NCBI GenBank assembly: GCA_001724265.1 | Contig: MEDY01000081.1 | Coordinates: 1-64,000, forward strand | Length of the DNA stretch: 64,000 nt | From: Rhizaria sp. SCN 62-66 | Taxonomy: Eukaryota | Reading direction: 5' to 3' | Shown here: positions 1 to 64,000 of the stretch, one piece after another | How positions within the stretch are numbered: the first letter of the stretch is position 1 | Layout of the letters: each line of letters begins with the position of its first letter | Position numbers and translations under genes: made by a program | The notes under the pieces: model-generated | Database searches by the model: none | What the model saw: the letters and a program-made list of their open reading frames with translations, nothing else | Told to the model about the DNA's origin: nothing

Positions 1-507
1 AGGAAAACAAAGTGTGTATACACAAGAAACGCCACCTTTAAATCGCGACCGGCAAAAGCTGTCGACTGGAATTTTATGCAGAATGTCGGTTGTGACACAT
101 ATTTATCGCAACAGCTGGGAATATACCAGATTCGATGCGAAACAAAGTTGCCAAGCAGGGCTGGTCAGGTTCGCGAAAATGATCCGATTGCTCACGGTCA
201 CTTTTCTAACCGAGCAAGTTGCACGAAAGTCCTGTCTGACTGGCCCAAACGAAAGCCATTAGTGTGGTCTAAATTCAATGTTCACATGCAACATGGTTTT
301 TCTAGGAGTTAGTTCATTGATCTGTGGCTATGCTTATTTATTCGTGAGCGATGAAATGGCAATATCACGGCAAGGCGACACGTTCGCGCTACTCGGTTGT
401 TCCCTCCGCACCTCCTCGCTTCTCGCCCGTTTCTCGCTTCGTCCCTGCCTCGCAGTGTTCGCACGCATGAAAATGCATTTTCACAAGTAGCATAGTAAAT
501 AACACAC

Positions 508-710
508 GTATGTTTTAACAATCCGTCCCAATATGACCTCTTTCTTTGCCTTCTTTCCCGCTGTCCATCAATTCTCCCGCGCGCCCCTTGGTCGCTCCGC
601 CACGTCTCTGTCCCACTCTGTCTCTGCGCTTTCTCCGCTGTTCTACAACCGCATCCCATTCGAATCGCGACTCTGTCCCACTACTATCCACGCGTTGTTC
701 TTCCCTTCAG
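508..710 (+). other. Probable 5'-UTR intron of IDH
   Basis: GTATGT at 508, long pyrimidine-rich tract, TTCCCTTCAG ending at 710, 12 nt before the ATG at 723. Confidence 0.5.
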
Positions 711-722
711 ATCGCGTCAGCC

Positions 723-2228
723 ATGCTTTCCCGCACTGCCCGCGCCGCTACCCGCGTCTCCAAGGTCGCGTCGTCGGCCGCCGCCTCCTTCACCACCGCG
801 ACCCAGCGCAAGATCAAGGTCGAGAACCCCATCGTCGACCTCGACGGTGATGAGATGACCCGCGTGATCTGGTCCGACATCAAGAAGAAGCTCGTGCTTC
901 CCTACCTCGACCTCGACATCAAGTACTACGACCTCGGCCTGCCCAACCGTGACGCCACCAACGACCAAGTCACCATCGACGCCGCCGAGGCGATCAAGAA
1001 GTACAACGTCGGCATTAAGTGCGCGACCATCACGCCCGACGAGGAGCGCGTCAAGGAGTTCAAGCTCAAGAAGATGTGGCTCTCCCCCAACGGCACCATC
1101 CGCAACATCCTCGGCGGCACTGTGTTCCGCGAGCCCATCGTGATGAGTAACATCCCCCGCCTCGTGCCCGGCTGGACCCAGCCCATCGTCATCGGCCGCC
1201 ACGCCTTCGGCGACCAGTACAAGGCCATCGACTTCACCACCGACAAGCCCGGCACGTTCGAGATCAAGTTTACCCCCAAGGACGGCTCGGCCCCCACCAC
1301 GACCAAGGTCTTCGAGTACCCTGCCCAGGGCGGCTGCGGCATGGCCATGTACAACACCGTCGAGTCCATCACCGGCTTCGCGCACTCGTGCTTCCAGTAC
1401 GCCATCATGAAGAAGTGGCCCCTCTACCTCTCGACCAAGAACACCATCCTGAAGAAGTACGACGGCATGTTCAAGGACATCTTCGAGGCCATCTACCAGA
1501 AGGAGTACAAGGCCAAGTTCCAGGAGCTCGGCATCTGGTACGAGCACCGCCTCATCGACGACCAGGTCGCGCAGGCCCTCAAGGGCTCCGGTGGCATGGT
1601 CTGGGCCTGCAAGAACTACGACGGTGACGTCCAGTCCGACATCGTCGCTCAGGTACGAACTACTATCAAATATACCCACGCACAAAGAACTTGGAATGCC
1701 TTAAAAATATTACGACCATTGGCAGAACGACCGCAAACGTTACTTTATAATCGTAGTTTGATTGAATGCATATCATCTGAAGTAACCCGAACCTCACTCG
1801 ATTGATATCATTTTCCTTCTTTCTGTTTCGCAATTCAGGGCTACGGCTCCCTCGGCCTGATGACCTCCGTGCTGATGTGCCCCGACGGCAAGACGGTTGA
1901 GGCCGAGGCCGCCCACGGCACCGTGACCCGCCACTGGCGCGAGTACCAGAAGGGCAAGGCCACCTCGACCAACCCCATCGCGTCCATCTTCGCCTGGACC
2001 CGTGGCCTCGCGCACCGCGCCAAGCTCGACAACAACGCTGACCTGCTGGCCTACTCGCTGGCGCTGGAGCAGGTGTGCATCGACACCGTCCAGGGCGGCG
2101 CCATGACCAAGGACCTCGCGCTCGCCATCCACGGCAAGGACCTCAAGCCCGAGCACTACCAGGAGTCGTTCCAGTTCCTCGACACCATCAACAAGAACCT
2201 CGCCGAGAAGATGAACCGCAAGTTCTAA
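723..2228 (+). CDS. IDH2: NADP-dependent isocitrate dehydrogenase, mitochondrial precursor (exons 723-1652, 1839-2228; 439 aa; TAA stop)
   Basis: Motifs [107 protein letters not shown]. Arg/Ser/Ala-rich N-terminal presequence [15 protein letters not shown]. Splicing out 1653-1838 restores the conserved AQGYGS. Confidence 0.96.
1653..1838 (+). other. Spliceosomal intron (186 nt, phase 0) in IDH
   Basis: CAG|GTACGA ... TTCAG|GGC; AT-rich; removal rejoins a conserved motif. Confidence 0.95.
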
Positions 2229-2703
2229 GTAAGCGAACGAAAACTTACGTTGGAGTCTTGGGTTGAAGATGGGTTGGGGTTGTTGAGAGTGTTCTTTTCA
2301 AAGAGATGTTAACGATACGTTTGCGGACTCGGTTGCCTCTTTTTGTAACTTTATTATATTACTATGCTTCTTCGTTTATGTTTTAAGCGGGAAATACAGC
2401 TTTCTGATGCGATCTACACTCGTCTCTATTGTACGCTTTCAACGAACAGCAATGCAAGATGCAACAACCACACCAGGATTGTCCCCAGTGAATCTTTTGT
2501 GCTGCTTTGTTCAACAACGCACATCACATGTTGCAGTCGTCAGGTCAATCGTTAATGTTGATATATGTTTTTTCGGATACATTTGTATCTGAATTTGAAA
2601 TTATACATCTATAAGTTTTATTCTTGTTGTTCTATCATCATTCTTGTCCAAGTGGTTCAACCTGGTTTTCGCGTCTCTCTTGATCTTCCTTCACACCCAG
2701 CCC

Positions 2704-3298
2704 ATGTCTGACACCGAGGCAGAGTCAAATCGTTTGCTCACTAGAAGTGAGCGTACCTCCGCGGTCGCTTCCTCCGCTCACAATACGCCTGCTGGAACTG
2801 CTTCCGCGCGTTCCAACCAGCCCCAGGCTCACCCCTCGCGCTCGCTCGGCCCCAACCGCGTCGCTACTGACGAGGAAATCGTCGCTGTACGTTCATCAAA
2901 CAATGTCGAAACACGATTCAACTGTGTCATCTAATGTACATCACTGCCTTGTACCGTCATATTATCGTTAGACTTTTAAGTAAGTCGTCCTTCTCTCAGA
3001 TAATGTGCACTTGTTTGTTGTCATCCGCTCACGTTTTGCTTTCCAGGCGGCCGGCGGCAAGAAGGCGGTCGAGGCCTACCGCAAGAAGCTCATCGCCCAC
3101 CAGGACAAGGTCATGGCTGAGAACGCGCGCCGTGCGGCCGAGTACGCGAAGCTGCCCGCCGCGTCGAAGCGTTACGGCTCCTCCGAGGCCCCCAAGAAAG
3201 CCGACAATCATGACGATGACGAGGAGGAAGAGGAGGACGTCCTCTTCTCGGCCAGCGGCGGCGGCCGCGCCAGCAACACGTCGCGAGTCCGCCTCTGA
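2704..3298 (+). CDS. Hypothetical protein, 144 aa (exons 2704-2886, 3047-3298; TGA stop)
   Basis: Two GC-rich coding-like blocks separated by an AT-rich GTACGT...TTCCAG intron (2887-3046). The spliced product ...DEEIVA|AAGGKKAVEAYRKKLIAHQDKVMAENARRAAEY... is in frame, with an acidic patch near the C-terminus. No family recognised. Confidence 0.7.
2887..3046 (+). other. Spliceosomal intron (160 nt, phase 0)
   Basis: GCT|GTACGT ... TTCCAG|GCG; AT-rich. Confidence 0.75.
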
Positions 3299-4362
3299 GT
3301 GAAGTAACGTTCTAAACATAACGGAAAGCCAAACGATGCGTTTGTCTCTGTTGCGCCTGAGACGCCCTGAAGTCTCATATCCTTTTCGTGTCTTTACTGT
3401 TTTACGTTGTGTGTTTGGATGTCTATGATTCTTGATTTTTACACGTGATCCGATGATTTAGGAACGCATCCTGGCCCAAAAAACTGATGTTAACTTGTTC
3501 GCTATTTAGAGCAAGCGAATGATGTACACACTACAAAGCGAGCACTGTATTGGTATTACACATGTTTAACATGAGTGAGACAAAACAAAAACACAATGTC
3601 GCCGATGGCAGATACGAACGACATCTATTCAGCCACGCATGCAACTGGAGCATCGAGCATCTTGACGATGACGAAAACAACTGCAGCAGAGTTGTGGCGA
3701 TCAGAACTACAGTCGGTGCAAGTAACAGTCGGCGGTAGGGAGGTGTCACACAGTCACACAAAGAAGATATAACTGCCATAAACAACAAGACTCGCGTTGG
3801 CTGCCAGTGCGCACGTTGACAACGGACTGAAGCGGAAACCGACGCGGAAGCATAACAAGCGTGCTTATGACTATGTCAAACCCAAAACGAATACAACATT
3901 ATTTAGAAACATAACGATTATAATTTTACGCATGATTATAATTATATAAAGTACGACTAACAACAACAAAAAGAGGAAAGTGAAAACACGAACACAGTCG
4001 CAACATGTCACTTCATTGCATGACATTACATTGCACAAAAGTAATGTCAGCAAGCGGCAGTGACACTAACACATATAATGCGTTCATATAACGTGTAGTG
4101 CTCGTCACCAAATCGCCACCAACAACGGCAACATAGCACTACCAAAGTTTTAAGAAGAGAACAGCACTGACACGGAAACTGACACTGACCTCCGGTCTGG
4201 ACAAGGCTAGAACACCCATCGATTCAGCTACTTAGATACTAGCCCGCATGGGCCCGCTATAAGATTTGCTAATGCTGAAAGACCACGCCTCGTCAGTCAT
4301 TTGACTTGAACCGTCGTGAGCACTTACGGACAGACTGAGCGCATCCGGTGAAGTGCAACGGC

Positions 4363-4410
4363 CAAGTTCGGTGGTCGAGTTCGAAGGTCGAGTTCGATGG
4401 TCAAGTTCGC
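4363..4410. repeat. 13-bp tandem repeat (~3.7 copies, C[A/G]AGTTCG[A/G][A/T]GGT) just 3' of the FBPase stop codon
   Basis: caagttcggtggt / cgagttcgaaggt / cgagttcgatggt / caagttcgc, read directly. Confidence 0.8.
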
Positions 4411-4414
4411 TTGC

Positions 4415-5536
4415 TTAGAGCTTGGCCTTCTTGGGCTCAAAGCCCTCGCCGGCCTTGATGCCACTCTTCTTGTAGAGCGCGATGACCTCGTCGACCATGC
4501 CGGAGCTGCCCAGCCACACGGGGCAGCGCTGGTGCAGGGTCTTGGGCACGATGTCCAGGATGCGCTCGGTGCCCGTCGTCGCGCGACCACCAGCCTGCTC
4601 CATAATAAACGCCATGGGGTTGCACTCGTAGAGCAGGCGGAGCTTGCCGGCCGGGTTGTTGGCGTCGGCGGGGTAGGAGAAGACGCCGCCGTAGAGCAGC
4701 GTGCGGTGGACGTCCGAAACCATGGAGCCGATGTAGCGGCCGCGGTGCTGCCGCTGGTGCTCCAGCGAGACCCACTGCGCCGTGGGCGCGTCCCAGTGGT
4801 CCGCGTTGCCCTCGTTGATCGAGTAGATCTTGCCCTGCGTGGGGACGCGCATGTGCTTGTGGGTGTAGATGAACTCGCCGATGCTGGGGTCGAGCGTGAA
4901 GCCGTGAACGCCGCGGCCCGTGGTCAGCACGATCGTCGTCGCGGGGCCGTAGAGCGCGTAGCCGGCCGCCACGAGCTGGTTGCCCGGCTTGAGGAGGTCG
5001 TCCACGGAGGTGGGCTTGTCGCTCTTGGCGTCCTTCTGGTAGATGCCCCAGATGGAGCCGACGCCGACGTTGCAGTCGATGTTGGAGCTGCCGTCCAGAG
5101 GGTCGAACACGATGGCGTAACCGCCCTTGGTGTCGTCGACGATAATCGGCTTGTCCTCCTCCTCGCTGCCCATGATGTAGACCTGGTCGGAGAAGGCGCA
5201 GCAGTTGACGAAGACGTCGTTGGACAGCACGTCGAGCTTCTTCTGCTCGTCGCCGGAGCTGTTCTCGTTGCCCGCGAGCCCGTACAGGTTCGCGATACCC
5301 GCCTTGTGGGTCGCCGAGGCGATGACCTTGACGGCAAGCTGAATAGACTGCAGCAGCATAGTGAAGTCGCCCGTGGCTCCAGTGAAACGCTTGCGCTCGG
5401 AGAGCAGGAAGCGAGTCAGAGTGACCGGGTTGCGGTTGCGCTCGAACTCGTGGTCCGTGCCCGAAACAGAGGTCGAGGGGCGCGGCTTCACGTTCGCTGA
5501 AATAGAAGAAGAAGAGGAAGAAGTAGGGGCGGACAT
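4415..5536 (-). CDS. FBP1: Fructose-1,6-bisphosphatase class I, 373 aa, intronless, C-terminal PTS1-like -AKL; TAA stop
   Basis: Motifs TLTRFLL, GDEQKKLDVLSND, SEEED, FDPLDGSSNIDCN, AAGYALYG, YSINEGN, RYIGSMVSDVHRTLLYGG, GKLRLLYECNPMAFIMEQAGG. ATG at 5536 (MSAPT...). Confidence 0.96.
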   Translation of the reverse strand: MSAPTSSSSSSISANVKPRPSTSVSGTDHEFERNRNPVTLTRFLLSERKRFTGATGDFTMLLQSIQLAVKVIASATHKAGIANLYGLAGNENSSGDEQKKLDVLSNDVFVNCCAFSDQVYIMGSEEEDKPIIVDDTKGGYAIVFDPLDGSSNIDCNVGVGSIWGIYQKDAKSDKPTSVDDLLKPGNQLVAAGYALYGPATTIVLTTGRGVHGFTLDPSIGEFIYTHKHMRVPTQGKIYSINEGNADHWDAPTAQWVSLEHQRQHRGRYIGSMVSDVHRTLLYGGVFSYPADANNPAGKLRLLYECNPMAFIMEQAGGRATTGTERILDIVPKTLHQRCPVWLGSSGMVDEVIALYKKSGIKAGEGFEPKKAKL

Positions 5537-6482
5537 CTCGCTACTTGGGGGTCTGAGACGCAAGTATTGCAGAGTCGGACGAGGCAATTCAAAGCGCGAA
5601 GTGGAAGCCAACAACGGGAAGGAAGCAGTGGTGAGATTACATTGAAGATGTCATTAGAATTGAGTAAATCCAAAACATGGCATTGCCAACGGAGCCTTAA
5701 TGATAGAGACGATCATCATGTTTCGCTTGAAAATCATGAAAATGTGTGAGCGACAAGAAGCCGTAAGTTGAAGGCGACGTCGCTTGCCCTGTTTAAGAGG
5801 CCCTAAGATGTAGCTCGCGCTGCCCTCAAACGCGGCAGCGATCAAAAAAGGAAAATGAAACCAAGTACAGTATAATGAAAGGGCCATCGTAGCCAAGATT
5901 TTGGCGCTATTCCAATCAGGGCCATGGTGGTAACGCCCTGCAAATAAGTCCCAACCCTCCTCTTATCCTCTTAGCTCTGCTCCGGCCTCCTGCCAATCGA
6001 AGCCACTCTGAGAATAGTTGCTTTTCAGTCAGAAACTGACAATATCTCGAGCAACAAATGCACCTTCGGGGATAAAGGTACAATAAATATATATAGTGGA
6101 ACTGGTAGTTGTACATGAATGAATTGTATTTTGTATACGTACTATATCGATACAACGGCAATGTGCGAGCACAATGGAATGGATGAAGCCGAAACAGAGA
6201 CAAACCATGTATCAGCCTACAAGCACCCCAGTATTTCATTATCTTCGTTATCATTACCATCATCGCCATCATTGTCACTGCATCTCTTAGTTCTCTCAAA
6301 CTAACCCTGCCAAACCAAACAACACCAACCTTACCATCAACACTACCACCATCAACAAACCAAACAAACTACCACAACTAAACGTCAACAAACCCATCCA
6401 TCACAAATATCGGCAGCTCTTAACCACAGGGCTTAGAGTCTGCATCTACAATGTGATGACAATAGATCATGGTGCTGTGCGC

Positions 6483-7886
6483 TTAGACGAGGCCGCTGCC
6501 GCGCGCGAGCGAGACGGTGTAGGACTTGTCGAAGGCGGCCAGGAACGCGGCGCGAGCCTCGGGGGTCGACTTCTGGTTCGTGTTGGAGGTCTCGAGGAGC
6601 GAGAACTCCATCTTGGGGAACTTGCCCTCGCGAACGAGCTCCTCCTTGGCCGACTCGAAGGCCTGGTTGACCTCCTGGCTGATGATGCGCTCCAGCTCCT
6701 CCTCGAGAAGCTGGGCGGCCTCCTCCTTCATCGTCGACTTGAGAGCCATCAGGGACGCGATCTCCTTCTGCGCGCGCACGGCAGAGTTGATCTGAGCGTA
6801 GACCATCGCCTCGGCCTCAGCCATGGCGGCCGCCTGCGCCTGGGCCTCGACCTGGGCGCCCGCGGAGACCTCGAGCAGCGAGCTAGGGGCGTCGGCGTCG
6901 ACCTCAGCGAACACCTCGACCTCGGAGTCAGCCTCGGCATCCGCCTCAGCCTCAGCCTCGGACTCAGCCTCGGACTCGGCGTCGACCTCAGCCTCGGCCT
7001 CGGCCTCAGCATCAGCCTCGGCGTCAGCCTCAGCCTCCGCCTCCATCTCAGCCTCGGCCTCGGCGTCGAGCTCAGCGAGCGCGTTGACCTCAGCGGCGAC
7101 GGCGGCAGCGAGCTCAACGGCGCCCTCAGCCTCGACCTCGGACTCGGAGTCGGCGGAGATCTCGATCAGCGACTCGCCGCGCATCTCGGCGATGCGCTTG
7201 TTGGCCTGCTTCTTGGTCCAGGCGTTGTTGTAGTTGTCGAATTTGTCGGCCCACTGCGCGCTCTTGGCGTAGCGGTTCGCAGCAGCCTGCGCGCGGCGCG
7301 TGCCGATGGGGTCCGCGTCGACGTGGCCCGAGCGCGCGTTCTGCATCGCCGCAGTAGCCCAGTCGGACTCGACCTCGGCCTCAGCCTCAGCCTCGGCGGC
7401 GGCCTTAGAAGTGATCGTGGTGGTGGCCTCAGTCTCGACCAGGGCCGTGTGGAGCGGGCCCTCAGAGAGCAGCGAGCGGAGCTGGGCCTCCATGTCGACC
7501 TCCTCGGTGGCGTCCGCGGTGGTCTCGATGAACGACGTCGTCGAGGGGGCCTGGACGCTGGCGACCGTCGAGGTGGGGTTGGGGGCCGCCGACGCGGGGC
7601 CGGAGCCCCACTGGACGGGGCCACCATAGTAGTAGTACGGCGACCACTGGCGGAAGGGGTGACGCTGGGGACCGACGTAGCTGACCGACGGGAGAGGGTA
7701 GAACGGGTTGAAGTTCTGGTACGGCGGCAGGAACTGCGAGTAGTAGGGCGTCGGGAAGGCAGCAGGCATGATGTAGGAAGGACTACCCGCCTCAGCCTGA
7801 GCCTCGGCCTGCACCTCCGTTGCCACAGCGGCGGAGCAGGCCAGAGACGCGACAAAGAGGCCAAGTGCAAACTTCACGGCCTTCAT
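6483..7886 (-). CDS. Predicted secreted Ala/Glu-rich protein, 467 aa, with signal peptide and recurring S-[F/L]-[L/I/V]-E motifs; TAA stop
   Basis: N-terminal MKAVKFALGLFVASLACSA signal peptide, strong C/G-ending codon bias, Pro/Tyr-rich segment, (AE)n tracts and a helical C-terminal region. Confidence 0.88.
   Translation of the reverse strand: MKAVKFALGLFVASLACSAAVATEVQAEAQAEAGSPSYIMPAAFPTPYYSQFLPPYQNFNPFYPLPSVSYVGPQRHPFRQWSPYYYYGGPVQWGSGPASAAPNPTSTVASVQAPSTTSFIETTADATEEVDMEAQLRSLLSEGPLHTALVETEATTTITSKAAAEAEAEAEVESDWATAAMQNARSGHVDADPIGTRRAQAAANRYAKSAQWADKFDNYNNAWTKKQANKRIAEMRGESLIEISADSESEVEAEGAVELAAAVAAEVNALAELDAEAEAEMEAEAEADAEADAEAEAEAEVDAESEAESEAEAEADAEADSEVEVFAEVDADAPSSLLEVSAGAQVEAQAQAAAMAEAEAMVYAQINSAVRAQKEIASLMALKSTMKEEAAQLLEEELERIISQEVNQAFESAKEELVREGKFPKMEFSLLETSNTNQKSTPEARAAFLAAFDKSYTVSLARGSGLV
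6895..7080 (-). repeat. Degenerate hexamer repeat (GCC/GCT-GAG)n encoding an AEAEAEADAE tract
   Basis: Runs of gcctcg/gcctca on the + strand. Confidence 0.85.
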
Positions 7887-8818
7887 CGCTCACCTTTTAA
7901 CGCAAAGAGAGTCACAAAAAGGGCGAGGGGACAGAAAACAGACAGAAAATAAGGGGCGTGAGCAAGTGGGGTGGGGATGGCTTGAGGGTGGAAAGGAGGA
8001 GTTGGACGGGGGTCTGCATGGCCTTCAAAAGGCGATACGAGTGCAAACCACGACACAAGGACGCTCTGTGAGATACTTCTGGTAGTGATAAAAACTCTCA
8101 GACATCCCCAGGCGCACACACGAAAGCAGGCCCGAGAACGAGTCGGGGGCAAGAGGAGAGTAAGAGGTCTCTGTGAAGCAACACGACGAGGTTATCTTCA
8201 GGGCGGTCCATGTAGGCAAAAGCGTCCCCATGTAGCGCCATGAATACAACAAGGAAATAATTACGACATGCAATAAAATCATATTTCACCTACAACCCGA
8301 GAGGGTGCTAAATGGGGTCCCTGCAGACCGATTTCGACGTCTCTCAGACCTTCCTTTAGGGGAACTCGGTCTGAAGGCGGCGACTTAACTTCCGTGTTTT
8401 TCGGTCCTCGCTGGTCCAAAGCAAAAGCAACTTGAGATTTGGACAATCAGCGACAGCTTTATGAAATAATGTCATGAGCTCTGAAAAGAAAAAGTTGACA
8501 ATGAGAGGCGAGCATATTCATTGATTCTGAAAAACGTTCATAAATTTGTATGGGTATTTACCTAATGTGTCAAAACAACTCTTGTCCAATCTGGCTGACA
8601 CAACCAAACGTGGCTTTGGATCGTACATATGCCACTCGTTTGTCTTATATATAACACACTGATCGCTGATACAACACTCTCTCGCGGCGGCTACTACCGA
8701 CGCATGTGAGCTCTATCTATTGACACTAAACATCAACAACTACACAGTAACAAAACAGTTCATGCTTCTGACATGAACACTCTCCTCGCGACACTCTAAA
8801 ACTTTGCCCAGCGTTTCT

Positions 8819-9370
8819 TTACGCGGTGGTGTTGGCGATGGTGTCGGCGAGCCAGTCAAGCCCCTCTGAAAGGCCCTCGCCCTTGACGGCCGAGGCGCTG
8901 CGGATGTGCCACTTGCGGTCTTTAATGGTCTGCAGCCCGAGCTCCTTGGCGACCTCGACCTCAGACATGGCACCCTCCTGGTCCTGCTTGTTCGCGAACA
9001 CGAGCAGGTGCACGCCGTTCATCTCCTCCTCGGCGAACATGCCGTACAGCTCCTTCTTCGCGAGTCCGATGCGCTCGCGGTCCGCGGAGTCGACGACGTA
9101 GATGATGGCGTTGGTGTTGCCCAGGTAGTATCGCCAATAGGGGCGGATATTAGTCTGGCCGCCTAAGTCCCAGAGCAGGAAGTTGAGGTTCTTGTACGTC
9201 ACCTGCTCGACGTTAAAGCCGACGGTCGGCATGGTGCGGATGACGCGGTCGGGCGCGTAGAGCTTGTACAGGATTGTGGTCTTGCCTGCATTGTCGAGGC
9301 CCAGGATGAGGATGCGGACCTGCTTCTCGCCGAACAGCTTCGAGAACAGGGAAGAGAAAAGCATGCCCAT
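8819..9370 (-). CDS. ARL1: ADP-ribosylation factor-like GTPase ARL1, 183 aa, intronless; TAA stop
   Basis: MG myristoylation start, [10 protein letters not shown]-loop, [22 protein letters not shown] (ARL1-type switch II), [14 protein letters not shown]. Confidence 0.92.
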
Positions 9371-10427
9371 GGTGCGGCGGGGAAAGATTTGACGTCGTCA
9401 GAAGAGTCGGGAAGGTGCGCGAGCGGACTGTCGGGGTGGTTGTGAGGTGCTGGTTTGAAGAGACAGCAGCAGCCAGCAGTTACAGTGCAGCTGGATGCAA
9501 CAGCGGTAGGCAGAGCGACAGCGACGCTAAGGCGGACGCTTAAAGGCTTATGGTGGTATTCACGCGGTAGCAAAGTGCTATATAACTTCTGTGCCGTGGC
9601 AAGAAGAAGGAAAGTGGGGAGTGGCTGCGTAAGAGAGAGCGGAAGCAAGAGAAGATGACAGGAGACAAAAGGATGACGAAGACAACGAGAGCGAGGTCCA
9701 AAGTGTGAGCCATAAGGTCATATAATGAGTAAAAGAAGATAAAACTAAGCTGATATAAAACAATAATGTCGGAGTATACTATTCTAAACTTTTCTTAGCA
9801 AATATGGGGTAGGACATAGCTGTGGAGTAAGATGATGGTGTAGCTCATCACAGGACGTTGCAGCGGTCTCCATGGAGCTGGCAGCGAATTGATATTCACA
9901 CTCCAAGACACGTAATTGAAAAAAGTAAAACAAGTTGGAATATAAAAGATGGCCGAAAAGCCAAATTCTGCACTGACGAAGCAATTCTCGCGATAGATGT
10001 GTCGCTATCTTCCAAAGAGCTGCGGCCTAACTTTCGCTCTGCAAGCTTGGTCTACGCCGTTGGTGTCCGTCAGCAAGTCACTCGATCGAAGGAAAATCAC
10101 TCTACAGAGTCTTTATCATGTATATATTAACTAGAAAGACTGAAATTTGGATATGTGATACATTTGGCGTCCATAAACATGGTCAGTATAGTTTGTTGCG
10201 ATAATAAAATCTCGATGTATACAAACGGATCTTGCCTAGTTACTGGCCCTGTCACTTGCAGCGCTGCAGCGTACGAACCGCATGTCACTCATCATAATAT
10301 ATTTCATTTTGCGTGTTTTGTAAATAATATCACTACATCATATCATGACCACCCACCAATCAAATATTCCCCTGACCTGGATCTTTTACGTTGTGAGACC
10401 TGGTGATGGTTAAGGCGACAAGACACT

Positions 10428-13400
10428 TCACTCCTCGTCGTCGTCGCCAGCGATCACGCGGCGCGAAGGCGCTGCGGCAGCAGGGACGACGCGGGCGTCA
10501 ACCTCGTCGTCGTCGTCGTCGTCGTCGTCGTCAGCGAGCGCGACGCGGCGGCGCTTCACGGTCTGGTTCACCACCTCCTCGTCGTCGTCGTTTGCAACGC
10601 CGGTGGAGTTGCTGCTGGCGGGGTGGGCGCCGCGGTTGCGGGCGCGGAGCAGCGCGGTGAGTCCATCCTCCTCCTCGTCGTAGTCGTCACGCGCGTCGGC
10701 GGCCTCCTTCTTGTCGCCGCCCTCAGTCTTAACCGCCGCCTCGGCGTCGGCGTCGGAGTCGGAGTCGGAGTCGGAGTCGGAGTCGGCGGCCTTGGCGGCG
10801 ACAGCAGCGGCGTCGTCGGCGTTGGCAGCGGCGGCGGCGGCAGCGGCGGCGAGGAGAGATTTGTCCTTCTTCTCCTTCTTCTCCTTCTTTTCCTTCTTCT
10901 CCTTTTTCTCCTTCTTCTCCTTCTTGTCTTTCTTGTCCTTCTTCTCCTTCTTGACGCCAGCCTCAGACTTGACTCTAACCGAGCCGGCAGCAGCAGCCGC
11001 GGCGACAGCGGCCGCAGCCGCCTTGGCCTTGGCCGCAGCCGCCGCAGCGGCCGCCTTGGCCTTGGCCTCGGCACGGAGACGCTCCTTCTCGGCCTTGGCC
11101 TCGGCCTTGGCCTTGGCGCGGGCCTCGGCCTTGGCCGCCAGACGCGCCGCGCGCTCCTCCTCGGTCTCGCCCTCGACCACGTCGTTGGCGTCGTCCTCGG
11201 CCGCGACGTTGTCGTCGCCGTCGTCGTCGTAGTCGTCGTCGTCGTCGTCGTCATCCGCGGCGCCGCGACGAGCCCTCTTGCCCGCCTCGCGTTTGCTCTT
11301 GACCATGTCGGCCTCGGCCTCGGCCTCCTGCAGCCGCGCCATTGCAGCCTCGCGCGCCACGGCGGCCGCAGCCAGCAACACGCGCGCCTGCTCCTGCTCG
11401 GTCTCGGTCGCCGCGCGCGAGGCCTCGGCCTCGGCGGCAGCCACGGCGGCGCGCGCGGCGGCGGCCTCGGCCTCGGCGGCCGCCATCTGCTGCTGCTGCG
11501 CATGCTCCTGCGCGATGGCAGCGCGCGACTTAGTCAGGATCGACGTCATGTGAGGAATCTTGAGGTCCAGGTACTCGAGGTGCTTCGACGAGCGCAGCGC
11601 GAGGTTCTTGAGCGAGATGTTGCTGCTGCTGGAGCCCGCGCTCGGTACGGCGGCAGGGACTGAGGTAGAGGCAGAGGCAGATGCGCTAGAGCTGTTGACG
11701 CTGGCCGCGGCCTCGGGCTAGGCGGCCTTGATGAGCTGCGCGAACATGCTGCGCGCGAGCGTGGCGTCTGCGAGCGCGGCCTCGACGCTGGCGACGTCAA
11801 CCATACCCACGGTCACCGCGGCCGAGGTAACACCCGCCTGTGCGGCCACCGAGGCCTCCTCGAGCGTGATGGCCATGTTGTACCACAGCGAATGCTTGCC
11901 GGGCGTCAGCTCCAGCGCGCGGGCCAGAGCGCGCCGCGCGTCGCTGGCGCGGGACGCGAGGTGGTAGGTGCGAGCTAGGTAGAGCTGCGCGTTGGCGACG
12001 GCCTCGATGCCCGCGCCCGTGGCCTCCAGGGTCGCGATGGCGGCCGAGTAGAGCAGGATCGCGTCGGCGTACTGGCCCTCCTGGGTGAGCACGTGTGCAA
12101 GGTTCACGGCCACGTTGGCGTCGCCTGGTACGGCAGCGCGCGCGTCGGCAAGCGCCGCGCGCACCAGCGGCAGCACGGCGCGCGTCTTGCCGGTGCCGGC
12201 GGGCAGCCCCGCGGCGGCCTCGTCAACCTGCGCCAGCTCGGCCATCGCGGCCGTCAGCCCCAGCAGCGCGGGCAGGCAGCCCGGGTCCAGCGTCAGCGCG
12301 CGGTTGAACTTAGACACGGCGTCGCCCAGGTCCGACTTGGCAGTCGCCAGGTGCGTCGCCACAGCCTTGTCCAGCTCGGGCTTGGACGAGCTCGACGGAC
12401 GCAGCTGCCGCAGCTCCACCAGCCGCGCCGCCTTGACGCGCTCGTTCGAGCCGCGCGCGGCCAGCAGACGGCCCTTGGCGGTGATCGCGTAGGCGTCCTT
12501 GAGCGCAGCGCCGCTCGCGCCGGCGCCGGGGGCAGCGCTGTCTGCGTCGGTCATGGCGGAGCTAGTGCCGGAGTGCGTGGCCTGCTCGCGGTACGCAACT
12601 TCGTAGAGACGCTCGGCGCGCGAGAGCAGCGCGGCGTTGCGGTGCTTGTTGTCAAAGCTGAGCTCGCCCAGGATCGAGAGCACTTGCGCGCGCGCCTCCT
12701 GCCCCGTAACGGGGCGCACGGCCGCGAAGGCCTCGACCACGCCCGCGCCCACGGCGGCTGCGGCAACGGCGGGGTCCGCGGTCGCCGCCACGCCCGCACC
12801 GGCGGCGGATGCGGCCTCGCCGTCAGTCATGGGCTTAGCGTTAGCGTTGGTGTTGGCGGTGTTTGTGAGGGAGGAAGGCGGGAGGTTGACGAGAGCGCGA
12901 AGCTGGTTAAGCCCCCACTCGAGGCCGAGCAGCGAGTGGCGCGTGGCCAGCTCGGCCAGCTTCACCACGGCGTCTGTGTAGCCGCTGTGGCTGCGGACCA
13001 GCGCAGCCAGCACCAGCTCCGCCTCGGTCGTCTTGCCCGCCTGCTCCAGCAGCAGCGCCACGTTGTAGGCAGTGGTGACGGCCGCGGCGGGCAGCGGCAG
13101 CGGCAGCGAGATGCCCGCGACCGTGAGCGACGACGACGGCAGCGACGAGATCAAAGTTGAGCCGCTGTCGGCGCCGGTCGCGGCGGGATCGGACAGCGCG
13201 GCCGCCATCTCGGCCTCGGTGGGGCCGGCGGTCGCCGCGGTGACCGTGGGCGCGGCGCTGCTAGAGGCGGGCGAAGCGGCCGTGGGGCTGAGCTCGCGGC
13301 GCAGCTGCTGCAGCGAGTAGCTGTAGGCGGCAGCGGCGGCGTCGGGAGCAGAGCCCAGCTCGTGCAGCGCCGCGCCGAGGTTGTGCCACAGCGCGCGGGG

Positions 13401-15806
13401 GGCCGCGGCCACGGCGGCCTCGGTCACGACGGCAGCCGCAGCCGCAGTCGCATCGGCGGCGGAGTCGGCGTTGTTGGGGTTGGAGGTGAGCGTGGCGACG
13501 GACACGCCGGTGAGTAGCGACACGGCGCGGGCGATACTCGCGAGCGCGGCGGCGGGGGCCGCGGCGCCGCCCGTCACGGCGGCCGTGGCGCAGGCCTGCG
13601 CGTGCTCGGCCAGCACCAGCGCCTCGGCCTTGTCCAGCGCACGGACGGCGGACGTCCCCTCAGACTTGTTGCCGTTGTTGTCCGAGGCGGCGGCGAGGGG
13701 CGCGAGCGCGCCGCTGGCGAGGGCCGAGGCCGCGGTAGCGAGCAGCGGGCGCGCGCGTGCGGGGTCGGCGCCAACGGTGAGCAGCGCGTGGCCCAGCGCC
13801 AGCGCCACCGAAGGCTCACCGGCCGGGGCCGCGGCGGCCGCGCGGGTCAGTGCGGCCACAGCGGCGCGGCCGGTCGTAGTCGCGGTAGACGGGGACGAGA
13901 GCGCGGAGCGCAGGAGCAGCTTGCCAAGGCCCAGGAGCGCGCCTGGGTGGGCCGGGGCCAGGCGCAGGGCGGCGGAGTAGAGGCTCAGCGCCTGTGGGGA
14001 GTTGAGCGGCAAGAAATAGTGGGATATGAGTCGTTGGGTAATAAAATAATGTTTACATTTAACTTTGAGAAAAGATACGAGACAGAATGTCAACATGGCA
14101 AACAAGAAAACATATAGGCGTACCTGAGACGCGAGGACCTCGCCCGTGGCGGCCACGTTGACCCCTGCGGCGCTGCTGCTGCCGAACACGCTGTCCACGT
14201 CACCCATCGCGGCGCCCGCTGCGCCGGCCCCGGCCTCGGCCTCGGCGGCAGTGGCGAGGACCGCGGCGGCGGCGACGGAGGGCTGGTCGGGCAGCGCGAG
14301 CCCAGCGAGCGAGTGCGCGACGCGGGCGCGCTGGTATGCGATCTCGGCCCGCAGCGCCTCGACGCCGATGGCGCTGAAGCCGCCCAGCGCGCCACTGGCC
14401 GTGGCCTCGGCGCGCGCGAGCAGCGCCTCGATGCCGGCCGCGGCCGAGGTGGGCAACGTCACGGTCACCGCGCCCTCGCTGCTCACGGCCACCTGCGGGC
14501 TGCCGGCCTGGAGGCGCGCGCGCGTGCGTGCGGCGAAGAAGGCGTGGTTGGCCAGCGCCGCGAGCGCAAGCGGGTGATTCGGCGCAAGCGACTGTGCGTA
14601 GGCCAGGAGTGATAGCGCCTTGGCGGGGTCGCCCGTCGCCGCGGCGTCAGCGCCAGCGCTGCCGGCGGCGGCGGTGGCGGGCGGCGGGTGGAGGAAGAGC
14701 TGGAGCTCGAGCAGGCCGAGCGCGGCGGCGGCGTCGGCGCACTTGGGGTCAAGCTGCAGCGCGCGCATAAAGGCGCGGCGCGCGGCAGTGTAGGCCTTAA
14801 GCGCGTAGTGACAGAGCCCGATCGACACGCGCACGGCGGCCGGGAGAGCCGGGTTGGCAATAAGCGCGGCGGAGTAGGCGGCCAGCGCGCTGCGGGGATC
14901 GCCGCGGAGCGCCTTGACGAGCCCCATGAGGAGCAGCGCCAGCGCGTCGCCAGGCGGCGCCGTGGCGCTGCCCGCCGAGGCCAGCGCGACCGCCGCCGTG
15001 CTCGTTGGCGCGCCGCCCGCGGGCCCCGCGGGGGCGGAGGCGGAGCCGAGCGCGAGCGCGAGGGCGGACTCGGCCGTGGCGGCGGCCGAGGCGGCTGTGG
15101 GCTCGGCGGCGAGCGCGAAGTAGGCGCGCATCGACCAGACTGAGGGGCAGTTGACATGGGTCGCCTGCATCGTCGTCGTCGCGGTCGTCAGCGCCTGTGG
15201 GCAGACAAAGAAGTAGAAAAAACACGATTGATAGAGTTAAATGTGAGACAAATTGGCATTGAAACAGCAAGGGTGCATGAAACGAGGACGTCGTGTGTAT
15301 GAGCGTACCTGCGTGGCGGAAGATGCGGCGACGGTGCGGTCGCGCACTGGCAGAGCGAGCGCCTGCGCCATGGCGGCGCCGGCCTGCGCTGTGAGCAGCT
15401 TGACCTGGGCCAGACTGTCGGCCGCGGTCTGCACCGGCACCGTCTGTGCGTGCTGCACAAGCTGCTGGAACGCCGCGCCGTGCCCGCGCTTGTGGTACTC
15501 GAGCGCCAGCGCGTGGCAGAGCGACGCCGACACGCCCTGTGACAGCAACGCGTGCAGGTCCGACAGCGGCGGCAACGCGTCGGCGGGGCTCAGAGTCAGC
15601 GGGAGAGCGACGGTCGAGAGGGGCTCGGTCGCGGGCGCCGAGCCGGGGGCCAGCGAGTACAGCAGGGGGTTCTGCAGCGGCAGCAGGAGGTCGTAGGACG
15701 CGGGGAGCGCTGAGGCGGCGTCGAGCGCGGCCACGGAGTCGACAGGCGCGTTGGTGTTCATGGTGGGGTCAGCCGAGGCGGAGGCCGCGGCGGTCGAGGA
15801 AGACAT
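10428..15806 (-). CDS. CTR9: PAF1 complex TPR subunit CTR9, ~1710 aa (exons 15806-15309, 15194-14124, 13991-10428), with one in-frame TAG at 11720-11718; TGA stop
   Basis: N-terminus LCHALALEYHKRGHGAAFQQLV resembles CTR9 [64 protein letters not shown] and LWYNMAITL are TPR motifs. After the TAG the same frame continues into a helical region and a charged K/D/E tail as expected for CTR9. Comparisons are from memory, not an alignment. Confidence 0.88.
10754..10950 (-). repeat. Low-complexity coding repeats: (GACTCC)n = DSDSDS and a KKE/KKD repeat
   Basis: Tandem ggagtc units at ~10754-10785 and ttctcc/ttcttc units at 10861-10950 on the + strand. Confidence 0.85.
13992..14123 (-). other. Spliceosomal intron (132 nt, phase 0, stop-free 3n) in CTR9
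   Basis: CAG|GTACGC ... CCACAG|GCG; an AT-rich island that the ORF track translates as atypical sequence (VRLYVFLFAMLTFC...). Confidence 0.88.
15195..15308 (-). other. Spliceosomal intron (114 nt, phase 0) in CTR9
   Basis: CAG|GTACGC ... CCCACAG|GCG; AT-rich, contains an in-frame TAA. Confidence 0.88.
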
Positions 15807-16640
15807 GGGGAGGCAGCGGCAGCAGAAGTGCGCTAGGTCTCGATTGTTCTGTCTGTCGAACGAGGGAGCGTGTCAGGTTTTGCTTGCTCCAAACTTCCTG
15901 TCAGGGAACGGAGTCGCAAGAAAACGCAAACACAACGCGCTGCTGCGGGTGGCGGCGGCGGCGCGGGGGTCTAGAAACAAACAGAAAACAGGCGCAAACA
16001 GCCCAGTAGCATCGAAACAACAAGGGTTAAAATAAGTTTTGGTCAGGGTGCGTTGGCAATGTGATACGGTGTTGGTTTATAACGATTCGAGAGTAGATGA
16101 GTGTAGAAAGACCCAAGCGCGGAGCGGGCCGAGGAAGTGAGGCGGGGTACAAGAAATCAAGGCCGGGATAGGCATAGACTTCCGTTGATAGCAACAGGAT
16201 CAGCGTGTAGTGAAGATCATTCAGTGCTTGAGATGCTTGCTATTAAATCACTTCGCCAGATGCCAGGATACGGTGCCAATCCCGTTTGATTGATGATCCG
16301 AGAGCCACAACGATTAAAATTTGAAAAATGAATTTGGCCCAGTTTTTTCGGTCCGTCATCTGGCCAAGCGCCCCCTTCCAGCATGAAATGCCAGGTCCGC
16401 AGTGCAATATTCTGATCGTCAGTAAGATCAAAATTGCTAATAAACGATTTATCTTGTGGTGTCTCATACTATATCTTACTTATAAATCTTGTATCTGCTA
16501 TCTCTCTTCACAGGCACAGCTTTCGTTTGTCTTAGTTGTCACTGCAGCTAACACCTCCTGCAGCGTTCGTTTGAACCACTCCAGCTCGGTCACGCTTGCG
16601 CGCGCTGCTTCTACCGAAGCACCAAGACTTACGCGGCTAC

Positions 16641-19600
16641 ATGGACCGTTATATGGTGCTGGCCAAGGTTGGTGAAGGCACGTTCGGCGAGGTCTTCAAG
16701 GCCCGCTGTCGCGACACAGGCGCCTATGTACGTTACTCACATATTCGTTCATTAACCTCGACAAATCCATATAGATAACAACGGTATCGCAATCAACGTC
16801 GGCGTGGCATATCACATCTTGTATTCTAACTGTACTTTTTTCCGTGCTCGGTCCTGCAACTATTGTGTATCTCCACAGGTGGCCCTAAAGAAGGTTCGCG
16901 TGCGCAACCTCGCCGCGGGTCTCCCTAAGTCTGTCATCCGCGAAATCCGCGCCCTCTCAGCGCTGCGCTCGCCGCACCTCATCCGCCTGCTGCGTTACTT
17001 TGCATTTGGCGCGGGTGTTGTGCTGGTGCTCGAGTACATGGCCAGTGACGCGCTCAAGCTCGCCAAGACGCTCTCGCAGCGCACGGGCGCCCGGCTGCCG
17101 CTCGCTGCAGTGAGGTCGCTCACGCGAGACACCGTCGAGGGGCTGTGGGCGCTGCACGGCAAGGGCGTGATGCACCGCGATGTGAAGCCCGGCAATGTGC
17201 TGGTGGACAGCGACGGCCGCGCCGTGCTGGGCGACCTCGGCATGGCACGCGTCTACCAGCAGGGACAGGTACGGAGATTCGCCAAATTCGAGCGGATATC
17301 ATCAAAACGTGCACATATATTACAATATATGGGGATACTCTTTTTTAATGTTGCATTGTGAGTTTGCATCAATGAATTGGACTAATCCCCGACAATCAAT
17401 CTCATTACCGTCTACTTTTCTACAGATCTACTCGCACGAAGTCGCGTCGCGGTGGTACAAGGCTCCCGAGCTCCTGCTGGGCACGCGCCAGTCGACCCCT
17501 GCCATCGACATGTGGGCTCTGGGCTGCGTTGTCGCAGAGTGGCTCTCCGGCGGCGCGCTCATGGCAGGCGGCAACGACATCGACCAACTGGCGCGCATTT
17601 TCTCCACTGTGGGCACGCCTCTCGAGACTGAGACGGAGCCAGAAAACGCTGACGCAAACGCAACAGACGGTAACAACAATAACAGCAAGGCAGATACAAC
17701 TAACGTTACAGAAAATAGTTTTAGCGTTGGGTTTGTGACTGAAACTGGTTTCCCGTTCGCGCCCGTGCCGTGTCGCCGCACGTGGCCCTCGGTGGTGACT
17801 CTGCTCGACTACACTAAGATTACATTCCCTCCATCCGCGGGCCGCGACTGGACAGAGACGTTGCCCACCGCTGACCCGGCGGCCGTGGACTTCGTGGCGC
17901 GGCTGCTGGTGTTGGACCCTGTTAAGCGCATGACTGCGGAGCAAGCGCGACAGCACCCGTTTGTCACCGGCAACCTGAACACGCGGACCGGCGACAACGC
18001 GGACACCGGCACGGTTGGTGCGCTTTGGAGTTGTCTTGACGTTAGGAACAGCGGCGCTGACGGCAAGGAGCTCGTGGCGTCGCTAGTCAAGTTTTCTCTC
18101 GCGGCCAACGAGGCCGCAGCGGCCACGACGGTCGCGGTTGCGGTCGCGCACGGACACACCCAGGGGTACGGCGCCCGCAACGGCGGCGACGGCGCTAGCG
18201 ACGATGACGAAGACGAGGACGACGAGGGTTACAGCAACTTGATGTACGCGAACGATCCCACCGCGAGTAACAGCAACGTTAACACTGGCCGCAGTCTCAA
18301 CTCCACGCTGCACACGCCCACAACAAACGCCACAGCAAACGCGTCGGCCTCAGCGATGACGACGACGCTGACCAGAACTGGTCTTATCAATGGTAGCGGA
18401 GGCGCGCCGCTGTTCACGCCGCCACGGCCGAGGCAGCAGTCTGTCAAGCAAGCACTCGGCAATGACGATAGCAAAGACGGCACTGGCAAGTGCTGCTGTC
18501 GGGGTGGCGTGAGCTGCCGTGGTCGCAAGAGCAATGCAAGTGTTTGTGATAGCTTTGGCTCATATCGGACCATGTCAGATGTGACTGTGAACACAACGAC
18601 GAGCAAGGGCGGCGTCGACGAGAAGACGGTATTCACCGTTGCTTTGAACAGCGACCCGCAGTCATGCGGCACGAATGATAACAAGAATGAAGGTTTTGCA
18701 ATGCAGATTGATACTCGCGGACATGTGTCATTCACTCTGCCCTCGGTCACACCGACAGTGCTCGCAGCCCAAACGAATCAAGGACAGGGATCGAGCAAGC
18801 ACAAGACCAAGAAGAAGATGTGGCAGGGGAAATGTAAAAACGCACAGAAGGGCAGCGCTAAGAGTAATTTCTCACGCTCGGAATGCTGCTGCCTCCAAAC
18901 CTAGCCACAGCCTGAGCGGCTGCGACTGCCTTCGTGGCTGTCGACCCAGTCGATGCAGGAAGAAGTCGCCTTCTGGACCGCGGTTGACGCTGCCACCAGC
19001 GACACGAATCGCGTTCCCAGCATCAACATCAACGGAGCGCCTACCGTGAGCAGCCTGCCCGTGGGCCATCTTATCAGCGCTGCCACGGCCGCCACCCCGT
19101 ACAGTCACGAGATCATGGGCGCGGCACTGCTCGCCGCTACACTCGAGACCAGTGAGACCACCCCTGGAACCGCGATCTCTGCGGCGAGTGTGGGTAATAA
19201 TGCTGCCGTTGGCGACTGCGGTGTTGATGTTGACGCCGTTGTTCTCGCAATGATTCTTGGTATCAACGTAAACACGACTCCGGCACCCGCTCCTGTAGAC
19301 ACAAGTACTGGAGGCAGTGAAGCTGTGAGTGCTGCATTAAAGGTGACTGTGGGGGTATGTGTTTGCAACAACGCCATTTTCCGACCGCCCGGCTCGGTCA
19401 CGTTTCCACACGACGCCCTTCCCAACAGCACCAGCGCCAACACAGCCGGTAATGCCAACGCAGTCGCAGGCGGTGCTACGGCGAGCAATGAGGGCGAAAA
19501 CGCAAAGAGCAACGCTGTGGACAGTGGTTTTGATAACACTGTTGTTCTCGCCGCCGCCGTCACGGCCCCGGACGCCAACACCAACAGCTATGCCTTTGCC

Positions 19601-19843
19601 CACGGTAAAAGCAACAACATTCACAATAATAGCGGCGGCATCGGTGGCAACGTCATCATCAGCGACGCCGTAACTGCTGCGGCCGCCACGGGCGCGCTGA
19701 CCGAAGAGGATGACGGCGACGGCGGCAACGGCTCCAAGATGGCATGGGCCATGCTCGCCGAGGTCAGGCGCTTCCACCAGCTCCTCCAAAAGCTCGACTT
19801 GGCACAGGCGCAAACGCAGACGCAAATGCAAAACTAGTCATGA
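16641..19843 (+). CDS. CDK20: CDK20/CCRK (LF2)-like kinase with long C-terminal extension (exons 16641-16727, 16879-17268, 17426-19843; ~964 aa if TAG 18902 and TAG 19835 are sense; TGA 19841-19843)
   Basis: MDRY.VLAKVGEGTFGEVFKA, VALKKV, GLPKSVIREIRAL, FGAGVVLVLEYMASD, HRDVKPGNVL, DLGMAR, YSHEVASRWYKAPELLLG, DMWALGCV, GNDIDQLARIF..VGTP fit the CDK20 subfamily. The kinase domain is secure; the 3' end depends on how TAG is read. Confidence 0.82.
16728..16878 (+). other. Spliceosomal intron (151 nt, phase 0) in CDK20
   Basis: TAT|GTACGT ... TTCTAAC (branch-like) ... CCACAG|GTG; joins TGAY|VALKK. Confidence 0.93.
17269..17425 (+). other. Spliceosomal intron (157 nt, phase 0) in CDK20
   Basis: CAG|GTACGG ... 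ACTAAT ... CTACAG|ATC; joins ARVYQQGQ|IYSHEV in the activation loop. Confidence 0.93.
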
Positions 19844-20655
19844 AGATGCGGATTTGACACTATATAGTCTAAGAATAGATAGATTAATAGCAACAATGGT
19901 AATACTAAGCAAATTAATTCTTTGTTGTGGAACTTTGATTAAAAAATAAACTTTTGTATTGATTTGGGAAAAAAGAAATTGTTGAGTTTGTCGATGATGA
20001 TAAGCACAAATGCGTCTTGCGATCAGTGGCTACAGACAGCAGACTTGACTTGCACTGCATTGCTTGCTACGTGTTGGGCTTTGGTGAGCGTGCATATGAA
20101 AGTCAGAGGCTGACAATAGGTGCACGTGGAGAGAGAGGTAAGGAGGAAGTGACAAAACGTGTCTCCTTCACAAAAAGACTCTTCTCGTGACATTAACAAG
20201 GCGACATTGGGGAAAAATAAAAACGCAAGCGGCCAAACAGGCAAGCAAGTGATTGTAGACAGCAAAATGCAAGAGTAGGAGCAAAAGCACAGCAACAGTG
20301 AAGCGTGTTAAAAGGAAGTGTGGCACGTGTCCAGACAGCAACTGTGCTTTTGGGTGCAAGCAAGCGTAGATGCAAGAGGGTGTTAAGTGTAAATAGTTGT
20401 GATAAAACACGCCTTTCCAAACCCAAACGAAGACGTCACAGCAGCTCCAGCACAAAACCTCAATCAATCTCTGCAAACGAGTGCAAATGACTGAAAAGGG
20501 CTGCAGGAGCCAGAGCTGCGAGTCGCTTCGTGGGACAGGTTAACGCGCCTGCTGCGGCTCGCACGTGCCAAAACTCAGTTTAGCCGGTGCGCCTTTGTGG
20601 GCGTTCCCCGTGCGTCCGTAATTGTGGAAGGTCGTGCATTGGGACGGCGGTTCGC

Positions 20656-20955
20656 TTACTTGTACGCGAGGCGCTCGTTGGTCTCGGACTCAATCTTCTT
20701 CATGAGGTCGGCGAGGCCGTACGAAGTGTAGGGGTCGTAGTCCTGGAGGTGCTTGGGGACCTCCTCATGCTTGAACGAAAGGTCGTGTGCGCGAATAAGG
20801 CGGCGCACGCGGTCCTTCTGGACGTCGGGGGGAAGCATGTTGACGGCCTTGGCGACGGTGTCGTTGCTGATGATGATGTCCTCAGCAAAGAGGCCGAAGG
20901 CACGGAGCTTGTTGACGGTCATACGCTTCTCAACGTTGGCAAGGGCGCGCAGCAT
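20656..20955 (-). CDS. QCR7: Ubiquinol-cytochrome c reductase subunit 7 (14 kDa subunit), ~99 aa; TAA stop
   Basis: LRAFGLFAEDII...VAKAVNMLPPDVQKDRVRRLIRAHDLSFKHEEVPK...YDPY.SY...LMKKIESETNER fits the QCR7/UQCRB pattern (GL..DD, A..RLP, R..R..RA.DLS.K...LP). The start is at ATG 20955 or at the in-frame ATG 20970. Confidence 0.88.
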   Translation of the reverse strand: MLRALANVEKRMTVNKLRAFGLFAEDIIISNDTVAKAVNMLPPDVQKDRVRRLIRAHDLSFKHEEVPKHLQDYDPYTSYGLADLMKKIESETNERLAYK

Positions 20956-20962
20956 TGGGGCA

Positions 20963-21203
20963 CTACGCATAAAAACCCGGTTGCAATCAATATATGATGA
21001 TGAAAAAAGAAGAAAATGAGCTTAGAAGCTATGGAAGAGCAGAGAGAGCAAGGCAAGTGACGAGACGCGCAGAGCGAAGCAGAGCCTCACAAAGTAGCGG
21101 AATACAATACCCAACAAGCAGAAATATGCTACCATGTACCATGGTATTATAATTCACTGCGTATATCCATTGTCTTGCAATAAAACAGAATTGTACAACG
21201 CAC
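20963..21203 (-). other. Possible 5'-UTR intron of QCR7
   Basis: Minus strand AAA|GTGCGT at 21203, AT- and pyrimidine-rich interior, TGCGTAG acceptor ending at 20963, 7 nt before the ATG. Confidence 0.45.
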
Positions 21204-21890
21204 TTTCGAAGAGCTAGGAAGGTTGGCAGGTGGCCTCAACGAAAAATACTTTCGGGTCCGCTCGGAGTCGGTCCCAGCCCGTCCGACGATTTTTGCGAAC
21301 TTCGCCCGCTTGGTTCGGCCCAACAGCTGCAAGTGTGTGTGGTGGGTCGTGATCATGTCTGTTGATTCGAATTTCGATTGGTGGTGTGTGTGTAATGGTA
21401 TTGTTATGAAAGTCTATTGTAAAACTATTAGTAATCTAATATGTGCCGTTATATTAACGCTATTAACGGCTACTGGGTGTCAGAGATATCGAAGAGCGTC
21501 GGACGCGCCCAGACAGTTCTCGCGCCAAGCACGCTCCAGTCGCAGCTCGGAGTCGGTTCCATCCACCACTGCTTCACCGTCAGTGTGAAAACGGCGCATG
21601 TCCCTGCTTGATCTACTCAGTATTGGTCCTGCTGCGTCGATCCCGTGTCTTATACCTGTATTTCCGCGTCTCTGTGTCGAGATATTCTCGTATCTGCCCC
21701 GTCCAGTGGACCCAGACTCCTCTCGGTGTTCTTTTTCCCGCGCTTACCACTCACCTTTATCATTGACGAAACACTATGATTTTCCCATAGGCACCTTCTA
21801 TTGCGCGTTAAGTTACATCTGTACCACTTGGCGTGCTTGAAATCCCTTTAACCCCTCCGTCTTTCGCGCTCTAGCAGCCCGACTGCGACC

Positions 21891-24800
21891 ATGATGCAAG
21901 GCATCATTCCCGTACGTGCACCAACTTCACTCAAGCATATCTGCATCATTCAACGTCTCATCGCAACATCCCACTACCAATGTTGTTTAAATATATCTTT
22001 TCTACTGTTTGGCTTACTTATTTTTCTTTGATACCTCGTTTGTGTTCTGTGTCCATCCTTCGCCCGCAAACAGCCGGCGGACGGCGGCGCCCGCCGGCCC
22101 CGCAAGCCCTTGCGCGCCCCCGCGTGGCACCTGCCGCCCTACGTGACCTACGGCGAACAGCTGCTCTCCGAGCTCCAGCTCGACGCGCTGGTGTACCTTT
22201 CGGACGTGGAGCTACTTGCCGTGCTGCGCAAGGTGTCCCTCTGGGCCTGGGACGTCGAGGACCCCAATGAGACCCTCCGTCCCGTTGTCACGCGGCTGCA
22301 CGCGCGCCTGAAGCAGTACGCTGTCGACAACGACCTGCTCGTCGACTGCCAGGCTGCTGTCCCCGCACCGATGACTGTTGTGGCGGCCGACGCGCTGCTG
22401 GGCGGCGACGAGGCAGGTGCGATCAGCGGCGCCAACCCCAGCCCCCCCGGTGACGCTGACTACAGCAGTAGCAGCTCCACAGCCGCTGCCGCTGTCGCTG
22501 CAGTCAGCGACGCGAGCGTGCGTCCGCGCGTGCTCTATGACCGCCCGCTTTCGCGCGCGGAGGAGCTGGAGCTCGTGCTCTCGATCCTGCGCTTCCTAGA
22601 CCTGTACGCCGAGTACTGCGAGTTCTGCAAAAAGGAGACCGACTACCACGCCATCACACTCCACCCGGGTACGCCCGCCGCCGCCGCCGCAGCGGCCGCA
22701 GCGGCCGCGAGCGCAACGGGCGGCACGGGCGGCCATGCCAGCGGCACGCTCGCGGCGGCCGCGGCCTCGGCGGCGGCGGTCGCGGCGCGAGTCGCGTCCG
22801 CGTCGGCCGGCTACGCGTCGCACAACGAGCAGGCGTCGCTGCTGCCGTTCGACAACGACGGCGACTTCGACAGCGACGATGATTATGACAGCGCTACTGG
22901 CAGTCGCCGTCGCCGTGGTGACGTCGACGACGACAGTGAGTTCTTCGACCTCAACAACAGCAACAATAGCATGCACGGTAACAACAACGCTGACGCCGAC
23001 GACAGCGACGGCGAGAGCACGGCCGAGCAGCGTCTGCGCCGCGCGCTTAGCAGCACGCGCGCGGCCCGCTTCCGCCGCTACCAGGCCGCCCGCGCCGCGC
23101 GCGGCAGCCGCCTCAGCGCAGGGCCCCGCGGTGCCGGCTCAGACGGGAGCCGGAGCACGCGGCCCGTGGTCGCGGGCGGCGCGGCGATGATGCCGCGCGC
23201 CGTGCAGAGCGGGCTGAGTCTGTACGCGGCGCTGCTCGCCGCGGACGACTTGGAGGTGGTGATCGCGACGATGAACAGCATCAACGAGGTGATAATCTCG
23301 ACCACTTGCGCCGCGGTGGACCGCCACACGGTGCTATACCACAAACTCCAGGGTTTCGCGCCCACCGTCCTCGCGCTGCACGCGCAGGGCCAGGCCGCCG
23401 CCGCCGCCGCCACAAGTCAGACCCAAGGGGCCGCGGACTCGATGTTCAGCTTCACCCCCGCCGACGCCAGCAGCAGCAACAGCAGCAGCGCGAGCGCCAA
23501 CGCCATCAGCTGCGAGCTCGCGCCTGCATGTGCGCCGCTGCTCGTGCCGACCGCCGAGGAGCTTGACGAGCACGTGAGCTTGCGGCTTACCTTTGAGTTC
23601 AACCCGGCGACCGACGTCAGCCCGTACCTGCCGCCCGTAGGCTCGGCTCCCTACGCCCTGAGCCCCGCCAGCGATACAAGCGGCTGTGGTTACTTCCGCA
23701 GCAGCGGTTGCCTGATGACCCAGCGCGCGCGCGAGAGCGCTAGCCTCAGCTGCAGCAGCGGCGCCGGCGACGCTTCGGGGGGCGTACTCGCTGAGAGCGC
23801 GCTGCTGCGGCCCCCCGCGGGCGCCGTGGTGGGCACGCACGTCTGCGCGGCCACAGGCGCTGCCGTCGCCGTCACGCTCGCGGAGTGTGTTTCTAGCCGC
23901 GATCGCGAGACGGAGACTGACAGCTCTGGTTCGAACTTGAGCTCTGCTCCCGCGAGTGATTTTGAGTCGGCTGGTGAGGCTTGGGGTTCCCACAATATGT
24001 TTCCGCCGAACCTTTTTTCGGAACTGGCCGCGCCGCACTCGCTGCCCACGGTCTCCTTCGGCACCGTGTGGGGTGCGGTGACGCACGTGCTGGCCAACGA
24101 GGCGTACATTCCTGCCGCTCTCGATCTGCCCACGGTCACCAGCAGCAGCAGCAGCAGCAGCAGCAGTCAGAACATGGGGGACGGTGAGGCGCAGCAACAA
24201 CTGTACTCGTGTCTGCGCCCCTCCTGCCCCGCGTCGGCTTCTGCCTCAGTCTCCGCATCTGGCTCTACTTCTAGCTCCAATTCCAGCTCTAGTTCCAGCT
24301 GCAGTCACCTCGCCTCAGCTGGCGAGTACTGCGGTTGCCACCTGCCTGTCCGCCGGCCCAACATGGACACGGAAGTGCCGCAAATCGCGCAGTTCCGCGC
24401 CTTCTCCCTTGCCCGCCAACGCCAGATGCAGCGCTACGGCGCCAACATGCCCGCCGTGGCCCCCGCGCTGCGCAGTGCACAGTGGCGACACTGCCACCCG
24501 CCGCGGGATCTACGTACCCCCTTAGACGGCGCGGGCGAGCAAGGGTGGGCGTACTCGGCGACTCTCCCCGCGGCGATGACCATTGTCGGCAGCCACGGCA
24601 GCATTGCCCCTGGGCTTGGTCTTGGCTACACTCAGCCGAGCAATAGCAAGACGAATGCCATGTACAGTAGCTCCGGCTCCAGCTCCAGGTCAAGCGCAAG
24701 TGCGAGTATGAGTGCTCCCAGTGCTAGTGGGTACTGCCATGTCGACGGCGACCCCCTCGCCCGCTGGGAAGCCTCCGCCGCCCGTGTCCCGCTCTCTAGT

Positions 24801-27800
24801 AACAACAACAGCCCTGCCAACAGCAGTCCCCACGGCGAGGCCTCGATCGTGAGCGGCCTCGTGACCGGCGCCGAGCCCGCGGCCGCGGCCGCGACAGTGG
24901 GCGCGGTGCCGTACCCGTACTGCCCGCCCGCCGCCGACGGCGGCTGCGAACTGCCTTGGTCCCACTGGCGGCTCGACCTGCCGTGGCAGTCGATGGTCGT
25001 GCCCGTCGCCGGCACCGCCTGCGCGTGCGCGCACTGCCTCGCGACCGAGAAGCCCCTCACGCCCGAGCACCCTTACATCGCGTCTAAGTGCCCCGCGGAT
25101 GGCGACGCGTGCGCGCAGAGCGGGAACACGCAGCACATCCACTACCGCCCGCTGACAACTGCGTACCTCGCGGCCCGCGTGTGCGTGTTGCTCTCGCTGC
25201 CCCGCGCGTACGTGTCGCAGCTGGCGCTCTTCATCCGCCACGGCTTCCGCCTTTGGTCGCAGGCGGCGCGCGTCGAGGCGCTGCAGGCCACGCTGCGCTC
25301 TGTGCTGTTGTTGTCCTTTACGGCCACGGCGCGCGAGCGCCTGCTGACTTTCTGCGCGCGCTCGCCGGGCGTCTCGCTGCCCAAGGCCGCAGTGCTGCTG
25401 CTGCAGGCGTGCGCAGCGTCGCCCGCGCTCACGCCCTACAACGACCAGGGCGACGCGCTCGTCGCCGCCATGCGTGCCGGCGGCGGCGCATACCCTTCCA
25501 AGGCCAAGGCGGCCGCGGCTGCGGACGCCAGGGCCAAGGCGGAAAGCAAGAACGGCGCCGCGAGCAAGAGCAAGAGCTCCGGCCCCGCTGGCTCAGCGGC
25601 GAGTGAGGCCGGTGCGCCGGTGCCGATGCCGCCGCCGTACGTGCCGCTTGCGGTCGTTCTACTCGCGGTGCCTGTGGTCGAGGTGCTGACCGACTCGAAG
25701 CGCGCGCTGGCGGAGTTTAAGTCGCTGGGGCTGTACCACAACGGCCTCATCCACACCATTTTGCGCGACGCCGTGACCGGGCTGCTGCGGCTGTCTCAGG
25801 ACACGCCCGCCGCGCCCCTCGCCCTCACTGATCTCGCTGCCACCGCCTCCGACTCTGAAAGCAACGCTGCTAGTAGTGAGCTCCTGAGTGAGAATGAGCG
25901 TCTAATTAAGCGGCGGCAGCAGCAGCGCCACAACCAGAACCTCACCGTGGCCGCTGAGTGCACCGCTCTTGGCGACGGCTACAGTGTGTTTACACCGAGT
26001 CTCCTCGACATGCTGCCGGCATCGTACGCCAATGACGCGCACACCGGTATGAAGCGTCTCAATGCCGACGCGTTGTGTCAGTACGATGCGGACACTAGTC
26101 TGTTGTACCCTAAAACAAACAACAGCAGCACCGCTAGCACTTCCACTGAGAGCGTTGTCATCGAGATCGACACCGACAACAGCACGAGCGGCTCCGCCAG
26201 CAGTGGCGGCGCGTCTGCTACCAACTTTACGGTCCCCGCGCACTACCTGACCGCGCCGCCGCCGCTGCCGTGCTTTGTGCCCAGCGACGCGCTGCCGCGC
26301 GGCTGCACGGGCTACGTGCTCAACGACCTCTCTTTCTCGCCCGCGCGCGTCACGCCCACGGCCGCGGCCACGGCGTTCCCCGCGTCGCCCGCCGCGCTCG
26401 CCGCCGCGGCCGCCGCGCTGCCCTTCCCCGTCGCCGCGTCGGGCGCCGTCGCCGCCGTCAACAGCAACAGCGCGTTGTTCCCCTACCTGGCTACGGTGCC
26501 GGTGCCCCACCGCTGCGCCGCGCAGCCTGGCGTGTTCGGCCCCACAGCCACCGCGTCCTCGCCTTTCCTCCCGCGCCCCCTGCCCGCACACATCGGCGCC
26601 CACTTCCCCGCGACAGCGAACGCCTCTGCGGCGGCCAGCGGGTCCGCGGCGGCCGAGCTGCCGCCCGCGCTGGTGCTCGCGTCCTGCTGGCCCGCTGCGC
26701 CCGTGCATACGCAGTGCAGCGCCGAGATGGAGCAGAGCGTGCTCGTGACCTCGCTGCTGTGTCTGCTGCAGCGCTCGCTGCCGCACCTGCACGCCTACGC
26801 CGTGGACACGGTCAGCGAGCTCTTGCGCATCGTCGGCAAGGTCGACGCGACAGCTGCGGACGACGCTAACGGCGCGGGCAACAGCGCCATTGCCGGCGCC
26901 GGATCCAGCAGCAACAACGCCGCAGTGACGGCTGCTGCCATCGGTCGCAATGCGACGAGCAACAGCAGCAACAACCGCGCCAACGTCGAAGTCACGGCCG
27001 AGCGCGTGTCGATCCGGTCCGTCTCGGTGGTGATCAAGGCCTCGCAGCTGCTGCAGGACGCGATCCACGAGTCGCGGAGCGCGATGAAGGCCTTTACGCA
27101 GCAGGGCGGGCTCGAGGTCGCCATCCTCAAGCTTGCGCAGACCATGCGGCTCAAGCCCCCGTCCGCCGCGCTCGTAGCCGCGGCCGCCGCGGCGGGCCAG
27201 CGTGTGCCCGCGCTGGTGTTCTCGGGCGAGAGCGACGCGGACCGCCCCGGCTGCTTCGTCAACACGACGTACAACATGCTGCTGGCGTCGTTGCCGCCGC
27301 TGGGCGTCGCCGCGCCGCGGTTCCACGAGCGCAACGTGATGGCGACGCGCGTGGCCGCGGCCCACTACGCACAGTACACGCGCCAGGCCCGCCAGCACTA
27401 CGGCGATACCGCTAGCACTGGCTCTGCTGTGGGTGAGAGCTCTGAGGCCGAGACTGTGACGATGAACGCGCTGAGCGCTCTGGCTGCTGATATCGCTCCT
27501 CGCAGCACGGCCGCGATGAACGCCAGCAGCAGTAATGTCGCTGGCTCTGCGATGCTCAGTCCGATGAGTTGCACTGTTAGCATGCCTGCGAGTGTGAACG
27601 TAAGCACCAACGCCACGCCGGCGCTCACTCCCTCCGTCTCCGCCGCCATTCTTGCCAGCGACGACGCTACAAGCAACAACGCGACCGAGTCGAGCTCGCC
27701 CTGCTCTCCTGCCGGTGCGAGTGCAAGTGCCAGCAGTCTGTTCGTGCTGCCAAAGTCGCGCGCCGGTGGCAGCTCGCCGCACGGCACGCTCGTTGTCTCC

Positions 27801-30800
27801 AGTGGCGACATTCAGCTCCTTGTGTGCGATCTGCTCTCGCTGGTGCAAGGGTATTTTCTGCTCGCCTCGCGCCCCGTGCGGTCGCCGCTCATGACCAACG
27901 GCGTCATCCCCGCCGTGCTCGCCGCCGTCATGCGCGGCGCCACAGCGCCCGACTGGGCGCTCGGCAGCCGGCGCCGCGCCGTGACACTCACTGCGGCGCC
28001 CCATGGCAGCGTCTCTGCTGCAAGTAGCGTGGTGGCGAAGGCCGGGCCGCAGGCGCAGTTCCCGCTCTCTCTGGTCGGAACGACGTTCTTTGACCCTTTC
28101 TCTATCCTCCCCGGCATCGCTAGCTCGAGCACGTCTGGCAACAACAACACCGACCCGGAGTCGAGCACGAGTTCCAGTGCGAGCACCGCGGCCAGCGAGG
28201 ACTCGGAGGAGTCTAAGCGTGTCTCTGATGACTGGGACGTGCTGCTGGCAGCGCGCGCCGCTGAGAAGCTGTTCGTGTCTCCTGACCACGTCGCCGAGGC
28301 CGTCACTGCCACTGTCAACACGTCCTTTGCGCACGCGTTCGGTCCCTTCCTGGAGCTGATCACCCCTGGCTCTCGCAAGACCAGCGCTATGTGTGACGGT
28401 GATAGCCGTGACAAGGCGTGGGGTCCTGCGACCCTCGACGAGCGCAAGGCCGTCATCTCGTGCCTCTACACCCAGCTGCACGGTCTGAGTCCCACCTCGA
28501 ACGATCTTGCCTCGAACAAGAGCGCTTCCAGCTCTACCGCTAGTGCGAGTGTGAGTGTGAGTGAGAACGTGACGCTGCCGTCGGCGTGGCTGCAGCGTCA
28601 GCGCGACCTCCGTCGCTCTCGCCAGCCCCCTGTGTACTTGCCATACGCCACCAACAGCACTGTGAGCAACAACGACACCGAGTCGTCACACTCTGATATT
28701 GACCTCTGGCACCAGTACCAGCGGTTCCTCTCCCGCGTCCCGAGCGGCCTGTTGTCGGGCTGGGGTACCGACGCCTTCCTGATGGCGTGCGAGGCCGCGC
28801 TGGCCATTTCGCAGAACAACCCTTCGGTGATCCGCAACATCTGCGAGGGCGGGGTCTTCGACGCCGCGCTGGGCGGGGTCGCGCCCGCGATGCTCTGCAA
28901 GGACGGCGACTACCGCCACTTGCCCGAGATGCTGCGCGTGTTTTCGCTGTTCAAGCCTGCGCTAGCGGCGATCCACACGGCGCCCGCGCTCGCGATCGCG
29001 CTGAGCCACTACAGCAACCACCACGACGTGCCTTACCTGCTTTCGTTCCGCAACAACCCCTCGCGGTTTAACGCCAACCCGTACCACCACGCCTTCGCCT
29101 CTGGCATGTGCGAGCTGCACCGCCAGTTTCCGTCGGTCTGGGCCGCGCTATACCGGCCCGCGCTCGCCGCGCTTGCCGACGCGCTGCTCAAGCAAGTCTT
29201 TGTGCTTGAGAACGCCGTCGCCGCCACCGCACCGTGGCTCCGCAGCCAGGTCCGCAGCGCGCGCCGCTTCAGCCCCGCGGCCGTGGCGGCCTCGGCGCTG
29301 CTTGCCAGCGAGGACCTGCGGGTCGCTCCCGACGCCGCGCTGGCCCAGGACATCGCCCGCAAGCTGCGCGCGTACATCCAGGGCGAGACGAACTCGGACA
29401 GCAGTAGCAGCGCGAGCGACAGCGTGACTGAGGCCGGCGCTGTGACGATTTCATTAGCCGAGATTGAGGCCCAGACGCGGTCGCTCGAGATCAACATCAA
29501 CATGTGCGTCAACCTCCTCCGCAAGGTCTTCAACACTCCCGACGTCAACCCCCCGACGTCAGCGACGAACAACAACGCCACCAGCAGCACCGCGAGCGCC
29601 AGCCGGTTCCCCGGCCGCCGCGCGCTGCTGGTCCAGCTCTACACCCTGACCGCGGTTGCGTCATCGTCAGTCGCGCTCGCCCAGGGCGCGCCCGTGCGCG
29701 TCGCACCGCCCGCGACGCCGATTGCCGTGCTGCTCGCGCTGCCCGCGCTGCCGGGCTTCCCGCTGCTGCGCACGAGCGCGCGCCTGCCGTGCGCGACGCT
29801 GCAGTCGCCGCTCGACCACTCGCGCCCGCTCTCGCACCGCGCGCTGCTGCGGCAGACCACGACGCAGCGCACGCGCAACAACACGCTGCGCCTGCAGTCG
29901 CGGACGGGGCTCGTCCCCGACAGCACCTCGGGCACATCGATGCCGACGCTGCGCACGCTGGTGCACATCATCCCCACGGGGCTCCGCTTCCAGCTTCAGC
30001 ACAAGCGCCTGTCGATGCTATTTGACGCGATTCTTAACTCAGAGCGCTGGGACAGCGAGTTCCTGTCGCTGCCGTCGCAGTGGGGGCGCGCGCTCGGTGC
30101 GATCAACCCCGCCGCGCTGGCGGCGTCCGTCGCCGCCACCAGTCGGCAGCAGTACGAGTCGCTGTTGCACCCGGCCGCCAGGACGGGCGTGTTTGCGACA
30201 CTGGCGCAGCAGAACGCCACTGCGGCCACCGATAGCAGCGTTGCAGGCGCCGTCCCAGGGCTTGTTCCTGTGCTGAACACGAACAACAGTGGCGGCGGCA
30301 AGGATCTCTGGCAGCTCCCGTCTGCTCCCGGCGTCTCTGTGCCTGCCGCCGAGGCCGTGGCGGGGTACCTGCCCGCGAGCCCGATGTACCTGGATTGCGC
30401 GCACCCGCTCCAGGCCGACTTCGCGACCAACGCCAACGTCACGGCTCTGCTCGCGGACGTGGCGTTGTGTCAGCAGCTCGCCGCCATGGTCGACACGCCC
30501 GCGGTCCGCGCGCTCTCGGCCGCGATGCCGCACGTCGTGGAGCCCTGCACCGTGGTCCTGCACCGGGTGCTGTGGACGCGCGCAGCCGTTGCAGCCATGT
30601 CTGCGCACTGCGACCTCATGCTGCGCAGCTATGAGTGCAGCCGTGAGGACTACGAGAAGGCCAACGCGGTGGACATCATTGTTGACGGCAACAACGCACT
30701 CAATGTGAAGACTGGCGAAAGTTCTGCCACCAACGCCTCGTCTTCCAGCGTTAGCGCGACACTTGACTCTGTCGCCACCCTGCCTCGCGACCACAGTGCG

Positions 30801-33800
30801 CAGTCGTTCCGCTTCACTCTGGACCTGCAGTTCCGCGAGTACTGTTCCCACTGGCTCACCTGGCTCACGTCCCTCGAGCACTCTCTGGAGCTTGTCACGG
30901 GTGCGCTCACCTCGTTCGTCTCGATGCTGCCCTCCACGGCGACGCCGAACCGCCGCGCGCACGTGTCCCCGCTCGAGACCACGCTGGGCATCGAGCCTGC
31001 GGGCGCGCTGCCGCCCAGCGAGGTCTTCGACCACGTTGCGCGGCTCGGCGCGGCTGCGCTGCACCGCATGCTCGCCCCCGTCACGCCCTACAGCCGGCCC
31101 GCGACGGCCGATGACGCCGCCGTGCTGTGTGTCGGTGACGGGGCGGACTGCAGCAAGAACGTGTTCGCCGCCGCCGTCATCACTCCTGACAGCGATGACG
31201 ATAGCATTGGTGCGAGTGATGGGCAAAAGATGCCCAACGATGTCCTGTTCGCGCTGCCCTTCGGTGGCCAAAGGGGTCCGGTTGATGGCAGTCATGCTGA
31301 TTGGCTCGCTAGCCAGATCAAATCGATCGTTACCAACTCTGATAACAAGACGAGCTCCTGCTGCAAAAGCGGCAACAAGGCGAGGTGCAACGGTAAAGCC
31401 GTGTCTATGACCGACGACACAATCGACAGTGACATCGCTGCTGGCCCTGTGCTGCTGAGCGTCATGGAGCTTCCCGGTGCGAGCCCCTCGGTGCTCCACG
31501 GCGCCGTGCTGCCCGACGGCTCGTTCCCCTTCGTCAAGTCGCGCTTTGTCGACGACATGTGGCAGCGGTTCCTCTCCAACAAGTCCGCTGGCAGCGCGGG
31601 TGGCGCGCCGGCCACGGAGACCGAGGTCCCGCCGCTGTTCTCCCGCACGTCCTGCGCCGACACCCCGGCCCCGATGAACGTCTTCTCGGCACTCGCGTAT
31701 CTCCGCAGCGTGCTGCTTCAAGCCCAGGCCATCGCCGTCGCCACGGAGCCGCCCCCGCCGGTGGTCTACAGCCGCCGCGCGCCGTCGCCCGCCGCCGCGG
31801 CCGCGACCGCGATCGCGCCCGCGCGCCCTCCGCGCCGCCCGCTGGACTACTTCAACGAGCTGGGCGGCGTCGAGATGCTCTCGGCCGTCTTCGGATGGGC
31901 GCTGCACTCGCGTATCGCGCTCTCGCAGTCGCTCTCGGACCGCGTGGCGACGGAAGTCAAGCCGCGCCGCATGCTAAGCCGCCGCCCGGAGCACTACTGG
32001 CCGTTCATGGCCTCTGCGGCGCCGTACGCGACGGTGGACTGGCTGGCACTCGAGCTGGGCCTCGATCGCCACATGACCGCATCGCGGCTGCGGCGCCAGT
32101 TGGACTCCATCCTGGAGGTGTTCACCGTACTTGCGAGTGCGATGCGCGGCGAAGACAAGCCGCAGTCGGCCGCGGCTGCTTCTGCTGCTGCTGCGGCGGC
32201 CAACGGGTCGCCGCAAGGCGCACCGGACAACAACAAGGAAAACGATGCTGCTGACGGTGGCAGTGCCAATGCCGGGCCGTCGGTGTCCCCGGCTGCGGCT
32301 GTGGAGGGAGTGGGCAAGATGCAGAATCGCACGGCACTCTTCGTCAAGTACGATATCGCGAACGTTCAGCAAGCGTGCACCGCGAACAAGACTAGCACTG
32401 CAGGAGACTACTCCGCAAAGCCCGTCGACATGTGCGACTTCGGCGTCACCGCGCTTCCCCTCTCCGCAAGCGCGAGTGCGTGCTCGAGCTCCCGCTCTCT
32501 CTCCGCGCAGGTCTCCGCGCTGGGCCCGTCCCCGTCGAGCGAGCTCGCCTCCTCCGCCGTCGTCGCGTCCTGGTTCGCTGTCCCCGCGCCCGACGCGCCC
32601 ACGAGCTTCACGCCAGTGCGCCCGCGGCTGCTGCCCCGCGCGCCGGCCCCCGCGCTGGCGTACACCAGGCTCATGACCGGCTGGGTTAAGGACAAGAACG
32701 CGCTGCAAACCGCCATCAACGACCTCCAGTCACAGTCGCAGTCGCCGTCGCCGCCGCGGCTTGACTCTGACGCGGTGTCGATCACGCCAAACGACGACAA
32801 GACAGAGACCGCTGATGCTCTGCCCGAGCGTGTGCGCGAGTACACGGCTGAGAACGCGATCCCCGCGCCCAGCAGCGAAGACCTTGCTCTGCTCGCCACC
32901 GCGAGCCGCGGCATCGACTCGTTCGTCACGGCCGGGCTGTGCTACACTCGCTACGGGTGCTACGACCAGCGCCGGTGCTTTTACCCGCCGTCGCGCGCCA
33001 CTATTGTGCAGCATGTCGTCGGCTGGATGTGGCCGGACTCGGTTGATATTGCGCTCACGTTGCGCAACACGCGCAAGAACGGCATGTTCGCCTCCAACCT
33101 GAACCTTCCGAACAAGAGTATGGCTGCTGCCCCTGCAGACGCGACGATTCCCGCGTGTGTGCAGGCGCTGCGCATGCCCAACGGCGCCCCCGCGCCCGCG
33201 ATCTACGTGGCGCAGACGCTGCCGATGGGCTTCCTCACGACAATGATCGCCCTCGCGCAGACCGTCTCGGCCCCGGCCTCGGCGCCCGTGCCGGAGTCGT
33301 GGCCGCTCAAGCTCGCGCCGCACGGCCTCCTTGCCCTCTCGTGCGCGGGCGGCTTTGCTGCCGGAGCGATCACTTCGCAGCAGCAGCAACAGCAGCAGCA
33401 GGCGCTGCGCGAACTCAGCGAGAGCCCAAGCCTGAGCGCTGTCTCCCCGCTCCTGTCCACGGACACGATCTCCTACGCCTTCGCCGAGCACGTCTCTGCG
33501 TCCCCCGCGCTGCGCATGCTCGCCGTGCTGCCCACGGGCGCGCGCACGCAGCCTGTGCTCGCGGTCGCCGACACCGCAATGGGCCCGCTCGCCGCGCGGC
33601 TGGGCACCGAGGCCGACTCGTTCGCGCTCGCCGACGCGCAGTACGCCGCCGCTGAGTGGGCGCGCCTGCAGCGTTGGGTCGCCTTCAAGCTCATGGCGTC
33701 GCTCAAGCCTTCTCGCAACAACACGAACGACAAGGCGGACGCCAACAAGAAGCGTGAGCATGAGGCCAGTTGTGATGATGACGAGTTTGTCGGGACTGAT

Positions 33801-36800
33801 CCCTCGGCCCGTGTCGCCGAGACCGCGACTCTGTGGCGCCCCGAGTACCTCTTCCTGCTCGACGACCGCTGCATCGACTCGCCATTCCCGTGCCCCGCGG
33901 CCCCCGCTCTCGCGGCGCGGCTTAACTTGCTGCAGCAGTGCGGCACTGTGTTGGGCACGTGCTCCAGTGCCGCGGCGGGGGCGCTGATCAACTATACTCT
34001 CAAGCCGAACCTTGTCCCCATCCCAAGCGCCGCCGACCTCTCCGGCCGCAGCGCCACCCCCTTAGACGCATCTAAGTGGCTGGACCCCGTCGAGCTGTAC
34101 GTGTGCGGCGAGCTTGACCGCCTGCGCGACGCACGCCCCTACAGCGCCCCGCCGATGCAGGACCGGGCGCTGAACGTGATCAGCACGATCTCGGCCAACC
34201 CGCTGCAGGCGCTTGTGCTGCCGCTGCTCGCGCTCATCGGCAACGCCGCTGTGCGCCGCAGGGACGGCCTGCTGCCGACCACGCACACGGTCAGCGCTGC
34301 GCACAGTTCGTTCTACAACAATAGCACGAAGAACACATGGCCCTCGTCTAGCTCTGCAAGTGCAAGCGCGAGTGCGAGGGACTCGATGGGCGATGATGCA
34401 GCGGCTGCGGCCGCGTTCGTGACTGAGGCCGACGCTTGGGGCCGTGCGTGGAGCGCGCTGCACACTCTGCGCACTGTGCAGGAGTGGCAGCTGTTCCCCC
34501 GCGTGTTTGCTTCACTCTCGCACACGCACGTGCACTCGACTACGCTGAGTACGAGCACTGGTCCTGGATCATACTATAGCTCCACGCGGCCGACTAACCA
34601 TCTCATCGGGACTGCTGAGCAGGCGCAGTCTCTGCTGACGCCGTGGTACGCCGACATTGAGGGCGCGAACAACAGCACCCCGTACCCGGTCAACATGATT
34701 TGCCTCGACGCGGACATCTACACGCCGACGTACCACGCAGGCGGCATCGGCACCGTCGTGCCCTCGCCCGCCGGGCCCGGCGCCGGCAGTCTCGATGTCG
34801 CCCGCCTCGTCTCCGTCGCTATCCAGATCGTCTCGCGCCTCGTCAAGGAGCGGCCCCCGCCGCCGCTGCCGCTGCTGCCCGACACGGCCGGCCCTTACCG
34901 CTCACTCGGCCTGTCGTGGCCGCTCGCGCTGTTCGAGTTCAGCTCGACACCAGGCACCGGCATCGCGGCGCAGACGATGCTGCTCGACCACGTCATGACG
35001 CTGCTTGCTGACGCGCTCCCGCCGCTGCCCGTCGACCTCTCTTATGAGCTCGCTGTCAAGACGGCCGACGTCAGGACGACGCGTGCGCGCGCTGCCGCCG
35101 TTCGCGCTCTGTCGCAATACCAGTCTGCGCACGTGATCACGCTGCTGATGGTCGCGCTCACGGTCAGGGACGAGCAGGCGCGATACATCGTCACGCGCGG
35201 CGTATGGGACCGGTCTCTGCTGCCGGCGAGTATCGCGCAGGCGTTCACGTTGCCCACTGAGAGTGGCGGCGAGGAGCCTGAGGACCCAGTGCTCCCTGAC
35301 CTCGCGTACACGTTTCCTTCGTCGTGCTACAACAATAGCGGCAACGCGAACACTGCTCGCGCTGATGCGGGTGCGAGCAAGGCTAAGCTCTCTAAAGCGC
35401 ATCTCTTCAAGGCGATTGCTACTGCGAGCACCGACTCCAAGGTCAACGTGCTGAACCTTCTCGTGCCACACATCCTCGCGCTTGCCTCCGCGCTCCGTGC
35501 CACGGCCCCGTTCGCCGCGCCGCAGCACGTGTCGTCGAACCTGCAGACCCGCGAGGGCGCGGCGGCGGCGCGGGCTGTGATGCGTCTGCTGCGGCACGAG
35601 AGCGCCGTGCCTGCGCAGCGCTCCCGCGGACAGCAGCCCTACTCGCGTCACGGTCGCATGGGTACGGCGTACGTGCTGCGTGTGCTGTGGATGCACGGAC
35701 AGGCGATGATGAAGACGCTCGTGTCGTTCCTCGAAGTGCTGATGATGACGATGCGCACGGTGCGCACGCAGAAGGCCGCGCTGGCTGAGGCGATGTTCGC
35801 CGCCGCTGAGCAGGCGCTCGAGGACTGCCCCGACCACGCGAAGCACTACGCCGGTATGGCTGCCTCAGTCGTCGCCTCAGTTAGCAAAAGCAACAAGGAC
35901 AAGTCGTCGAAGGCGAAGTCTAAGCGCTCGACCCCCAGCTCTAAGAACCAGGGGAAGAAAGCTGCGTCGAAGGGCAAGAGCAAGGGCAAGAATTTGAGCG
36001 GACTGCGCATGCTGCTCGACTCTGACTCGGAGGCTGACACGGATGCCGACTCCGGCTCTGAATCTGACTCTAACAGTGATGCCGAGTCGGAGACCAACGC
36101 GATGGACGATGACGATGAGCCCAAGAGCCCCTCAAAGTCTAAGGGCTCAAAGTCTAAGTCTAAGGGCTTGAACCCGCGGCTTGATCAGTCGTTGCTGCTG
36201 CCGGAGACGTCGACTTTCGCTCGTCAACAAGGCAGGAAGAGCAAGGCAACTAAGGGTATGAAGGCCAAGGCAAGTAAGGCTACTGCAAGTACTCAAAACG
36301 CAGCCTCGTTTGTTACGCCGAGCAAGAGCCGCAAACGTGCGGCCACTGACGCTCCAGTTGTTCCTGACTCTGACGACGATGATAACGATGACGACGATAA
36401 GGAGGCTGATGAGTCAGAGGCCAAGGTGACTGCTCCTGGCAGTACTAAGAAGGCTGCGTCCAAGACTAATAGCAGCGCCAAGAGCCCCGCTACAACTCCC
36501 GTCCGCCGTGTCCGCGCGACCAACGGCAGTAGTAGCGCTGCCGCAACTCCTGTTGCTGCCTCTGCTTCTACTGTCGCGACACCGCACAGCGCCCGTCGCC
36601 GCCGCCTCGCTTCTGCCACCGCCTCGCCCGCCGCAGCCTCTGGCTCGAGTGCGGTCGTCGCGTTACCGTCCCCCTCGCCCGCCTCCATCTCCGCCGCGGC
36701 CGCTGCGGCTGCGACGCCAATGCGCGCGACGCTGCGGCCCGGAGCCGGTGCGGGCGCTGGTGCTGGCGCTGGCGCCGGTGCGGCTGCCGCCAACGTCGCC

Positions 36801-39800
36801 GCTCTGCTGGCCCGCATCCGCAACAGCGGCCGCAGTAACAGCAACGCGGTCAGCAGTACCGGCGCCCGCGGCCGCAATACTGGCATCACTGTTTCTGCCA
36901 CCGCTGCCCGTGGCGCCCGCCCGTCGCGCGCCGACGCCGCCTCCGCAGCGGTGACCGCCGCTTTGACGCAGCCAGACACGATCCCCGTCCGCCGCCGCGC
37001 CCCCGCCTCGAGCGCCGCCAGCGAGACCGTCAGTGCCACTGTCCCCGCGAGCGCAAACAGCTCGAACGCGGCGCGGGTTGTCGCGCGGGCTGTTTCGCGC
37101 CTTCCCGCGCTCTCGCCTGTCGCAACCGCGGTCTTCAACGCCCGCGTCCGCGCCAACAGCCGCGCGGCCCCTGCAAGCACGAGCACCGCGGCTGCAAGCG
37201 CCGCCAGTCCGGCGCGCAGCAGCGCTGGCGTGACCGCGCCGTCCGCTGACGCCACCGCCCGCGCGGCCGTGAGCGCGCGCGCCATGCGCCTCGCCCGCCA
37301 GGCCGCGGCCGCGGTGCCCGGCCGCGACCGCGCACGGTTCATGCCCGCCGGCTCGCGCGCGCTGCAGGCGCTGATTGCGGTCCAGGCCGTGCGCCGCCGC
37401 AACGCCCCCAACGCGGCCGGCGCGAACAATGGCAACGCAAACGGCACTGGCGCGGCTGGTGCCGGCACGCCTCAGCGCAATCGCGCCAGTCCTAGCCGCG
37501 CCCGCTCGAGTGCGAGCGCGAGCGCGACTGTAGTGAGCGACAACGAAGACGACGATCATGACGAGAACCAGCAGCAGCCGCAGCTGGGCTCTGCTCGTGC
37601 CCGCGCTGGTGCACGTCGCCGCGGGGCTCTTGCCTCGCAGTCTCGTCGCGCTGGTAGCAGCAGCCGTGGCGGCGGCGCCCGTCGCCCGCTGCGCGCCATC
37701 CCGGCCTCCCGCGTGTCCCGCGCGCGCGCCCGCGTGACCGACGCGCAGGCCGCCGCAGCCCTTGGGCTCGACCCTGCCATGTCCCTCGGCCTCGGCCTCA
37801 CTGGCGCCACGAGCAACGCCGCAAGTGGCAGTGAGAGTGCGCTGAGCAGCATGTACGATGACGCCGGCGACGCCTCCGCGCGCGCTCTCGACCGGCGCCG
37901 CGGTCAGTACCTCCGTCTGCTGCGCTCCGAGCACGACGCCGGCGCCGCGGCCACCGAGTTCCTGGTGCGCACCGAGCAGGAGTCGGCGCCCCTGCCGGCG
38001 TTCGTGCCGCCCGGCACGCGCTTTCGCTGGCGCGGCGCCCTGTCCGGCGCGCTCGCGGCCACGGTGCACGGCATGAGCATGCAACCCATGGTGTTCCTGC
38101 CCGCCGAGCGGCTCACGCTGCTCGCGCTGTGTCAGTCGCTGCTCACTGCGCCGCTCACCGTCGCGCTGCCGTCCGTCGTGCGCTGCCTGTCGTCGCTGTG
38201 CTGCTCGGCCACCGTGGCGGAGCGGTTTGCGCGCGACAGCAGGGGCCTGGCGACGCTGCTGCAGGTGCCGGTCACGGCGGCCGCGATGCGTACGCCGCAG
38301 CTGCTGGCCGACGCGATGTGCTTCTCGTCGCCGTTCGAGAACGAGACTGCGCAGAGCACTGCGGCTGCGGTGCGCCGCGTGCTGCCGTCCCTGTACACGC
38401 TTGCCGCTCCCACCGCAAACGTCAGCTCTACGACTAAGAATGCGAGTGCAATGGTCGACAGTGCCAGCGACAGCGACGCAGCTGCTCCTCCCAGCGAGTC
38501 TGAGAGCGACGACGACATCGATGACAACGACGCTGGCGCCGGCAGCGCGAGTGCACACACCCGCTCGTCGGCCCCCCTCGCCCTGTGGTCCTGCTCCCCC
38601 GGCGGCTCGTCCGCGCTACTTTCGCGCTCTCTCTTCCGCCTCTTCACCAACCTCCTTGAGGACCAAGTGGAGCAGGTGTCGCACACCGAGCTCGCGATCA
38701 TGGCTGCGTTCCTTGCGCCCTTCACCGCGAACGCCTCCACCACCAACACGGGCCTCTCCGACACGTCTGCGTCGTCGCTGAGCTTCGACCTGTGCCAGTC
38801 GCTCACGGTTACTTTCAACCCCAAGCACCGCTTCCGCTCCCACGCCGCGATCCACGAGCTGCACGAGCAGGACGAGATGTTCATCGTCAATAAGCAGCCC
38901 ATCGTCGACCCGATCCCCTGTGTCACGGTCAATTTTGACGCCTTCTTCACCGTCTTTGGCTTTTACAAGCTGTTCCACTTCTCCCACAACAGCTTCTTCC
39001 GCGCTCTGTGCAACGTGCTCGAGTTTGAGTCCCTCGGCACCGTCTCCGACGTCGCCCCCGCGCCCGAGGCGGCGCTGCGCGGCATCCCGCCCGCTGTGCC
39101 GTTCCTCACCGTGCGCAACATGGCCGTGCGCGTGCGCCCGCGCCCCACGGCGCTGTACGCATACCTGCGCTGGCTCGATGGCATCGTCGCGCTCGCTGAC
39201 CGCGACTGGCTCAACATGATGCTCGCCCGCATTCGCGCAATCGCCACCGGCGAGGCCTTGCGCAGCGACCGCCTTGCCACGAAGACAGAGACTGCGGTTG
39301 CGATCAATAAGGCAGAGACTATGCGCAAGTCTGCTTCCAGGGCCGCAGCCACTGCCGCCGCGGGCTCGTCAAGCTCGAGTCACGGCCTCAGCCACGCACA
39401 GGCTACGGATAGACTGGCGTCGCCGATTCAGAGCAGGAAGCGAACCGCAACCGCTGCCTTTAACGGCAGCGCCGCTATGGCTGACGACGACGATGACGAC
39501 GATGAAGATGACGACAACGAGATCGTTCGTAGCCCGAAGTCTGCTGCTGATGTTGTTGCTGCTCGTCGTAGTGGTAAGAGTCCTGCCAAGGGCAAGAAGG
39601 CTGCTATTGCTACTGGCTCGGCGGTCTCTGGAGCCAACTCTAAGCGCATCGTTGTAGGTAAGGGCAAGGGCCTGGGTAAGGGTATCACACTTAACACCAG
39701 CTCTTTTACTCGCCCTGCTTCGGCATTTGCGTCACTCAAGCCTAAGGGCTCTAAGGGCGTCAATAGCGGCATCAAGGGCCTCCTGCGTTCGCTCAAGTCT

Positions 39801-42800
39801 ACCGCGGGCGCCAGCGCTAAGTCCTCCGCCGTTGTGCACGACGACGATAGCGACGACAGTGACAATGATGACGGCCTCAGCGAGGGCGAGACTGCGAGCG
39901 ACAAGATGCTTGCTCCGGGCACGGTGCTGCCGCGTGACGATGTAGTGTGGCTCTTCAAGTCGATGTTCGAGTCTGACGAGAGCGCATTCCCTCTGCCTCG
40001 CGCTACCACCGACGACACGAACGCCAACGACGCCAACATTGCGACCAACGCGCTCAATAAGCGCAACGTCGTCGGCGTTGACGCCGACTCGGGCGCCGTT
40101 GTTCTCGGCGACCGTGACCGCGGCGGCCGCTACCTCAACATCTTCGGGCCCCGCCCCTGCGGCGTCGCTCTCGGCACGCTGCGCGAGGCCTGCGAGTACT
40201 GTCAGGCGCACTTCCCTGTTCCCAGCTCCAGTGCAACGAGCGTGAGCGTCAGCCCGGTCAGTGGCTCAACTGCCGAGTCCCTGATCGATCCCAGCCCGGC
40301 CCCGTCCCGCATTCTGTCTCACGCACTGCGTTGCCAGATGCTGTCGCCGCATACAGCCCCGATCCACACGCTAGCGGCGCACAAGGGCACGCAGCAGTCG
40401 GTGTGGACCGCGCCGCTGCACGGCAGCTACGTTATGCACACGCTGTTGCAGCACGCCGTCACGCAGCTCGGCTACACCAAGCACGTCGGCTCGCTCCATA
40501 CCCGCGCCGCGCAGGCCGAGCTAGAGGAGACTACCGCGCTCGCCACCGCGGCCGCGCGCGCCGCCGTCGCGGGCGCAGTGTCCCCGCAGCAGCAGGCCCA
40601 GCTCGAGCGCGACCGCCGCCGCCGCCGCGGACTCGGCCTCGCGCGTCTTAACTTGTCGCCGCAGGACGCGTTGCTGACGGCCGCGCTGCCCGCGCCGCCG
40701 CTCGTGGCTGGCGGAGTGACGCTGCAAATCATCGCGGCGATCCTGCCGTGCTACCCCGCGTTCGCGGTGCAGGTGCTCAAGTTCAGTCCCGCGACTGTCA
40801 CCGTGCCCGTCACGGCGGCGCAGATTGAGCGCACTCTGACTGCCAACATCAAGAGTGGCATCGCTGCTCCGACCGTCTCCGCGAATGGGATTGCGAGCGC
40901 GAGCAGTATTGCGATGGGCGCTTCGCTGTCGTTCCGCCCCGCGCCAGCGTTCCCTGACACCGTCTCTTTCCTGCTCCACTCGCTACTGAACGACGTGCAC
41001 GGCCAACACCCCGACACGAGCACCGCGGCGACGCGCCTGTTGACGCAGCTCACCATGGTCGGCGGGCCCTCGGTGCCGCCCTTCCTGCTCCGCACGCTGC
41101 CGCCCACGCTGAGCCAGATCTCCGCGGGCGACCGCGACGTCGACGGCGAGGGTAAGTGGAACAAGGACAGCGGTCACGAGCGCCGCGGCGTGAGTCCCAA
41201 CAGCAAGAAGGGCAAGGGCAGCGGTAGAGGCAGTAAACACAGCAAGAGTGCTGCTACCTCCGAGGCCGCTGCTGCGAGCTCGACTCCTGCTCCTGCGCAG
41301 CCGCAGCCGCAGCCTGCTGGCTATGCCTCATGGCACCTTGTGTCGCCGAGCGCGCCCGCTCCCTCTTCGAGCAACAGTAGCAGCAACACGAACGCGAGTA
41401 GCTCCAGCAGCTCTAGCTCGGCATCGAGTGCGACCACTGCTGCGGGTACGACCCTGACTTCTCCCATCAAGTCAGCGCTCAAGAGCGCGAGCTCCAGCTC
41501 CAGCGCGACCAAGAAGTCTGTCCGCATCAGTGACAGCACTGAGACCAACACGAACTCTAGCTCAAGCTCGAGCTCGAGTGGCTCGAAGAGGCGCGGCAGC
41601 AAGCGCCGTCTGCGCCAGTTCCTGGCTCGGCCCATGGAGCACCTGCCGGGCCCCACCCGCCAGCACAGCCACATCCAGCCCGTGGGCCTGGGCGCGTTCC
41701 TCTCGCAGTGGGCGATGGCTGTCGTCAGCATCTGCACGCAGGGCTGGACTGCCACGATGCAGCCCGAGGCCGCACCCGTCGTCGACTGCTACTGCTCGTG
41801 CGCCGCGGACAGCGCTAACAGCGCCGCCCCTGTTGGCGCGGGTGGCATCAGTGCGCCGCTCGTTGCCGCTGCCACGGTTGCCTACGGCGCTGGCGCCGAG
41901 CACGCGCGCCGTCCGTTCCCGCTGCCGACGTGTCTGTTGCCGCCACACGAGCAGGCCGCCGCAGCGGCCGCTGCTGCTGCCGCCGCGGGCGCTGGTGCTG
42001 CTGCAGCCGCCCGCGCTGCGCGCCGTGCTCTGCGCCACGCCACCGCGACGGCGGGCAATCTGTCCCCGTCGTTCTCCCCTTCGTTCTCTCCGGCGTTCTC
42101 GCCCGCGTCTCCCTCGATGTCCGCCACAAATCCAAGCGCCGGCCCCGCGACTGCGAATGCGAACGTTGCAGGTGTGAGTGCACTCGGTATGACCGCCCCG
42201 GCGGCGCCCGTGTGCACCTGCTGCGGTCTCCGCGCTGCTCCCCCGGCCTCGGCCGCGCACGCCCACTCGATCCTCGGTCTCTACCCACACCACTGGCGCG
42301 TGCCGCTGACCGCGCGCGAGCTCGACGGCGCGCTGCACGCCATTGCGCTGCAGTCTCCGTTCCACCGCGTCGCCTCGGCCCCGCTCGCCGGGTCGCTCCT
42401 AGCCCGCGCGCGCGCCCAGGCCTCCGCGGTCGGCGCCGGCGCGCAGAAGACGCGTCTAGCGGTCGGCGGAATGTCGCTGTATAACAACCCCGCGCATGCC
42501 GTTTCACTGACGAGCACGGTCACCAACAATGTAAACGCAAGCGCGGCGACTGCCAGCGGCAGCGGTGCGAGTGCGACGAACATGAACACGTGCATCGGCA
42601 GCAGTTTCGCTGCTCGCGGCAATGCGAACAACAGTAGCAATAACGCTGCGGCTCAGACGACGACGGCCACGGTGGTGAACGCTGAGGCAGAGGCCGATTT
42701 GGCCCTCCAGAGCGCCATGATCTCGTGCTCTCTCGCTCTGCCAGGTCTACGCTACCTCCTGATCATTCTCGCGCAGCTTTGGCGCCAGACCCGTGGCCGC

Positions 42801-45800
42801 CGCGCTCTGTACCGCTTCCGCCGCGCGCTGTGCCAGAAGTTCCTTGAGCGCGGCGTCATCTTCGCGCTCTGCGTCACGCTGTACAACGTGCACCACCAGC
42901 CCATCATGCGGTCCGCGCTTAAGATCCTCGAGGCCGTGCTCAAGGTCGACGCCGCGAAGCCGATCAAGCTGCCACGCCGGGCCCGCAAGCACAAGGTCGT
43001 GCACCTGTACGTGCCCGGTGTTACGAACCCGAACGCCAACGCTCCCATGAACAGCATCGCGAGCAGCAGCAGTGCTTATAGCAGCGCTGTTGCTGCTGGC
43101 AAGTCCGGTCGCAGCGCGCGTGCTGAGGCTGCGGATGCTTCCCGTAGCTCAGCTAGTTCGAGCTCTAGTGCGACCAATGGATCAAGTCTGAGTGCAAGTG
43201 TGCAGGAGCGTGTAACGTCGGCGTCGCGCGACCTGTCGTCCCAGCTCGACTCCGTCTTTGTCAACAACATCTCATCTCTTCTCGGGAACAAAGACGCGAG
43301 GTCTAGCTCCGTCACGCAACCCTCGTCTGTCACCGAGGCTGCTGGTGCTACTGCCGCTGGCGTGACCCAGGGCGACCTGTCCAAGGCTGCTGCGAGCCGC
43401 CGTGAGGCGCGCCGCAACGCCAAGCCCGCCCCCGTCTTCGCCGCCGCTACTGCGGCCGCGAACGACACCGCAGCTGTCAACGCCAGTTCGACCGCAAGCG
43501 CAAGCGCGAATACCTCCAACGCGAGCAGCAGTCGCCGCAAGCGTCCCGCCCCTGGCTCGACTCCCGCAGTCGTGGCGGCCGACGCGAGCGCGGCCACTGC
43601 TACAGCTGCCGCGAAGAGCAGCAAGAAGTCAAGTCGCGCCCCTGCAACGACCGCTGACGCCAGCAACGTCAGCGCCAACGCGAAGTCGTCTGCTCCTGTC
43701 GTTCCCGTGCCCTTGCCTGCTTTGTCCCTCGACCTCCCTGCGACTGCGTCGACTGACGCTGCTTCTGTCGCGGCCGCCATTGTGGGCGAGGGTGGCACTG
43801 TCGGCGGCGTCGCTATTGTCGGCGCCCCGGTGGAGGGCGATTTCTTTGCCGCGGTGTCACCCGCTGCGCTCGCCGGCGGCTCTGACGACGAGCATGGCTC
43901 CGGCTCCGGCAGTGGCTCCAGCGCGAGCTCCAGTGAGGAGGAGTCGTCGTCGGCTGAGTCGGATCACGGCCACGACGACTATGATGACGAAGACGAGGAT
44001 GAGGACGAGGACGAGGACGAGGACGACGAGGTCGATATGAACGGCAGTGGCAGCACCCGCTCGCACTCGAGTGCCCGCGCTTTCGCGCGTGCCCAATCTA
44101 TCGCTGCCGGCGCCAATAGCGACGAAGACAGCGAGGACGATGAAGAGGACGAGGACGGTGAAGCTGACGACGAGGCTGAAATCGACAGCGCCGATGGCTC
44201 ATTGGCCTTTGACGACGAGGACGAAGACGAGGACGAGGTTGACTATAACAGCTCGGCCGCCCATCAGCCCGCCCGTCGCCGTGGCACCGGCAGTGGCCGT
44301 GACGGTCTGTCTTCGTCCAGTGTGTACAGCGACGACTTCGACTTCCTTGACAACCACAGCGACTACGCCAGCGACGAAGACAACGACGACGCCGACGCTG
44401 TCATCGACGGTGACGACGATGACGTTGCGATTCTTGAAGGCGACGACGAGGACGACGAAGACGACCACGACGACGACGGCCAGGGCGGCCTGTGGGAGGA
44501 TTCCTCCCTCTTCGCGCACCCCGACCACGACGACGAGGACGGCGAGGGCGACGTCGACAGCGTCTTCATGCCCGCCGACCTCGGTGAGGACGGCGAGGAG
44601 GGCGACCTGGCTGACGCCGGCATTCTTGACGCCCTCCGTGACTCGGACGAGTCCGACACCGACTACGGTAACGGCAACGGCAATAACGTCGACGGTCTCG
44701 ACGAGGCATTCAACCCTCGTCACCGTCGCCAAGGGCACAGCCGAAATCGCAGCAGCAGTGGCAACAGCCGCGCCGTCGACATCACTGCGGTCCGCGCGCT
44801 GCTGCCGCCTGACTCCCGCCGTCGCCGCCGCCGCTCCGGCAACGCTGACGGCATGGCCGCGGGCGACTCGCTCGCCTCTCTTGCTGCTGCTGCTGCCGCC
44901 GCCAACACTGACGACGCGGCCGCCCTCCGGCGCCGCCGTCGCCGCGACCGTGAGCGCGAGCGCGAGCGCGAGCGCGAGCGTGCCCGCCGCAGCAGCAGCA
45001 GCCGTCGGAGCAGCAGCCGCAGTGGCAGTGGCAGTGGCAGTCGCCGCCGCCGCTCCAGCTCCGGCGGCGCGGGCGGCGATAGCAACAACAGCAACGCGAT
45101 GCTTGAGCGCATGCTGCGCGCCGCGCTCGGCGCGCCGACCGGCGAGAGTGGCAGCAGCGGCAGCGACGACGACAACGGGCTGTCCGCGCTCTCGACGGGC
45201 CACGTGACCGAGGCGCAGCGCAAGGCCGCACTGCGCGCGGGCCGCCGCGAAGGTCGCTACGACGGCCTCGTGCTTAGCAGCGGCAGCAGCAGTGGCAGCG
45301 GCGGCGAAGGCGGCAACGGTGACGGCGACGACGCTGACGACGATGACGACAACGACGCTACCGCGGCCGCGGTCGCAGCCGCGCTCTCCGGCGGCGTCCG
45401 CGGCCGCGGGCTCGGCGGCGATGGCGCCGACGGCGAGGACGACGGAAGCGACTGGCCCAGTCCCCGCGGCGGCAGCAACCGCCACCGCCGCCGGCGCCTC
45501 GCTGGCGCCGCCCCTAGAGCAGTCGGTGAGGACGAAGACGACGCCGCCGAGCTCGGTCTCGGCGTCCTCGGCGCCGGCCCCGGTGACGGTGCCGCTGACG
45601 CGGACGCAGACGCGGACGCTGCTGGCGGCCGTCGCGGTCGCCGTGGCCACGGCCGCAGCCGCAGTCGCCGCGACGGTGACGACGACTTCGACGACGAGTA
45701 CGACGACGACGATGACGACGGCGACGGCAGCAGCGACGACGACAGCGACGACGAAGAGGAGGAAGAGGAAGATGAGGAAGACGGCGCGAGCCGGTACATG

Positions 45801-48800
45801 TCCTCCCACGCGCGCCGCCGCAACCGGAACCGGCGCGTGTCCGAGGCCGACGCGTTCCTCGACTCGATCCTCGAAGGCAGCGGGGCCGCGCCCGCCCGCG
45901 GCAGCCACGGACACGGACACCACCAGCCGCGCGGCAGCGACGACGACGACATGGTCGGCGACGACGGCGACGGCGACGACGACGGCCACGGCGGTGCTGT
46001 GGCCGCTGGCGCCGGCGGCGACCCGGCGGCCGCTGCGGCCGCTGCGGCGGCGCTGAGCGGCGCCGGCGGACGCGCACGCGGTGCCGGCATGATGGGTGCC
46101 GGCGCCAACGACAGCGACCCTCTCGGCCTCCGCGCAACGACCCGCCGGCGCACGTACAACGACGACTTTTTCGGTACGAGTGACGAAGAGGAGGAAGATG
46201 AGGAGGACGAGGACGAGGAAGAGGACGAAGAAGAGGAGGATGACGACGAAGAGGAGGAAGAGGAGGACGCTGAGGGCGAAGAGGAGGAGGAAGAAGAAGA
46301 AGAGGAGGACGAAGAGTCTGTCGTCCTCCGTCGCGGCCGCGGTGGCGCTGCCGCTGCTGGTGCCAACAACCGGCGCCGGCGTCGTCGCCTCATGTCTGGC
46401 GGCGCTGCCCACGGTCACCACGGAGCCCCGGGCGCTGCCACTGTGGCGGCCACTGCCCCGGGTGGCCTCTTCGGCCTCCCCAGCAACCCTAACAGTCCGC
46501 AGCTCGGCGCGCGCCGCACGGCGTACGACCTCGACGACGACAACGAGGACGACGACGATGACGACGATGACGACGACGACGACGACGAGGAGGACGACGA
46601 CGACGACGAAAACGCGCTCTTTGGCGCCGGTTCTGGTTCTGACTCTGACGGCGACGCTGGCGCCCACGGTGCCCGCCGCGGCCGCAACGCCATTAACGGC
46701 GGCGTCATCGATCTTACGAACTCCGGACTCGACCTCGCGAGTCTCTTCGGTGGCCTTGGCGCTGGCGGCAACCGCGCCGGCCGCCGTCAGGGCAACCACG
46801 ACGACAGCGACGACGAAGAAGGCGGTCTCGAGGAGCCTGCGGACAACAATGCCAACGCCAACAACCTCAGTCTTGCCAACTTGCTTCCTCCTCAGCTGCG
46901 CGGTGGTCACGGCCACGGCCACGGCCATGGCCGCTCTCGCAGTGGTCGCGTCTCGCCTCTAGCCATGCTGCCCACAGGCGCGCTGCCGCCCGGCATCAAC
47001 CCCGCCCACGGCGCCGCCGGCCGCGCAATCTACGTGCCTGTACCGGGCGTCGGCGGCCGCGCGCCGCTGTCGGCCACGGTGCAGCCCGCGACGCGGGCCT
47101 CCGACGGGCGTGGCGGCTACACCGTCTCCATCTCGGTCCCGCACTCGCACGCCATGAACGCCGGCTCGCTCGCGTCGGTGCTGCAGTCAGTCTTCTCCTC
47201 GATCAACGCGTCCGCTCTGGCCCCGGGCGGCGCGAACAGCGCCGCCGGTGCTGCGAACATGAGGCAGCAGCGGCCGTCGCCTGCGATCACCACTGCAAGC
47301 GGCACCAACGCTGCAGCAAGCGCGAGCAACAACGGCGCGACGCCCGGCAGTTCGAACACGGCCGCAGCCGCGGACGCGCCAGAGCCTGAGGCCGAGGCTG
47401 AGGCCGCAGCCGCCGCACTCGTCGGCCGCCGCCGCCGCTCCTCCGGCGCCAGCGCCAATGCCAATGCCAACGCTCTCGCCAGCAACGAGCTGTCGCAGAT
47501 GTTCCTCGCCCGCCACGGTTTCCTGCCTCCCGGCGCCATCGCTGGCGGCGGCGCCGCAAGCAGCGGCACCGGACTGCCGTCCATCGCCTCGCCCGACCGC
47601 CGCCGCCGCCCCGGCGCTGGCGGTGAGGACGACGACGACTACGACGACTACGAAGAGGACGACGATGACGACGGTGACGACGACGACGCCTTGGTGTTTG
47701 ACAGCCAAGGAGCGCTCTCGCACTCGAGCGCCAACTCTCTCGCGCGCCGTCTTAACGGCGCCAACCGCAGTGGCCGCAGTGGCCGCGGCACCAGCCACAC
47801 GCCCGGCGGTTCCAGCAGTCGCCGGCGCGGCCAGCCGCCCGCGGCCGCCGACGCCGCTGCCGCCGCCGCCGACGCGCAGGCCGAGTTCCCCCACCACACG
47901 ATGCTTGATGACGACGGCGACGACGGCGTAGGCTTTGCCCGTAGCCGCCTCCACGGCCTGATGAGCCGGCTCCGCGGCTCCGCCGGCGACTCTGGTGAAT
48001 CCGGCGACAGCGTCAGCAGCCGGCGTGTGTCTGGTCCGTTCTCGGTCTACACGCCGACGCGCGCACGCGCTCCCGGCAGCGCGCGTGGCGGCCCCGGAGA
48101 CGGCGACGGCGGCAGCGATGGCAGCAACAGCGCCGCCGACGACGGCGACGATGAGGACTTGACGTCCGACTCCGACGCTGATGCCAACGCGGCCGCCGAG
48201 GCTGAGGCTGGCCGCGAGTGGGGCCGAATCCTCGCTGGCGCAGCCGCGGCCACAGCGCCTCCGGGCTCTATGGGCCCGCGCCTCTCTCTGCCCGGCATGG
48301 CGAGTACCAGTGCCCGTGCTGGCGCTGGCAGCGTGCTGACGCGGAGGGACCTTCGGGCTTTGCGCACAGTCGCCGAAGGGCTCCGCAGCATTTTGGCGCA
48401 AGCGCAAGAGTCGACGCCCTATTCCCGCCGCATCAATGAATCTGAAGGAGATGGCCGTGGTGATGCTGCTGCTGCGCTCGCGGCTGCTGTCGCCGCCGGT
48501 CGCGCTGCCGCCCGCCGCCGCAACCGCCACGTGCGTCGCGAGCGTGCGCGCACGCGCTCTCTGCTCACAGTCACGCCCTCGCGCGCTCGCGCAGCTGCGG
48601 CTGCGGCTCGTGGCCGCCTCGACCCTACGGAGTCTGACCTCGAGGCCGCCGAGACCGGGCTCGCTCTCGCGCATGAACGGCGCGCATCTGACGCCAACGC
48701 CAACGTCAACGCCGACGCCAACACGGATCTGAGCAATAGCGCTGGTGCGAGTGGTAGCGCGAGTGCTTCTGCAACTGCTGGCTCTGGTGTCTCGATGTGG

Positions 48801-51800
48801 CTGGGCGTCAGCTCCGTGCGCCGCGTCGAGTTCGAGGACGACACCACGTCGCGCCCGCACCGCGAGCGCCGCATCGCGCTGCTGCCCTCACTTGAGTCCC
48901 AGCTCCCTCTCAGCAACGCCAGCGGCAACGCCAGCGCCGTGGCTAGGAATGTCACGGTGGGCCAGCGCACTGCGTGGGAGCTCGAGGCCGGAACGAATCT
49001 GCTCATGCACCTGTTCTTCCCCGAAGAGCTCTCCCTACAGTCGTCGCGCCGCACTGCTGCCAGCTTCGGCGGCAACTCGCATATTGGCGGCCGCATCTTT
49101 GGCCGCTCGCACCTCGCAGCCTCCGCCGCCGCCGCTGCTGCGCTGGGCGCCGGCAGCGAGGGTCGCGTCGCTCAGCCCATTAGTCGTCCCCGGCCGATCC
49201 TGGTGACCGACCGGCGCATGCCGGAAGGTCTGGCGTCCACCGCGGCCGGTCTCCCTCTCTCCGCGTCTGCTGCGGCGCTGCCCCCGGGTGCGACTGCGGC
49301 CCCCTCGAACGGGTGCGTGCGCGTGGGCGGCAGTGAGTGGTCACGCTGGTCACCGCTCTCGCTGCTCTTCTCCCCCACGCTGGCCGAGGCGAACCTCGCC
49401 AGCGCCATCGGCAACAATTTTGCGCAGGCGCGCATTGCCTCCGCCGCGGCCTCCGCAGCCTCCGCAGGCCCGCTCGGCGCCGCGGTGGCCGACAACGGGC
49501 CGTGGCTGCTCGAGGCCTCGCTGGCCCCGCTGTCGACGCTATGGTCGCGCGGCGTCGCCTCGGTGCTGCTGCAGCCGCCGAGCTTCGACGCCGCTGAGGG
49601 TGCTGACGCGGTCACCGCGGCGCTGTGCAGCGCGAGCAACCTGGCCCGTGCGCTCACGCTCGCTGCGGGCCTCCCGCCGGCGCCCAACACCGCCAACGTC
49701 GCTGCCGCTGCGGCTGAAATCGCCAAGGCGAACGCGAGCAGCGGTGTGGGTGCCGGTGGTAGCGCCGCAGGTGCTGCCGCAGAAAACAACCCCGGCGGCA
49801 GCCTGCTTGGCTCCCACCTCAGCAGTCTCCAGCGTGGCCTTGGATACGGTGACCCCACGGCCCCGCGCCCCGTGGCCGCGGTCAGTCCGGCGTCCATTCT
49901 GCTGGAGGAGTCCCTCGCTGCGGAGCCCGCGCCGCTGACCTTCACGCACTGGCACGAGTACAACGCAGTCTGCTCCTACGCCTTTGCGGCTGGAGCGCCG
50001 CTGCCGTCGCTGGCCGAGTTCATCGGTGCGAAGCTCAACGACGGCCGCGAGACGGCCGTGCTGGCGGCCTCGCTATTCGGCCCTCTGCCCAGCGCGGCCA
50101 GCGACGTGAGCGACGCTGTCGTGAGCGCGGTCGAGACGGACGCCTTCGTCGCGTCCGCGGGCGCAGGTATTCCGCTGGTACCCACGCTCTACCGCGGCCA
50201 CCTCGCCGGTATCGCGGCGGCGCCCATCGCGGCCACCGTTTTCCGCGCGCAGTCCCCCGCTTCCGCCTTCCCCGGCTCCCCGCTCGCCTGCGCCGCGCTC
50301 GACAAGCTCCTCTCTGATGCGACGGCCTTCGGAGCCGCGTCGCGCGTGATGCGCACAGGTTCCTGGCGCCTCGGCACCGCCACGCTGGCGCCGCTACACT
50401 TGCACCCGGCCACGGCCGTGTTGGTCGCAGCCGCCGTCTCGCGCCTGCCCGCCGACGCCAAGCTCGCGACCGCGCTCGCCACGGTCACTGCTCCTTCTGC
50501 GTCTACGGAGGCTGGCGCGACGGTGGCAGCGCGCCGCCGTGCCGCGTGCAGCTACCTGCTGCTCGCGACACCGCTGACGGGCACGCTCGCGCACCGCGCG
50601 CGTCTGCGCTGCCCCGACGCCGCCGCCGCGGCCTTCGCCGACGCGGGCCACGGCCGCACACACGCGCCGCCCGCGGCCTTCGTGCCCGCGGCGTGGCGCG
50701 GCGCGGACCCGCGGCCGTGGCTCACGGCGCCCGCGCGTGGCATGGGCCCCGCGCGGCGCGTGTCGACGGCCGTGGTGGTCGCCGGCAACACGGACGGCGT
50801 GCTACTGGCGCGGGCGATGATCGCCGCGCTGGAGCCGCGCGACGACGGTGTGTCGGTCGGAGTGGCTGCGATGCTGCTGCCACAGGTGGCGGCCAACAAT
50901 GTTGGAACTCCTGCCCCCGCTGCGGCTGCTGCTCCTGCTGCCGCTGCTCCTGCTGCGAACACCACCAATGCAATCACGAACAACTCAGACAACATCGCCG
51001 CTGCCAGCACTGGTACGAATGCTGCGAGCACGAGCTCGAACGCGAGTGCTCCTGCGAGTGCGGCTACTGCTCCCGCTTCTGCTGCTGCAGCTCCGGCTCT
51101 GGCCCCGGCTCCTGTGGCGGCGCCAGCTGCGGGCGAGCCTCACCGCGCGCCTCTGGTCTCGTTCGCCAACAGCGACGTCTGCGGCGCCACGCTCTTGCGG
51201 GTCCCCATGTCGATCATCTCGCTTCCTAACTCATACGTCGGCGAACTGCGCTGCGCTCGTCTCTGCAGCAACGAAGCCAACGCGCTCATCACCCCGGACA
51301 ATTACGAAATGTTCGGCAACGCCCTCGCCTCCTCAGTCCACAGCTACAGCGCGAGTCGCAGCGCGCGTGTGCCGGCCCCGACGTCGCACCGCCTCGTGGT
51401 CCCGCCCGTCCTCACCTCAGGCCCGGGCTCCACCAACGCGGCACTGTCACTGGGCCACTGGGTGCGCGTGCCGACCAACGGCGTGCACAAGCTGCTCGCC
51501 GACGCCACGGGCATGGCCACCCCCTCGGTGTCCGTGTCCGTGGGCATGATGCTGCTGCACACGGCGGTCCAGCGCAGGGCCGGCTTCGCCGAGACGGCGC
51601 TACCCACGGTCATCGCGCCCTGGGCCACGCGCACCGGCGAGCCCGTCGCCAGCGCCATCCCGCCGCAGGGCGCGGTCACCATGCCCACCGTGCTCGCGCA
51701 GCGCGCTGCCAACGGCAACGCCGGTGCGAACACGGGGACTGCTGATGTGAGCGCCTCGGTGGGCAGCTCGAGCGCTCCCTTTAACGTCGGCGCTATCGCA

Positions 51801-54800
51801 AGTCCGATTGCGAATGCCAAGGGTGAGAAGACTGTTGTTGCTGATGGCAGCAACGGCGTCCGCATCACGGTCGGTATGAGCACCCCGACGAACAGCAACA
51901 CGCCTATCAGTTCGCCCAGCGACTCTGGCAACTCTCGCATCCGGGGTAACAACAGCGAAGAGAGCAAGGATAATGGGGATAACAACGCCTCATCTGGAGT
52001 CCTGCTGCCCGCCGGCTGTCACCGTGCGAGCAGCCAACGTTACTACCAGGAGCTCTTCATCTCCGAGGAGGGCGACGTACCCCGCGGCACGCGACTCTAC
52101 CGCCGCTGTGAGCTTCTGCTGCCACGCGTGCGTCCCCGCGCCGCAGCGGTGCGCATGCTGCTCGGTGTCAGGCCGTTAGACCGCCTCGCCGCTGCCGGCT
52201 CCTTAGACAAGGAGTACTTGGAAGCTATTCCTGGCGCAGCAATCAAGCTCACCACTGCGCAAGCCGCTGACGTCGCTTCTGACATGAGCCTCAACAACGT
52301 CGTGGACGTCAACAGCAAGAGCAAGAGTCCTAGTAGTACGAGCAAGAGTAAGGGCAAGTCACCTCGCTCCAGCTCCAGCTCTAGTTCGAGTGCGAGCCTG
52401 AGCGCTAGCTCTTGCCCTAGTCTCACGTTCGTAGCTGGCGGCAAACCCGGCAGCGTGGAGAGCCGCGTCGGCCGCGTGGTGCCTTTGTACAGCGCGGCGT
52501 CCCTGGCGCAGCTCCTGGCCACGCTCGAGCGCGCGCCGATCGTGGTGCCCAGCTGGCGCCTCGCCGCACCCTCGATGCTCGCCGCGCTCGCCAGCGACGG
52601 CACGGCGACGGACAGTGGTAGCAGCAATGGCAGCAGCATTGTCGTGAGCGCGAGTGCGATGACTGGCGCCAGTGCCAGCGCGAGTGTAGTGAGTCAGAGA
52701 CGCGAACAGACCCTGGCCCACCCGTACCCGCTGCCGCTGCTGTGCGCTCCGGCCGTCGCCGCCCTCACCACCGCTACTGCGGCCGCCGCGAGCGCTAAGG
52801 AGGGCCGCGCTCTGCTGTGGTCCGCCATCCCCGCCTCGGCGAGCAGTGTCAGTGAGACCGAGAGTGCCGGTGCCGATGACAGCACTGCGCCCTCTGCGGG
52901 CTGTGGAGAGACCGTGAGCGTCGGCGCGCTTGTCGCCAACGCGATCGCGGTCGCCCACTCGTTCCTGTTGTCACCCGGCGCGACGCCCGGCGACGCTGTG
53001 TCGACGCTGCTGCCGTGGGACAACATCACTGCCGCGGCCACCGCGACCGCGAGTATCAGTCCCAACCCGGCACCGACTGTCATGAAGGACGGCAACAACG
53101 CGATTTCGAGCAACACCTCCGCGTCCACCCGACGCCTCAATCTCTTCGGTGGCGACAGCAACGGTGGTGACACCCCGAATACTCCGACCGCCACTGCGAA
53201 CAACGCGAGCTCGAGTCTCATCAGTGCCCGCGCCGGCACCGCGAGCATCGGCGACTGGTTTGTCGAGCCCCCTCTCGGCCCTCGTGGCCGCGGCGGGATG
53301 GCCGCCAGCACTGTCGTGGCCTCGGCCGGCGCGGCCGCCTCCGCCGCGGCCTCCGCCGCCTCCATGCCCAGTATGTTCGTCGGCCTCGCCCCCACTGCGC
53401 CGCCGCCGCTGCCGACGCCGCCGCCGCCCGCGTTCCGGTTTGCCATGCCTCTCTTCCTCGAGGCGGACTGGCTCGCGACAACGCTGCCCACGGTCACCGC
53501 CAACACCAACGACTACACCAGCAGCAGTGCCAACACTGTCTCGCTCTCTGGCGACGACGCCGTCGCCGCCGTGTCTGCGGCGCAGAGCGCGGCGCTGGCC
53601 CGCGAGCTCGAGCTGCGCGCCTTCGCGTCCGCCGCACTCACCCGCGGCCTCCGCGCTGGCGCCGCAGCGCTGATCGAGGGCACGCACTACCTGCTGGGCC
53701 ACCGGTCGCCGCTGCTGGGCGTGGGCCGCGAGACGTTCGGTGCCGACGGCAACGCCGCCAAGAGCACGGGCAACCGCATGTACTTGTCGTTCGCGCTGTG
53801 CAAGGTGCCGCCCAAGACCCCGGCGCTCACTCCTGCTCCCACGGCTGCCAACTCGGACAAGAAGGACGTTAGCACCAACGCCAACGCTAGCGGCGATAAA
53901 GATGCTGACTCTCAATCCGGCTCTAGCTCTAGCGAGAGTGACGATGAGCAAGAAGCGAGTGACAACAGTCACGACGGCGGTGATGACGACAGCGACGACA
54001 GCGCTGCTGTCGCGAAGCGTCCCTCGAAGCACCGTAAGCTTGCTCTCGGTTCCCGCTCTCCCGGCACCGTCTCCGCTCGCGCCAACAACAGCAACGCGAG
54101 CGCGGCTGCGGGTGCGAATGCCGTAAAGAGCCCGGTGGCGCGTCTTGCCGTCCGTGGCGCCGGCTCCGGTCCCGGCGCCGGCGCTGCCGCGGCCTCTGCC
54201 GCAGTGCAACGCGCCCTGCTGCGCGCAATCCGCGCGGCGAGCTCCGGTGCCACAGTCAAGAAGCAAGACTCCGATGCGAACACCACCGCGAACAAGAGTG
54301 GCTCAAAGTCCAAGTCTGCTGCCAAGTCAAAGTCCAAGGACAGTTCCGCTAAGACTAAGGCCAAGGCGAGCAAGACCACGTCTAGTGTCAGCAGTCGTGC
54401 AGGCATCAAGAAGACTAAGAAGTCAATCAAGACCTCTCCCACGGCGTCTAGCTCGACTGCTGCCCCTGCGGTGGCTGTGGCCGAGTCCGAGTCTGAGCCC
54501 GAGTCCGCTTGGCAGGCCGTGCGCTGGCTCGAGCGCCCGCGTCTCCCTGTGCACGCCTTCGGCGTCTTCTTCAGCGCGCTGCACTGGTACTTCACCGCGG
54601 ACTTCATTGCCCCACTCAACGCGTTCGATTTCCACACACACATGCACCGCTACAGTGCCGCGCCGCGGTACGACCTCGCAGACGGTGCCGCGGCTTCGGC
54701 GCTCTCTCTGCGCAACGCAGGTGGCGCTGGCGAGTCGGCGGCCTCGTCCACGGGCGCGATCGCCAGCGCGGACGCGTTGTCAACGGCCCTGCACGGCCAC

Positions 54801-57800
54801 ACGCACAGCAACTGCCCGTGTGGCGGCGCTGCGTTTGAGCGCTACGCTCGCACGCACGCCGTCGCGGTGCCGGACCGCTCTTTTGTGGCCCGTTTCCCGC
54901 ACGCCGCCACGTTCGCCGCGGCCGCGCGTCAGGACGCGGTGCAGAGCGCGCGCACCCGCTCGCTTCCATCGCTGCCGCCGCGCAACCTCTTTTCTCCGCC
55001 GCTCCCGTTCTGCACCGAAGCGCCGATCTCGAGCACCTCTGCGATGCTCTACAGTACCGACGACACCTCCCCGCTCGTCGACGACTGCTCGCTGCCGACG
55101 TTCCGCCTCTACAGCTACCTCACGCACGGCGTCGGCGACGGCATCAACGGCTCGCCCGTCTTCGCCACGGCCGCGGACCAGCGCAATCCGGCCGTGATGA
55201 ACGCGTTGGCCCGCATCGCCATGCCGCGCGAGAGCGCCGTCGTTTGGGGCGCCGGGCTGCGCTACTTCACCGAGCTGGAGACGTCGCTGGAGCCGTTCCT
55301 GCCCTTCATGGCCGGCGTCGACGCGCCGCCACCCGAGCGGCCCACGCTGGCGCAGTCCGAGTCGCACGCCGCGCGCCTCACCGCGCTGTTCCAGCCGGGC
55401 GCGCGCAGTGGCGACGTGTTCACGCTCGTCACTGCGGGCCCGCTCAACCGCAACGTCGCGCGCGGACTCGCCGACATGACGGCCGTGGTGCCCATCGCGC
55501 GCGAGCACACAGGGACCGTGGGGTTTCTGCCCCTGCGGATGGCGCGCGCATACGCTGCCGCCGCCGCCGGTGCCGGCTCGGTCTTCTCCTCCGCCGCCGC
55601 GGCCGCCACGGCGCGCCTGCTGCCGCCTGTGCTCAACTCGGCTGCTGACGCCGGCACGGAGACGCTGCGCATCGTTGCCACGTCGCTGCCCGCCGCCTCC
55701 GCGGGGCAACTGCAGGGCGCGGCCGCGCTGCGCCGCGTCGCCGACCCTTGGATGCGTGCGCACGATAGCGACTGGGGCCGCGCGATCGAGGATGCGGAGG
55801 CTGCTGAGGCGTTCTTCGCCGCCACCGCCGGCGCCGTCAGCGCGAGCAGCAGCCCCAGCTTTGGCGCCACTGCCACGCGCAGTCGCAGTGGCAGCGGGGC
55901 CACGCTTTCCCCGCCGATCGCGCCGCTCTCCGGACTGGCCGCGACTGCCGGCGGGCTCAACATGGGCGGCTTCGTGCTCACCGACGCCAACGGCGGCACG
56001 TCCCCGCTCATGTCCAGCGCGAGCAGCAGCGCCGGCGCCGGTGCCAGTGGCGCGGTCGGCGGGCTCTCCGCGTCGCCGTCGCTGGCGCAGCGCCGCCTGT
56101 TGTCGCTGACGCCCTCGCCCTCCGGCGCGACGCGACTCCTCGCGCAGTCGGCGCGCCAGATGGTCGTCTCCGCGGCCGACGCCGCCGGGAGCCGCAACGC
56201 GAGCCCGCTGATGCAGAACAACACGCTGCTGATGCGCACGCCGCTAGGCACCATCCAGGCCGTCTCGCTCCCGGCCCCGGGCAACAACGCGGGCGCGGGC
56301 GACGACGCCAGCGCCGGCAGCACGAGCACCGGCGGCAGCAGCGGGCACGCCGTGTCGCCGACGCTGGCCGGCACGAGCATGGGCGCCGGCGTCAGCGTCG
56401 GAGTCCCCGGCCCGCGCGGCGGCGTCATCTCGCTGTCGCCGATGGCCGGCTCGCAGCAGGGCACCGCGCCCTGGGCGCCGTTCGCGTTCGCCTTCCCCAG
56501 ACTGCCGCAGACGTCGCTGCAGTCCCAGGCCTCGGGCTCGGGCTCGGGCTCGCAGTCGTCGCAGTCGTCCCAGTTGTCGCAATCGCAAACTTCTCAGTCT
56601 CAGAGTCAGAGTCAGAGCCAGAGCCAGCAGGGCCAAGTGTCGTTGACCCACGTCACGAGCAGTGCCAGTAGCAGCCCTTCTGCTGCCAACAACAACCCCA
56701 ACGCTGCGACCGCCAGCACTGGCTCGATCGTTCTGGCTCCGCGCACCGCGAGCAGCCGCAGCGGCGGCCTGCTGCGGGACGTCATGTCGCGCCTCCGCGC
56801 CAGTCAAGCAGACATCGCCAACAACACCAACGTCAGTAACACAATCGCCGCCAGTAACACAATCGCCAGTCGCAGTGGCGCTGCCGGCTCTGGCGTTCTC
56901 ATCAGTGACAGCGACGAGGAAGAGGAGCCCGACGTCATGCTGCCTCTGCCCACGACCGCTAACTCGGGTGCACGCAACAGCAACGCTTCTGCCGGCAGTG
57001 GCCGCGGCCGCTTCCGCTCTGGCCTCGGCACTGCCCCTGGCTCTGCTCTCGCCGCCGCGGTCGCTGCCCTCACCGGCTCCGGCTCGACCGCCGGCTCCGC
57101 GGGCGCGAACTCCGGCGCGAGCGGTCGCGTGGGTGCGCAGCAGGCTCTGCCGTCGCTGTCTTTAAGCGACCTGTTCCCCCGTGCCTTTGTCAGCTCACTT
57201 CCCTCCGCATCCGCTGCATCTGCCTCCGCTGGCTCGGCAAGCTCCAGCTCTAGCTCTAACGCGGCTGCCAGCAGCAACAGCAGCAGCAGGCGTGGTGCCC
57301 GTCCCATGACCGACTCCAGCTCTGCTGACCGCAACGCAGCGGTGGACGGCGACCTGTACGACTACGACGAGGCCCACGGCGGCGGCGAGTTGTTCGGCGA
57401 AGACGAGGAGGGCGACTACGAGGGCGACTGGGGCGACGAGGGCGACGAAGGCGACTGGCTCCGCGAACTGCTCGCCGACGCCGCTGAGGGCGACGAGGGC
57501 GACTTCGACGAAGACGAGGATGAGGACGGCGAGATTGAGGAGGAAGAGGAAGAGGAGACGGATGGTGGCCGCCGCAGTCGCGGCTCCGGCTCAGCCTCGG
57601 CCTCTGGCTCTGCCTCTAGCTCTCGCTCGAGCTCGAGCTCGAGCTCTCGCGTACGCCACGCTGACGCGAGCAGCAGTCGCCACCGTCATCGCAGCAGTTC
57701 TAGCCGCAGTGGCAGCGGCAGCAGCAGTAGAGCTCCCCGCACTCCTGCGAGCAGCCGCCGCGGCCGTGGCCATGGCCACAACCACGGCCGCAGCCGCCGC

Positions 57801-60800
57801 CTGTCCACTGACTCGTTCGGCCCGGCCTTCGCCGACGACAGCGTCGACTCCGCGGGTCTCTCCGTGCTGCCGCTGAGCGTGCAGCGCGAGATCTTCGGCC
57901 TCTCGCCCTCGGCGCTCGCGCACAGCAGCGGCGGGCTCACCCCGCTGCCCTCCACCGCGGGCGCGGGCCCGCTCGCACTCACAGGCACGAGCAGCTCTGG
58001 CAGCTCGCGCAGCAGCACGCCTGCGACTTCGCTGTCGTCGCTGCTCGCCTCGCTGGGCGCCGCGTCCTCGCCCTCGGCCGCCGCCGCTGCCGGCACTGCC
58101 GCCAACAGCGAGGCGGCGACGCCGGCGATCCCCTCTGACCCGCTCTCCCTGCGCACCGACCTGACCTCACTCGTGCTGGCCATGCCGCCCGCGCAGCGCG
58201 TGGCCTTCCTGACTGCGCAGCCCGAGTCGGTGGTGGTGACGCTTCCGCCCGCGCTCATGGCCGAGGCCATCGTGCTGCGCTACGGCCCCCGCGCCGCGCG
58301 CCGCCGCGTCGCCAACGCGCCGTCCTTCAGCTCCATCTTTGACGCTGTTCCTGGCGACCCGCTCTCCATGAGCAGCGGCAGCCGTTCTACTAGCTCTAGC
58401 TCGAGCGCGAGCGCGGGTAACGTTGCCGGCGTGCCGTCGCTGCTGCCGATGAGTCCCAACAGCGGCAACAGCACGAGCACGACCAACACGCCCGGCGCCG
58501 CGACGCCCGGCAGCGTCGCCAGCTCAGGTCCGGGCCTGTCCCGCGCCTCCACCGGCTCCGGCGCCAACGCCGCGAACCCGCTTAGAGCGGGCGCGCGCGC
58601 CGGCCCCCGCCCCGCGCGGTCCGCGTTGTCGGGCATCATGTCGCGCCTCGGTTCCCTCACGCGCCGCCTCGTGCGCGCGCGCGAGGCCGAGGCAGCGGTC
58701 GCGCGCGGCGGGCTCATGTCCGCCGCGGCCTCCGCCTCCGCCGCCGCCGCTTCCGCCGCGGGCGGCGCCGGCGCGGGCGCGCGCTCGGGCCCCGGTCTGT
58801 TACACCCGCTGTATCTTGCGGCGCTGCTCCGCGCCGTGGGCTGCCGCAAGGTCGACTTCTCGACGCTCGCGCGCGTGGTCCGCCTGGCGTGCGCGTACGA
58901 GCCCGTGCGCGTGGCGCTGCTTGAGGCCGTGCGCGCGCTCGCCGACAGCGCAGTCCCCGCCGCGCTCGTCGCTGAGGTCGAGGCCGCGGCCATCACCACG
59001 ACCGTGGCCTCACTGCCCGCCGCCATGGCCACGGCGGCCGCGCCGCGCAAGCTGCTGTCGGCGCTGCTGTGCACAACGGCGATCCTCAGCCACCTCGTGC
59101 CCGGCGGCGCCACGGCCGGGCTCGCGCTCGGCGCGGACATCGGCGCCGGCTCCCACCCCGGCACCAGCGCGGCCTCCGCGGCCGTGAGCGGCAGCGCGGT
59201 GCCCGTGACGGTGAGCGTGCACCTGCCCGAGCTCGAGTCGGACCCGATCGCGCACTCGGTGGACCAGGCCGCGCACGTGTACCTCGACGCGCGCAGCACC
59301 TACGTCTACACCATGGGGCTGCCCGTTGCGCGCGGCGTGTCGGGCGGCGGCATGGCGACGCTCTCGCACTACGGTGTGTCGTACGTGCACTCGGTGCCCG
59401 CGATGCCGCTCTACCGCGTCCTCGCGCCCGGCGCCAAGGCGGGCAAGAAGCTTCGCCGCCGCGGCACTGTACGCGGCGCCGCTGTGTTCGCGCATGAGGA
59501 CACCGTGCCGCGCGTGGCCTCGCGCTTCGAGCGTCTGGCGCACTACACGCCCTACGTCGTGGCCAGGGCCACGCTCGCCAACGGTGTCGCGCCCGCGTCG
59601 CTGTACTTGGCCGAGATGAGGGCTGCCGTCGCAAACAGCAGCAACAACAGCGCGAACATTGCTGCCGCACAACAACAGTCGCAGAGTGCTTTCACTAAGC
59701 CTGCGGCTGCTTCTGCGACTAGCTCGACTGTGGCTGTTGTCCCCGCGGTTCCCGCGACTCTGGCGCACTCCCGCGGCGAGCGCGGCCCCATCGCGGTCAC
59801 CGCTGACCGCACCGTGGCCGCCGCGCTGCTGCTTGTGGACCGTCTCATTCAGGACTGCAAGCACCGCTTCTCGCCCTTCTTCATTGTGCCGCAGCCCGTG
59901 CCCGTGGTGCACCACGTCCCCGTCCCCATCTACAGCAACAGCAACGCGACCGCTGGCTCCGGCGCTGCGTCCAACAGCGGCGGTGTCGGCTGGTTTGTGT
60001 CGTCGTCGCACGTGGTGTGGCGCTCCCCGATTGTCTCCATCCTTGCACTCTGCACCTCCCCGGCCTTCCACAACGCGCTGGGCATCGAGGTCATCGGCCG
60101 CGTGGCGCAGACGATGCTGGTCGACTACGCGCAGTCGTGCCCCACGCCGCACTCGCGCAGGCACCTTGCGCAGATCGCGCTGCTGCAGCAGCTCGCCGCC
60201 GCTGACTCCGCCACCGCCACCGCCACCGCGAGTGACACTGCGAGTGCGGGTGCGAACGCTGGCGGTGACGCTACCGCCGGCATAGTTGGCTTCAACAGCT
60301 CGGAGCCGCTGCCGCCGCCCACGGTCGCGATTCCGACTCTGCCGACCGCGGTGATGACGCGCCTGGTGCAGGCGCTGCGCCACCCGGGCTGCCCGCCGCG
60401 CGCGGCCGCCGCTCTGGAGGAGCTCGTGTCGCTGCTGGCCTTCACGCCCTCGGCCAGCGTCGCGTTCATGCACAAGGTCATGGCGGCGGCTGCCACGGCG
60501 ACGGCCAACGCCGCCGCTGCGGCCGCCGCAGCTGCTGTGGCCCCGGCTGCTCCTGCCACTATGGGTGGCAAGGCGATGAGTGACAGCGACGCAAGCACCG
60601 TTGTTGTTCCTTCTAGAGCGACTATTGAGCTCATTGACGACTCTAACACAAGCGCAAGCAGTAGCGCAACCACTGCCACTGCAAGTGCTGCGTCTACCAG
60701 CACTAGCAGTAGCTCAATCGCGCCGATCGTGCCCCCGTCTGTGTTCAGCAACGTGTGGCAGTCGCTGTCACTGCAGTCGCTGTGCATCCCCGCGCCGCCG

Positions 60801-62453
60801 CTGCTGCGCCACTGCCCGCCCAACTCGCCCGCGCTGCTCGCCGTGGCCGCGGTCAACACCAACGGCGTCACTACGGGCGCCGCGGGCGCGGGCGGCGACA
60901 ACCGCACGTCGCTGCTGCGCGCCGCGGCGGGCGAGGTGTGCATGCTGAGCCGCATCATCGGCGTCGCGCTCGCCATCAACCTGCTCGACCTGGGTGTCAT
61001 GACCACGACGGCTACGAGCGGCGCCGGGCTTGCCGGTGGGCACGGCCTGCTGGTCCCGGCCTCACTCTCCGGCTCCGGGAGCAGCGGCAGTGGCAGCGGC
61101 AGCGGCAGCGATGCGGGGCTGGGCCTCGGCCTCGGTCTGGGCCTCATGTCCACGCTCGCCAGCCTCCTCAGCGCGTCCAGCGTCGGCACCAACAGCAACG
61201 CCAACAGCGGGCTGCTAGTGCCCGCGCCGCTGTCCGGTTCGGCCTCCTCGGCCCAGGCCGCCGTCGCGGCGGGCAGCGGGCTCCTGCTGCCAACGCCCAT
61301 GCCGTTGCGCAGCACCAGCCTCGCGCGCGCCATGTCCGCGCTCGCGCACGCGCACAGCCACGCTGCCGCGCAGAACCACGGCCACGGCCTCAGCCTCGGC
61401 GGCCCCGGCCAGTCCGCGGCCGCCGCGGTCGCTGTCGCCGCGGCGGCCTCCGCGTCGGGCGCGGCGGGCAGCGCGGCCGCGCTGGTGGAGCTGGGCGTGC
61501 CGCTGTCGGTCGTCACGGCCGCCAACACGGGCCTGCTGCAGCTGCGCGCGAACCAGCTCTCGCTACTGCGCCTCGTCACCTTCCTCCGCGGCGTCGGCGT
61601 CATCGGCATTGCCATCGCGCCCGCGCACGGCAGCGCTAGCAACAACGGCAGCGTGACCGTGAACAGCGTCCGCGGCAGTGTGGACCAAGGACTGGGCTCG
61701 CCTCAGCTAGCACTCGCCTCCGCGTCTGTGTCCGCCTCCAACTCCCCGTCGCTGGCGCTGGCGCTCACCGTGCCCCTGTCCTTCCCCTCGAGCAACGCCA
61801 GCAACGCCGCTGGCAGCACTGCCCAGGCCTTCGCCAGCCCGCCCGGGTCCGGGGTGCTCACCTCGGCCGCGGGCGCGCTCACGCTGACCTACGCCGAGCT
61901 GCTCCAGCGCGACCAGCTGCTGCTGCGCACGCTGGGGCTCTCGCGCTCGCTCGACTCGCTCTTCGCGACGCTGGACCTCTACCTCGCCGCGCTGCAGCCC
62001 GCCGTGGCGGCCGTGCTGCGCGAGGGCAAGAGCAGGGCCATCAAGGCCAAGGCCGCCGCGGAGGCCGCCGCCGCTGCCGCCGCCGCGGCTGCTGAAGCCG
62101 CCGCGAATGCTGCAACCGCGATGACCGACGGCGACACGGACGCCGTTGCGGCCGCGCCCGTCGCCGGCGCCCCCAGTGCCGGCGACAGCGGCGCGTCTGC
62201 GGGCGGCGTCGGCGCGATCGCGGGGATGTCCATCGCCGTCATCGAAGAGGGCGACGAGGAGGAGGAAGAGGAGGAAGAGGAGGAGGACCGCGTGGTGCTC
62301 GGCGGTAACGGCAGAGACGGCGCCCGCGCCGGCCTGCCCGCCTTCGCCGGCGCGACCGCGTCCGCGTCATCGTCATCCTCGCTTGCTCACCCGCTGTCCT
62401 CAACGTCCTACCACACACCCGCCTCGCGCCGCTCGCGCTCCGCACTCAACCGC

Positions 62454-62486
<33 letters not shown>

Positions 62487-64000
62487 GCCGCCCACGGCAG
62501 CGGCGTGCCTGGCTCCGCGAGCAGCCGCGTCGCTGCCGTTGCGACCGGCGCCGGCGCCAACGCTAGCGGGGCTGGTGGCAACACCAGCAGCGGTGGCGCG
62601 GGCGGCAACAACAGGCTGCAGCCGCCCTCGACGTCTCTCTCTCGCCACGGCAGCGCCAGCGCGAGCACCAACGCCAACGCCGCTGCGGGCGCCAACGCTG
62701 CCGCCTCCGCCCCCGTCTCGGGCCCCGCCGCCGCGGCCGCCGCCGCCGCGGCCGCGACCGCCGCTGCGGCCGGCGCGAGAGAGAAGGACAGCAAGAGCAA
62801 GGCCGCGCCTGGCGAGTCGATGTGGGCGCACCTGCTGCACCTGCCTCTGCTCGAGTGCTACTTTTTGCTCCACGCGCCGGCGCTGCCCCCGCCCAGCCCG
62901 CCCGCGGCACTGTCCTCGGTCTCGCGCGCGTCCATCCTCGCCGCGATGAACACCGGCAGCAACAACACCGCCAACAAGACCAGCTCCGCGAGCGCCAGCG
63001 CCGCCTCCTCTGGTTCGAGCTCGCTCGACGGCAACGACGCCAACGCGGGCGCGACCGCGAGCAACAGCTTCTCGCTGTTCGTGGACCGCCACCAGCGCGT
63101 GCTGTCGATGCTGTGCCGCAAAGTGCCGCGTCTGCTGGCCCCGCCCTCGGGCGCGTGGATCGCGGGCGTGTCTTCCGCGCCCAGCGGCGCGCACGGCCAC
63201 GGCCACCACCACGACGCGGGCGCCGCCGTCGCCTTCTCGCTCGCCGCGCCCGCGGCCCGCGCGAGCCTGGGCGCCGCGTCGAGTAGCACGGCCGCCGCCG
63301 CCGCCGCGGCCAGCAGCAACAGCAGCTCGGCCGATGGCTCCTTCAACCCGCTGCTGTGGCATCACAACAAGCAGGTGCTGGACTTCGACGTCCGCTTGCG
63401 GTACTTCCAGCAGTGCCTGCGCGCGGCGCACGCGCAGCGGCCGCGCGAGAAGCTGCAGCTGCACCTGCGCCGCGACCTGCTGTTCGAGGACGCGTGCCAG
63501 CAGGTGCTGCGGTACTCGCCCGCGGAGCTGCGGCGCCCGCTCGAGATCAAGTTTGTGGGCGAAGACGGCGTTGACGCGGGCGGGCTTACCAAGGAGTTCT
63601 TCGTTGTGCTGTCGCGCACGATGTTCAACCCCGACTACGGGCTGTTCGAGCCGACGACAGGGAACCCGAACGTGTTCGCGCCCAGCCCCAAGTCGCGGTG
63701 GAACCCGCAGCACCTGACGCTGCTGCGCTTCGTCGGCCGCCTCGTCGGCAAGGCGCTGTTCGAGGGCGAGCGCATCGAGTGCTACTTCACGCGCTCGCTG
63801 TACAAGCACCTCACGGGCGCCGAGATCACGCTGAGCGACCTGGAGGCCATCGACGCCGAGTACCACAAGTCGCTGGTTTGGATGCTGCGGAACCCCGTCG
63901 AGGGCGTGTTCGACCACCTGACGTTCGAGGCCGAGGTGGGCGACTTCGGTGCCACCTCCTCCATCGGACTGCTGCCCGGCGGCGCGGGCGCGGACGTGGG
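21891..64000 (+). CDS. HUWE1: Giant HUWE1/Tom1/UPL1-family HECT E3 ubiquitin ligase, 3'-partial (exon 1 21891-21911 MMQGIIP; exon 2 22074->64000), >=13,980 aa
   Basis: The frame with codon starts at positions divisible by 3 is open from 22074 to the end. The track lists no closed ORF in this frame, and the TAG trinucleotides I checked are all out of frame. It contains an N-terminal DUF908-like start (LRKVSLWAWDVED, LSILRFLDLYAE, LLAADDLEVV), a central acidic region, UBM-like motifs and a C-terminal HECT domain. Confidence 0.9.
21912..22073 (+). other. Spliceosomal intron (162 nt, phase 0) in the HECT ligase gene
   Basis: CCC|GTACGT ... pyrimidine tract ... AAACAG|CCG; AT-rich. Confidence 0.8.
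43880..48200 (+). repeat. Asp/Glu/Gly/Ser/Arg-rich low-complexity region (~1,400 aa) of the HECT ligase
   Basis: (GAC/GAG)n runs such as 43975-44035, 46180-46315 and 46530-46612; RERERE near 44950. The position matches the central acidic disordered region of HUWE1/Tom1. Confidence 0.85.
57840..58280 (+). other. Ubiquitin-binding (UBM/DUF4414-like) motifs in the HECT ligase
   Basis: VDSAGLSVLPLSVQREIF and DLTSLVLAMPPAQRVAFLTAQPESVVVTLPPALMAEAIVLR resemble the D..FL.ALP..IR.E and LP..L.AEA..LR motifs of Tom1/HUWE1. Confidence 0.65.
63375..64000 (+). other. HECT domain, N-lobe (truncated by the window end)
   Basis: VLDFDVRLRYF, LHLRRDLLFEDA, LEIKFVGEDGVDAGGLTKEFF, MFNPDYGLF, LRFVGRLVGKALFE, YFTRSLYKHLTG, DLEAIDAEYHKSLVWML. 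Confidence 0.97.

Follow-up and report, generated by a model that had tools for sequence, protein, structure and literature searches.

In-frame TAG codons in a neighbouring pair of genes from an uncultured wastewater eukaryote that may read UAG as an amino acid

In the window analysed here, 64,000 nucleotides of a metagenome contig of at least 131 kb, TAG codons occur within the otherwise intact coding sequence of two neighbouring genes, CTR9 and a kinase gene, which suggests that TAG may stand for an amino acid in this organism. We put the probability that both internal UAGs are translated, through a young reassignment or because the stop is leaky, at about one half. Such a reading is left unproven by an adjacent gene of about 14,000 codons that does not contain a single TAG. 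Translation of TAG, the identity of the residue, and the extent of the change (genome-wide or confined to these sites) are what we infer from the sequence. The host is an uncultured, mitochondriate eukaryote of wastewater and bioreactor metagenomes, with GC-rich genes that contain introns.

In-frame TAG codons in the CTR9 and kinase genes

An earlier note on this DNA had listed three in-frame TAGs, and all three were found in the frames it gave (Table 1). The gene identities were checked by family matches (Iso_dh, Arf, FBPase, UCR_14kD, TPR, Pkinase), and CTR9 was confirmed by comparison with the solved human protein; the UCR_14kD match corresponds to the complex III subunit QCR7. As to taxonomy, an Atlas look-up returned FBPase with the broad label Eukaryota/Bacteria.

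Table 1. Positions of genes, exons, introns, in-frame TAGs and terminators in the window
Feature	Position	Strand	Remarks
IDH stop TAA	2226-2228	+	followed by G
Hypothetical ORF, stop TGA	3296-3298	+	followed by G; no family support found
FBPase stop TAA	4415-4417	-	followed by G
Secreted Ala/Glu-rich protein, stop TAA	6483-6485	-	followed by G
ARL1 (Arf family) stop TAA	8819-8821	-	followed by A
CTR9 (Paf1 complex) gene	10428-15806	-	TPR families; phmmer to human CTR9 chains
CTR9 exons	15806-15309, 15194-14124, 13991-10428	-	translate stop-free apart from the TAG
CTR9 introns	15308-15195 (114 nt); 14123-13992 (132 nt, open in frame)	-	AG/GTACG...ACAG/ splice sites
In-frame TAG, CTR9 codon 1281 of 1710	11720-11718	-	context GCC GCC TAG CCC GAG
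CTR9 part past the TAG	10431-11717	-	429 codons; conserved helical and charged C-terminal part
CTR9 stop TGA	10430-10428	-	
CDK-family protein kinase gene	16641-19843	+	Pkinase; long low-complexity tail
Kinase exons	16641-16727, 16879-17268, 17426-19843	+	translate stop-free apart from the TAGs
Kinase introns	16728-16878, 17269-17425	+	
In-frame TAG, kinase codon 652 of 964	18902-18904	+	context CAA ACC TAG CCA CAG; 310 further in-frame codons
TAG TCA TGA, 3' end of kinase coding signal	19835-19843	+	TAG (19835-19837) is codon 963 of 964; TGA 19841-19843
QCR7 (UCR_14kD) stop TAA	20656-20658	-	followed by G
Giant ORF (internal control)	22371-63998	+	intronless; 13,876 codons from first ATG; beginning of a HECT domain at its end; runs off the window

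With phmmer, three blocks of the first protein were colinear with human CTR9 chains (E 1e-15). On sequence grounds the gene is CTR9, as it combines a TPR solenoid colinear with CTR9 and a helical, charged C-terminal part. The TAG comes 43 residues after the end of the last TPR block that aligns with human CTR9 and falls within a variable linker, 8 residues past an alignment-invariant column (F233). Homology of the C-terminal part was found by a representative protein search. In the TAG column itself, five of the six aligned relatives had a gap and one had Leu. All six continue through this column and have blocks in common with the window's protein up to a K-rich run and an RRR...DDDD end. For P0008, P0009, P0011 and P0023, the best-matching stretch starts before query residue 241, the position of the TAG, and reaches residues 411-530. 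One cluster among the six has members named CTR9 by JGI/IMG, and the relatives bearing this name are scattered (Phaeothamnion, Nonionella, Amoeboaphelidium). Because a dead tail would not keep the shared blocks, the K-rich run and the RRR...DDDD end, the part past the TAG is not a long-dead one, and its alignments identify it as the true C-terminal third of CTR9.

Other searches contributed less. When 218 residues spanning the CTR9 TAG were compared with solved structures by phmmer, no CTR9 match was obtained, and a word-indexed protein search across the same TAG gave no match among 8000 scored candidates because low-complexity words swamped it. A guessed ORF past the TAG (from the ATG at 11549) was absent from the protein collection, and a metagenome scan with the piece preceding the TAG yielded one distant locus only (L001, 30% identity).

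The second gene, which the earlier note had labelled CDK20, was assigned by its sequence to the CDK family, the best solved matches being CDK2 (E 5e-18), and also CDK1 and CDK4. About 390 codons separate the end of the kinase domain from the TAG at codon 652. No homologue of the kinase tail was found, and it is the codon-usage signal that supports the part downstream of the TAG. An exact 35-base pattern beside this TAG had no matches in viral_contigs or in genome_contigs.

To follow the reading frame we used a scan based on the codon usage of the giant ORF, in windows of 150 nt. The best frame was unchanged in every window across both internal TAGs, and the signal was continuous across the kinase TAG. 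This agreed with the earlier observation that hundreds of in-frame codons directly follow these two TAGs without an AT-rich spacer. The GC content across the internal TAGs was 0.61-0.70, as compared to 0.27 past the end of the kinase gene, where the coding signal collapses at the sequence TAG TCA TGA. The third TAG coincides exactly with the point where coding ends, and so could be an ordinary stop. It is followed by T, and the TGA, one codon downstream, by A; either this TAG is the true stop, or it is a sense codon and the TGA terminates.

The same ORF ends were found on other contigs. ORFs ending at the kinase TAG (P0004) occurred on six contigs, and the ORF resuming after it on four contigs plus two carrying a one-residue variant; ORFs ending at the CTR9 TAG occurred on four contigs and on one contig of a second haplotype. 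These contigs came from MGnify, JGI/IMG, Logan and ENA assemblies. The two haplotypes differed at 2 of 1150 and 1 of 294 residues, i.e. by about 0.15% at the protein level. The recurrence of the TAG ends on 5-6 contigs and in two haplotypes makes an assembly error very unlikely.

Use of TAG in the rest of the window

As the earlier note had stated, none of the seven clear gene ends uses TAG: five end in TAA (IDH, FBPase, the secreted protein, ARL1, QCR7) and two in TGA (the hypothetical ORF, CTR9). At a usual TAG share of 0.1-0.3, such a result would be obtained by chance with a probability of 0.08-0.48. The eighth gene end, that of the kinase, is TAG TCA TGA.

The giant ORF, which had escaped the earlier note, provided an internal control. 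Its frame is open and free of TAG from 22032 to 63998 (+), over 13,989 codons, and the ORF itself contains no in-frame TAG, TAA or TGA, for 284 CAG and 43 CAA (327 in all). Together with FBPase, the secreted protein and ARL1, this amounted to 14,898 codons, 367 of them for Gln, with no TAG, as compared to 2-3 TAGs in 1,989 codons in the affected exons of the two genes (Fisher p = 0.014 with two TAGs and 0.0016 with three). If TAG were as frequent in the other 14,898 codons as it is in the affected exons, 15-22 would be expected there. IDH, QCR7, the kinase-domain exons and CTR9 exons 1-2 also gave translations free of in-frame TAG. The density of internal TAGs was about 0.1 per 1000 codons (2 in about 16,900 counted), far below that of known UAG-reassigned codes; if TAG were an established synonym for Gln, it should be far more frequent. 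Within the 64-kb window, UAG was not found in many genes, nor at conserved columns with one dominant residue.

That only TAG, and neither TAA nor TGA, interrupts the genes does not discriminate between explanations, because about 70% of the possible one-base nonsense changes in the codon usage of this host give TAG. The proposal that UAG encodes Gln found no support as far as the identity of the residue is concerned, none of the three TAGs being at a conserved column, a caveat that the earlier note had itself made; the Q-x-Q register that it saw around the TAGs is visible in the translation and carries no statistical weight. Scans of the 64-kb window for tRNA genes and for Rfam families both gave zero hits, and the eRF1 gene does not lie in it.

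The nucleotide context of the TAGs was also inspected. A C right after a stop codon makes for a weak termination context. Both internal TAGs are of the form CC-TAG-CC, with C right after the stop, while a purine follows all seven clear terminators; C opens 25% of the codons of the giant ORF, and the sample of C after TAG consists of two sites. The likeness of the two CC-TAG-CC contexts was spotted after the fact and concerns these two sites only. The heptamer CCTAGCC was not over-represented in the whole window (5 found versus 7 expected).

Reassignment or efficient readthrough of UAG, as already put forward in the earlier note, is the single most likely reading because coding is continuous across both TAGs, the CTR9 tail is conserved, the TAG ends recur, no canonical intron accounts for them and no clear gene ends in TAG. 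What found no support is a genome-wide change, as judged from the 14,898 TAG-free codons and the absence of TAG from conserved columns. In the case of translation, UAG would be suppressed at CTR9 codon 1281 and at kinase codon 652 and would end neither protein, and therefore full-length proteins of about 1710 (CTR9) and 964 (kinase) residues would be made. The inserted residue would most simply be Gln, carried by a tRNA-Gln reading UAG, since TAG is one C-to-T transition away from the abundant CAG. TAG would then serve as a sense codon only very rarely, UAG having recently lost its role as a stop, in a code far from equilibrium. Alternatively, UAG may be a leaky stop in a weak termination context (CC-TAG-CC), TAA and TGA being the true terminators. 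The finding that the downstream ORF is conserved in frame, as expected for readthrough, applies to CTR9.

We also considered, as an unlikely extension of translation, that a GC-rich organism that is not a ciliate has been caught near the beginning of a stop reassignment, with a UAG of dual meaning and almost no sense use yet. Fresh CAG-to-TAG changes in the tolerant linkers of essential genes would persist because decoding of UAG, probably as Gln, would already be efficient. Old TAG terminators such as the one at 19835 would have a TGA close by as a backup, or UAG would continue to act as a stop in the context of a 3' end.

Alternative explanations

The most serious alternative, which we hold to be doubtful though quite possible, is that the organism uses the standard code and that both TAGs are recent, fixed and tolerated nonsense mutations, by which CTR9 has lost its last 429 residues and the kinase tail its last 312. 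Both TAGs do lie after the recognisable domains, and random nonsense changes would yield mostly TAG (70%) and would leave the other 14,898 codons free of it; the third TAG would become a normal stop, resulting in an unremarkable set of 5 TAA, 2 TGA and 1 TAG. This explanation needs, however, a recent fixed truncation in each of two out of about nine neighbouring genes, in one of which (CTR9) the lost part is conserved in 6/6 aligned relatives. The 429 and 310 downstream codons contain no frameshift or further stop and retain their full codon-usage signal; in the case of truncation, this would be because too little time has elapsed, and since the haplotypes are so close, their common TAGs indeed need no great age. 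The alleles nevertheless persist across several assemblies and studies. A longer uninterrupted form of the kinase was not found in a search of weak power that covered proteins of 614-2000 aa.

It is decidedly unlikely, in our view, that the TAGs are removed or changed in the RNA, through an unconventional GC-rich in-frame intron or editing of the U-to-C type. Both TAGs are found in CCTAG/CC, a possible YAG acceptor, with CCACAG after the kinase TAG, and in-frame GT..AG spans over the TAG do exist (4 at the kinase, 13 at CTR9). These spans measure 147-678 nt and have a GC content of 0.52-0.72, against 0.37-0.43 in the four clear introns of the window, all of which have the form AG/GTACG...ACAG/. 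No span combines a GTACG donor with an AT-rich body, and the sole GTACG donor lies inside a block aligned to human CTR9. With the 147-nt candidate in CTR9, three invariant columns (A222, A229 and F233) would be lost; the candidate spans in the kinase carry an in-frame coding signal. A canonical intron over either TAG was ruled out by splice-site form, GC content and the loss of conserved columns.

A settled genome-wide code in which UAG is a regular Gln codon, as in Iotanema, appeared very improbable. It would share the points that speak for a translated UAG and would fit a stop set of TAA and TGA only. In Iotanema spirale, UAG encodes Gln while UAA and UGA stay stops, and 204 in-frame UAGs were reported in 126 genes, with Gln at 22 of 28 hyperconserved UAG positions (Panek et al. 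2017, PMC5304391). The present organism resembles Iotanema, as far as that source describes it, in that only TAG occurs in frame, TAA and TGA terminate, and Gln is the natural candidate. It differs in having 2 internal TAGs in about 16,900 codons, none at a conserved column, and in having QCR7 and GC-rich genes. The absence of TAG from the 14,898 codons with their 367 further Gln codons also speaks against a settled code. In the rhizarian exLh, UAG encodes Leu; 384 in-frame UAGs were found in 71 genes, with Leu at 82 of 86 hyperconserved positions, the terminators were 56 UAA, 15 UGA and no UAG, and UAG use varied strongly by gene class (PMC5304391). Like exLh, the present organism would split UAG from UAA outside the ciliates; the Leu of one relative at the CTR9 TAG column carries no weight in comparison with the Leu code of exLh.

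Finally, an artefact, i.e. an assembly or sequencing error or separate abutting genes downstream of the TAGs, could be suspected since the window is a metagenome contig, but is hardly credible given that ORFs with these ends are present on 5-6 contigs from four sources and in both haplotypes, that the frame past the TAG belongs to CTR9 in all six aligned relatives, and that the spacer at the TAGs is zero, as compared to several hundred AT-rich bases between the other genes, every true gene boundary in the window being AT-rich.

Relation to other systems and significance

In the sources covered here, nuclear code changes affecting UAG only are known from few lineages, namely Iotanema, exLh and some phyllopharyngean ciliates (PMC5304391, PMC11687900), and these codes are all described at a stage of wide UAG use. 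In the phyllopharyngean ciliates, independent UAG-only reassignments, with UAA kept as a stop, were recognised by metagenome mining (McGowan et al. 2024, PMC11687900). Unlike these ciliates, for which that source describes widespread sense UAG and identified suppressor tRNAs, the present organism has a contig of at least 131 kb, a GC-rich composition and a 42-kb gene, and no tRNA gene was found in the 64-kb window.

Codes with ambiguous stop/sense codons are found in Condylostoma magnum, in Parduczia and karyorelicts, and for UAA in Blastocrithidia (PMC4967479, 10.1101/2022.04.12.488043, PMC12153298). An ambiguous code would fit a TAG that is sense at 11720 and 18902 and a stop at the coding end at 19835. 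However, in these organisms in-frame stops are frequent and several or all stops are ambiguous, while here they are rare and limited to TAG. Programmed readthrough by a near-cognate tRNA, e.g. tRNA-Gln on UAG (PMC13192750, 10.1101/2023.06.19.543857), would share with the present case a conserved downstream extension, for CTR9, and possibly the C after the stop. Known readthrough usually gives short extensions at low efficiency, whereas here the extension would make up a third, and a conserved one, of an elongation factor that is essential, which would need efficient decoding.

If UAG is indeed decoded and almost unused, it would show the start of the capture of a stop codon, a stage that bears on the choice between an ambiguous intermediate and codon disappearance, and would reveal which genes and contexts tolerate UAG capture first. 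If the TAGs are tolerated truncations, the case is an ordinary one, and serves as a warning that nonsense mutations in GC3-rich genomes mimic a 'TAG-only' code, because 70% of them give TAG.

A literature search retrieved no account of this organism or of an altered UAG meaning in a GC-rich eukaryote from wastewater. Three further sequencing runs, from three studies (2016-2025), contained 65-93% of the words sampled from the window.

In-frame TAG codons and the coding signal around them

All three TAGs described in the earlier note, one in CTR9 and two in a CDK-family kinase gene, were found in frame at their claimed coordinates when sequence and translation were checked. The CTR9 TAG is codon 1281 of 1710, with 429 codons downstream, and the kinase TAGs are codons 652 and 963, with 310 codons downstream of the first. 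We scanned the reading frames in 150-nt windows with a codon-usage model trained on the adjoining giant ORF. The best frame was unchanged in every window across the CTR9 TAG and the first kinase TAG (the internal TAGs), with margins similar to those in the flanking exon, and the signal was lost only at about 19,830 in the kinase and about 10,500 in CTR9. The third TAG may be a plain stop, because it lies exactly where the coding signal ends. GC content was 0.61-0.70 near the TAGs, as compared with 0.27 beyond the end of the kinase gene and with 0.37-0.43 for four clear introns.

Features of the window (the first eight genes are in its left part)
Feature	Position	Strand	Remark
IDH (Iso_dh)
Hypothetical ORF
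FBPase
Secreted Ala/Glu-rich protein	6483-7889	-	468 residues; signal-peptide-like start; long (A/E/D/S)-alternating repeats
ARL1 (Arf)
CTR9	15806-15309, 15194-14124, 13991-10428	-	every exon translates cleanly
CDK-family kinase	16641-16727, 16879-17268, 17426-19843	+	3' end ...AAC TAG TCA TGA
QCR7 (UCR_14kD)
Giant ORF	22371-63998	+	runs beyond window end; single frame without introns; 13,876 codons from first ATG
TAG, CTR9	11720-11718	-	internal
TAG, kinase	18902-18904	+	internal
TAG, kinase	19835-19837	+	terminal
Clear introns	16728-16878, 17269-17425	+	AG/GTACG...ACAG/
Clear introns	15308-15195, 14123-13992	-	AG/GTACG...ACAG/
CCTAGCC	11716-11722	-	around internal TAG
CCTAGCC	18900-18906	+	around internal TAG
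AAGCGAAC	2231-2238	+	IDH; sense orientation
AAGCGAAC	4405-4412	-	FBPase; sense orientation
AAGCGAAC	20650-20657	-	QCR7; sense orientation

Under table 11, the internal kinase TAG closes an ORF (P0004, 510 aa) that was found in 6 contigs (MGnify, JGI/IMG, Logan, ENA); the ORF resuming beyond it (P0005) was found in 4, and a P0005 variant with one residue changed (P0003) in 2. For CTR9, the ORF closed by the TAG (P0006, 1150 aa) was found in 4, and a variant of equal length with 2 residues changed (P0007) in one contig of 25 kb, these contigs possibly sharing samples in part. The recurrent ORF ends and their variants indicate stops at both positions in at least two haplotypes. Assembly error is therefore very unlikely to lie behind the TAGs, and we leave an artefact only a slight chance.

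As also claimed, TAG terminates none of the seven other gene ends, five of which use TAA and two TGA. A purine follows all seven true stops, whereas the base after each internal TAG is C, in the common form CC-TAG-CC; the terminal kinase TAG is followed by T, with TGA-A one codon on. A stop codon followed by C is in a weak termination context. With two internal sites, these differences are no more than suggestive in favour of translation. The prior chance of this shared heptamer, CCTAGCC, is about 1%, given that CC closes 14% of codons and opens 6%, a post hoc figure for n=2, and the heptamer was not enriched in the window overall.

Sequence downstream of the internal TAGs

A phmmer search of solved structures aligned CTR9 with human CTR9 in three colinear blocks, the last of which (query 1026-1130, human 665-764) stops 43 residues short of the TAG. 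A HMMER search with 670 residues translated through the TAG, against 1.84 billion representatives (E <= 0.001), gave 37 matches, one of them the window's own ORF. The best stretches of four relatives (P0008, P0009, P0011 and P0023) started upstream of residue 241, the TAG, and reached residues 411-530. Six of the 36 non-self matches, picked as longer proteins spanning the TAG site, were aligned, and all six extend beyond the TAG column. Directly upstream of it, columns A222, A229 and F233 are invariant in the six; downstream, a common block is followed by a charged region, then by a K-rich run and last by RRR...DDDD, shared with P0008, P0034 and P0011. These alignments show that the sequence after the TAG is a genuine part of CTR9. 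At the TAG itself the alignment crosses a variable linker, with a gap in five relatives and Leu in one, and so is uninformative on the inserted residue. The candidate residue is Gln, TAG being one transition from CAG, its commonest transition neighbour.

The named CTR9 relatives are scattered taxonomically. The closest, P0008, is a protein of 1565 aa with 32% identity, encoded by one unbroken ORF of a 216-kb ENA contig; it has a K-rich run and RRR..DD at the C terminus in common with the window's CTR9. In one assembly of Amoeboaphelidium protococcarum the relative is split into two adjacent models (P0058 and P0059, 875 and 181 aa), and in others it is a single model of 983 aa.

The 310 post-TAG codons of the kinase appear to be coding by their codon-usage signal; protein look-ups found no homologue of this tail outside the same organism.

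Interpretation of the TAG codons

From the 64-kb window and protein-level look-ups, we put at about 0.5 the probability that the TAGs are translated, either because UAG has recently lost its meaning as a stop and is still little used, or because it is leaky, two options which the window does not separate. Scans of the window for tRNA genes and Rfam families found none.

Under the standard code, both TAGs would be tolerated recent truncations, a reading that we consider possible though doubtful. It requires a recent fixed truncation in each of two of about nine neighbouring genes, and CTR9 would lose a third that all aligned relatives retain. Translation is also favoured in that the post-TAG frames have neither frameshift nor further stop and keep their full coding signal, and in that the alleles recur in several assemblies.

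Removal of the TAGs at the RNA level would need unconventional processing and is improbable. The clear introns are phase 0 and 114-157 nt long, between exons of 0.55-0.75 GC. CTR9 intron 2 (132 nt) leaves the reading frame open, and gene callers of the bacterial type therefore run through it, as in P0006. An exhaustive listing of in-frame GT..AG spans gave 4 covering the kinase TAG and 13 covering the CTR9 TAG, of 147-678 nt and 0.52-0.72 GC. A canonical intron was rejected at either TAG because of the GC richness of these spans, because the sole GTACG donor among them lies within the block aligned to human CTR9, and because the 147-nt CTR9 candidate would remove invariant columns.

A settled UAG = Gln code like that of Iotanema is very improbable. 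The giant ORF has 284 CAG, 43 CAA and no TAG; adding the genes for FBPase, the secreted protein and ARL1 gives 14,898 codons, 367 of them Gln, none of which is TAG. By comparison, 2-3 of the 1,989 codons in the two affected exons are TAG, a significant difference (Fisher p 0.014 for the two internal TAGs, 0.0016 for three) and a rate that predicts 15-22 elsewhere. According to PMC5304391, known UAG codes are far denser, with 204 in-frame UAGs in 126 genes of Iotanema, mostly at conserved Gln columns, and 384 in 71 genes of exLh, mostly at conserved Leu columns. The third TAG stands where a plain stop could, and the TAG-only pattern has little force, since 70% of the possible one-base nonsense changes yield TAG in this GC3-rich codon usage. 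The lack of TAG at seven gene ends has a probability of 0.08-0.48 at ordinary TAG shares. The proposal of UAG reassignment or readthrough, probably as Gln, stands in part: the TAGs are real and in frame and the coding signal continues past both internal ones, but neither a settled code nor Gln as the residue is supported. If real, the change would join the few nuclear codes known to have altered UAG alone (PMC5304391, PMC11687900) and be unusual in its extremely low UAG sense usage and its GC-rich, mitochondriate, non-ciliate host.

Gene content and an octamer at TAA stops

The window is a eukaryotic metagenome contig, GC-rich with AT-rich spacers and introns, and its sequence is present in runs labelled bioreactor or wastewater metagenome, one of which may be its source. 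By word sampling, 65-93% of its sampled words were in three further runs from three studies (2016-2025). A literature search, with supplements outside its scope, found no description of the organism.

The giant ORF (13,989 codons from the preceding stop) encodes a product very rich in Ala and Ser. Its first 10,000 residues matched no Pfam family, and its final 130 residues open a HECT domain that the window end truncates, leaving positions 3-133 of the 306 in the profile; the protein would be a giant ubiquitin ligase of the HECT type, about 14,000 residues long. A Pfam search with the secreted protein matched no family.

The octamer AAGCGAAC occurs four times in the window, not above chance overall. 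Three copies lie 0-3 bases past, or overlap, the TAA stop of a gene (IDH, FBPase and QCR7), and the gene for the secreted protein carries TAAGCGCAC. This is probably a signal that marks 3' ends or the context of termination in this organism.

Follow-up and report, generated by a model that had tools for sequence, protein, structure and literature searches.

Among viral leaky stop codons, tobamoviruses use UAG followed by CAR-YYA and retroviral gag-pol uses UAG plus a pseudoknot; the alphavirus leaky stop is UGA-C. CAR-YYA is also the classical readthrough hexamer, and classical readthrough is usually inefficient. Near-cognate reading inserts Gln, Tyr, or Lys at a UAG. The base 3′ of the stop, C especially, is described as the main context determinant of readthrough (PMC5100048, PMC3159437), and viral leaky stops have C immediately 3′ of the stop (PMC3159437). 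Readthrough of the Drosophila kelch/headcase type likewise takes place in a leaky 3′ context, with C after the stop (PMC5100048; kelch preprint 10.1101/2020.06.22.165522). Some genetic codes have reassigned UAG only and keep UAA and UGA as stops. UAG is Leu in the rhizarian exLh and Gln in Iotanema spirale (PMC5304391), and 384 in-frame UAGs in 71 genes are reported for exLh (PMC5304391). In filamentous ascomycetes, stage-specific A-to-I editing corrects premature UAG codons in the PUK1 pseudokinase, AMD1, and about 70 other genes. This system prefers U at position −1 and hairpin loops (PMC11156358, PMC10776026, PMC4817773).

The present locus concerns CTR9, the scaffold of the Paf1 complex. 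Architectural and partitioning roles have been proposed for its C-terminal helix and charged tail (PMC13289920). The same source describes the CTR9 “trestle” helix as having few conserved residues, with HMM detection in 138 of 231 CTR9 homologues (PMC13289920). We analyzed a 64-kb stretch of DNA (the window) in which the CTR9 coding frame is interrupted by a TAG. The host is an uncultured GC-rich eukaryote; it is represented in public datasets from wastewater and bioreactors, poly(A) RNA libraries among them. The stretch 11300–12100 was partly present in 11 of the 12 listed sequencing runs, RNA libraries among them (shares 0.25–0.45).

Gene Model and Upstream Part

The minus-strand segment 15806–10428 is most likely one three-exon CTR9 gene, in which the frame of exon 3 comprises 1187 codons including the TAG. 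Exon 1 (15309..15806, 166 codons from the ATG at 15806) encodes the N-terminal region and ends with ...CAG|GTACGC. Intron 1 (15195..15308, 114 nt, GTACGC…CCCACAG) forms a GC dip (0.43) and has an in-frame TAA inside. Exon 2 (14124..15194, 357 codons) holds the TPR repeats best conserved with human CTR9, detected as Pfam TPR_1/TPR_2. Intron 2 (13992..14123, 132 nt, GTACGC…CCCCACAG, GC 0.38) is in frame and stop-free, so that the raw ORF runs straight across it. Exon 3 contains 757 codons before the TAG (11721..13991), which cover the remaining TPR solenoid, collinear with human CTR9, up to the last helix VEAALADATLARSMFAQLIKAA. After the TAG, 429 codons follow, ending at TGA 10430–10428. At this terminal TGA (10428..10430, minus strand, context TGA A), the coding signal and the GC content drop sharply. 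The GC content is 0.62–0.80 from ~15900 to ~10450, except in the two introns, and 0.39–0.55 in all intergenic stretches. The five introns seen in this genome share the pattern AG|GTACG…YAG, are AT-rich, and measure 114–157 nt. The idea that their lengths are multiples of three was dropped, as 114 and 132 nt fit and the kinase intron of 157 nt does not.

The identity of the upstream part was examined by homology searches. The upstream ORF (P0001) retrieved human CTR9 from the PDB by phmmer (9eh1_Q, whole-protein E 9.2e-16), with three collinear stretches (73–213/158–280, 695–743/492–540, and 1004–1108/665–764 in P0001/human CTR9). The last helix before the TAG aligns with the orthologue helix “..V..A...L..A..iF..L”. 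Residues 76–119 of exon 1 match the N-terminus (27–70) of P0005 with E 3e-06; exon 1 alone yielded no significant match in the PDB, and no CTR9. Among 1.84 billion representatives, 397 matches were obtained at E ≤ 1e-3, the best being P0005. This closest orthologue (1565 aa) is itself CTR9 by PDB search (E 1.3e-34 to 9eh1_Q). The identity of the present protein to any relative among these representatives is at most 34%, and it contains 28% Ala and long insertions. These comparisons identify the upstream part as CTR9. When JGI metagenomes were scanned with a TAG-spanning piece of 297 aa, 179 pattern matches and 0 relatives were obtained. The homologue search among proteins of near length returned the ORF itself only, and the search among shorter proteins returned nothing, low-complexity words having probably swamped the 8000 candidates.

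The In-Frame TAG and Frame Continuity

The CTR9 gene holds a real in-frame TAG between the repeat domain and the long helical, charged tail. This TAG (11718..11720, read as 11720–11718 on the minus strand) is gene codon 1281, in the context GCC GCC TAG CCC GAG. The minus strand reads ...SMFAQLIKAA TAG PEAAASVNSSS...ISLKNLALRSSKHLEYLDLKIPH MTSILTKSRAAIAQEHAQQQQ..., which matches exactly the reading given in a preliminary description of the locus. That description had also placed the 1150-aa ORF and the 373-aa ORF in one frame with 56 sense codons of ordinary usage between them, and had estimated that a stop here would delete ~430 aa. The shared frame and the spacing were confirmed in the sequence (1150-aa ORF, 11718..15170; 373-aa ORF, 10428..11549; sense codons between them, 11717–11550), and 429 codons lie downstream up to the TGA. 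Termination at the TAG would yield a 1280-aa CTR9 that keeps the TPR solenoid and loses both the long C-terminal helix and its charged tail. If the TAG is decoded, a 1710-aa protein with the usual CTR9 architecture would result.

The coding signal was followed across the TAG. The codon-usage log-likelihood per codon was −3.43 before the TAG, −3.61 for the first 56 codons after it, and −3.45 for all 429 codons; non-coding DNA scored −5.1 to −5.3. The TAG frame was the best of six on both sides, with the other five frames between −3.8 and −5.1. For the 56 codons from the TAG to the ATG, the other frames scored −4.19 to −5.13, and GC3 was 0.82. From 12320 down to the TGA at 10428, in-frame GC3 remains at 0.80–0.97; past this TGA, it is 0.40–0.47. 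Dinucleotide-preserving shuffles of the 429 codons contained 6.9 in-frame stops on average, and 1 in 2000 was stop-free. The 64 kb were scanned in six frames by codon likelihood for stops flanked by 50 codons on each side that were coding-like and best of six. Only two stops had such flanks on both sides, the CTR9 TAG and the TAA of intron 1. A scan based on GC by codon position was discarded in favor of this one, being unspecific in GC-rich DNA. These results support a single gene whose coding frame continues from one side of the TAG to the other.

Neither an intron signal of this genome's type nor an AT-rich intergenic gap was found between the 1150-aa and 373-aa ORFs. GTACG is absent from the minus strand between 12072 and 10274, in keeping with the earlier claim that no intron signature spans the TAG. 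No GT occurs between the codon of the conserved Phe (..MFAQL..) and the TAG, and a GT-AG intron would remove the conserved Phe helix. The 1150-aa ORF is on record from four contigs. A second haplotype, P0003, on another contig is identical at 1148 of 1150 residues and has the same last residue. The TAG is therefore not an assembly slip of one contig. As it stands in frame, full-length CTR9 could arise only via readthrough, recoding, or editing of the stop.

The Part Downstream of the TAG

The TAG is followed by a Ser/Ala-rich linker of 35 codons (11613..11717, minus strand) with coding-like codon usage and pLDDT blocks of 58 and 48. In the AlphaFold2 model, linker residues 211–221 form a short helix, and residues 222–246 are non-helical with low pLDDT. 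Next comes a predicted 104-residue helix (LKNLALRSSKHLEY…AEADMVKSKRE; 11301..11612, minus strand), the putative counterpart of the CTR9 trestle helix. It spans model residues 247–350 with pLDDT values of 88–98 per block, calculated from a 37-row alignment. The remainder (10431..11300, minus strand) is by composition a charged low-complexity C-terminal tail with acidic runs and KEKK repeats. It includes the C-terminal basic-acidic motif KRRRVALADDDDDDDDDE (10503..10556, minus strand), which was defined post hoc.

For the model of the last TPRs and the post-TAG helix, CTR9 chains matched best (Z 18.4, 18.2, and 17.6). Since CTR9 orthologues made up the alignment that guided this model, its CTR9-like helix is not independent evidence. 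Model residue 334 or beyond was reached, among the 50 matches listed, only by three human CTR9 rows (chain residues 890–892, Z 18.4/17.6/15.7, rmsd 4.5–4.7, 269–270 aligned). The charged fraction is 0.39 in the post-TAG part as compared with 0.13 before the TAG, and 0.35–0.56 in 41 orthologue tails. Of 98 orthologues, 16 carry the basic-acidic motif class, as defined post hoc, within their last 90 residues; among composition-preserving shuffles, 0.085–0.125% contain it. A profile starting at the last TPR was matched by 98 of 149 non-self homologues. Beyond the last TPR, the tails of these 98 orthologues measure 44–533 aa (median 288), and just one is shorter than the 55 aa kept at the TAG. Three short-tailed entries of the 98 (≤66 residues after the last TPR) were rejected as parallels, their ends looking like fragments or intron read-ins. 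Overall, these features support a CTR9-like tail: the post-TAG part has the position, length, charge, and C-terminal motif of CTR9 tails, along with a predicted long helix.

Comparisons at the residue level gave a different picture. A phmmer search with the post-TAG part returned low-complexity matches only from the PDB, and nothing below E 0.1 from the 149 homologues. The downstream ORF was not among the matches of a 38-position block HMM. In an anchored profile test, the real sequence was equaled or outscored by 278 of 500 shuffles, and hhalign yielded a probability of 0.6% (E 0.09). An ESM Atlas search with the post-TAG part gave no usable match, and one with the FBPase of the window yielded no informative taxonomy. 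With five sequence-only tests negative, the post-TAG sequence appears to have no statistically significant similarity to CTR9 tails. The best HMMER stretch spans the TAG (query 1091), aligning query residues 830–1199 with 981–1342 of P0005. BLASTP without composition correction produced one collinear HSP to P0005 (99.8 bits), which was discounted as low-complexity inflation.

Alignment A1 locates the TAG in the variable linker between two helices of human CTR9, whose sequence the preliminary description had quoted correctly. In the same alignment, the TAG column faces a Gln in P0005. The RSSKHLEY segment of the post-TAG helix aligns with KAxKHxxF/Y of the orthologues. The human CTR9 match (E 9.2e-16) bears out the earlier naming of the upstream part. 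The claim of one protein stood as far as one gene and a continuous coding frame are concerned, but not for residue-level homology downstream, where the five sequence-only tests were negative. The proposed check by orthologue alignment or structure was similarly divided: the sequence tests of the downstream part failed, and the alignment-guided 104-residue helix superposed on human CTR9.

Stop Context and a Second In-Frame TAG

A second in-frame TAG (ACC TAG CCA CAG; 18902..18904, plus strand) was found in a neighboring protein-kinase gene, 7 kb from the CTR9 TAG. It is followed by 310 coding-like codons in the same frame, running to TAG TCA TGA at 19835. The kinase ORF ending at its TAG is present on six contigs, and the homologue search with the kinase region returned the ORF itself only. 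In-frame TAGs with 310–429 coding-like codons behind them occur in two of the eight genes recognized in the 64 kb. Both lie in low-complexity linkers, away from conserved positions.

At each of the two internal TAGs, the next base is C (TAG CCC and TAG CCA). The bases after the seven terminal stops are G, G, G, G, A, A, and T, with C in none of them; for 2 internal versus 7 terminal sites, this contrast gives a Fisher p of about 0.03. The heptamer CCTAGCC was rejected as a shared motif (5 occurrences vs. 6.96 expected). Despite a GC3 of ~0.88, four of the seven terminal stops are TAA, two are TGA, and one is TAG, the latter backed up by a TGA two codons on. TAG is absent from the 14,856 training codons (HECT ORF, FBPase, Arf, and IDH exon), a 13,989-codon ORF included, and the rarest sense codons occur 9–16 times each in this set. 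TAG is therefore not an ordinary sense codon here.

RNA folding was assessed at both sites. No stimulatory structure was found 3′ of either TAG: the 124 nt after the CTR9 TAG folded worse than the shuffles (z +1.68), and the downstream fold at the kinase site reached z −1.39. Such a structure accompanies some readthrough stops but is no requirement. Folding 61 nt centered on the CTR9 stop gave a GGCCGC/GCGGCC stem with C-U-A in a bulge of 3 nt (−23.7 kcal/mol, z −1.83); 9 of 200 shuffles were equally stable. The local fold at the kinase TAG showed no significant structure (z −1.08, 32 of 200 shuffles).

Discussion

With the above results in hand, we tentatively favor context-dependent stop-codon readthrough, the most likely mechanism at the CTR9 TAG. 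For this organism, TAG would still be a stop codon. At TAG-C in disordered linkers, a near-cognate or suppressor tRNA would insert an amino acid, frequently enough to provide full-length CTR9, and the kinase gene 7 kb away would use the same device. We infer the ribosome passage of the TAG, its frequency, and the inserted residue. This mechanism agrees with the coding frame that continues through the TAG to the TGA by GC3, codon likelihood, and shuffles, and with the lack of a separate gene or intron between the two ORFs. The post-TAG part is what CTR9 should have, judging by the tail lengths, the P0005 match, and the predicted helix. Both internal TAGs stand in a 3′ C context, TAG is not an ordinary sense codon, and the stop position is the same in the second haplotype.

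Several observations weaken the case for readthrough. The CTR9 TAG has no stimulatory RNA structure on its 3′ side, and the hexamer after the stop differs from CAR-YYA. Inefficient readthrough would leave most CTR9 without the helix and tail, an awkward outcome for a core factor; such a factor favors an efficient mechanism, e.g., reassignment or editing. The conservation of the stop rests on two haplotypes that are 99.8% identical, and the C-context contrast on only 2 versus 7 sites. The downstream part is without significant sequence similarity to CTR9 tails, and its CTR9-like helix comes from an orthologue-guided model, which is not independent. A stop placed between the scaffold and the C-terminal helix and tail could act as a built-in switch, giving the elongation factor in either a tail-less or a full-length form. 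Taken with the kinase case, it could instead indicate that this lineage does not use TAG as a stop in the ordinary manner.

This latter possibility, which we rate as rather unlikely, implies that TAG is no longer a dedicated stop. A tRNA(CUA), an altered eRF1, or both would make it a rare or ambiguous sense codon, perhaps only before C, and TAA and TGA would terminate. The two genes of eight with in-frame TAGs and 310–429 coding-like codons behind them speak for it, as do the prevalence of TAA (4/7) and TGA (2/7) at gene ends despite a GC3 of ~0.88 and the TGA that backs up the only terminal TAG. UAG-only reassignments with UAA and UGA as stops exist (exLh, Iotanema), and an efficient mechanism suits a core factor better than a leak. 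However, the 14,856 codons contain 0 TAGs against 9–16 copies of the rarest sense codons, whereas 71 genes of exLh hold 384 in-frame UAGs. The two TAGs of the window are located in low-complexity linkers; a reassigned codon would be expected to be frequent and to occupy conserved positions of conserved genes. The tRNA and Rfam scans of the 64-kb window gave no match, and hence no tRNA gene, but 64 kb is too little to judge tRNA content. Rather unlikely as well is the version in which TAG is context-dependent or ambiguous, being read as sense before C efficiently enough for essential proteins and avoided elsewhere, with TAA and TGA terminating. If true, it would represent an early or partial stop-codon reassignment in a lineage without a close sequenced relative. 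In-frame TAG-C would then mark many genes; it is present in two of the eight recognized here.

True truncation is unlikely. It would mean that a nonsense allele (e.g., CAG to TAG) is fixed or common, and that the loss of the tail is tolerated via another copy or allele or a relaxed need. CAG is one transition from TAG, and the TAG column is occupied by Gln in P0005. The haplotypes are so close (1148/1150) that a young mutation could be shared, and 3 of 98 orthologue entries keep ≤66 residues past the last TPR, though they resemble fragments or intron read-ins. Nevertheless, the 429 downstream codons are undecayed: they contain neither a stop nor a frame break, and their codon usage is on a par with that before the TAG. 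The same pattern is seen in a second gene, and two independent fresh nonsense mutations in eight genes are unexpected. Both TAGs, moreover, stand in the leakiest 3′ context.

Restorative RNA editing, in which the A of UAG is deaminated and the resulting UIG is read as Trp, seems quite improbable. Preferring U at −1 and hairpin loops, the system of ascomycetes targets UAG; the C-U-A in the 3-nt bulge of the CTR9 local stem (z −1.83) is suggestive only. On the other hand, the system is known only from some ascomycetes, and no significant structure was found at the kinase site (z −1.08). Among 1.84 billion representatives, none exceeds 34% identity to this CTR9, so the organism is not a well-sampled fungus.

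We consider it very improbable that the TAG is spliced out with an unconventional intron, short or GC-rich, or that it is a shared sequencing or assembly error. AG dinucleotides occur soon after the TAG, and the assemblies may share raw data; however, all five introns are AT-rich, 114–157 nt long, and start with GTACG, a GT-AG intron would take the conserved Phe helix with it, the ORF ends identically in a distinct haplotype, and the kinase ORF ends at its TAG on six contigs. Two separate products, with the downstream ORF either a gene or cistron of its own that starts at ATG 11549 or reached by reinitiation, are hardly credible: an ATG does stand 56 codons past the TAG, and the 373-aa ORF was retained by gene callers as a record, but the 56 intervening codons continue the frame with coding-like usage, an AT-rich spacer of the kind seen at every other gene boundary in the window is absent, and the predicted helix begins upstream of this ATG, at 11612. 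Automatic annotation will split or truncate such genes, and both CTR9 ORFs are already recorded as separate proteins.

Comparison with Known Systems

Compared with the known CTR9 structures (human PDB 9EH1/9HVQ/6TED; fungal Ctr9 6AF0/7DKH), the TPR solenoid of this Paf1 complex scaffold is collinear with the human protein. It differs in its 28% Ala, its long insertions, and its identity of at most 34% to any relative. It also differs in the in-frame TAG just before the C-terminal helix and in a tail whose sequence is not significantly similar. Compared with viral leaky stops, the CTR9 TAG lacks a CAR-YYA hexamer and any significant structure downstream. It shares with them the C directly 3′ of the stop (PMC3159437).

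The editing of ascomycetes resembles the present case in that genomic in-frame TAGs occur in intact genes, one of them a kinase, and UAG is the preferred target. It is known only from some ascomycetes and from their sexual stage, and nothing places this organism among them. With the UAG-only codes, the present case has in common that TAG is the sole in-frame stop, TAA and TGA serving as terminators. Those codes have about five UAGs per gene at conserved positions, as opposed to 2 in roughly 18,500 codons here, both in linkers, and they contrast with the zero TAGs in the 13,989-codon ORF.

Drosophila kelch and headcase and the “abundant readthrough” of insects likewise have one in-frame stop, a complete ORF1, and a long coding-like ORF2. 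Here, the stop is TAG and not the preferred TGA, and the host is a protist. The 429-aa extension is the part that orthologues always have, and the long form would therefore be ancestral, not an added isoform.

The locus and its CTR9 gene

The DNA of the window is eukaryotic, and the stretch is present in bioreactor and wastewater metagenome runs; RNA data from the organism are also publicly available. Eight genes were recognised: NADP isocitrate dehydrogenase, a small acidic protein, fructose-1,6-bisphosphatase, an unknown protein, an Arf GTPase, CTR9, a protein kinase, and a giant ORF with a HECT domain at its end. GC content is 62–84% in exons (GC3 near 0.88) and 38–55% in introns and intergenic DNA. 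The gene at 6483–7889 on the minus strand (468 codons) is strongly biased in its codon usage (−3.54 per codon) and matches no Pfam family. The giant ORF (22032–64000, plus strand) contains no stop in at least 13,989 codons of a single frame, and its GC content is at least 50% in every 100-nt window. No Pfam families were found in its first 12,000 residues, and its HECT ubiquitin-ligase domain (E = 5e-21) starts at the window's right edge. If this ORF is a single exon encoding a single protein, it would be an exceptionally large HECT ligase.

The part of the minus-strand gene upstream of the TAG matched human CTR9, the scaffold subunit of the Paf1 complex (phmmer against PDB sequences, E = 9.2e-16), with three collinear stretches (residues 158–280, 492–540, and 665–764). 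It gave 397 matches at E ≤ 1e-3 among 1.84 billion representatives. The best non-self match, P0005 (1565 aa), showed 34% identity (E = 4.5e-32) and is itself a CTR9 (PDB search, E = 1.3e-34); no closer relative was found in any collection searched. So distant a nearest relative among so many representatives indicates a poorly sampled lineage. Judged by these matches, the upstream part is identified as CTR9. The protein contains 28% alanine on both sides of the TAG, and long Ala/Ser/Thr-rich insertions separate its TPR repeats.

The gene model comprises exon 1 (15806–15309, 166 codons), intron 1 (15308–15195, 114 nt, containing an in-frame TAA), exon 2 (15194–14124, 357 codons), intron 2 (14123–13992, 132 nt), and exon 3 (13991–10431, 1187 codons), all on the minus strand. 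The in-frame TAG (11720–11718) forms the 757th codon of exon 3, or codon 1281 when the whole gene is counted, and the terminal TGA (10430–10428) closes a 429-codon stop-free frame after it. The product has 1280 aa with termination at the TAG and 1710 aa with continuation. Residues 76–119 of exon 1 match the N-terminus of P0005, the closest orthologue (E = 3e-06). The raw ORF runs across intron 2 because this intron is in frame and stop-free, and naive ORF calling adds it to the protein. All five introns seen in the window are AT-rich (GC 0.38–0.43, compared with very GC-rich exons), with AG/GTACG at the 5′ boundary and a pyrimidine run followed by YAG at the 3′ boundary. Besides the two in CTR9, they lie on the plus strand at 17269–17425 (157 nt), from 1653, and from 2887, with the start only for the last two.

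Coding continuity across the TAG

The preliminary description had reported an in-frame TAG in CTR9, and this observation is correct. The minus strand reads ...SMFAQLIKAA, the TAG, and then PEAAASVNSSS..., letter for letter as described. The 1150-aa ORF before the TAG (11718..15170) and the 373-aa ORF after it (10428..11549) do share a frame, with the TAG and 56 sense codons between them. The codon usage of these 56 codons proved ordinary, as had been claimed: in a model trained on 14,856 codons from the other genes of the window, they had a log-likelihood of −3.61 per codon, compared with −3.43 for exon 3 upstream of the TAG, −3.45 for all 429 codons past it, −3.8 to −5.1 for the five other frames, and −5.1 to −5.3 for the non-coding flanks. 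Dinucleotide-preserving shuffles of the 429 codons contained a mean of 6.9 in-frame stops, and 1 of 2000 was stop-free. In-frame GC3 was 0.80–0.97 in all 40-codon windows from 12320 to the TGA and 0.40–0.47 beyond it. A six-frame scan for stops with 50 best-of-six coding-like codons on each side returned only this TAG and the TAA in intron 1. An AT-rich spacer, which marks all the other gene boundaries of the window, is missing between the two CTR9 ORFs, which argues against an independent downstream gene.

The reported absence of an intron signature was also confirmed. Between 12072 and 10274, the minus strand contains no GTACG, and its composition is exon-like. The helix directly preceding the TAG, VEAALADATLARSMFAQLIKAA, has a conserved counterpart in the alignment with CTR9 orthologues, and no GT occurs from the codon of its conserved Phe to the TAG. 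No conventional intron is able to remove the TAG. The ORF ending at the TAG is recorded from four contigs, and a second sequence, from a different contig and with two residue differences, has the same final residue before it. This recurrence indicates a genuine genomic TAG.

Architecture and possible homology of the tail

In A1, the alignment of the window piece with 36 orthologues, the TAG column falls within a variable linker behind the '..iF..L' helix, and RSSKHLEY of the window aligns with RARKHHEY, KAAKHAIF, KAKKHASF, and similar segments. A profile beginning at the last TPR was matched by 98 of the 149 non-self hits, whose tails measured 44–533 aa (median 288). Only one of these orthologues has a tail below 55 aa, the length kept here by a stop at the TAG, and 88 reach through the KH..F/Y block; the few short-tailed entries resemble fragments. 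Charged residues make up 39% of the post-TAG part versus 13% before the TAG, and 35%–56% of 41 orthologue tails. The segment KRRRVALADDDDDDDDDE lies 42 residues from the end of the post-TAG part, and its basic–acidic motif class is found within the last 90 residues in 16 of the 98 orthologues. This motif was defined after seeing the sequences; shuffles that preserve composition contain it at a rate of about 0.1%.

An AlphaFold2 model of residues 941–1330, with A1 as the alignment (mean pLDDT 81.3), predicted a disordered linker past the TAG and then a single 104-residue helix (pLDDT 88–98). The top structural matches were CTR9 chains, namely 9hvq_Q (Z = 18.4, rmsd 4.5, 269 aligned), 6af0_A (Z = 18.2), and 9rtt_Q (Z = 17.6). 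Among the 50 matches listed, model residues 334–336 were reached only by three human CTR9 rows, at chain residues 890–892; generic TPR proteins align only to about model residue 270. Since the orthologue alignment guided the prediction, the helix placement does not count as independent evidence.

Searching with the post-TAG part by phmmer yielded low-complexity matches only in the PDB and nothing at E < 0.1 among the 149 homologues. The downstream ORF was absent from the matches of a 38-position block HMM to 996 six-frame pieces, and hhalign gave the post-TAG part a probability of 0.6%. In an anchored profile test, the scores were 14.9 bits for the real sequence, 16.6 for its pre-TAG part alone, and 15.2 ± 2.0 for shuffles; 278 of 500 shuffles equalled or beat the real sequence. 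A recent survey describes the trestle, the long C-terminal helix of Ctr9, as having few conserved residues and as HMM-detected in 138 of 231 homologues, and the Ctr9 tail as disordered charge blocks (PMC13289920). Negative sequence tests are thus expected, yet they are still negative. The proposed CTR9 match beyond the TAG holds for the architecture and the alignment-guided helix, but failed in all five sequence-only tests; homology of the tail cannot be demonstrated at the level of residues. The claim of one gene and one ancestral protein is nevertheless well supported by coding continuity and architecture.

A second in-frame TAG and stop codon context

The neighbouring plus-strand kinase gene (about 16750–19840; Pkinase domain, CDK-like) contains an in-frame TAG at 18902–18904, 7 kb from CTR9, followed by 310 codons in the same frame. 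Whatever window size was tried, no other frame scored as well as the in-frame reading on either side of the TAG (−4.05 upstream and −3.97 downstream, compared with −4.24 to −5.05 for the other frames). Two of 2000 shuffles of the post-TAG codons lacked a stop, and the composition collapses only beyond the final TAG TCA TGA at 19835. The ORF ending at the internal TAG was found on six contigs. This case is weaker than CTR9, since the region is low-complexity and without homologues.

The terminal stops at 2226 and 3296 (plus), 4415, 6483, 8819, and 10428 (minus), and 19835 (plus) read, with the next base, TAA-G, TGA-G, TAA-G, TAA-G, TAA-A, TGA-A, and TAG-T. TAA accounts for four of the seven despite the high GC3. 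C follows each internal TAG (GCC TAG CCC GAG in CTR9, ACC TAG CCA CAG in the kinase gene) but none of the seven terminal stops (Fisher p about 0.03). Of the known context determinants of stop leakiness, the 3′ base matters most, and readthrough stops show an enrichment of C there (PMC5100048, PMC3159437). No significant RNA structure was found 3′ of either internal TAG. Not one TAG stands among the 14,856 codons of the training set, to which the 13,989-codon ORF belongs, compared with 9–16 occurrences for each of the rarest sense codons.

Possible mechanisms

As it stands, CTR9 here would be a gene that needs stop-codon readthrough or recoding. If full-length ancestral CTR9 is made, something would have to carry ribosomes past the TAG. 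We rank context-dependent readthrough first, because the context is leaky, both TAGs lie in linkers, and coding sequence rarely contains TAG, and hold it tentatively, at somewhat under an even chance. A point against it is that the supply of a core factor demands high efficiency. In second place, and rather unlikely, is a lineage-wide reassignment or ambiguity of TAG: it would fit two cases among eight genes and the predominance of TAA among terminators, but TAG is absent from nearly 15,000 other codons. A true truncation through a shared nonsense allele is a little less probable again, given a downstream frame without decay and the same pattern in a second gene. Restorative A-to-I editing of UAG, as described for filamentous ascomycetes, appears improbable. 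A predicted stem of moderate stability (z = −1.83) holds the U-A of the CTR9 TAG in a bulge, but no link between this organism and such fungi is apparent. An odd intron or a shared error is very improbable, in view of the missing GTACG and GT, the exon-like composition, and the same ORF end on several contigs and in the second sequence. Least credible is a separate downstream gene, with no spacer between the ORFs and a coding-like frame on both sides.

Readthrough remains the preferred reading. What is unusual about the locus is a stop at a domain boundary of a core elongation factor, together with the like pattern in the neighbouring gene; this leaves room for an organism-level change in the reading of TAG. 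Against reassignment, the window, with no TAG in nearly 15,000 other codons, differs from the rhizarian that reads UAG as Leu, for which 384 in-frame UAGs across 71 genes are reported (PMC5304391).

Follow-up and report, generated by a model that had tools for sequence, protein, structure and literature searches.

Probable translation through in-frame TAG codons, at least part of the time, in the kinase and CTR9 genes of a GC-rich protist

Programmed readthrough, as outlined for fungi, Drosophila, mammals and plants, involves an in-frame stop codon with a C as its next base and a codon-biased extension downstream, and a short and a long isoform are expected from a single mRNA. A C directly after the stop (+4 C) is a leaky stop context. 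In some nuclear codes UAG is the only stop codon reported to have been reassigned: in Iotanema spirale it encodes Gln and in the rhizarian exLh it encodes Leu, and Amoeboaphelidium is also named as a UAG-only case (PMC5304391). The same report counts 204 in-frame UAGs in 126 genes of Iotanema, about 8 % of its Gln codons, and 384 in-frame UAGs in 71 genes of exLh (PMC5304391). Codes in which the same codon is stop or sense depending on its position have also been described (PMC4967479; 10.1101/2022.04.12.488043; PMC12153298); in the accounts of Condylostoma, Parduczia, karyorelict ciliates and the UAA of Blastocrithidia, the codon is sense inside genes and terminates near the 3′ end.

The case described here comes from a 64,000-nt stretch of DNA (the window) of a GC-rich protist which, judging by its sequence, probably translates through TAG at least part of the time. 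A preliminary description had proposed that one TAG, by reassignment or by programmed readthrough, joins a kinase gene, putatively labelled CDK20 there, to a downstream ORF. The kinase model lies on the plus strand in three exons (16641-16727, 16879-17268 and 17426 onward), and its frame is kept throughout. Exon 1 (16641..16727) comprises 29 codons, MDRYMVLAKVGEGTFGEVFKARCRDTGAY, and is followed by an intron that opens with GTACG at 16728. Exon 2 (16879..17268, 130 codons) encodes VALKK...HRDVKPGN...GDLG and matches Pfam Pkinase with an E-value of 1.6e-24; its top PDB matches are to CDK2 (E about 5e-18), with CDK1 and CDK4 also among the best. Exon 3 (17426..18901) holds the remaining kinase domain, with Pfam Pkinase covering its residues 3-180, and an Asn/Thr/Ser/Gly-rich tail of ~310 aa ending in SSKHKTKKKMWQGKCKNAQKGSAKSNFSRSECCCLQT; by codon-usage score (LLR), domain and tail reach +0.29 and +0.25, respectively. 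The only internal stops of the model are TAG codon 652 (18902..18904, context ACC TAG CCA) and TAG codon 963 (19835-19837). The letters quoted in the preliminary description (TGC CTC CAA ACC TAG CCA CAG ... TCG ATG CAG) were found where it had placed them, and the first TAG is indeed in the kinase frame, followed by 16 sense codons, an ATG at 18953 and a frame open to the second TAG. The gene end (19835..19843, plus strand) reads TAG TCA TGA, with T after the TAG and A after the TGA, and GC downstream of it is 0.25-0.4. Translation ending at the first TAG would give 651 aa, at the second TAG 962 aa, and at the TGA 964 aa.

The post-TAG ORF (18953..19834, plus strand) has 294 codons from its first ATG and 310 from the TAG, and is low in complexity and predicted to be disordered. 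Read in the kinase frame it has a codon LLR of +0.409; none of the other five frames exceeds -0.05, and the 3′ flanks of the window score -0.3 to -0.57. An antisense shadow of a minus-strand gene was rejected, the best minus frame reaching -0.047 vs +0.409. The ORF belongs to no Pfam or NCBIfam family, its Atlas structure model has a pLDDT of 0.29 and a pTM of 0.19, and comparison with the Atlas gave no usable feature match, every structural row having TM < 0.5. A homologue search with the kinase tail plus the extension returned only the window's own ORF, and two scans of bacterial and archaeal contigs gave no match. Composition had been called the same on both sides of the TAG. This holds for Asn (8.0 % before, 8.4 % after) and Thr (11.9 % and 9.4 %), both high beside the 2.3-4.3 % and 2.3-7.1 %, respectively, of five other proteins of the window, but not for Ala (9.9 vs 17.4 %), Lys (5.8 vs 1.6 %) or Cys (3.5 vs 1.0 %).

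The surroundings of the kinase TAG also differ from those of true gene ends. Spacers of about 0.5-1.1 kb, AT-rich, had been claimed for the window, and its eight CDS-to-CDS gaps (475, 1116, 946, 932, 1057, 834, 812 and 920 nt; GC 0.25-0.5) agree with this; the stretch from the kinase TAG to the ATG at 18953 is 48 nt, in frame and stop-free, again as described. After the kinase TAG, GC climbs to 0.65 with no fall. Past this TAG the frame stays open for 310 codons, and past an internal TAG in the CTR9 gene for 429, vs 1-60 codons after the eight terminal stops (30, 2, 26, 60, 20, 5, 1 and 27). The G/T-rich k-mers most widely shared among the 3′ flanks of the eight true stops (TTGTTGA in 4/8; TGATG and TTGAT in 6/8) do not occur within 200 nt downstream of either internal TAG.

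The CTR9 gene, which sits 7 kb from the kinase, provides the parallel. On the minus strand, an in-frame TAG (11718..11720, context GCC TAG CCC) forms codon 1281 of its spliced model and is followed by an ORF of 429 codons (10431..11717, minus strand) that ends in TGA-A and has a codon LLR of +0.677. The part before the TAG matches TPR families of Pfam and aligns with human CTR9 residues 158-280, 492-540 and 665-764. The part after it matches the C-terminal region of CTR9: hhalign, run with the C-terminal columns of an alignment of 10 homologues, aligned 253 columns colinearly and gave a score of 45.1 (E 1.6e-5, probability 79 %), above all 132 controls (reversed sequence, 26.3; 40 residue shuffles, maximum 14.6; 40 block shuffles, maximum 40.0; 51 other 429-aa windows, maximum 23.5). 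The gene has the architecture expected of CTR9, a TPR array before the TAG and a helical/charged C-terminal region, colinear with the profile, after it, and the end of the ORF shares RR-V/M-...-DDEE motifs with the homologue P0034. In phmmer searches with CTR9, the best stretch spans the TAG position in 12 of 80 non-self matches. By HMMER, homology of the post-TAG ORF is modest: hmmsearch with the 10-sequence C-terminal profile gave no match at E<=10 under default filters, turning the filters off left the whole ORF at -4.4 bits once a bias of 105 bits had been corrected for, and its best 130-aa window ranked 4th of 1,107 in profile scoring. The 126 residues after the TAG had no phmmer match in PDB at E<=10, and a search for close relatives of the region returned only the window's own ORF. 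For this conserved C-terminal region to be made, translation must pass the CTR9 TAG.

Other features of the kinase locus look more like those of a real stop. The 68 codons flanking the TAG (18746..18952, plus strand) show non-coding-like, UTR-like usage, with a mean LLR of -0.235 when the TAG is omitted, a value inside the range of four 3′-flank controls. No 68-codon window scored lower among 13,895 of the HECT gene, 373 of kinase positions 17426-18745 and 227 of the post-ATG ORF, yet the kinase frame still scores best of the three in this stretch. The 16 sense codons between TAG and ATG (18905..18952, plus strand), with rare CCA, CGG and CGA among them, score -0.607, a value reached or undercut by 0/477 pre-TAG kinase windows, 0.1 % of 13,947 HECT windows and 25-44 % of 3′-flank windows. 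Just before the TAG the protein ends in C-L-Q-T, and the 35 residues ahead of this ending include two further Cys and 9 Lys. We take CCCLQT to resemble a CaaX box or lipid-anchor C-terminus, and the polybasic stretch with this ending makes the short form look like one with a genuine C-terminus. As a CaaX box the ending is atypical in both a2 (Gln) and X (Thr).

Overall, the proposed joining of kinase and downstream ORF stood in part. The in-frame coding extension, the lack of an intergenic-type spacer and of 3′-end motifs, and the CTR9 parallel support it; the UTR-like codons around the TAG, the C-terminus-like CCCLQT and a HECT gene of 13,963 codons without TAG count against it. Because of the latter three features, the second option of the preliminary description, a leaky stop giving two isoforms, is favoured over free use of TAG as sense; the same features keep alive the reading as two separate genes. 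With tentative confidence that falls a little short of even, we propose that UAG is a poor, context-dependent terminator and that the kinase is made in forms of 651 aa and ~964 aa. At CC-UAG-CC the ribosome would insert an amino acid through a near-cognate or dedicated tRNA and go on in frame, such that a single kinase mRNA would yield two products: a short kinase of 651 aa that stops at the UAG at 18902 and bears a polybasic, Cys-rich CCCLQT tail, and a long kinase of ~964 aa with a disordered extension of 310 codons and true termination at UGA-A (19841-19843). We infer the placing of both kinase ORFs on one mRNA, the decoding of the UAG with its efficiency and residue, and the reality of the short form. 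Several observations weigh against the leaky-stop reading. The low LLR of 18905..18952 and 18746..18952 would also suit a short intergenic or intronic stretch, HMMER gives the ORF after the CTR9 TAG a modest homology, and neither TAG is trailed by stable RNA structure (99-nt folds; z -0.86 with 41/200 shuffles as stable, and z +1.64 with 188/200).

On the scale of the genome, it is possible, though doubtful, that in the nuclear code UAG retains little of its stop role and is being captured as sense, at an early and still costly stage. UAG would then be very rare and confined to linker sites of the form CC-UAG-CC, with UAA and UGA followed by a purine as the sole real terminators. Full reassignment, in which UAG is a rare sense codon read by a cognate tRNA(CUA), only UAA and UGA stop, and the kinase is made solely as a 964-aa protein, we consider unlikely. 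Internal TAGs in 2/9 genes, far above the usual gene-specific readthrough, would fit it, as would the terminators of the window: the unambiguous ones are TAA (five) and TGA (two), never TAG (0/7), and all seven are followed by a purine, a rule that the window's sole gene-end TAG (TAG-T) violates and the TGA-A one codon further on obeys. The 18,347 modelled codons are free of internal TAA and TGA, and gene ends restricted to UAA and UGA are also reported for the known UAG-only lineages (PMC5304391). ARAGORN found no tRNA genes in the 64 kb, and there were no Rfam matches. Against free sense use, the HECT gene has no TAG despite 288 CAG and 43 CAA; the other eight genes (4,384 codons) hold all 3 TAGs of the 18,347 codons, and the probability that all three fall outside HECT is ~0.014. 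The density of TAG is at least 10x below that reported for Iotanema or exLh (PMC5304391). Neither internal TAG is at a conserved column; that of CTR9 falls in a variable linker column of the alignment. The empty HECT gene and the location of the internal TAGs at domain or linker boundaries are what would be expected if TAG still costs some termination. That CC follows each internal TAG had been noted, and CC also directly precedes both; two codon sites would agree at all four flanking bases with a chance of ~0.010 (0.008 for CC..CC), which is unexpected of a free sense codon and, with n = 2 sites, points to a context effect. Full reassignment would, in addition, leave the CaaX-like end before the kinase TAG without a function.

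A more improbable reading is that the TAG at 18902 stops translation in the ordinary way and that the ATG at 18953 opens a tightly packed separate gene or cistron of 294 codons. The UTR-like usage would then cover the 16-codon gap and the last ~52 codons before the TAG, the polybasic CCCLQT end would be the finished C-terminus that it resembles, the downstream ORF would start at its own ATG, and the unlike Ala, Lys and Cys contents would be those of two proteins. However, at 48 nt the gap is about a tenth of the smallest spacer among the eight (475 nt), the AT-rich trough and the common 3′-flank motifs are both missing, the reading frame is identical across the TAG, and the extension is disordered, without a family and Asn/Thr-rich like the kinase tail. 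Two separate genes would also leave the CTR9 parallel unaccounted for.

Removal of the kinase TAG by splicing appears very unlikely. The seven known introns of the window all begin with GTACG and are 114-186 nt long; none of the GTACG sites is suitably positioned near the kinase TAG, and a canonical intron across it was thus rejected. One atypical, in-frame candidate opens with GTGCTC at 18758 and would close with CCACAG at 18910, for a length of 153 nt, or with one of the AGs at 18949 and 18958; it may be alternatively spliced and would be absent from the mature long mRNA. Its length is a multiple of 3 nt and within the local size range, its CCACAG end recurs in 3/7 known introns, a branch-like TTCTCAC lies 36 nt upstream of its end, and it overlaps the low-scoring 18746-18952. 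Its GC is ~0.52, however, vs 0.3-0.45 in real introns, the kinase frame remains the best of three there, and no GT...AG pair of this kind surrounds the CTR9 TAG, which is immediately preceded by residues that align with homologues. Pairs starting from 18834 or 18864 were discarded, their lengths being 2 mod 3 and leading directly into TGA. Least probable of all is a nonsense allele, fresh pseudogene, assembly error or stop-removing mRNA edit: 69 % of single-base routes to a stop give TAG (1,695/2,455 neighbouring codons at the window's codon usage), and both sites being TAG is therefore not special per se, but two events would be required in 9 genes, both in CC-TAG-CC and one in a core transcription factor (CTR9), with codon-biased ORFs of 310 and 429 codons intact downstream, and the shortened ORFs are recorded on 6 (kinase) and 4 (CTR9) contigs, possibly not independent records, with no fused variant among 7,999 and 8,000 candidates scored, respectively.

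If UAG is read through, annotation of this genome under the standard code would shorten or split genes, and gene-completeness scores would come out too low; public ORF calls at the locus are a 510-aa kinase piece and a 1150-aa CTR9 piece. The locus would also offer a rare view of a stop codon midway from "stop" to "sense" in a GC-rich genome, making codon capture theory directly testable. For the kinase, switching between a short form that may be membrane-anchored and a long one in which the anchor is hidden would make a neat regulatory device.

Polybasic sequences with CCaaX lipid anchors occur in small GTPases and PRL phosphatases. The kinase is alike in its Lys-rich stretch followed by Cys-Cys-Cys-Leu-Gln-Thr right at the stop, and unlike them in its non-classical a2 and X residues. 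The nearest named matches of the window's FBPase are stramenopiles, a group for which no nuclear stop-codon change was found in the literature searched; an Atlas search with the FBPase was uninformative as to taxon. A comparable GC of about 70 %, with 1.7-1.9 introns per gene, is reported for a bicosoecid genome (PMC6972860), which gives a tentative taxonomic lead. Iotanema and exLh, as portrayed in their report, resemble the present case in that UAG is the sole in-frame stop and bona fide ends are UAA or UGA; they differ in carrying 1.6-5.4 UAGs per gene, many of them where Gln or Leu is conserved in alignments, whereas the 18,347 codons modelled here contain 3, of which none falls at a conserved column or in the HECT gene of 13,963 codons, and both internal sites share one context. 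The ambiguous codes, from what is described of them, are similar in that one codon would be sense within a gene and might terminate close to the 3′ end, where the second kinase TAG (19835) sits 6 nt ahead of the final TGA; their hosts are AT-rich and use the codon plentifully, whereas use here is minimal, coding GC is ~70 % and UAG alone is affected. Compared with programmed readthrough as outlined for other eukaryotes, the extensions are unlike in length (310 and 429 codons) and in that of CTR9 holding conserved protein, 2/9 neighbouring genes are involved, downstream RNA structure is absent, and the window has no ordinary TAG terminator. What both genes have in common with such readthrough is an in-frame stop leading into a codon-biased coding extension, with C as the next base in both cases (TAG-C twice), and the corresponding expectation of a short and a long isoform from a single mRNA.

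The in-frame TAG of the CDK-like kinase gene (18902-18904, +; codon 652, counted from the start at 16641) lies in the sequence context that the preliminary description had quoted for it, and is followed by 16 sense codons, an ATG at 18953 and a frame that stays open to a TAG at 19835-19837, after which come TCA and TGA. In frame, 310 codons are open past the kinase TAG and 429 past the TAG of the CTR9 gene, against 1-60 past eight terminal stops. The spacing is as had been claimed: eight CDS-to-CDS spacers measure 475-1116 nt at a GC content of ~0.25-0.5, and only 48 nt separate the kinase TAG from the ATG. Coding GC in the window is ~0.65-0.77 vs. ~0.25-0.5 in spacers and introns; it climbs to 0.65 past the kinase TAG and drops past true stops. 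The G/T-rich words most often shared by the eight true 3′ flanks (TTGTTGA in 4/8; TGATG and TTGAT in 6/8 each) are absent within 200 nt downstream of both internal TAGs, and there is no sign of a gene end directly after the kinase TAG. These words may be 3′-end signals, as may (AA)GCGAAC, found ≤10 nt past the TAA of the isocitrate dehydrogenase (2226-2245), fructose-1,6-bisphosphatase (4397-4417, -) and bc1 subunit 7 (20640-20658, -) genes.

Antisense and off-frame ORFs over GC-rich genes of the window also fuse across single TAGs, for example the 831 codons at 11554-14049 (+) when TAG is read as sense, so ORF length by itself is weak evidence here and codon usage is required. Under a codon model trained on the HECT gene (in-frame vs. 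the remaining five frames), the extension at 18905-19834 scores +0.409 bits per codon in the kinase frame and ≤ -0.05 in the other five; kinase exons score +0.25 to +0.36, fructose-1,6-bisphosphatase +0.757 and four 3′ flanks -0.3 to -0.57. The extension is therefore real coding sequence, and its origin as a shadow of a minus-strand gene is ruled out. Its polypeptide is of low complexity, with disorder predicted (pLDDT 0.29 for the Atlas model), has no family match in Pfam or NCBIfam, and a homologue search returned only itself. The similar composition reported for both sides of the TAG holds for the Asn/Thr richness of kinase tail and extension, but not for Lys and Cys, which differ.

The strongest argument that a TAG can be passed comes from CTR9 (10428-15806, -), where the TAG at 11718-11720 (codon 1281) lies in GC-rich coding sequence without intron-like features. 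Residues directly upstream of it align with homologues, and alignment of human CTR9 to the pre-TAG part extends to human residue 764, which places the TAG at the expected start of the C-terminal helical and charged region. A phmmer search of the full library with residues -173 to +127 around this TAG matched 81 proteins; in 12 of the 80 non-self matches the best stretches span the TAG position, reaching query residue 287. Compared with ten homologues, the post-TAG sequence has, in the same order, a K-H-x-x-Y/F element, a coiled-coil stretch, and Lys-rich and acidic runs, and it ends with RR-V/M...DDEE motifs as in homologue P0034 (1565 aa). With hhalign, the 429-aa post-TAG ORF matched the homologues' C-terminal columns colinearly over 253 columns (score 45.1, probability 79 %, E 1.6e-5), against 26.3 for the reversed sequence, 11.0 ± 1.5 (max 14.6) for 40 residue shuffles, 25.1 ± 4.9 (max 40.0) for 40 shuffles of 20-aa blocks, and at most 23.5 for 51 other 429-aa windows of the same DNA. 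HMMER support was weaker: a profile search with default filters did not find the ORF, and its first 130 residues scored 7.1 bits vs. -1.5 ± 2.3 for 300 shuffles, ranking 4th among 1,107 130-residue windows. On these alignments, the post-TAG ORF is probably homologous to the CTR9 C-terminal region. The only alignable TAG falls in a variable linker, which gives no clue to the residue that would be inserted. CTR9 intron 2 (13992-14123, 132 nt) keeps the frame and contains no stop, and appears as ORF in a naive translation.

Nine genes were modelled in the window, eight and one giant: NADP-isocitrate dehydrogenase, a small acidic protein, fructose-1,6-bisphosphatase, an Ala/Glu-rich secreted-type protein, an ARF-like GTPase, CTR9, the CDK-like kinase, a cytochrome bc1 subunit-7-like protein and the HECT ligase. 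The fructose-1,6-bisphosphatase (4415-5536, -) has closest relatives at 75-80 % identity, the nearest named ones being stramenopiles and animals (54-60 %); its C-terminal -AKL, a peroxisomal-targeting-like tripeptide, suggests a possible compartmentalisation of the enzyme. Introns are spliceosomal and short; the seven definable ones (1653, 2887, 14123 (-), 15308 (-), 16728, 17269 and 21912) measure 114-186 nt and all have a 3′ YAG and a 5′ GTACG, the latter an unusually strict splice site that reads in frame as Val-Arg. The translated eight spliced models contain no internal TAA or TGA; their internal stops are TAG only, namely codon 1281 in CTR9 and codons 652 and 963 in the kinase. The seven unambiguous terminal stops (2226, 3296, 4415, 6483, 8819, 10428 and 20656) are TAA-G four times, TAA-A, TGA-G and TGA-A, never TAG, and a purine follows each (G in five, A in two); TAA makes up 5/7 despite a GC3 of ~0.83. 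The sole terminal TAG, TAG-T at the kinase gene end, has TGA-A one codon downstream.

The preliminary description had offered readthrough or reassignment. We tentatively favor a leaky, context-dependent UAG yielding two isoforms, which fits the data best. UAG would be an inefficient terminator, passed by ribosomes at CC-UAG-CC and shunned as a normal gene end; internal UAGs would be tolerated only where partial termination is harmless or useful. That two of nine genes carry an internal TAG, that no unambiguous terminator is TAG, that purines follow all seven and that the terminal TAG-T is backed by TGA-A argue that UAG is weak in general, and against two special genes.

Full reassignment of UAG to sense is unlikely. 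The HECT gene (21891-63998, +; a 7-codon exon 1 and, beyond a 162-nt GTACG intron, one uninterrupted frame) runs for at least 13,963 codons without any stop and past the window edge, where the HECT domain lies, with no further Pfam domain in its first 12,000 residues; it has no TAG, yet 288 CAG and 43 CAA. All three TAGs among 18,347 codons thus fall in the other 4,384 (chance ~0.014). The CC noted earlier after both internal TAGs also precedes both, and two random codon sites would agree in all four flanking bases with a probability of ~0.010. Moreover, the 68 codons flanking the kinase TAG (18746-18952) score -0.235, inside the 3′-flank range and below every 68-codon window of HECT (0/13,895), the rest of the kinase (0/373) and the extension (0/227), and the 16-codon gap scores -0.607. 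The short kinase product would end ...SSKHKTKKKMWQGKCKNAQKGSAKSNFSRSECCCLQT, a polybasic, Cys-rich end that resembles CCaaX lipid anchors, which function only at a true C-terminus. The kinase is otherwise Cys-poor, and the two Cys triplets in its tail (GKCCCRGG, 18560-18600; SECCCLQT, 18884-18892, +) may be acylation or metal-binding sites.

That kinase and downstream ORF are two separate genes is improbable, and an atypical in-frame intron removing the TAG (GTGCTC 18758 ... CCACAG 18910, 153 nt) highly so. Least probable is a nonsense allele, assembly error or mRNA editing: 69 % of single-step stop routes under the window's codon usage lead to TAG, so that both stops being TAG is not special in itself, but the ORFs ending at the two TAGs have records from 6 and 4 contigs (which may not be independent) and searches with either ORF found no fused variant.

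Searches of an open-access library listed no work on nuclear UAG decoding in stramenopiles, thraustochytrids, labyrinthulomycetes or bicosoecids. In established UAG-only codes, genes end solely in UAA or UGA, which the absence of TAG from the seven unambiguous terminators resembles; however, the density of in-frame UAGs in these codes exceeds that in the window 10- to 100-fold, and the codons occupy conserved columns of Gln or Leu (PMC5304391).

Follow-up and report, generated by a model that had tools for sequence, protein, structure and literature searches.

Does an open reading frame of almost 42 kb belong to one gene, and is that gene a member of the HUWE1/Tom1 family of HECT ubiquitin ligases? 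The question is raised by positions 21891 to 64000 of the window (the first 64,000 nucleotides of contig MEDY01000081.1, the whole stretch analysed here), which from the letters alone had been predicted to encode such a ligase almost entirely in one exon. HUWE1/Tom1 ligases are conserved quality-control enzymes whose ring-shaped solenoid scaffold probably determines the choice of substrates; known members range from 2,490 amino acids (Nematocida) through 3,268 (yeast) and 4,374 (humans) to 8,591 (Plasmodium). We propose, with a probability of roughly three in four, that the frame is a real single gene and comes from a GC-rich, as yet unsampled microbial eukaryote, in which an orthologue of HUWE1/Tom1/UPL1 has grown to 13,982 residues or more. 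The core of the original prediction, a single coding frame that runs for 41.9 kb or more, lacks an intron of the local type and encodes a HUWE1-type ligase, was supported in each part tested.

The open frame and its 5′ end

In a script scan the forward frame was free of stop codons from 22032 to 63998 (13,989 codons), which confirms the 13,975 codons predicted when counting from 22074 to the window end; an in-frame TGA (22029-22031) lies just upstream, and the window sequence contains no N. An ORF list with open ends permitted gives a single ORF (22110..63998, + strand, 13,963 amino acids, 3′-open). Base composition predicts one stop per 54 codons, and the probability of 13,963 codons without a stop is about 4e-112. 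GC at codon positions 1, 2 and 3 is 0.66, 0.60 and 0.83, and the codon usage (RSCU) of the giant frame correlates with that of three neighbouring genes at 0.88-0.97 in 13 of 13 3-kb segments, as compared to 0.37-0.68 for the other two frames. Since 42 kb have been kept without stops or frameshifts, selection must have acted across the whole frame.

The earliest in-frame ATG after the stop at 22029 is at 22371, not at 22074, while 22074-22370, upstream of it, is clearly coding (GC3 0.89). An upstream mini-exon is therefore needed. The gene would thus consist of a 21-nt exon 1, one 162-nt intron and an exon 2 of at least 41,927 nt:

21891..21911, + strand: proposed exon 1, ATG plus six codons (MMQGIIP), ending in phase 0, as read from the sequence
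21912..22073, + strand: proposed intron, 162 nt, GC 0.407, GTACGT...AAACAG
22074..64000, + strand: exon 2, 13,975 codons, 41,927 nt inside the window and open at the window end

This layout (ATG at 21891, 7-codon exon, 162-nt GTACGT...CAG intron) had already been put forward and fits the local intron pattern. The neighbouring Iso_dh and kinase genes contain three introns, verified by Pfam continuity, of 151-186 nt and GC 0.37-0.42; with all three the proposed intron shares the GTACG 5′ site, phase 0, length class and GC. It has stops in two of the three frames, the gene's own frame included.

Counting the proposed one, the four introns recognized in the window are of this kind, and there is none of that kind within the giant ORF. 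GC of 120-nt segments of the ORF has a minimum of 0.50, as compared to 0.37-0.42 in the three verified neighbouring introns, so that the predicted lack of an AT-rich intron-like island holds. From the three introns per about 10.9 kb of coding sequence in the neighbouring genes about 11.5 are expected in 41.9 kb (rough Poisson probability of finding none, 1e-5).

One can accept the coding frame and still suppose that internal promoters or polyadenylation sites make it give rise to several products, or that GC-rich, stop-free in-frame introns are removed from it, leaving a much smaller mature ligase. Codon-position GC is indeed flat in three stretches of the ORF (36132-36942, 39282-39792 and 48162-48792). 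These encode, however, a Lys/Ser/Ala/Asp low-complexity peptide, and the codon-usage correlation of their 3-kb segments is 0.92-0.96. We return to this alternative with the RNA-library matches.

The HECT end and the family blocks

The HUWE1/Tom1-type HECT domain claimed for the end of the frame was found. Pfam HECT matches at 63609-63995 (E 1e-20 to 5e-22, best 4.9e-22; model positions 3-133 of 306 only), and phmmer against the PDB ranks HUWE1 (1.5e-52) before TOM1 (7e-48) and RSP5 (1.8e-42), the alignment opening about 50 residues ahead of HECT proper, at HUWE1 residue 3970. The last 230 residues in the window match HUWE1 and Tom1 best, human HUWE1 (4,374 aa) and yeast Tom1 (3,268 aa) being the best PDB matches of the N-lobe together with the preceding helix; a family profile gives 290 bits on the HECT region. 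Among the best 41 database relatives of this region, UBM is present in 33 and DUF908 in 26; identity to the best 34 is 38-50%. A HECT domain whose nearest relatives are HUWE1 and Tom1 is what characterizes ligases of the HUWE1/Tom1/UPL1 type. The HECT domain seen is part of the N-lobe only, since the window stops before the C-lobe, the catalytic cysteine and the stop codon; as an orthologue of the HUWE1/Tom1/UPL1 HECT ligases the enzyme would be catalytically competent.

For the region upstream, block profiles were built from 27 full-length HUWE1-type relatives (3,627-4,962 aa) and scored against 41 shuffled or reversed control sequences. With residues counted from the codon at 22074, the features are:

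26772..27173, + strand: DUF913-like (ARLD2) block, residues 1567-1700; block profile 10.1 bits, E 1.4e-5
40686..41015, + strand: conserved middle block, residues 6205-6314; 8.5 bits, E 1.1e-4
43902..47714, + strand: cluster of four acidic (D/E) tracts, residues 7277-8547
57393..57605, + strand: second acidic tract just ahead of the UBM-like motifs, residues 11774-11844
57846..58286, + strand: UBM-like motifs, residues 11925-11945, plus two in 12010-12071
61944..62297, + strand: pre-HECT block 1 (marginal), residues 13291-13408; 6.8 bits
62793..63137, + strand: pre-HECT helical block 2, residues 13574-13688; 28.4 bits, E 1.1e-10
63318..63998, + strand: HECT N-lobe with N-terminal extension, truncated where the window ends (Pfam model position 133 of 306)

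The scores of the five profile blocks were reached by none of the 41 controls, whose maxima were 2.5 bits for the DUF913-like block, 3.1 for the middle block (corresponding to residues 2257-2310 of fish HUWE1, P0009), 1.5 for the UBM-like block at 12010-12071 (15.0 bits, E 1e-6), 5.6 for pre-HECT block 1 and 3.4 for pre-HECT block 2, the helical region before HECT. All six detected blocks (the five profile blocks and HECT) keep the family order. Pfam places DUF913 at the same position as the block profile (E 0.0028, 17.1 bits versus a cutoff of 24.7; model positions 215-374 of 382 only). UBM (DUF4414) motifs follow the acidic region by block profile, and they also align to the family consensus, although the Pfam UBM model reports no match in the giant protein. 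Profile matches over the four-tract acidic cluster are compositional (2 of 41 controls give the same), as is in part a wider UBM-region match at 11494-12115 (reached by 3 of 41).

Of the domain order predicted, HECT, the acidic tracts and the UBM-like motifs were recovered in sequence; the DUF908-like ARM start was not. Pfam gives no DUF908 match at E<=10 anywhere in the giant protein, and the best score of the DUF908 block profile is −3.4 bits, which 19 of 41 controls equal or better. With hhalign, residues 11-194 fall best on family positions 18-133, the correct end (P 0.033, probability 1.5%). The protein is so divergent that failure to detect DUF908 need not mean its absence. No match to UBA, UBA_7 or WWE was seen when the protein was cut into 27 overlapping 1000-aa pieces (E<=1), or in 26 islands (E<=10), which argues against the animal subfamily only, given that WWE is described as animal-specific (PMC3673628).

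Could HUWE1 descent be confined to the C-terminal approximately 2,000 residues with the acidic tract, UBM, pre-HECT and HECT, the first approximately 11,000 being an unrelated, lineage-specific addition or fusion on which the DUF913-like and middle blocks match by chance? The N-terminal matches are weak (10.1 and 8.5 bits), Pfam DUF913 stays below its cutoff and DUF908 is undetected. HMMER found no true relative of residues 935-2098 among 1.84 billion representative proteins (the lone match is a repeat protein), and a PDB search was without a match for residues 13-1812 (counted from 22110), 3419-4593 and 5493-6363. Chance, on the other hand, is hard to reconcile with two N-terminal matches that beat 41 of 41 controls and stand in the correct order, with DUF913 placed there independently by Pfam, and with the hhalign placement at the correct end. 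The Plasmodium ligase PfHEUL (see below) has, by its description, an equal pattern of lost similarity. Look-alikes of residues 1-1773 in a language-model search, leads only, are ARM/HEAT-type scaffolds and include two DUF908/DUF913 clusters (0.88-0.89). We consider a fusion quite improbable and regard the whole protein as an inflated HUWE1/Tom1/UPL1 orthologue.

Size, repeats and RNA-library matches

Inside the window the protein comes to 13,982 residues (1.42 MDa), a lower limit; it would have about 14,150 if HECT ends it, as in its relatives. It is 3.2 to 4.3 times longer than HUWE1 and Tom1. Low complexity makes up 45% of the sequence versus 7-39% in the 27 relatives, and residues of ordinary composition number 7,736 versus 2,438-4,068, approximately twofold. 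From the match positions, the gaps between conserved blocks are 2.2 to 6.1 times as wide as in a fish HUWE1. The inserts are Ala/Ser-rich and of low complexity, and to these come approximately 4,000 extra residues of ordinary composition without detectable relatives.

As predicted, the protein is not built from tandem domain repeats, on which three methods agree: self-BLASTP with SEG gave no off-diagonal match at E<=1e-3, TRF found only GAG/CGA codon runs (46182-46609, within the acidic cluster), and a repeat search of the DNA found only codon-repeat families (60-80% alike) and no long high-identity repeats. Titin and the Prymnesium PKZILLA polyketide synthases, which also exceed 1 MDa, are built from many repeated modules; the giant ligase is of the same size class and, unlike these, without internal repeats.

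The giant protein was absent from a 5.8-billion-cluster database at lengths of 30 to 17,499 aa, and a scan of a metagenome collection turned up neither a second copy of the contig nor a close relative. Because the gene was not found in the protein databases searched, surveys of family size undercount such genes.

Exact matches to scattered parts of the giant ORF occur among the RNA-library contigs of two studies. Among the matches listed, 7 of 8 in X1 (a polyA metatranscriptome; 313-466 nt, between 22653 and 39302) and 5 of 8 in X2 (from the second study; 144-247 nt) are without a difference; contigs of X3 (kind unspecified) cover 30 of 30 bins, the 8 matches listed (512-1632 nt) having at most one difference each. 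Only X2 is independent, because the window itself may come from study P1. DNA can be present in RNA libraries, and exact matches prove neither a single transcript nor translation, both of which we infer from the sequence.

The longest span of the ORF in one contig is about 0.5 kb (X1) and 1.6 kb (X3), a fragmentary coverage that speaks for the alternative of several products or in-frame introns. None of the 15 joints listed is GT..AG, however; all have sides of 20-23 nt on low-complexity sequence. Nothing in the ORF resembles the local introns, and the colinearity of the blocks, which extends from residue 1567 to the end, is what one protein predicts. Several products or GC-rich introns are therefore unlikely, and a single continuous product is preferred.

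A more radical objection is that no 14,000-aa protein is made, the frame being an assembly artefact (joined or expanded low complexity) or a decaying gene. The source is environmental and metagenome-derived, low complexity at the codon level is abundant, no close relative or second contig copy turned up in the metagenome collection, and the long-range assembly extends beyond any contig span (at most 1.6 kb within the ORF). In one X1 contig (depth 5.2) single bases are even missing at 33120 and 33122, which gives a net shift of −2; X3 is identical to the window there. A chimera or pseudogene would not hold 13,989 codons open, though, and there are no long high-identity repeats to mislead an assembler; the complete X3 coverage with at most one difference per listed match and the ordered family blocks also speak for a genuine gene. 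We judge artefact or decay to be very improbable and retain the single inflated orthologue.

Function and relation to known ligases

If the enzyme works like others of its family, E2~ubiquitin would dock on the HECT N-lobe, and ubiquitin would then move to the catalytic cysteine of the C-lobe (beyond the window) and on to substrate lysines. A long α-helical N-terminal scaffold would hold the substrates, while acidic tracts and UBM motifs in flexible insertions may bind basic clients and ubiquitin. The conserved blocks would have been pushed apart by the low-complexity inserts plus the approximately 4,000 extra ordinary residues; this extra sequence may fold as a solenoid, and the enzyme may serve in quality control.

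More tentatively, at somewhat less than even odds, the whole frame is translated (about 14,150 aa, 1.4 MDa) into a HECT ligase larger than any known and a protein that ranks among the largest non-repetitive ones known from eukaryotes, the extra residues are added helical scaffold that enlarges the HUWE1-type substrate ring or adds to it, the single 42-kb exon is kept by strong selection against introns, and the lineage has no sequenced close relative. A threefold larger natural version extends the size range known for HUWE1/Tom1 ligases and would test inflation of the scaffold by insertions while HECT, pre-HECT and UBM elements remain conserved. A 42-kb intron-free exon beside intron-bearing neighbours bears on intron loss and 5′ intron bias, and also on the limits to transcribing and translating one mRNA.

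With HUWE1 and Tom1 the giant protein shares the order DUF913-like block, middle block, acidic tract, UBM motifs, pre-HECT and HECT; it differs from them in that DUF908, UBA and WWE are undetected. The cryo-EM structure of HUWE1 is described as modelling only 55% of the protein, a large share of unstructured insertions being normal for the family (PMC13196369).

The predicted more than threefold excess in length holds against the 3,300-4,400 aa of the yeast, plant and human proteins, but left out the HUWE1/TOM1/UPL1 orthologue of Plasmodium falciparum, PfHEUL (PF3D7_0826100), with 8,591 aa and approximately 1 MDa (PMC12007708), over which the excess is about 1.6-fold. According to the published description, with which alone our protein was compared, the HECT domain of PfHEUL is approximately 50% identical to that of HUWE1 and active in vitro, and upstream of HECT its similarity to HUWE1 is confined to DUF908 (PMC12007708). 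Both are oversized HUWE1-type ligases; ours is GC-rich and Ala/Ser-rich rather than AT-rich, and has detectable UBM-like and DUF913-like regions with DUF908 undetected, whereas PfHEUL as described has DUF908. PfHEUL provides a precedent for inflation within the family, of which the giant gene would be an extreme case.

The architecture DUF908-DUF913-(UBA)-DUF4414/UBM-HECT is reported to be pan-eukaryotic, including plant UPL1/UPL2 and protists (HECT class VI, Grau-Bove et al. 2013; PMC3673628). Alveolate and heterokont families are described there as retaining only DUF4414-HECT (PMC3673628), and thus provide a precedent for the loss of detectable N-terminal domains. From plant UPL1/UPL2 and the protist HUWE1-like families the giant ligase differs in size, the 27 full-length relatives having 3,627-4,962 aa.

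An open frame of 42 kb

The window sequence contains no N. From behind a TGA at 22029-22031 an in-frame stop scan found one forward frame free of stops up to the window end (13,989 codons); the ORF listing, with open ends allowed, gives it as 22110..63998 (+), 13,963 aa, 3′-open. The original prediction counted 13,975 open codons from 22074, from which residues are numbered here, to the window end, and this count is borne out by the absence of any in-frame stop. With one stop per 54 codons predicted from base composition, a run of 13,963 codons without any has a probability of about 4e-112. The three codon positions have GC values of 0.66/0.60/0.83. RSCU of the giant frame, compared with three neighbours (the genes for FBPase, Arl1 and a TPR protein), correlates at 0.88-0.97 in all 13 successive 3-kb segments, versus 0.37-0.68 for the remaining two frames. 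It follows that the 42 kb are coding throughout, in a single frame. The many antisense ORFs of 300-900 aa within the giant gene, e.g. 25902-28481 (-) and 44199-46928 (-), are a by-product expected from GC3-rich codons and not genes. Some stretches, e.g. 36132-36942 and 39282-39792, have a flat codon-position GC; their peptide is Lys/Ser/Ala/Asp low-complexity sequence.

The earliest in-frame ATG of the giant frame is at 22371, yet 22074-22370 is coding-like (GC 0.71, GC3 0.89). This conflict would be resolved by the upstream-exon model of the original prediction, read from the sequence:

21891, +: putative exon 1, beginning with ATG, 7 codons
21912-22073, +: putative intron, GTACGT at 21912 to AAACAG ending at 22073, 162 nt, GC 0.41, in-frame stop inside
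22074 onward, +: proposed exon 2, phase 0

Pfam continuity across adjacent ORFs shows three introns in neighbouring genes:

1653-1838: intron of an isocitrate/isopropylmalate dehydrogenase gene
16728-16878: first intron of a protein-kinase gene
17269-17425: second intron of the protein-kinase gene

All three begin with GTACG, end with AG, lie in phase 0, and have 151-186 nt and a GC of 0.37-0.42; the proposed 5′ intron shares 5′ site and phase with each of them and falls into their class of length and GC. This tight local signature, shared by the four introns seen or proposed, could serve the annotation of this genome. The giant ORF contains no intron of this type, because its lowest GC over 120-nt windows is 0.50 versus 0.37-0.42 in the neighbouring introns, in line with the predicted lack of an AT-rich intron-like island. 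At the neighbours' density (3 introns per ~10.9 kb of coding sequence), 41.9 kb should contain about 11.5; the probability of none is 1e-5 in a rough Poisson estimate from this small sample. The exon is roughly twice the size of the largest human coding exons, with which the original prediction compared it.

Four sequencing runs from two studies, X1 to X4, contain 21500-31499, and the comparison with them was made over 21500-41499 (20 kb of the 42 kb). In the polyA metatranscriptome X1, seven of the eight listed pieces match exactly (313-466 nt, between 22653 and 39302); the eighth (351 nt, depth 5.2) lacks single bases at 33120 and 33122, a net shift of -2. At both positions X3, a run of unknown kind from the study of X1 and possibly the source of the window, has the window sequence, and the gaps in X1 may be a low-depth error or a strain difference. 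X3 covers 30 of 30 bins and provides the sole contig across the proposed 5′ intron, which is unspliced and probably DNA; the depth of X1 is zero over 21500-22166 (upstream spacer and intron), an uncovered part that is evidence neither way. X2, from the second study, has five exact matches among eight listed pieces (144-247 nt), and X4 consists of 25-35-nt fragments only. None of the 15 joints listed is of the GT..AG type and all have sides of 20-23 nt, for which reason they were treated as noise from low-complexity sequence; the full sets are larger by 72 joints and 1,565 pieces. The giant-ORF sequence thus occurs in RNA libraries of two studies, matches that establish neither a single transcript, nor the absence of rare splicing, nor translation.

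HECT region and upstream family blocks

Pfam HECT matches at the extreme window end with model positions 3-133 of 306 (E 1e-20 to 5e-22). In a search of the whole PDB, the final 230 residues rank human HUWE1 (E 1.5e-52) before yeast Tom1 (7e-48) and RSP5 (1.8e-42), and the HUWE1 alignment begins at HUWE1 residue 3970, upstream of the HECT domain. Among the best 41 relatives of the HECT region in a 5.8-billion-cluster protein database, 33 carry UBM (PF14377) and 26 DUF908; the best 34 of these 41 are 38-50% identical to it. By the PDB ranking and the presence of UBM and DUF908 in the relatives, the C-terminal module is of the HUWE1/Tom1/UPL1 type. The last 411 residues found five loci among metagenome contigs, just 40-47% identical, but no close relative and no copy of the window's own contig. 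In a shared-word search with 455 candidates scored, no relative of 5,499-17,499 aa had the HECT region at E<=1e-5; since the search works by shared words, this does not prove the absence of other giant HUWE1-type proteins.

Upstream of HECT, Pfam's own models are weak: DUF913 reached E 0.0028 and 17.1 bits (cutoff 24.7), and DUF908, UBM, UBA and WWE gave no match in 27 overlapping 1000-aa pieces (E<=1) or 26 islands (E<=10). Block profiles were therefore built from an alignment of 27 full-length HUWE1-type relatives (3,627-4,962 aa); 41 versions of the protein, 40 shuffled locally and one reversed, served as controls.

Family blocks of the giant protein (residues; score; control maximum; controls reproducing the match)
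1567-1700: DUF913 block; 10.1 bits; 2.5; 0/41
6205-6314: middle block; 8.5 bits; 3.1; 0/41
12010-12071: UBM block; 15.0 bits; 1.5; 0/41
13291-13408: pre-HECT 1 block, marginal; 6.8 bits; 5.6; 0/41
13574-13688: pre-HECT 2 block; 28.4 bits; 3.4; 0/41
13749-13972: HECT; 290 bits with the full-length profile; not reproduced; 0/41

All six detected blocks keep the family order. Of the domain order originally predicted, HECT and a UBM-like block stand; the DUF908-like start was not detected, its block profile scoring at best -3.4 bits, equalled by 19 of the 41 controls. With hhalign, residues 11-194 aligned to positions 18-133 of the family, at the expected end (P 0.033, probability just 1.5%), and five N-terminal islands and residues 1-560 as a whole gave probabilities of 0.3-5% against the family N-terminal alignment. 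Matches of the full-length family profile to the acidic zone were rejected as compositional, being reproduced by 2-3 of 41 controls.

In fish HUWE1 (P0009) the equivalents of the six blocks are at 716-873, 2257-2310, 3243-3303, 3727-3865, 4181-4304 and 4280-4502. Relative to this protein, the giant one is stretched ~2.2-fold before DUF913, 3.3-fold between DUF913 and the middle block, 6.1-fold between the middle block and UBM, and 2.9-fold between UBM and pre-HECT 1.

The extra length and the size of relatives

By SEG 6,239 of 13,975 residues (45%) are of low complexity, a share that ranges over 7-39% among the 27 relatives; outside low complexity the protein still has 7,736 residues, about twice the relatives' 2,438-4,068. 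Ala (18.6%) and Ser (12.8%) stand out in the overall composition. As predicted, the protein is not built from tandem domain repeats: self-BLASTP gave no off-diagonal match at E<=1e-3, TRF nothing beyond GAG/CGA codon runs, and the DNA repeat families (60-80% alike) are codon-level low complexity.

For the added sequence of ordinary composition no relatives could be detected. HMMER with residues 935-2098 against 1.84 billion representatives found no true relative; the sole match, P0042 (E 1e-5), is spurious, a 53-residue-repeat protein with one 40-residue stretch aligned. PDB searches by phmmer with 1,800 residues from 22110 and with residues 3419-4593 and 5493-6363 gave nothing or E ~0.2 to TOM22. 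Language-model look-alikes from a protein atlas are ARM/HEAT/TPR-type scaffolds (0.84-0.91, sub-threshold, with low recognition values) and serve as leads only. The AlphaFold2 model of residues 1183-1773, made without an alignment, is unusable (mean pLDDT 41, pTM 0.26).

HUWE1-family enzymes have 2,490 aa (Nematocida HUWE1N), 3,268 aa (Tom1) and 4,374 aa (HUWE1) on an armadillo-like solenoid scaffold, HUWE1 being resolved to only 55% (PMC13196369). The giant protein is more than three times as long as those of model organisms and ~1.6 times as long as the Plasmodium orthologue PfHEUL (8,591 aa), which also resembles HUWE1 only at its ends (PMC12007708). Alveolate and heterokont members are on record as having lost detectable N-terminal domains (PMC3673628). 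Given this size range and domain loss, the giant protein takes a known trend of the HUWE1 family to an extreme. In a literature search for HECT ligases above 1 MDa PfHEUL was the sole result, and nothing comparable to a 42-kb exon was found among reports on largest or single exons.

The open frame is confirmed and its HUWE1-type interpretation supported, with four reservations: DUF908 is putative, the catalytic cysteine and stop codon lie beyond the window, transcript and protein are predicted, and the long-range assembly is provisional. We put the probability of a single giant HUWE1-type gene at roughly three in four (0.77).

Neighbouring genes

4415-5536, -: FBPase gene, intronless
6483-7886, -: ORF of 467 aa, RSCU correlation 0.92, GC3 0.88, no Pfam family
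10428-11549, -: ORF of 373 aa, RSCU correlation 0.83, GC3 0.87, no Pfam family
16643-19834 region, +: protein-kinase gene of three exons, ending with TAG 18902-18904
18905-19834, +: ORF of 310 codons
20659-21021, -: UCR_14kD gene (ubiquinol-cytochrome c reductase 14-kDa subunit), Pfam E 3e-16

The closest relatives of the FBPase are environmental (75-80% identity); the named ones are Paulinella micropora (~64% at most, over 80% of the query), Lapot gusevi (61%) and crustaceans and molluscs (56-59%). The organism thus comes from an unsampled lineage, for which Rhizaria is a weak lead. A trypanosomatid origin is ruled out by the PDB comparison, in which the Leishmania enzyme scored below the mammalian ones. 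Codon usage in the ORFs at 6483-7886 and 10428-11549 is gene-like, and the forward ORFs overlapping them are shadows. The ORF at 18905-19834 directly follows the kinase TAG in the same frame, is moderately gene-like (RSCU correlation 0.71, GC3 0.67) and could reflect readthrough of the TAG, an error in a base, or coincidence. The UCR_14kD gene lies head-to-head with the giant gene, their starts ~0.9 kb apart.
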